A stretch of DNA of 21,799 nucleotides from Chiloscyllium plagiosum (taxonomy: Eukaryota), in assembly GCF_004010195.1 (NCBI RefSeq), contig NC_057718.1, positions 93,584,561 to 93,606,359 of the forward strand, written 5' to 3'. Under the pieces are notes generated by a model. The model worked only from the letters and a program-made list of their open reading frames with translations, made no database searches and was not told where the DNA came from. A program made the translations under genes and the position numbers. Positions 1-21,799 of this stretch are shown here, piece after piece. The first letter of the stretch is position 1. The number at the start of each line of letters is the position of its first letter.

Positions 1-38
1 ATTGTTACAGTACAGAAACAGACAAATCATATCAACTT

Positions 39-84
39 TCTTTATTCACTGGGACGTGGGTACTGCTGGCTTGTCTAACATTTA
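39..84 (-). mobile_element. 3' tail fragment of L2/CR1-clade LINE or its partner SINE, split by a CR1 insertion (resumes at ~376-392)
   Basis: ttattcactgggacgtgggtactgctggcttgtctaacattta ... ttgcccatcccta matches the uninterrupted copy at 612-670 (ttcatttgtgggatgtgggtgttgctggttgggccagcatttattgcccattccta). Confidence 0.7.
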
Positions 85-370
85 AAACATACATAGAACA
101 TAGAACAGTACAGCACAGAACAGGCCCTTCAGCCCACGATGTTGTGCCGACCACTGATCCTCATGTATGCACCCTCAAATTTCTGTGACCATATATATGT
201 CGAGGAGTCTCTTAAATGTCCCCAATGACCCTGCCTCCACAACTGCTGCTGGCAACGCATTCCATGCTCTCACAACTCTCTGTGTAAAGAACCCGCCTCT
301 GACATCCCCTCTATTCTTTCCTCCAACCAGCTTAAAACTATGACCCCTCGTGTTAGTCATTATTAGTCAT
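85..370 (-). mobile_element. 5'-truncated CR1 LINE, 3' end (ORF2 C-terminus, 3'UTR, tail)
   Basis: Minus ORF 175-360 TRGHSFKL..RGDVRGGFFTQRVVRAWNALPAAVVEAGSLGTFKRLLD is the canonical CR1 ORF2 C-terminus; (CATAGAA)n tail at ~90-106. Confidence 0.92.
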
Positions 371-599
371 AACATAACATTGCCCATCCCTATTATCTAT
401 TTATTATTTAACTATTTATTCATTGTTTATTGGTTCATCCACCATTAGATGTAACTTTCTATTGGAAAGCATTTATTAAATATTCCAGACCATGCGAAGA
501 TTCAGACTGGAAAGCAATTTAAGATCATCAATCAGTCTTGCAATATAATGCATTTGTGTGTGCTTAGAAGCTATGTACAAAAATACATAGGACCCTATT

Positions 600-943
600 T
601 CATTTCTTTAAATTCATTTGTGGGATGTGGGTGTTGCTGGTTGGGCCAGCATTTATTGCCCATTCCTAGTTACCCCCTTGAGAAGGTGGTGATGAGCTGC
701 CTTCTTGAACTGCTGCAGTCCACCAACTGTGGGTTGACCCACAATGCCCCTAAGGAGTGAATTCCAGGATTTTGACCCACCGACAATGAAGGAATGGTTA
801 TATATTTCCAAGTCAGGATAGTGAATGGCTTGGAGGAGAACTTGAAGGTGATGGTGTTCCCATGTATCTGCTGCTTTTGTCTGTCTACATGGAAATGGTT
901 GTGGGTTTGGAAGTTGTTGTCTAAGGATCTTTGGTGAATTTCT
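600..943 (-). mobile_element. L2/CR1-clade LINE 3' end (degenerate ORF2 C-terminus plus 3'UTR)
   Basis: Reverse strand encodes SKSWNS...GLQQFKKAAHHHLLKG-like C-terminus. Its 3'UTR (ggaatgggcaataaatgctggcc...cccacatccc..aatgaa) is shared with the SINE tail at 9880-9940. Confidence 0.8.
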
Positions 944-950
944 ATGTAGG

Positions 951-1525
951 TATGACGATGGCCTTAGTTTAAAAAGGTTATTTTGACCTGTTCTTTTGAA
1001 GAGAGGTCCTAAAGACAGAGAGGCTGAAGAGTCTAGCTGAACAATGGAAAGGGTCTGGCCAGTTCTCCCAGTTCAAGTTTTTTCTAGTTTATTTTAACAC
1101 TAGCAGTCACAAGACGTGTGAGTCCCCAGGAGTTGCAAGCTTTGGTAAAGATTCCTTTGACTTTCTTCTGAGATCTCTCACTGGATGCTGCTCTCTCCTG
1201 CATGTGAGAGGCTGTGTTTGAATTTACCTTTTTGCTAAGAGTGTGTTAATGGGATATCACTGTCTTGGAACAGTTAGTTCATAATAGTTACTGTATTAGA
1301 TCAGTTAAGGTTTCCCATAGTTAAGCTATTCCAAATTCTGCTTTCCTTTCTTTGTGTTTCAATAGTAGTGTTTAAATAAATTCTGTTTTGCTTAAAGCTG
1401 AGTGATTTGACCAGCTGCATCACACCTGTAATATCCACTACATATCTACCTTTACAATAAGAAAGAAGTAGGGTCTAGGCTAGCTTCTTAAAATATTTTG
1501 AGGGGGTCTGGCCTGGTCCATAACA
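951..1525. mobile_element. Solo LTR (575 bp) of an LTR retrotransposon/ERV
   Basis: Flanked by direct repeat GTAGG (946-950 and 1526-1530). Termini TATGAC (probably mutated TG) ... CATAACA. AATAAA at 1375-1380. Non-coding. Confidence 0.75.
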
Positions 1526-1559
1526 GTAGGCAAAAGCAATGTGCAAGCATTGCACCTTT

Positions 1560-1830
1560 ATCAAAATAAAAATGGTGGCCATGCAGACAGCCAGTTTGTC
1601 AATCCCCACAACAACACCATGACCAATCAGAATCTACTTGCCTGCTTTGGGAATTAAGATTGACAGTTAATGGTTATGGCTGCATTTCCATGCGAATGAC
1701 CGCCCATCCAATGAGCACTGTCTTCTCCTTCTGTATAAAATGGCATCCCTTTGTTCAAATCTGTTTCTTACACCTTACTTCTGAAGAGCGCAAGATGAAA
1801 GGCTTGAACTTCTTGTCTTCAGTTAACAAT
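1560..1830 (+). mobile_element. Old Penelope-like pseudo-LTR with CCAAT/TATA-like motifs and a degenerate hammerhead
   Basis: CCAATCAG (~1623), CCAATGAG (~1708), TATAAAA (1734-1740), then CTGAAGAG-cgcaagat-GAAA-GGCTT (1781-1805). This layout resembles PLE pLTRs. Confidence 0.5.
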
Positions 1831-1837
1831 GGTTAAC

Positions 1838-2680
1838 GAGATCATTTGGCCCATCATGTCTGCCCTGGCTCTCTGATGAGCATGATTACTTAGTGCCATA
1901 CATTTGTCTTTTCCCTATATCCTTTCAGATTGTTTCAATTCAATTAATCATTCAGTGTCCTCTTAAATGTCCCAGCTGACTCTGCCACCATTTTACCTCC
2001 AGACAGGTCATTCCGGAATGGAACCTCTCACTGTGTGAAAAAAAATTCTCAAATCATATTTGCTACATGTGCAATTCACTTTGAATCTGTGCTGTCTCAT
2101 ACTCAATCCTATTATGAGCAAGGGCAAATTCTCCATATCTACGCTGTCCAGAACTTTCACCATTTTAAAAACCTTCTCTCAGATCTCCTGTTAACTTGCT
2201 TCTCTGCAAAGAGAATAATCCCAACCTTTTCAATCGATCCTCATCACTGAAGTTCCTCATCCTTGGAGCCATTCGTGAACGTATCTTTTGCACTCTTTCC
2301 AATTTGTTCAGTGTGGCTCTCAGAACCTCACATGAGCAAACTGTGGTCCAACATGTGTCTTGAACAAGTTCAGCTCTTGCCCTCCATAGCCCTATTAATA
2401 AAGCACATAATATTGTATGATTCACTAACTATCTTCAGTATTGCAAACTTCAGTGATCTATGCATGTAAATACATCCAGTCCCTGTGAATTTGCATCCCA
2501 TTAGGCATTGTACTCTTATTTTACATTGACTGTCCATATTCTCCCTCGCAAACTGCTTCATGTCAGATTTCTCTGCAGTGAATCTCATCTGTCACATTGT
2601 CTATGTCCTTTTGGAGTTCTACACTGTCTTCCTCACAATGTAACCAACTTTTGTGTTATCCATCACTTTGAAGTAGTCCA
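1838..2680 (-). mobile_element. Degenerate CR1 LINE 3' portion
   Basis: Minus ORF 2165-2425 KLERVQK..RMAPRMRNFSDEDRLKRLGLFSLQRSKLTGDLREGF; MRFTAEK motif at ~2588; CR1-type 3'UTR near 1840-1930. Confidence 0.85.
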
Positions 2681-2682
2681 CT

Positions 2683-3078
2683 GCTCTGGATTTAAGTCCA
2701 TCTTGGAGATCTGAGGATAGCAATCTAGACATAAACTCCAACACAGTTCTAACACTGCAGTGTTAGAGATGCTGTCCTTGAGATGAGACATTAAAGCTGG
2801 GGTTGCAGGTGGATTTTAAAGATCCCACAGCATGTTTCAAAGGACACAGTGGCATTATAGTCAGTACATTGGCCCAGTTTAATCACTCAATCAATATTAA
2901 TGTATTAGATTATCTGATAATTATCACGCTGATGTGCATGGAGCTTATTGTTTGTAAGTTGGCTCCTGTGTTTCATTTATTACGATGGTGACTCCACTTC
3001 TAAGTATTAATTGGTTGGAAATGTTTTTGTATGTCCTGACATCATGACAGGAGCTAAATAAATCCAAACTTTTATTTT
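2683..3078 (+). mobile_element. Deu-domain SINE (SacSINE1/AmnSINE1-like), diverged
   Basis: gatgagacattaaa...caggtggattttaaagatcccacagca...agattatctgataattatcac...gtgactccacttc...taaataaatccaa resembles the Deu domain and 3' tail as recalled. Confidence 0.75.
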
Positions 3079-3754
3079 CATTTTGAAATAATAGAGAAAG
3101 GAATCTAATGGGAAATACATTGTGTACGTTCTCAGCAATAAGGTATTTTACCAGATGGGGCAATGCTTCTGTAACCCCCTGTAACATTAGAAACTGAACA
3201 CAGATTTTGTGGTTTGAAGAATTTGACTGATGTGTATCACAACTAGCTCGTATATACAAAAGTTACATTAATCAGGCACATAGGTGCTTGGGCTAATATT
3301 AAGCTGTCACATTTCATCACAGGAAGTGATCTGAGGGAAGGTGGAGTATGTCACTGTTATGTTCTCAGATCACATGTTATCATACAGGGATGATATCATG
3401 AGCTAAATTATGCTAATAGTAGAAGGTACGTTGACCGTGAGACATAACACAAACGCACATTAAGATTCATAGAATAATCTTGTAAGCAGTAATTCCTCAC
3501 TGAGTAATTTGAATGAAATCCAGAAAACAAAATTAGTTTGTGGCCCTAAATGCTTGCATTTTACACATACTGAGTGTCTTGTGTTCAGAACTGTTTTGAT
3601 AATCTTGCTATCTTACAAGGTATGTCAATGTGCATGCAGGAGTTAATATTGAGGGATTAGCTTTGGCCCAGTCAGTGCCCTCTCACCTCTGAAGGCCTCA
3701 GGGTAAAGCTCTGTTCCAGAGCTCTGTGCACATGCTTAAAGCCTCTACTGGTGT

Positions 3755-4595
3755 AGGAGGAAGGCCAGAGGAGATTCACAAGAATGATCCCAGGGATGAA
3801 AGGCTTGACATATGAGGAGCAGTTGAGGACTTTGGGTCTGTACTCAGTGGAGTTTAGAAGGAAGAGGGGGAATCCGATTGAAACTTACAGAAAACTGAGA
3901 GGCCAGTATAGGGTGGACACGGAGAAGATGTTTCCACTAGTAGGACAGACAGGACACGAGGGCACAGCCTCAGAGTGAAGGGATGACTCTTTAGAACTGA
4001 CATAATAGAGGAATTTCTTTAGCCATAGCTTAGCGAATCCGTGGAACCCATCGCCATTGTGGGCGGCACGGTGGCACAGTGGTTAGCACTGCTGCCTCAC
4101 AGCGCCAGAGATCCGGGTTCAATTCCCACCTCCGGCGACTGACTGTGTGGAGTTTGCACGTTCTCCCCGTGTCTGCGTGGGTTTCCTCCGGGTGCTCCGG
4201 TCCGTGTCTGCGTGGGTTTCGTCCGGGTGCTCCGGTTTCCTCCCACAATCCAAAGATGTGCAGGTCAGGTGAATTGGCCATGCTAAATTGCCCGTAGTGT
4301 TAGGTAAGGGGTAAATGTAGGGGTATGGGTGGGTTGCGCTTCGGCGGGTCGGTGTGGACTTGTTGGGCCGAAGGGCCTGTTTCCACACTGTAAGTAATCT
4401 AATCTAATCTAATTAAGAAGACAATAGAGGCCAACTAATTGAGTGTATTTGAGATAAAAGTAGATAGGTTCTTGATTAGTTATGGGGAGAAATCAGGAGA
4501 ATAGTGTTGAGAAACATATCAGCCATGATCGAATGGTGAAGCAAACCCGATGGACCGGATGGGCTCATTCTGTTTCTATACCTTATGGTCTTATG
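3755..4595 (+). mobile_element. CR1 LINE 3' end, interrupted by an HE1 SINE at 4061-4413
   Basis: ORF 3784-3978 MIPGMKGLTYEEQLRTLGLYSVEFRRKRGNPIETYR; resumes at 4414 with the CR1 C-terminus and 3'UTR, ending cttatggtcttatg. Confidence 0.88.
4061..4413 (+). mobile_element. HE1 SINE (tRNA-derived V-SINE), young full-length copy with internal 35-bp duplication
   Basis: A box GTGGCACAGTGG, B box GGTTCAATTCC, V-domain ggagtttgcacgttctccccgtgtctgcgtgggtttcctccgggtgctccggtttcctcccaca, CR1-like tail and (CTAAT)n; CpGs largely intact. Confidence 0.95.
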
Positions 4596-4767
4596 ATGTG
4601 GAGGTGCCGGTGTTGCACTGGGGATGGACACAGTTAAAATGCACACTACACCAGGTTATAATCCAACAGGTTTATTTGAAAGTACAAGATTTCGGAACGC
4701 TCCTAAAGCTTGTACTTCCAAATAAACCTTTTGGACTATAACATGGTGTTGTGTGATTTTAAACTTA
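4596..4767. mobile_element. Foldback element, probably from inverted Penelope-like pLTRs
   Basis: Arms ~4632-4698 and ~4699-4765 are reverse complements with few mismatches (acaccaggttataatccaacaggtttatttgaaagtacaag / cttgtacttccaaataaaccttttggactataacatggtgt). Confidence 0.75.
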
Positions 4768-4807
4768 TTACCTTTTGGTAGCGGATATCTGAAAATAGAT
4801 TATCATT

Positions 4808-5260
4808 AGACACCCTCTGACTCATTAATGTCCCTCAGGGAAGGAAATGGATACCCTACAGTATGGAAACAGGCCCTTCGACCCAACAAATCCACACAGA
4901 CCTTCTGAAGAGCGACCCATCTTGACCCATTCCCCACCTTATATTTACCCCTGAGATTACACCTAAAACTATGGGCAGTTTACCATGGCCAATTCACCTG
5001 GCCTGCACATCTTTACACTGTGGGAGGAAACCCACATAGACACAGGGAGAATGTGCAAACTCCACACAGACAGTCGCCCAAGGCGGGAATCAAACCCATA
5101 TCCCTGGCGCTGTGAGGCAGCAGTGCTATCCACTGAGCCACCCTTTTGTTATCTTTACCTGGTCTGGCTGACATGTGACTCCAGACACATGGCAATGTGG
5201 TTGATTCTTAACTGCCCTCTAAACGGGGCATTTTAAGGGCAATTAGGGATACACAACAAC
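4808..5260 (+). mobile_element. tRNA-derived SINE with L2/CR1-type tail (same family as 8139-9951), split by HE1 at 4850-5142
   Basis: cattaatgtccctcagggaaggaaat | HE1 | atctttacctggtctggctgacatgtgactccagacacatggcaatgtggttgattcttaactgccctc...gggcaattagggat. Confidence 0.8.
4850..5142 (-). mobile_element. HE1 SINE
   Basis: Reverse complement of the 4061-4413 element (cagtgctatccactgagccac; tgtgcaaactccacacagacagtcgcc; ggaaacaggcccttcg), with an internal V-domain deletion. Confidence 0.92.
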
Positions 5261-5586
5261 TGAAAAAGTTAGAACATCACCAGAATGTGAAAGATGCAAG
5301 ACCTTCATCTCCTAAGGTAAAATCTAGTGTTTAAGTCAATGCTATTTACCATGTTTATCAATATCTTTCTCACTGAACAATTTTAACCATTGTTTCAGCA
5401 CTTTTTGTAGCACCGATGACCAACATATTCTCTGATCGCGAACAAATACATTTTTCATTGTCTATTATATGTGTAAACATTTTCGACAGAAGATCAATGG
5501 CAGAAAAAATTACTCCACAACTACTTTTAAATAATACTGTTGTAAAGCATCTTAATCAGGTGTTGAAATGTACATCTTGAGCAATG

Positions 5587-5874
5587 GGCTCAGTGGTTAG
5601 CACTGCAGCCTCACAGCACCAGGGTCCCAGGTTCGATTCCAGTCTCAGGTGACTGTCTGTGTGGAGCTTGCACATTCTCCCAGTGTCTGCATGGGTGTGC
5701 TCTGGTTTCCTCCCACAGTCCAAAGATGTGCAAGTCAGGTGAATTTGCTATGCTAAATTGCCCATAGTGCATTAGTCAGATGGGAAATGGGTCTGGGTGG
5801 GTTACTCTTCGGAGGGGCGGTGTGGACTGGTTGGGCCGAAAGGCCTATTTCCACACTGTAGGGAATCTAATCTA
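5587..5874 (+). mobile_element. HE1 SINE
   Basis: ggctcagtggttagcactgc, B box ggttcgattcc, V-domain, tail ttccacactgtagggaatctaatcta. Confidence 0.93.
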
Positions 5875-7094
5875 TTCATTAAAAGCTGACTATGCTTAAG
5901 CTAATTTGTATGTTAAAATCAAGACACGAGCATATAGTGCCAGTTATCGATAGCATTAATTGCATCAGACACTTTAGAATTGTCAGAGGTTTGAATTTAA
6001 GAATGATTGACATCCAAATAAATGATGAGACCCTTCCAATAAATGACGTGACCCCCAAAGTTAACTGCTACCCCAACAAAAATCTGCTTATTCTGTAGCT
6101 ATGGCTTTTGGAAATGTTCCTGGAAAGTTGAAGAGCCAAACATAATGTAAGCTTAGACAAATAGTTTAAAAATTATCATCAGGAATTTAAACCCGATGGA
6201 GAGCGTAGATACAATGTCACACCTCAGGACAGGGTTATCAAATGAAACTACATGAATATATTTATGGAGGCAGTGCTCAAACTTTATTGCCAATCAGTTC
6301 CTTATAAAAAGAATTATTGTTCATTTGTAATTTACTTTGATGATACAGAAATGATTAGGACTTCAGTTGTTCGCTGAAATGTCATCCCAATGTATTTATA
6401 TTCAGACTTTTGCATTGCTAATTGGATGTCTAAATACATTGTCAGGTGAATAAATACTCCAGCTGAATGCTGCAGCATCAGTGATTAATAACCACACTAC
6501 TTGTGTGGTCTCAAGGAATCATTTATTGCCATTGGCTTATTTGTCCGTCGGGAACATTTTAATTGTTCCCGCGAGAGTCTTGCACTGCAGTTGAGAAGGC
6601 AAACCTTCATCACTTCGATCTTGTTCCTCATCACTGACCCATTCTCTTTTCCTGCCATTACCATTTCCTTTTTCCCTTGCTTTCCCATTTCGTGTTGATT
6701 TTGTTCGGTCTCATTCACCATTTATCAAACTTTAGCTCCTTCTGTCTATCTGATCCAACCTCTTGTTTAATGCCAATTCAACTTTTCTCTTCAGTTGAGT
6801 TTATTTTAAAATCTACTTGCAAGCCTTTGTCCTATTATATGTCATCAGTGTTAAATTCTATTCGACTACACTCCTGTGCAATGCCTTAATTACAATTGTA
6901 ATGGGACATAATTCCAAGCTTTTCTTGATATTATTCTGGAAAGCCTCAGCTTTTCCTGTTAATATTGCTACCACACTTTTGTGGTAGCATGGAGCTGTTC
7001 TCATTTGTGTCTCTATCCTTGCTGTATTGATTTAACCTTTCTCATTTCTGCTCATTCTCTCTTGGCATGTGCTTATTTCTTTCTACCTGACTCA

Positions 7095-7803
7095 GTTGCT
7101 GTCTGTGAGACACAAGGTTGAAGGCTCCAACCTCATCCTATGACTCAAAAACTTATTATCTACCAGACTCTCTGATGCATATGTTTGAGATGCTGTTTAT
7201 CTAAGATGTCAAACCATTTCCCTATCCCTGTGATTCAGATGGATGGTAAAAGGTGCCATGACATAGCTCAAAAGAGCAAAGAGATTCCGTTATCCTGGAA
7301 ATCCACAGCAGCTCCTGACTTGTGATGGGAAGGTGGCAAGGTGGTTAACAATGCTGCCTTACAGTAGCACGGTCCCAGGTTTGATTCCACCCTCAGGTGA
7401 CTGAGTGGGATTTGCATGTTTTCTCTGTGTCTGCGTGGGCTTCCTCTGGGTGCTCTGGCTTCTTCCTGCCAAAGATATGCAGATTAAGTAGATTGGCCAT
7501 GCTAAATTGCTCCATCGTGCTCAGGAATGTGCATGTATGCAGCCATGGGAAATGTGTGGTTATAGGGTAGGAGGCTTGGTCTGGGTGAGATGCTCTTCGG
7601 AGGGTCAGCGTGACTCGATGGGCTGAATGGCCTGGCTTCCACATTGTAGAGATTCTATGATTCATTAATCATAGTCTAGATTGTGATAAAATGCAGTTTG
7701 CAAATGTCTGCTGTGTCGCTTTACTTAACTTCTTCTGTTCAAAACAGTTCATTTTACTATTTTGGGAAGTTGTGGAGTGAAAATATATAAATACAAGTTT
7801 TCG
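7095..7803 (+). mobile_element. Highly diverged Deu-domain SINE, split by the HE1-like SINE at 7327-7663
   Basis: gagatgctgtttatctaagatgtcaaacc...cagatggatggtaaaaggtgccatgaca...aagagcaaagag; after the insert gcaaatgtctgctgtgt...tatataaatacaagttt parallels 2760-3075. Confidence 0.55.
7327..7663 (+). mobile_element. HE1-family SINE, older copy
   Basis: ggtggcaaggtggttaac, ggtttgattcc, V-domain tttgcatgttttctctgtgtctgcgtggg, tail gattctatgattc. Confidence 0.88.
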
Positions 7804-7984
7804 CTTGTCATGCTCCCCAATTGGTTATCCTTTGGTTCCAATCTCCTACTCTGTTTTCCAAAATGTATTCCTTAGCGAAAGCTTTGATGTTCTCTTTATG
7901 TTAATCTCACTGAACATGGTTCTCATAATTTTTGTGTCAGGTTCTCTGCATCACCTCTAACTCTCATTTACTATTGGACTGCCT

Positions 7985-8072
7985 TAGCTAATGTGTTCAG
8001 GCACATTGTGACATGTGGGACTTCAACCTAAATGTTCTGGTCCAGATGTAGGGATATTGTCAATGTCCCACA
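7985..8072 (-). mobile_element. Degenerate tRNA-derived SINE head
   Basis: gtgggacttcaacc (reverse B-box-like ggttgaagtcccac) and gtagggatattgtcaatgtcccaca (reverse A-box-like). Confidence 0.4.
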
Positions 8073-8138
8073 TGAATTCTAATCCTTGACTTCTTTTGCC
8101 ATTCATTTTTTCTGTGCTTGTTTGTGACCTGGTTAATT

Positions 8139-8360
8139 GAGGCAATGGCCTAGTGGTATTATCACTGGACTATTATAGAGACCCAACCATTCTTGGAAGC
8201 TGGGTTCAAATCTCCACCATAGCAGATGGTGCAATTTGAATTCATTAAAAAATTTGGAATTAAGAGACGAATAATAACCATGAAGCCACTGTCAATTGTT
8301 TGGGGAAGAAAACCCATCTGGTTCACTAACATCCTTTAGGGAAGGGAACTGCCATCCTTA
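8139..8360 (+). mobile_element. tRNA-derived SINE, 5' part (3' part at 9807-9951)
   Basis: A box TGGCCTAGTGG, B box GGTTCAAATC, body ...aaacccatctggttcactaacatcctttagggaagggaactgccatcctta. Confidence 0.85.
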
Positions 8361-9806
8361 GAAAGTAGTGAAATAGATGGTGATACCTTGCAAAATGTCC
8401 ATATTACAGAGGAGGAAGTGCTGGATGTCTTGAAATGCATATAGGTGGATAAATCCCCCGAATCTGATCAGGTGTACCCTCGAACTCTGTGGGAAGCTAG
8501 AGAAGTGATTGCTGGGCTACTTGCTGAGATATTTGTATCATCGATAGTCACAGGTGAGGTGCCGGAAGACTGGAGGTAGGCAAACATGGTGCCACTCTTT
8601 AAGAAGGGTAGTAAGGACAAGTCAGGGAACTTTAGACCAGTGAGCCTGAAGTCAGTGGTAGGCAAGTTGTTGGAGGGAATTCTGAGGGACAGGATGTACA
8701 TGTATTTGGAAAGGCAACGACTGATTAGGGATAGTCAACATGGCTTTGTGCGTGGGAAATCATGTCTCACAAACTTGATTGAGTTTTTTGAAGAATTAAC
8801 AAAGAGGATTGATGAGGGCAGTGCAGTAGATGTGATCTAAATGGACCTCAGTAAGGCGTTTGACAAGGTTCCCCATTGGAGACTGGTTAGCAAGGTTAGA
8901 TCTCATGGAATACAGGGCGAACTAGCCATTTGGATACAGGACTGGCTCAAAGGTAGAAGACAGAGGGTGGTAGTGGAGGGTTGTTTTTCAGATTGGAGGC
9001 TTGTGACCAGTGGAGTGCCATAAGGATCGGTGCTGAGCCCTCTACTTTTTGTCATTTACATTAATGATTTGGATGCGAGCATAAGAGGTACAGTTAGTAA
9101 GATTGCAGATGATACCAAAATTGGAGGGGCAGTGGACAGCAAAGAGGGTTACCTCCGATTACAACAGGATCGTGACTTGATGGGCCAAAGAGCAGAGAAG
9201 TGGCAGATGGAGTTTAATTCAGATAAATGCGAGGTGTTGCATTTTGGGAAAGCAAATCTTAGCAGGTCTTATACACTTAATAGTAAGATCCTGGGGAATG
9301 TTGCTGAACAAAGAGACCTTGGAGTGCAGGTTTCTGAAAAGATTTACAAGGATGTTGCCAGGGTTGGAGGATTTGAGCTACAGAGAGAGGCTGAACAGGC
9401 TGGGGCTGTTTTCCTTGGAGCGTCGGAGGCTGAGGGGTGACCTTATAGAAGTTTACAAAATTATGAGGGACATGGATAAGGTAAATAGACAAAGTCTTTT
9501 CCCTGTGGTTGGGGAGTCCAGAACTAGAGGGCATAGGTTTAGGGTGAGAGGGGAAAGATTTAAAAGAGACATAAGGGGAAACTATTCACACAGAGGGTGG
9601 TATGTGTATGGAATGAGCTGCCAGAGGATGTGGTGGAGGCTGGTACAATTGCAACATCTAAAAGGCATTTGGATGGGTATATGAATAGGAAGGGTTTGGA
9701 GGGATATGGGCCGGGTGCTGGCAGGTGGGACTAGATTGGGTTGGGATATCTGGATGGCATGGACCAAAGGGTCCTTTTCCAAGCTGTACATCTCTGTGCC
9801 TCTATG
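8361..9806 (+). mobile_element. 5'-truncated CR1 (HER1-like) LINE with inactivated reverse-transcriptase domain
   Basis: RT motifs VPLFKKG..NFRPVSL, QHGF, DLSKAFDKVPH, SGVP*GSVLSPLLFVIYINDL, KIADDTK; in-frame stops at 8838-8840 and 9021-9023; internal deletion near 9332; C-terminus LGLFSLERRRLRGDLIEVYK..RTRGH; 3' tail similar to HE1. Confidence 0.96.
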
Positions 9807-9951
9807 ACCTGGTCTGGCTTACGTGTAACTCCAGACCCACAGTGATATGGTTGACTCTTAACTGCCCCCTGGGCAACTGTGGATGGGCAATAAATGTTGG
9901 TATAGCCAGTGATGCCCAAATATCATGTGAATGAATAAAAACAAAAGAAAA
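9807..9951 (+). mobile_element. 3' part of the SINE that begins at 8139
   Basis: acctggtctggcttacgtgtaactccagacccacag...ggatgggcaataaatgttggtatagccagtgatgccc...gaatgaataaaaa joins to ...gccatcctta at 8360 (compare the uninterrupted copy at 13100-13170). Confidence 0.88.
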
Positions 9952-10100
9952 ATCAAACTCCTTTCAGCAGATTGTCTATTCTCGATCTCTCTCATTCCTA
10001 CGCATATCTCTTCATGTGCATCTTCACCTTTCAAACTGCTGGTTGTATACCCTTTTGTCTTTGTTCTATTCTGTTTCTATTTGCTGAGGGTAGTCTTGGT

Positions 10101-10228
10101 TAGAGACAAAAAAAAAACTGCAGATGCTGGAATCCAAAGTAGACAGGCAGGAGGTTGGAAGAACACAGCAAGCCAGGCAGCATCAGGAGGTGGAGAAGTC
10201 AACATTTTGGGTATAACCCTTCTTCAGG
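10101..10228 (-). mobile_element. Penelope-like pLTR fragment with degenerate hammerhead
   Basis: Minus strand: CTGAAGA-A-GGGT-tat-ACCC-aAAA-TGTT-gact...ctgatgctgcctggcttgctgtgttcttcca...attccagcatctgcagttttt. Confidence 0.8.
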
Positions 10229-10764
10229 TGGACTTGATGCTGTTTCTGAGGCACCCACTTCATTCCTGATAAGAATCTCTCTGGAGGGAAGCTCCCTGAT
10301 GAGAGAAGAACTTCATCCTTTCACTTCATTGCTCTCCTCCTCTTAGCTCTTCTCTCTGTTGGATGTTTGGGGTCTCATATACATGGAGTTGGATCTCAGT
10401 ATCCTGAGTCTTGTGGAACAGCTTGCTGGTGGTGGTACAGCTCTTCTTATTGCTCAACAGAGATTCCTGGTGAAACTGCACAGGCTGATCCCACACCGCA
10501 CCAACGGTTGACAGCAAGGAGGAGCAGATCAAATTGAGTGAAGTCCAAGACTGGAAATTGTCTGTCAAGCGGTGAGAGCATTCTCTACGTGGAAAGGTTG
10601 CAAGCTATATCGTTCACCTCGGCGAGACTGTGGCTATCCAACGTCATTTTTTGAAGAATTTCCAGATTCACTGAACAAGTGTCCATCTCTCCCCTTGCTG
10701 TGCAGTCACCTGAACCTCCCTGTGGACCCACTTAGCTGAGGAAACCATTAACTGTTAAAGTCCG

Positions 10765-10968
10765 ATATTCAAAGCTTAGACAGATGGACAGATTTTAATT
10801 GGGAAGAAAGGCAAGGCATATGGGGAAAAGGCAGGAGATTGGAGTTCAGAACGAACAGCTCAGGCATGATCTCATTGGACACCAGGGCAGACTCAATGGG
10901 CTGAATGGTCTATTCCAGCGCCGATGGGCTGAATGGTCTATTCCAGCTCCTATACCATACGCTCTACT
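10765..10968 (+). mobile_element. Old CR1 3'UTR fragment with a 24-bp tandem duplication
   Basis: aggcatatggggaaaaggcaggag..tggagtt...catgatctcattg...atgggctgaatggtctattccagctcctata is a typical CR1 3' end. Confidence 0.75.
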
Positions 10969-12316
10969 TCCAGGCTACATGGCCAATTAACTGTCAATTT
11001 GAATGTTTTGATTACACAGGAGTTTGTTACTTGCTCCAAAAATTCCCAGGGTAAACCCAGAGCCACCATGTCATTTTCTTGCACCGTTAGCATCTTTTTG
11101 GAACATTGTCCTTGTTCGCCCACCCCCATCATCCACCATCTTCCAACCTAAACCGCCCACCCGTTGATAATTGGGATGTGACTTACATTCACAATTATAC
11201 AATGTGTGTAGATATAATGCATAGAAATAACTAGCAATGTATCCATATCTGTCACATCAATTAACTAAGCTTTCATTAACATTGACTCATTTCTAAAACT
11301 CTAACATGATATTGAGTCCCTGGTTATGCATTTTCATTGAAGCTTTCAATCCAATTAAACCATTTCAATTTTTATATTGCTTCTACATGTAATTTTAACT
11401 GATTGAAACATTTTCCCACATTATCAAGAGGTGACCTGTGAGGGTGAATGATCCAAGGTGGTACTGCAAGCATCCCACAGAAGGAATTGCGGAAATGGCC
11501 CCCAGTTTCATCATCAATAACGAATGGCCCTGGTGATAAATGGATGGAGTTATGGAGCTGTAATCCCCAAAATGTCACTAAATATTCTGCATGTCCAAGT
11601 AATAAAAATAGAATTTAGCCAATTCCGTCAGTATGAAACAGTGACCCTTAAGATGTGCGAGGTAATACGTTCATGTTAAATTGCACACAGCCTCTGCAAA
11701 ACAATGGTTAAGAGATTGGTCACCACATTTAAATGTGCTAACCAGTGCACTAGAAGCAACATACAGAGGCTCCCAACCCTTTGCTAATGTAATGCTAAGC
11801 AGATCACCACGTGTAAATACTGACCTCACAAACGTACAGTTGCATACCTGGAGAAAACAAAATAACCACAAAGCCATTAGAGTTTGAATGATGAAGGGTT
11901 GATTTATGATATCTGTCCTTGGCTAAAATAGAGTCCAGGGATTACATTTAATGTTATCAGCAGATTTATGCTTATGTGTAAATGCAACATTCCTTGTGGG
12001 GGTATTAACTCTTTTATTAGAAAAAGGTTAACTCGTTCATTAAGGTATTGGACTGATCAATGGCACAATACAAACTGGTGTCTTTCCCCTGAAGTCAATG
12101 ATTGTAATTGTTGGATTGAACTGTCAAAGGTATCAATCCCAAGGTAACGGTTTATCACTTTGAGCTGCTAATGCACAGTAGGCAACACATGAATGGAGAT
12201 TTTAGTGAGATCTGGTCAGAGCACTCGAGGCAGTGAGTCAAAAATAACCTGGATTGCGACATGATGATTTCCTGACAGGGTTCCCGTGGAAACAAGAAAC
12301 ATAACAAAAGAACAAA

Positions 12317-12410
12317 GCTCCCCTGGTGGCCTGGGTAAAGAGACTGCCCAGACCAGCTCAAAGTCACATAGACCAGAACAATTCAAGTTTGATTCCCAGT
12401 CTGGCGATTC
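12317..12410 (+). mobile_element. Possible degenerate tRNA-derived SINE head
   Basis: A-box-like GTGGCCTGGGTAAAG and B-box-like GTTTGATTCCC, with flanking AGACCAG/AGTCTG arms. Confidence 0.35.
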
Positions 12411-12632
12411 TTGAAGCAATAAAAATGGCTCCATCTTCGCTGGTTAGAGAAAGGAAAAAAATATTTCATGGATTCCCTCTCGACCCTTGCTGGAAAATAT
12501 GGATGTTGGGTTGGAATCGGGGAAGCATTTCCATTCTATACAGTTTGGAATAAATATGTTCATTTGTGTATAAAACGCCATGCTCCTATCAGTTTCCCTC
12601 CCGATATGATTAATTTCTATCCCACAGAGAAA

Positions 12633-12905
12633 ACAAATTGTATTCATATGGCATATTTCATGAACATAAGATTCCAGAATGCAGAAGTTTTTGAAGTGGA
12701 CGTTTGGCTTTAATACAGGAAACACAGCAACCAATTTAGCTATAGCAAGGACCCACAATGTGATAGCGACCAAATAATCTATATCGTCTGATGTTGATTG
12801 AGTGACCAATATTGGTCTGGGCTCTGGGGATAACTCTCTGGGTCTTCTCCTTCAAACGAAAATGCCATGGCAATTCTTCCACCCATTCGAGTTGGCACAC
12901 AGGGA
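12633..12905 (-). mobile_element. Deu-domain SINE (SacSINE1-like), diverged
   Basis: Reverse complement parallels 2800-3075 (tttttgaagtgg...ggaaacacagcaaccaattt...gaccaaataatct...gatgttgattgag...aatattgg...tgccatgg). Confidence 0.7.
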
Positions 12906-13220
12906 ATTGGTGTTGTCATGGCAATGTCACTGCAAGAGTAATGCAGATGCCCAGGTTAACTCTCTAGGGATGTGCATTCAAATGCCACCATGGCAGAAAT
13001 TAAAATTGATTAATAAATCTTGAATTGAAAGCCAGTTTTAATCATGGTGCCCATGACAGCCAGCGTTGATTGTCAATCAAAACCTACCTTCACTAATGGA
13101 AGGAAATCTGCCGTCCTTACCTGGTCTGGTCTACAAGTAACTCTAGACCCATAGCAAAGTGGTTGACTCTTGATTGTTGTCAATGGGTTATAAGGAATGG
13201 GCTAAAAATGCTGGTCTTAT
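12906..13220 (+). mobile_element. tRNA-derived SINE with L2/CR1-type tail (family of 8139-9951), uninterrupted older copy
   Basis: ttcaaatgccaccatggcag...ttcactaatggaaggaaatctgccgtccttacctggtctggtctacaagtaactctagaccc...gtggttgactctt...atgggctaaaaatgctgg. Confidence 0.8.
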
Positions 13221-13889
13221 CCACTAAAGTTGCCAACTGTGATTAAATATATTCCTAGCTTCATCCCTGCTGGCTCCATTGCCAACACTTCCATCCTGGT
13301 TATGAAATGCCTTGCTATGCCAATTAGAAAACAAAATGATTCTTTACCCACTTGGCTATTGCTTGGCTGTCGACCAAACAGCCATTGTTTTTCCAATTTC
13401 AGTATGTTAAGATCTGCCAAAGAGTTCATGTTCAAATAAAAAAATCCTGAAGATTGATCTTCAACCCACATCCTATGAAACAATACATTTTAAAAACAGA
13501 TCTTGGTTTAATCTCGCAACCGAAAGATGGAATTGTGTGAAGACATATCCAGAAATCATGAGACATACAGGGCTTTAAGGAATGTTGCAACATAGCCATT
13601 TCTGCTATCAAGCACCAACGTAATTACATGCACTTCATCACACCTAGGAACTGACATTCAGGCAGAAGTGCAATGTTGATCACTTTGCACCAATAGGAGG
13701 AACAAATGGTATTGGGTAGTTAAGGCTCAGCAATTACAGCTCCCAGGCCCAACATTTTAATTGGCCCTTCTATAATGCTTAGGGATTTGTGGCTTAAATT
13801 GTGTGTTTAAAAATGAGTTTACTGTCTGAGCTGAATCACACATAAATTATTTGTGCCTGTGAAATGGAAAAGTCATGGAAAGATTTAGG

Positions 13890-14437
13890 CCATAACATGA
13901 TAAGAATGGAAGTAGGCCATTCAGCCCATTGAGTCTGCTCTGCTATTCAGTGAGATCATGGCTGACCTGATAGCTCTCAATTCCACTGTTCTGCCTTTTC
14001 CCATAACCCTTCATTGCCTTACTACTGAAAGATCTGCCAGTTTCAGCATTGATGGCCCAGCCTCATCTGCCCTTTGTGGTAAAGAATTCCACAGACTCAC
14101 ATCATTCTGAGAAAAGAGAAATTCCATTTCATCTCTGTGCAATGCCTTATTTTAAGATTATCCCCTTTGGTCCTAGACTTTCCCACAAGTGGAAACAACC
14201 TTTCTGTATCTAAGCATCAAACTGCCTCAGAATCTCATTGAAATTCTTCAATATTCCAATGAGTACAGACCCAACCAAGTTAATCTCTCCTCATAAGACA
14301 ATCTCTCCATACTTGGTACCTGCCTGGTGAACATTTTCTTGACTGCCTTCAGTCCCAGTATACCTTAGACAACCGGCCAAAAATCCTTTGCAGCACCCTA
14401 GCTGTGGGCTGACCAGTGCCTTATATAGTTTGAACAG
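13890..14437 (-). mobile_element. CR1 LINE 3' end; short continuation at ~14949-14990
   Basis: Tail cataacatgataagaatggaagtaggccattcagcccattgagtctgc; minus ORF contains LFKLYKALVSPQLGCC.GF. Confidence 0.85.
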
Positions 14438-14948
14438 TTTCTCTGTCCTTGGCATGCTGCAATGTTCCAGCTGATCACAGCACAAACTGGGAAAGCAACA
14501 TCCCATCTTCAAACTAGACACTTTAATAACCTTCTGGTTTCAACATTGAGTTCGACACCTTCAAATTATGAACCCATTCCTTCCCTTTCTTTTAGCTTTA
14601 ATGGTTGCAATCTTCAGTCAACATGTCCTGTCTCCCGTCTCCCCAACCCAGTGGGAATGTCTGTTCTATCCACTCTGGCAGTTAGACACACCATTGTTCT
14701 ACCATTCTCGCATTCTGATGACGTAATCTGAACTGTCAACATCCTTTCTCCCCCAGCACTCCAAACCAACCCCTGTCCACTACAGCATAAATGCTACCCC
14801 GTCCACACTTTACTTCAGCTCTGATGAAGAGTCATCTAGACTCAAAACGTTAGCTTGCTCTGTCTCCGTGGATGATTTTTGACCCATTGTGATTGCCAGC
14901 ATTTGTTGTTTTCAGTACTGATTCCAGCATCTGCAGTAATTTGCTCCG
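14438..14948 (+). mobile_element. 5'-truncated Penelope-like retroelement (GIY-YIG C-terminus plus pLTR with hammerhead)
   Basis: Degenerate GMLQCSS*SQHKLGKQHPIFKLDTL/PSGFNIEF resembles the PLE GIY-YIG C-terminal E..(W/L)I..L.T..P.GLN motif. Hammerhead at 14817-14855. Flanked by ATATAGTTTGAACAG / ATATAGTTTAAACGG. Confidence 0.85.
14817..14855 (+). ncRNA. Minimal type I hammerhead ribozyme motif (G12->A, probably inactive)
   Basis: AGCT-CTGATGA-A-GAGTC-atcta-GACTC-aAAA-C-GTT-AGCT: 4-bp stem I, 5-bp stem II, palindromic ACGT stem III. Confidence 0.7.
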
Positions 14949-15441
14949 ATATAGTTTAAACGGAACCTTCTGACTTTTATGCTCAATTATACCTTAGTGC
15001 TCTTGTTCTTTGGTATTGTCAGTCAACCCCTCCCTGCCTGAGATCCGAAGATTCCTTTCAGCAGATGTGAGGGCTTTAAGCGGCTCTTGATGGAAGACAG
15101 GCTGGCAAAAAGCACCCCAAGGTGACGACTTGATGGGATGGGGAGTAGGGAGAAGAAAATCAGAAGAACAAGCAGCCAGAGAGGCATCAATCCTAGTTGC
15201 TCAGATTCAGGCCCCGTTCCATTTTACAATACATGGAATCTCAAAACAAGAGATTCCCAGTGAAACCTTGTTGTCATCCAAATGAGATATTTAAACAAGG
15301 TTCTGAAGTTCCAAGAAAGTAAATGTGAAAAGGGAACCAAAAGAGCAAATTCATTACAGACCACTCAATATTTGATAACATTAGCATTGAACTAGAATTG
15401 AAAACAGTACGATGTATTTAATCCGATGAAGTAGAGCAAAA

Positions 15442-15774
15442 GGAGCGAAGTAGTGGCTCAGTGGTTAGGGCTGCTGCCTCACAGTACCAGGGACCTGGGT
15501 TCGATTCCACTCTCAGGCAACTGTCTGTATGGAGTTTGCACATTCTCTGCGTTGGTTTCCTTTGGGTGCTCTGGTTTCCTCCTACAGTCCAAACATATGC
15601 AGGTTACGAGGATTGGTCATGTTAAATTGCCCATATTGCCCAGGGACATGTTGACTGAGTGGGCTAGCCATGGGCAAGGCAGGCTTACAAGGATGAGGTG
15701 AGTCTGGGTGGGTTGCTCTTTGGAGGGTTGGACTCAATGGACTGAATGGCCTGATTCCACACAGAAATTATATG
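15442..15774 (+). mobile_element. HE1-family SINE, older copy
   Basis: gtggctcagtggttag, gggttcgattcc, ggagtttgcacattctc..ggtttcctttgggtgctctggtttcctcc, CR1-like tail. Confidence 0.88.
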
Positions 15775-16260
15775 AAAAGCTGAGAATCGATAGTTTATGA
15801 GGGACTAATTGGATGGGATGGATTGAGGACAAGTTTTATTAGGATTTCAGATAAAGAGCAAACTAGGCCAGTAAATGGAAGGAATCTTGCATTAAAGCCT
15901 GGCATTCTGATCTTCCAAGTTGTGTTGAGATTCGGACAGATCACTCTTCATTTTCTCTCTTCTGATTTTAGTTTGTCACTTCAGTGCAATCCCATTGAAC
16001 AGGTACAAGAGATATAGCCTCCTGAGACACTCTAAGGGCAGAGTGTATTCCAAAATGCTTCCCACTTGGACCTACTCATTGGAAATACAGTTCCAAGGTT
16101 GCAGTAGGAAGATTGCTTACTGCATTGAGTTTAGCATAAGCAGTGTGCACCCTGATTACTGTCCCATCCAAATGGGGCATTGCATGGGGTGCAGGAACAC
16201 CCAGAGAGGAATACTGCACCTCATTAGGACCTCACTTTATACCAGTTGACAAGATAGCCC

Positions 16261-16340
16261 TGGGCTCAAAACATTAGCTTGCTCTCTCTCCATGGATGCT
16301 GCCTGACCCATTGTGATCTCCAGCATTTGTCATCTTCAGA
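16261..16340 (+). mobile_element. Penelope-like pLTR fragment (same subfamily as 14438-14948)
   Basis: ctcaaaacattagcttgctctctctccatggatgctgcctgacccattgtgatctccagcatttgt closely matches 14841-14907. Confidence 0.8.
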
Positions 16341-16659
16341 CAAGACAGCAGGCTTGGTCTGCTCCTACTAGACCTTCCAAGCCAATTGCAGTTGACATGG
16401 AACCCTAATGTGTTTATCCATCGCAGTCGAAATAATTACAGTTCTGTCCTGGAACCAATCATTTCTCGCAAAAGTCAGGCAATTTGTGACCTTCACTGCA
16501 AATCCAATTTTAAGTACAAGTATTACAGAAGTACAAATTAAGTACAAATATCCCTCACCCGAATTGCAGGAAGCTTACAAAATGTGACTATTTTCACTTA
16601 AAGACTAAATAGGTCCCATTTACCAACTGAACCACGAGACTACAGAGAAATACAGACAT

Positions 16660-16875
16660 GGTTGTGAATGGTGACAAAGTGACTCACAGCATGAAATGTG
16701 TGGAAATGGAATATCATTCACTTTGGTTTGAAGAATAGAAAGAATGTGTTTTCAAAATTGTGAAATAGCTAAGTGCTGATTTTCAGTGGGACTTGGAAGT
16801 GCTTGTACAAGAAATATAAATCATTAGAATGCAGGTACAGCAAAAGATTAGCAAGAAAAATGTCATTTCTTTTTG
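16660..16875 (+). mobile_element. Old CR1 ORF2 internal fragment
   Basis: Degenerate K.EV.HFG-like segment (tggaaatggaatatcattcactttgg), then DL.VLV (gggacttggaagtgcttgt) and MQVQQ.I.K.N-like sequence. Confidence 0.6.
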
Positions 16876-17017
16876 ATGTATCCCTATGCCATGCTATACC
16901 CTTTCACCAATCTCCCTCCTTGATGCCCCAATATCTGTCAAGTTAAGCTATATCCCCCCCCCATCCACCTCATATATCCCATCATACTTTCCCTGCCAGG
17001 CCATGACATCTAGATGG

Positions 17018-17209
17018 AAGTGGGTACTGCAGACGCTGGAGATCAGAGTCAAGATTAGAGTGGAGAAGCACAGCAGATCAGGCAGCATCCGAGGAGCAGG
17101 AAAAATCGACATTTCAGGCAAAAGCCCTTCATCAGAAGTGAGGCTGGGAGCCTCAGGGGTGGAGAGATAAATGGGAGGGGGTTGGGGCTGGGGGGAAGGT
17201 AGCTGAGAT
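17018..17209 (-). mobile_element. Penelope-like pLTR with hammerhead
   Basis: Minus strand: pyrimidine tract, CTGATGA-A-GGGC-tttt-GCCT-GAAA-T-GTC, then ggatgctgcctgatctgctgtgcttctcca...ctccagcgtctgcagtaccc. Confidence 0.85.
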
Positions 17210-17606
17210 GCCATGGCATCTGCCAGTCCATTCACTCCCATATAGAATCAATTAATATATAGTGCCAATTGCATGTGTTAAATAAAAACATGTTTCTTTA
17301 AAAACAAAAACCATTCATTCATCATTTTATTCTCTTTCTTTAAATAAAACTCTATTCCCCACAGGTTAACAAAAATAACAATAGCAGAAACTGCAAACAC
17401 TTGAAACACATAATGTCTTGTGTACATAAACATTGTGCTATGACAGTAGAGACCAGAAGGCCAGCGTGTAATGAAAGCATTGTTTTCTCTGGGGTTCAGA
17501 TGTTTTAACAATCTAATGGATGTCTGGATTCTCAGCCAAGAATGTTTCATGCAGTTTATTGGCCTGTCGCTGTACACATTTTTCATACGTCTGTAGTTGA
17601 TCGAAA

Positions 17607-17655
17607 GCTGAATTCACTTGCCACCAGATAGTACTGCTGAATTCACTTGCCACCA
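17607..17655. repeat. Perfect 20-bp direct repeat, period 29
   Basis: GCTGAATTCACTTGCCACCA at 17607-17626 and 17636-17655. Confidence 0.95.
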
Positions 17656-18116
17656 ATAGCGGAAAGTTTGATGCCCTTGCTAACTCTGGTACCACATTGT
17701 TTATGCCACAGATAAAACATGCCACAGGATGAAGGCACTCATAATCAAGACAAGCACCAGTTTTTATCCATGCCCAGCCTTCACCTTCAGCTCCTCAGCT
17801 CTAAATTGAGACCCCACTCAGATTGAGGAGTGTTTTCACTGGGAGCTCATGTCCGCTGTGGTGTGAAGGGCTTCTTTATCGAATGAACTAGCTCTTTTAG
17901 TTCATTATAAAACATTCATACATTTGCCACAGACTTTACTTACAGCTGAATGTTTCCTCAGCTCAGAGAAAGAAAGAACTGATGTAATCCATTACTTTGG
18001 CTCATTGGCCAGCTGCTCCCCACAAGGCAGCAGTGTTGTTGTGCACAAGCCTGGAGTTTTACAAGAGAGCGGTAAAAACAAGCAAATTCCTGCGTTAAAG
18101 CACACATCTGTGTCAA

Positions 18117-18154
18117 AGAGAGTGAGTGAGTGAGAGAGAAAAAGAGAGAGAGAG
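18117..18154. repeat. (GA)n/(GTGA)n microsatellite
   Basis: agagagtgagtgagtgagagagaaaaagagagagagag. Confidence 0.9.
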
Positions 18155-20384
18155 TTGGTACTTTGCAGCTGAAAGATGCACACCCAAATATGAAGCAGTT
18201 ACCACCACTTCTGAGTGAAGGTTTAATGCACGTGGAACATGCGATCCTACAGAACTATCTGTCCCTCTGAAATTGCCATTGAGCCCCGAACAGTTACTGT
18301 ACAAATTGCAACCCAACCCAACCATAAAGCCCCTGCAGACCACTCTGTCACTTCACACATTTTTAAGTTATGATGGGAGAGGGGGGGAAAAACATTTCAG
18401 AGAAATTAAACCTGACATGGTGAATGCAAAATCCAGAATATTACTGTCTGCAGAACAATGGTGAACAGGGAACAGCGTATCTCAGCTGTCTGTTAAGGAG
18501 CGGCCTGTACCTTTCACTTGACATGTAAGGTTTCCTGGACAACACCTGGCTCACATTGTTGACCTCCAACTGAACGGACCCATTATGCACTCATAATGCT
18601 TTCTGCACTTGGTTCCTCCTTTTCACTACACCACTGTGCTGTGCACACACTGAAAAATCGCACAGATTCAGATCGCAGATGTCAATGAACGGAAGGGACA
18701 GGTTTCAGCTCGATACATTCAAGATGTCTGCCGGGCACTGGCGGTCTAAGCCTTAAGGCTGCATAGCTTCAAGACGGATCACTGTATCCTTTCACTGGTC
18801 AAAGTAAGTCAGGCAGAAAGCTCAAAGAGTTAAATGCTTTGCTCCGTCTCCCTGCCGTGTGTTACTTTGACATAGTTACAAGATTTATAAGATTTATTTG
18901 TGGAGTCTGGCAGCCATTTGGCCTCTACGTCAGTCCTGTGAACCAGATCCAATTGTTCACTCATAATGATAATGTTTTAATTACAAGATGTGTAGAAGTC
19001 CCCTTCTAAATTGTCACTTAATCGGAAAGTTTTTAAACTACATCATTTAAATAAATACATTGCTCATTTCAAATGTATGAAACTCCTGATTTGCGCTTGT
19101 TTATTTTAATTGGCAGGAAAACAGGTTAAAGTCCAATACATCATATGTCCTTTGGTGATACAATTTAAACCCAAAATTCCAAAAAAAAACTCTTGCATAT
19201 TGCGTGGCTAAATGTTCCAAAGATGTACCCCTCTGCTAAACATGCAATATATCTCCCTCTTTCCAAACAGAAACGGATTTCTTCAATTCATTTGATAAAT
19301 TTGACCTCAAATTTCCAGTTGGTATTATTGCAGATCCTGGTGTTTATGTTCATGTTGGTGGGCCAAGCACTAATCACCCAAATCTCCCAGGGAGGCAATA
19401 AATTACTGTCTTGAGATGGCGCTTTGTATCCCTATTGCTGCCGAGTAAGCTGATTTCACAGCGGTGTATTTTGACAGCCCGGACTTTAAATCATTGTTTT
19501 ATGACAGATGGGAAAACTTGTACATGTTCATGGTGCTGATTTATGTTCATTTGAGTCTGGAGGATTCCATAATTTGAGATGAATGTGAAAACAGATCGAT
19601 CCTCAGACACTGAAGGGGCTTGGCTGGGCTGTATATTCTCATTACTCGAAACAAATGGCATCCATATGAGTTTGAGGGAATTATTCAGTGTGAGCCTCTT
19701 TGGTGTCATGTAGTTAGTCAATGAAAAGATCCTACACAAGCAGGCAGAAGCAAGCATTAATTTTGGCATCAACAAGGTATCTACAATTGTACGATAATTG
19801 TCTGCAAACATTATGTTCAGAATGATGGAACTAATAAATTGCAACTTGGTGGTAAATAGCAACTTTCACCTCCCCGCTGCCTCAAAACTGCTTGTCATAT
19901 TCAAAAGCAACTGCGCCGAATAAATAAGGTCAATGAAGAGTTTTATAGGTAGCAGCAAACCTCGAACGTTATAGCAAATGAAAGTTGTTTAATGCCGACA
20001 TCTGACAGAGTGTACCGGGGAGATTTTTAACTGGAGGGCTACCAACATGACCAGGTTAAGGGACCACGTATCTTACTAACATTGGGCCTTCTATCGAATG
20101 AAGTCTACTTTGGTAGGCCGGTGGTGGAATTCATACCTTGGGAAGTGCCAGACTTTCCATTGGCTCTCAGTGTTAACACAGTGGGATCTTTTATCAGGGA
20201 TCATGTCATTAATTAAACAGTAAAGAACATTTCATACATTATTGCAGAAAGAATTGGACTGATGCGTTACTCAGAAAAAAGGCTCTAACAGCCAAGTTGT
20301 GACATTTTTGCTCCCCCACCTCACCACACCACACTTTGGAATGTTATATTTTTCAGCCCAGGCTTAACTAACAAGCTGTCAATG

Positions 20385-20500
20385 GTCAATATGGAGTGGG
20401 ACAGGGAGGTGGAAATTTGGAGGTGAAGCCATAATCAAATCAGCTAAGATTCAATGGAAGAGCCAACAGGCTGGAAGAGCCTACTCTTGCTCCGAATTTG
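20385..20500 (+). mobile_element. Old CR1 3'UTR fragment
   Basis: atatggagtgggacagggaggtgga...aatcagctaagattcaatgg...acaggctggaagagcctactcttgctcc resembles the other CR1 3' ends here. Confidence 0.55.
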
Positions 20501-20744
20501 TTCATCCCTATGACTTTCTTTAAATTCTCCCTCAACAAGGTCATCTTTCCCCATTCTGTATTGACCAGGGATATGATCAAAGCCAAAGAGTTTTTCTTCC
20601 CCCACATGCAACATTTTTATGAGACACTCAGTGGGATGGGGACATTGGAGGGCTGTGAGATCGCAAAAATTTGGATATTGGGAGCTAATGAAGTGAGCTA
20701 TCAGATAAAGATTTTCATTACTCATTAGAGACATACAGTAAACT

Positions 20745-20842
20745 CAACAAATCAGAAAGTGCAGGAGAAACTCAGCAAGTTTGGCAGCATCTGTGGAGAG
20801 AGAGCCAGAGACAACAATTCAAGTCCAGTGATTCTCCATAAA
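20745..20842 (-). mobile_element. Diverged Penelope-like pLTR fragment
   Basis: cagaaagtgcaggagaaactcagcaagtttggcagcatctgtggagagaga...aattcaagtccagtgattc parallels the reverse complement of 14830-14915; hammerhead core eroded. Confidence 0.7.
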
Positions 20843-21522
20843 TTCAAATGTTTGGCAGTGCCAAGGGTTGAATCATAAAACTGCTTCGTTGGAAAATGTT
20901 TACCACAAGTCTGCGCTAAATGATTGAGAATAAAAAGATTCAATGTGTAAACAAAAAGAATGTCTTTTCAAATAGTGAGAGCAAGAGAATGAAAACAAAG
21001 GTGGCAGAAATTCAGCTGAAAAATTCAGGCGAAATTTTACTTATTGAGAGGAAAGAAATCTAAATATTTCACAATCACACATTGATTTGAGTGCCTTGAC
21101 ATCAGAATTACACACAACATTTCAAACTTATGTGGCCATTTTATTGTCTTTTTTTAGGGTCAGTTCTTGTGTTAACAGTGAAATCTGACATGTGGTGACA
21201 GTCATCAGAGATTGCAACCCTTGCTACTGTTGGGTCATTGAGGAATTGTCCAGAATTTATTATCAGGAAATTCTGGGGTGTCCAGAAATAAAAACGTCCG
21301 AGCAGACGATATAAACATTCTTTCTAAACTGAAACTTTAGCAGCAAATGGATTGGCTGTTCAAATTCAAAAAGTCTTGATCCAGAATATATCAGTGATCC
21401 CAATTCCCATTCAGTAGGTGTCTCTTATCAGGAGATGGACATCTTAAGTATTATTCCTCTCAAGGAGAAGGATGATTGTGTCATAAATGTACATCTTACT
21501 GACAGTAGTATATAAAATCAAC

Positions 21523-21799
21523 ATCTGGATTAGTGGTGCTGGAAGAGCACAGCAGTTCAGGCAGCATCCAAGGAGCTTCGAAATCGACGTTTCGGGCAAA
21601 AGCTCTTCATCAGGAATAAAGGCAGTGAGCCTGGAGCGTGAAGAGATAAACTAGAAGAGGGTGGGGGTGGGGAGAAAGTAGCATAGAGTTCAATGGGTGA
21701 GTGGGGGAGGGGATGAAGGTGATAGGTCAGGGAGGAGAGGGTGGAGTGGATAGGTGGAAAAGGAGATAGGCAGGTAGGACAAGTCTGGACAAGTCCTGG
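21523..21799 (-). mobile_element. Young Penelope-like element 3' pLTR, running off the window end
   Basis: gtggtgctggaagagcacagcagttcaggcagcatcc...tcgacgtttcgggcaaaagctcttcatcaggaat followed by a purine-rich tract; related to 17018-17209. Confidence 0.88.
21582..21617 (-). ncRNA. Minimal type I hammerhead ribozyme motif with intact catalytic core
   Basis: Minus strand ATTC-CTGATGA-A-GAGC-tttt-GCCC-GAAA-C-GTC-GATT: all conserved core nucleotides and a GUC triplet; one mismatch each in stems I and II. Confidence 0.72.

What the first reader, a model, noticed from the sequence alone, without database searches (positions are those of the whole stretch)
1781..21617. At least four PLE subfamilies keep hammerhead architecture with different, self-complementary stem II sequences
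Seen: stem II is GAGUC/GACUC (14829-14843), GGGU/ACCC (~10211-10221, minus), GGGC/GCCU (~17115-17127, minus), GAGC/GCCC (~21593-21604, minus) and a very short variant at 1781-1805. Each lies just 3' of CUGA(U/A)GA and ahead of GAAA (AAAA in two copies); remnants occur at ~4698, 16261 and 20820. Inference: different sequences with retained pairing indicate structural selection in the parent elements. This density implies a very large genome-wide hammerhead load in sharks, and the ORF-less short copies could be a non-autonomous, retrozyme-like family.
Basis: partly seen in the sequence, partly recalled or inferred. Interest (0 to 1): 0.7.

Follow-up and report, generated by a model that had tools for sequence, protein, structure and literature searches.

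The report
Shark Penelope stubs carrying minimal hammerheads
The small hammerhead-ribozyme motifs are real but damaged in every copy here, and are likely dead end-pieces of Penelope-like jumping genes, an arrangement already in print; in two families many copies begin about four bases before the ribozyme core rather than at its predicted cut site, which would mean they were copied from uncut RNA.

Summary
The motifs are real: 4 hammerhead cores with a stem II of 4 bp or more (allowing one mismatch and A for G12), against 0.28 in shuffles (0 of 300 reach 4). The diversity is overstated. GAGC/GCCC is a mismatch private to one copy; 94-98% of family DNA depth and 643 of 672 RNA reads restore GGGC/GCCC, so it groups with the 17135 copy. 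The 1781 stem does not pair. Three paired stem II types remain, with two-sided changes at 2 of 4 pairs (5 sequences). The copies have 11-13 bp target-site duplications, fixed 3' tails, one fold-back insertion and no tandem array. That fits 5'-truncated Penelope-like elements with the minimal hammerhead of Cervera and De la Pena 2014, not retrozymes. The protein-level link is recalled and was not confirmed. In two families, 5' ends pile up about 4 bases before the core, 31-33 bases after a TATA-like box, not at the cut site. This suggests reverse transcriptase runs off an uncut transcript start. This scan has reported the same on other DNA, including this genome (262 notes, unreviewed). Genome-wide load could not be counted.

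The parts
21524..21799 (-). Family alpha copy, cut by the window end: upstream repeat, TATA-like TTTATC at -37, core 21613-21607, stem II 21605-21594 with a private A-C mismatch at 21604, G12 at 21593, C17 at 21586, tail to about 21524-21533
17012..17209 (-). Family alpha copy, 198 bp, starting 74 bases before C3 (17135); stem II 17127-17116; CpG-type changes in stem II and in the palindromic linker
   Evidence: 66 of 79 aligned bases identical to the 21613 copy
17000..17221 (.). 12-bp target-site duplication (17000-17011 and 17210-17221, one mismatch) around the 17135 copy; a second 12-mer pair (16993/17220) scores equally
   Evidence: 6 of 300 random placements reach this length
10100..10230 (-). 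Family beta copy: core 10227-10221, stem II GGGU/ACCC 10219-10209, A at position 12 (10208), U at 17 (10201); ends approximate, no secure TSD
   Evidence: TSD candidate 30 of 300 in the null
14436..14948 (+). Family gamma insertion, 513 bp: likely coding remnant (about 14436-14570, one stop and one frameshift), untranslated stretch, TATA-like CATAAAT 14786-14792, core 14821-14827, stem II 14829-14843, A at position 12 (14844), predicted cut after 14851, tail to 14948
   Evidence: multi-copy along its whole length in runs X1, X10, X18
14423..14961 (.). 13-bp target-site duplication (14423-14435 and 14949-14961, one mismatch)
   Evidence: 2 of 300 in the null
16259..16338 (+). Family gamma stub, 80 bp, starting inside the stem II loop (no CUGANGA); 11-bp TSD at 16248-16258 and 16339-16349
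   Evidence: (D11, 83%); 4 of 300 in the null
20748..20838 (-). Decayed gamma-like stub, about 91 bp, starting near the core; keeps G at position 12; 9-bp TSD candidate not significant
   Evidence: 51 of 300 in the null
4632..4765 (.). Fold-back insertion: two 65-nt head-to-head arms, 85% complementary, each likely the 3' half of a hammerhead (3' strand of stem II onward) plus a different tail; no CUGANGA core
   Evidence: I9; z -13
1535..1825 (+). Short-stem variant: CCAAT motifs near 1624 and 1707, TATAAA at 1734, core 1781-1787, no bulged A, unpaired GC/AU stem, different tail; boundaries approximate
   Evidence: family sequence not tested

Best explanation
These motifs are decayed minimal type I hammerheads at the 3' ends of dispersed repeat insertions that are likely 5'-truncated, dead copies of endonuclease-positive Penelope-like elements (PLEs). 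Shown: core and stem II anatomy, family-level stem II, fixed 3' ends, 5'-end pile-ups near position -4, target-site duplications, one fold-back. Inferred: the element's protein primes reverse transcription inside its RNA at the tail end, 50-100 bases past the hammerhead (as shown in vitro for the anole Poseidon element), and copies through the uncut hammerhead. On an RNA that starts at the promoter in the terminal repeat, it would run off the transcript start near -4, giving a promoter-less stub of 80-130 bases. On read-through RNA from a tandem donor it would go further, giving longer 5'-truncated copies. Pairing was likely selected in the active parents, and the genomic copies decay neutrally, mostly at CpG. 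Confidence: PLE stubs with the known motif 0.85; run-off from an uncut transcript start 0.5.
For: Motif beyond chance. Bulged A after A9, G10.1-C11.1 and a palindromic linker with no helix III match the published description. 21604 is restored to G in 643 of 672 RNA reads, 97.7% of X1 and 93.8% of X10 depth, and no core position is among the 40 of 68 variant rows shown. Fixed 3' ends: loose ends at 14947 in 647, 677 and 674 contigs of X1, X10, X18, agreement 0.38-0.39; at 21533 and 21524 in 495 and 271 (X1) and 518 and 330 (X10). 5' pile-ups: 21617 in 426 (X1) and 420 (X10) contigs and 222 RNA reads; 14817 in 148, 138 and 122 contigs and 6 reads; both are 4 bases before C3. RNA read depth falls from 757 on the hammerhead to 99 at 22-32 bases upstream. 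TATA-like boxes lie at -35 to -37 in 3 of 3 alpha and gamma copies that extend that far. TSDs of 11-13 bp in 3 of 6 insertions examined. 7 of the 15 joints shown (of 446) are opposite-strand joints at 14817-14820. Papers: internal initiation, tails, unprocessed RNA as the main template (PMC11167929); inverted copies, tails, TSDs, TATA and Inr in the pLTR (PMC3846280; PMC8557442).
Against: No RT or GIY-YIG match: the 44-residue remnant found nothing in two protein searches or Pfam, so the PLE link is recalled. The 21617 pile-up coincides with a point where this copy diverges from its family, and the loose letters begin with four family-like bases, so true ends may lie at -4 to -8 and part of the depth drop may be an alignment effect. 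Only the six largest loose-end rows per run are shown (18 of 786; 24 of 1544), so smaller pile-ups at the cut site are not excluded. No transcript start was measured; table 6 (molecule ends) was empty in both lays. The alpha TATA-like box is a weak match. Whether family gamma has G or A at position 12 is unsettled: both window copies have A, and 14844 is not among the 40 of 73 rows shown.
Confidence: 0.75

Rival explanations
1. The short copies are a self-propagating non-autonomous, retrozyme-like family: transcribed, cleaved as dimers, circularised and reinserted by PLE proteins.
For: Preferred ends and TSDs. Single contigs show head-to-tail joints (21620 back to 21524 in X10; 14947 to 14816 in X18). 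Retrozymes derived from PLE terminal repeats are reported, including in one chondrichthyan (bioRxiv 10.64898/2026.07.22.740005).
Against: No hammerhead-bearing tandem array in the window (0 of 4 rows). Ends are not at the cut site among the rows shown. The motifs are minimal, while described retrozymes carry canonical ones (PMC7229834). Stubs starting at -4 lack the upstream TATA-like box. RNA reads come from both strands in similar numbers (431 vs 327 at 21591-21601), as expected for copies inside host transcripts. Window copies start at -385, -74, beyond -186 and inside stem II.
Confidence: 0.08
2. The 5' pile-up is not a transcript start. It is either a splice acceptor at the front of helix I (as in D. 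virilis Penelope), or a stall or template switch of reverse transcriptase at the folded hammerhead.
For: Family gamma has a pyrimidine run ending in CAG at 14816-14818. The D. virilis intron ends at the 5' end of helix I (PMC4209133). Two window insertions start inside stem II (16259; the 4632-4765 junction).
Against: Loose letters before 14817 are mixed (agreement 0.34-0.35), not one upstream exon, and none of the 15 joints shown (of 446) has GT..AG ends. The spacing from the TATA-like box fits a start site.
Confidence: 0.12
3. The motifs are chance or belong to a repeat class other than PLEs (SINE or LINE ends).
For: No Rfam hammerhead hit; no protein match; individual folds are not better than shuffles.
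Against: 0 of 300 shuffles reach the count; family reads keep the stem; tails, inversions and the lack of a poly(A) end match PLE anatomy.
Confidence: 0.05

Closest known systems
Minimal hammerheads (min-HHR) in pLTRs of metazoan PLEs, including fish Xena, Poseidon and Neptune; Cervera and De la Pena 2014, PMC4209133 (parts 1-2 of 4 read: abstract, results, discussion)
   Same: CUGANGA core, extra base between 9 and 10.1, G10.1-C11.1, palindromic 15.2-16.2 without helix III, short helix I, several covarying families per genome, mostly single dispersed copies from truncated PLEs.
   Different: Sharks are not named in the parts read; counts there are thousands per genome (about 4,000 coelacanth, 9,000 Xenopus), while depth here hints at far more; 5' boundaries were not analysed.
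Poseidon of Anolis carolinensis (PAc); Frangieh et al. 2024, PMC11167929 (parts 1-2 of 4 read)
   Same: Fixed tail ends downstream of the hammerhead, two adjacent ends in family alpha, AT-rich flanks; uncut RNA is the main template in vitro, and no reads end at the cut site.
   Different: A 5'-end pile-up just before the core is not described in the parts read; no protein or activity was tested here.
EN+ PLE insertion units with inverted pLTR, tail and 8-10 bp TSD; Arkhipova et al. 2013, PMC3846280, and Craig et al. 2021, PMC8557442 (matching passages read)
   Same: Head-to-head inverted truncated copies, tail, TSD, TATA and Inr-like motifs in the pLTR.
   Different: TSDs here are 11-13 bp, tails 50-100 bases past the cut site, and the units are tiny.
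Non-LTR retrozymes; Cervera and De la Pena 2020, PMC7229834 (passages read), and Li et al. 2026, bioRxiv 10.64898/2026.07.22.740005 (parts 1-3 of 5 read)
   Same: Non-coding, type I hammerhead, related to PLE terminal repeats; solo monomers exist.
   Different: Retrozymes are tandem repeats with a hammerhead in each unit and make circular RNA; no array is seen here and no circle was tested.

Membership tests
Minimal type I hammerhead of PLEs | CUGANGA core, paired stem II, GAAA, UH | tested here: met
   Family alpha majority restores stem II and shows no listed core variant; single copies each carry one or more damaging changes
Minimal type I hammerhead of PLEs | Bulged base after A9, G10.1-C11.1, palindromic 15.2-16.2 | tested here: met
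   Bulged A in 4 of 5 copies; G-C in 3, G-U in 1; CG linker in 2, UG in 2; the 1781 copy departs
Minimal type I hammerhead of PLEs | G12 in families beta and gamma | tested here: inconclusive
Minimal type I hammerhead of PLEs | Covariation across families | tested here: inconclusive
   4 of 8 pairs with two-sided change (7 of 500 shuffles), score 1 of 500, but 5 related sequences, structure drawn from them, one row misaligned
Minimal type I hammerhead of PLEs | Self-cleavage as a dimer | not testable with these tools
   Needs in vitro transcription; no molecule-end pile-up in a poly(A) single-cell library, which has little power for this
EN+ Penelope-like element | Single frame with telomerase-like RT and GIY-YIG endonuclease | tested here: inconclusive
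   Only a 44-residue remnant; no hits; its stop is private, 66-79% and 86-93% of family depth differing at 14472 and 14473; resemblance to a PLE C-terminus is recalled
EN+ Penelope-like element | Fixed 3' tail past the hammerhead, no poly(A) | tested here: met
   Loose ends at 14946-14947 and at 21524/21533
EN+ Penelope-like element | Variable 5' truncation, inverted copies, TSD | tested here: met
   Starts at -385, -74, beyond -186, inside stem II; fold-back 4632-4765; TSDs in 3 of 6 examined
Non-LTR retrozyme | Tandem units, each with a hammerhead | tested here: not met
   0 of 4 tandem rows hold a hammerhead; head-to-tail joints only in single contigs; the genome was not scanned
Non-LTR retrozyme | Unit boundary at the cleavage site | tested here: not met
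   No row at 21585-21586 or 14851-14852 among the six largest loose-end rows per run
Non-LTR retrozyme | Abundant circular RNA | not testable with these tools
   Only a poly(A) single-cell library gave reads (X21); X22 laid none

The most novel reading that the evidence does not exclude
In shark PLEs the transcript starts about four bases before the hammerhead core, at the first base of helix I. Reverse transcriptase primed at the tail runs off this uncut, capped end, filling the genome with on the order of 100,000 promoter-less hammerhead stubs. The hammerhead fold is conserved across families but does not make either end of the inserted copies, so its job would lie elsewhere (protein binding, translation control or destroying surplus RNA).
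Probability: 0.4. Interest if true: 0.5.

Novelty: new member of a known kind. Interest (0 to 1): 0.22.

Why it matters
As a list of hammerhead variants it adds little: many covarying minimal-hammerhead families per genome were described in 2014. The useful part is the boundary signal. The role of the PLE hammerhead in vivo is open, and the ends of very many stubs are a record of which RNA was copied. If the 5' pile-up is a capped start, it extends to a living genome the in vitro result that uncut RNA is the template, and gives a cheap test (CAGE plus junction analysis).

Tried and rejected
No whole genome is held, so no genome-wide count, consensus set or end map was made. Rfam: no hammerhead among 8 matches. 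A tail motif found 0 viral contigs and 28 metagenome loci, of which 0 of 28 have a hammerhead core within 90 bases upstream; these were treated as chance. Sequencing runs: no RNA holder listed by the index; X22 laid 0 of 8.3 million records (no test); X21 laid 1820 and 66 of 12.96 million reads. The coding remnant gave no hit in two homologue searches and Pfam, which is weak evidence for so short a piece; its identity stays open. TSD candidates at 10227, 20820 and 4698 were rejected as not above chance. Loose-end rows at 21574-21582 and 14861-14902 were set aside as likely alignment breaks, most showing family-like loose letters (agreement 0.44-0.92). Lunse et al. 2017 is not held and was seen only as a reference. 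Paper searches: 'Penelope + shark + hammerhead ribozyme' gave 1 review, listing only; two searches showed no title or abstract describing a 5' pile-up at the transcript start, but subscription papers and supplements (including the species tables of PMC4209133 and the bioRxiv preprint) were not seen and may cover sharks. Look-ups of earlier notes by sequence and by 'G12 A12' gave nothing.
Full report
Observation. The window holds 24 CUGANGA heptamers. Five are followed by a stem-II-like segment and RAAA: C3 at 1781(+), 10227(-), 14821(+), 17135(-) and 21613(-). Against 300 block-wise dinucleotide shuffles, the strict descriptor finds 1 copy (8 of 300 shuffles reach this). Allowing A at position 12 finds 3 (mean 0.05; 0 of 300), and also allowing one mismatch finds 4 (mean 0.28; 0 of 300). 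The relaxed forms were written after seeing the copies. Rfam has no hammerhead among its 8 matches, and single copies do not fold better than shuffles. Both are expected for decayed minimal motifs but give no support.

How many families. Reads and contigs were laid at 80% likeness on 21470-21799. At 21604 the family has G where this copy has A, in 643 of 672 RNA reads (X21), 97.7% of X1 depth and 93.8% of X10 depth. So GAGC/GCCC is a broken GGGC/GCCC. The 17135 copy (GGGC/GCCU, 66 of 79 aligned bases identical) differs from that stem by a C-to-T change at a CpG. I call these family alpha. The variable positions listed inside the motif are N7 (21609) and a loop base (21599); no core position is among the 40 of 68 rows shown. 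The 14821 copy (gamma) has a 5-bp stem with A-U at the second pair and U-A at the fourth. The 1781 variant has no bulged A and a GC/AU stem that does not pair. The 4698 pair keeps only the 3' half of the motif. On the 5-row alignment, 2 of 4 stem II pairs and 2 of 4 stem I pairs show two-sided changes (7 of 500 shuffles; covariation score 1 of 500). The sample is tiny, related, and one row is misaligned, so this is suggestive only. Whether gamma really has G12 is unsettled: both window copies have A, a CpG-type change, the 20820 relative has G, and 14844 is not among the 40 of 73 rows shown.

Anatomy of the insertions. Alpha, beta and gamma share a tail motif after the hammerhead. Three of 6 insertions examined have target-site duplications above chance: 12 bp around 17012-17209, 13 bp around 14436-14948 and 11 bp around 16259-16338 (6, 2 and 4 of 300 random placements; search ranges set by eye). 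The 5' ends in the window vary: -385, -74, beyond -186, and inside stem II. 4632-4765 is a head-to-head fold-back with 65-nt arms. The gamma insertion is multi-copy along its whole length in three organisms. Its first 135 bases read as a broken frame whose stop is private to this copy. From recall this piece resembles the C-terminal end of a PLE endonuclease domain, but two homologue searches and Pfam returned nothing, so this is not shown. No tandem array holds a hammerhead (0 of 4 rows).

Ends at family level. 3' ends are fixed: 14947 in 647, 677 and 674 contigs (X1, X10, X18), with mixed AT-rich loose letters, and 21533 and 21524 for alpha. 5' ends pile up at 14817 (148, 138 and 122 contigs; 6 reads) and at 21617 (426 and 420 contigs; 222 reads). 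Both are 4 bases before C3, although the two families differ in sequence there. RNA read depth falls 7.7-fold from the hammerhead to 22-32 bases upstream. TATA-like boxes lie at -35 to -37 in the three alpha and gamma copies that reach that far. Seven of the 15 joints shown for gamma (of 446) are strand switches at 14817-14820. No row at either predicted cut site is among the six largest per run. Limits: only 18 of 786 and 24 of 1544 rows are shown; the alpha copy diverges from its family just at 21618, so ends there may lie at -4 to -8 and the depth drop may be inflated; table 6 was empty in both lays. RNA reads came from both strands in similar numbers (431 vs 327), as expected for copies inside host transcripts, and say nothing on the element's own RNA.

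Mechanism. Best reading (0.75 overall): these are dead 3'-end copies of EN+ PLEs. Internal priming at the tail is taken from the anole element, where two start sites match the genomic tail ends, hammerhead mutants insert normally, and no reads end at the cut site (PMC11167929). Copies that contain the whole hammerhead must come from uncut RNA if the sense strand is the template (inference). Run-off at a transcript start near -4 would explain the pile-up and the many promoter-less stubs, while read-through RNA would give the longer copies. I took this idea from earlier unreviewed notes of this scan before laying reads, and tested it only in part. Rivals are a retrozyme-like family (0.08), a splice acceptor or reverse transcriptase stall at helix I (0.12), and a non-PLE origin (0.05). 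An antisense template has also been proposed for PLEs (PMC3846280) and was not tested.

Load. No genome is held. Summed contig depth on the alpha hammerhead is about 450,000 times the flank in X1, and on gamma about 8,000-14,000 times; the tool states this is not a copy number. The window has 5 core-bearing motifs in 21.8 kb. An earlier unreviewed note gives over 110,000 intact copies for this genome; I did not check it.

Comparison. The motif matches the minimal hammerhead of PLE terminal repeats, whose many covarying families and dispersed single copies were reported in 2014 (PMC4209133). Inverted copies, tails, TSDs and TATA/Inr motifs in pLTRs are in print. Retrozymes are tandem arrays producing circles; the two defining features testable here were not met. 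Library searches found no shark-specific paper on these motifs and no listing on a 5' pile-up, but supplements and subscription papers were not seen.

Verdict. Real, partly overstated, and a new member of a known kind. Interest 0.22. The 5'-boundary signal is the only part worth following, and the scan has noted it before.

Noticed in passing
window 4073-4410, 4850-5142 (-), 5587-5877, 7332-7650, 15455-15770: Five copies of one interspersed repeat with a tRNA-like head, 69-88% alike in pairs; from recall a shark SINE family.
   Followed up: no
window 8350-9800 (+), 3770-4030 (+), 13900-14400 (-): Broken frames and 3' ends that look like CR1-type LINE reverse transcriptase (family name recalled).
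   Followed up: no
window about 950-1525: A roughly 570-bp stretch ending in ACA next to the 1781 copy, possibly a solo LTR; judged by eye only.
   Followed up: no
window 21568-21548 (-), 17089 (-), 10184 (-), 16295 (+), 20791 (-): The tail motif shared by three families contains an ATG opening a frame in the 17135 copy (frame 16948-17247); it may be the start of the element's protein or a protein-binding site.
   Followed up: no
window 4690-4710: The fold-back junction lies inside stem II, so the stem's own complementarity may have served as the template-switch site.
   Followed up: partly
window 21609: N7 reads A in 44% of RNA reads but 7-12% of DNA depth; probably different subfamily sampling or alignment, unexplained.
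   Followed up: no
window 16993-17004 and 17220-17231: A second 12-bp near-duplication overlaps the target-site duplication of the 17135 copy.
   Followed up: no
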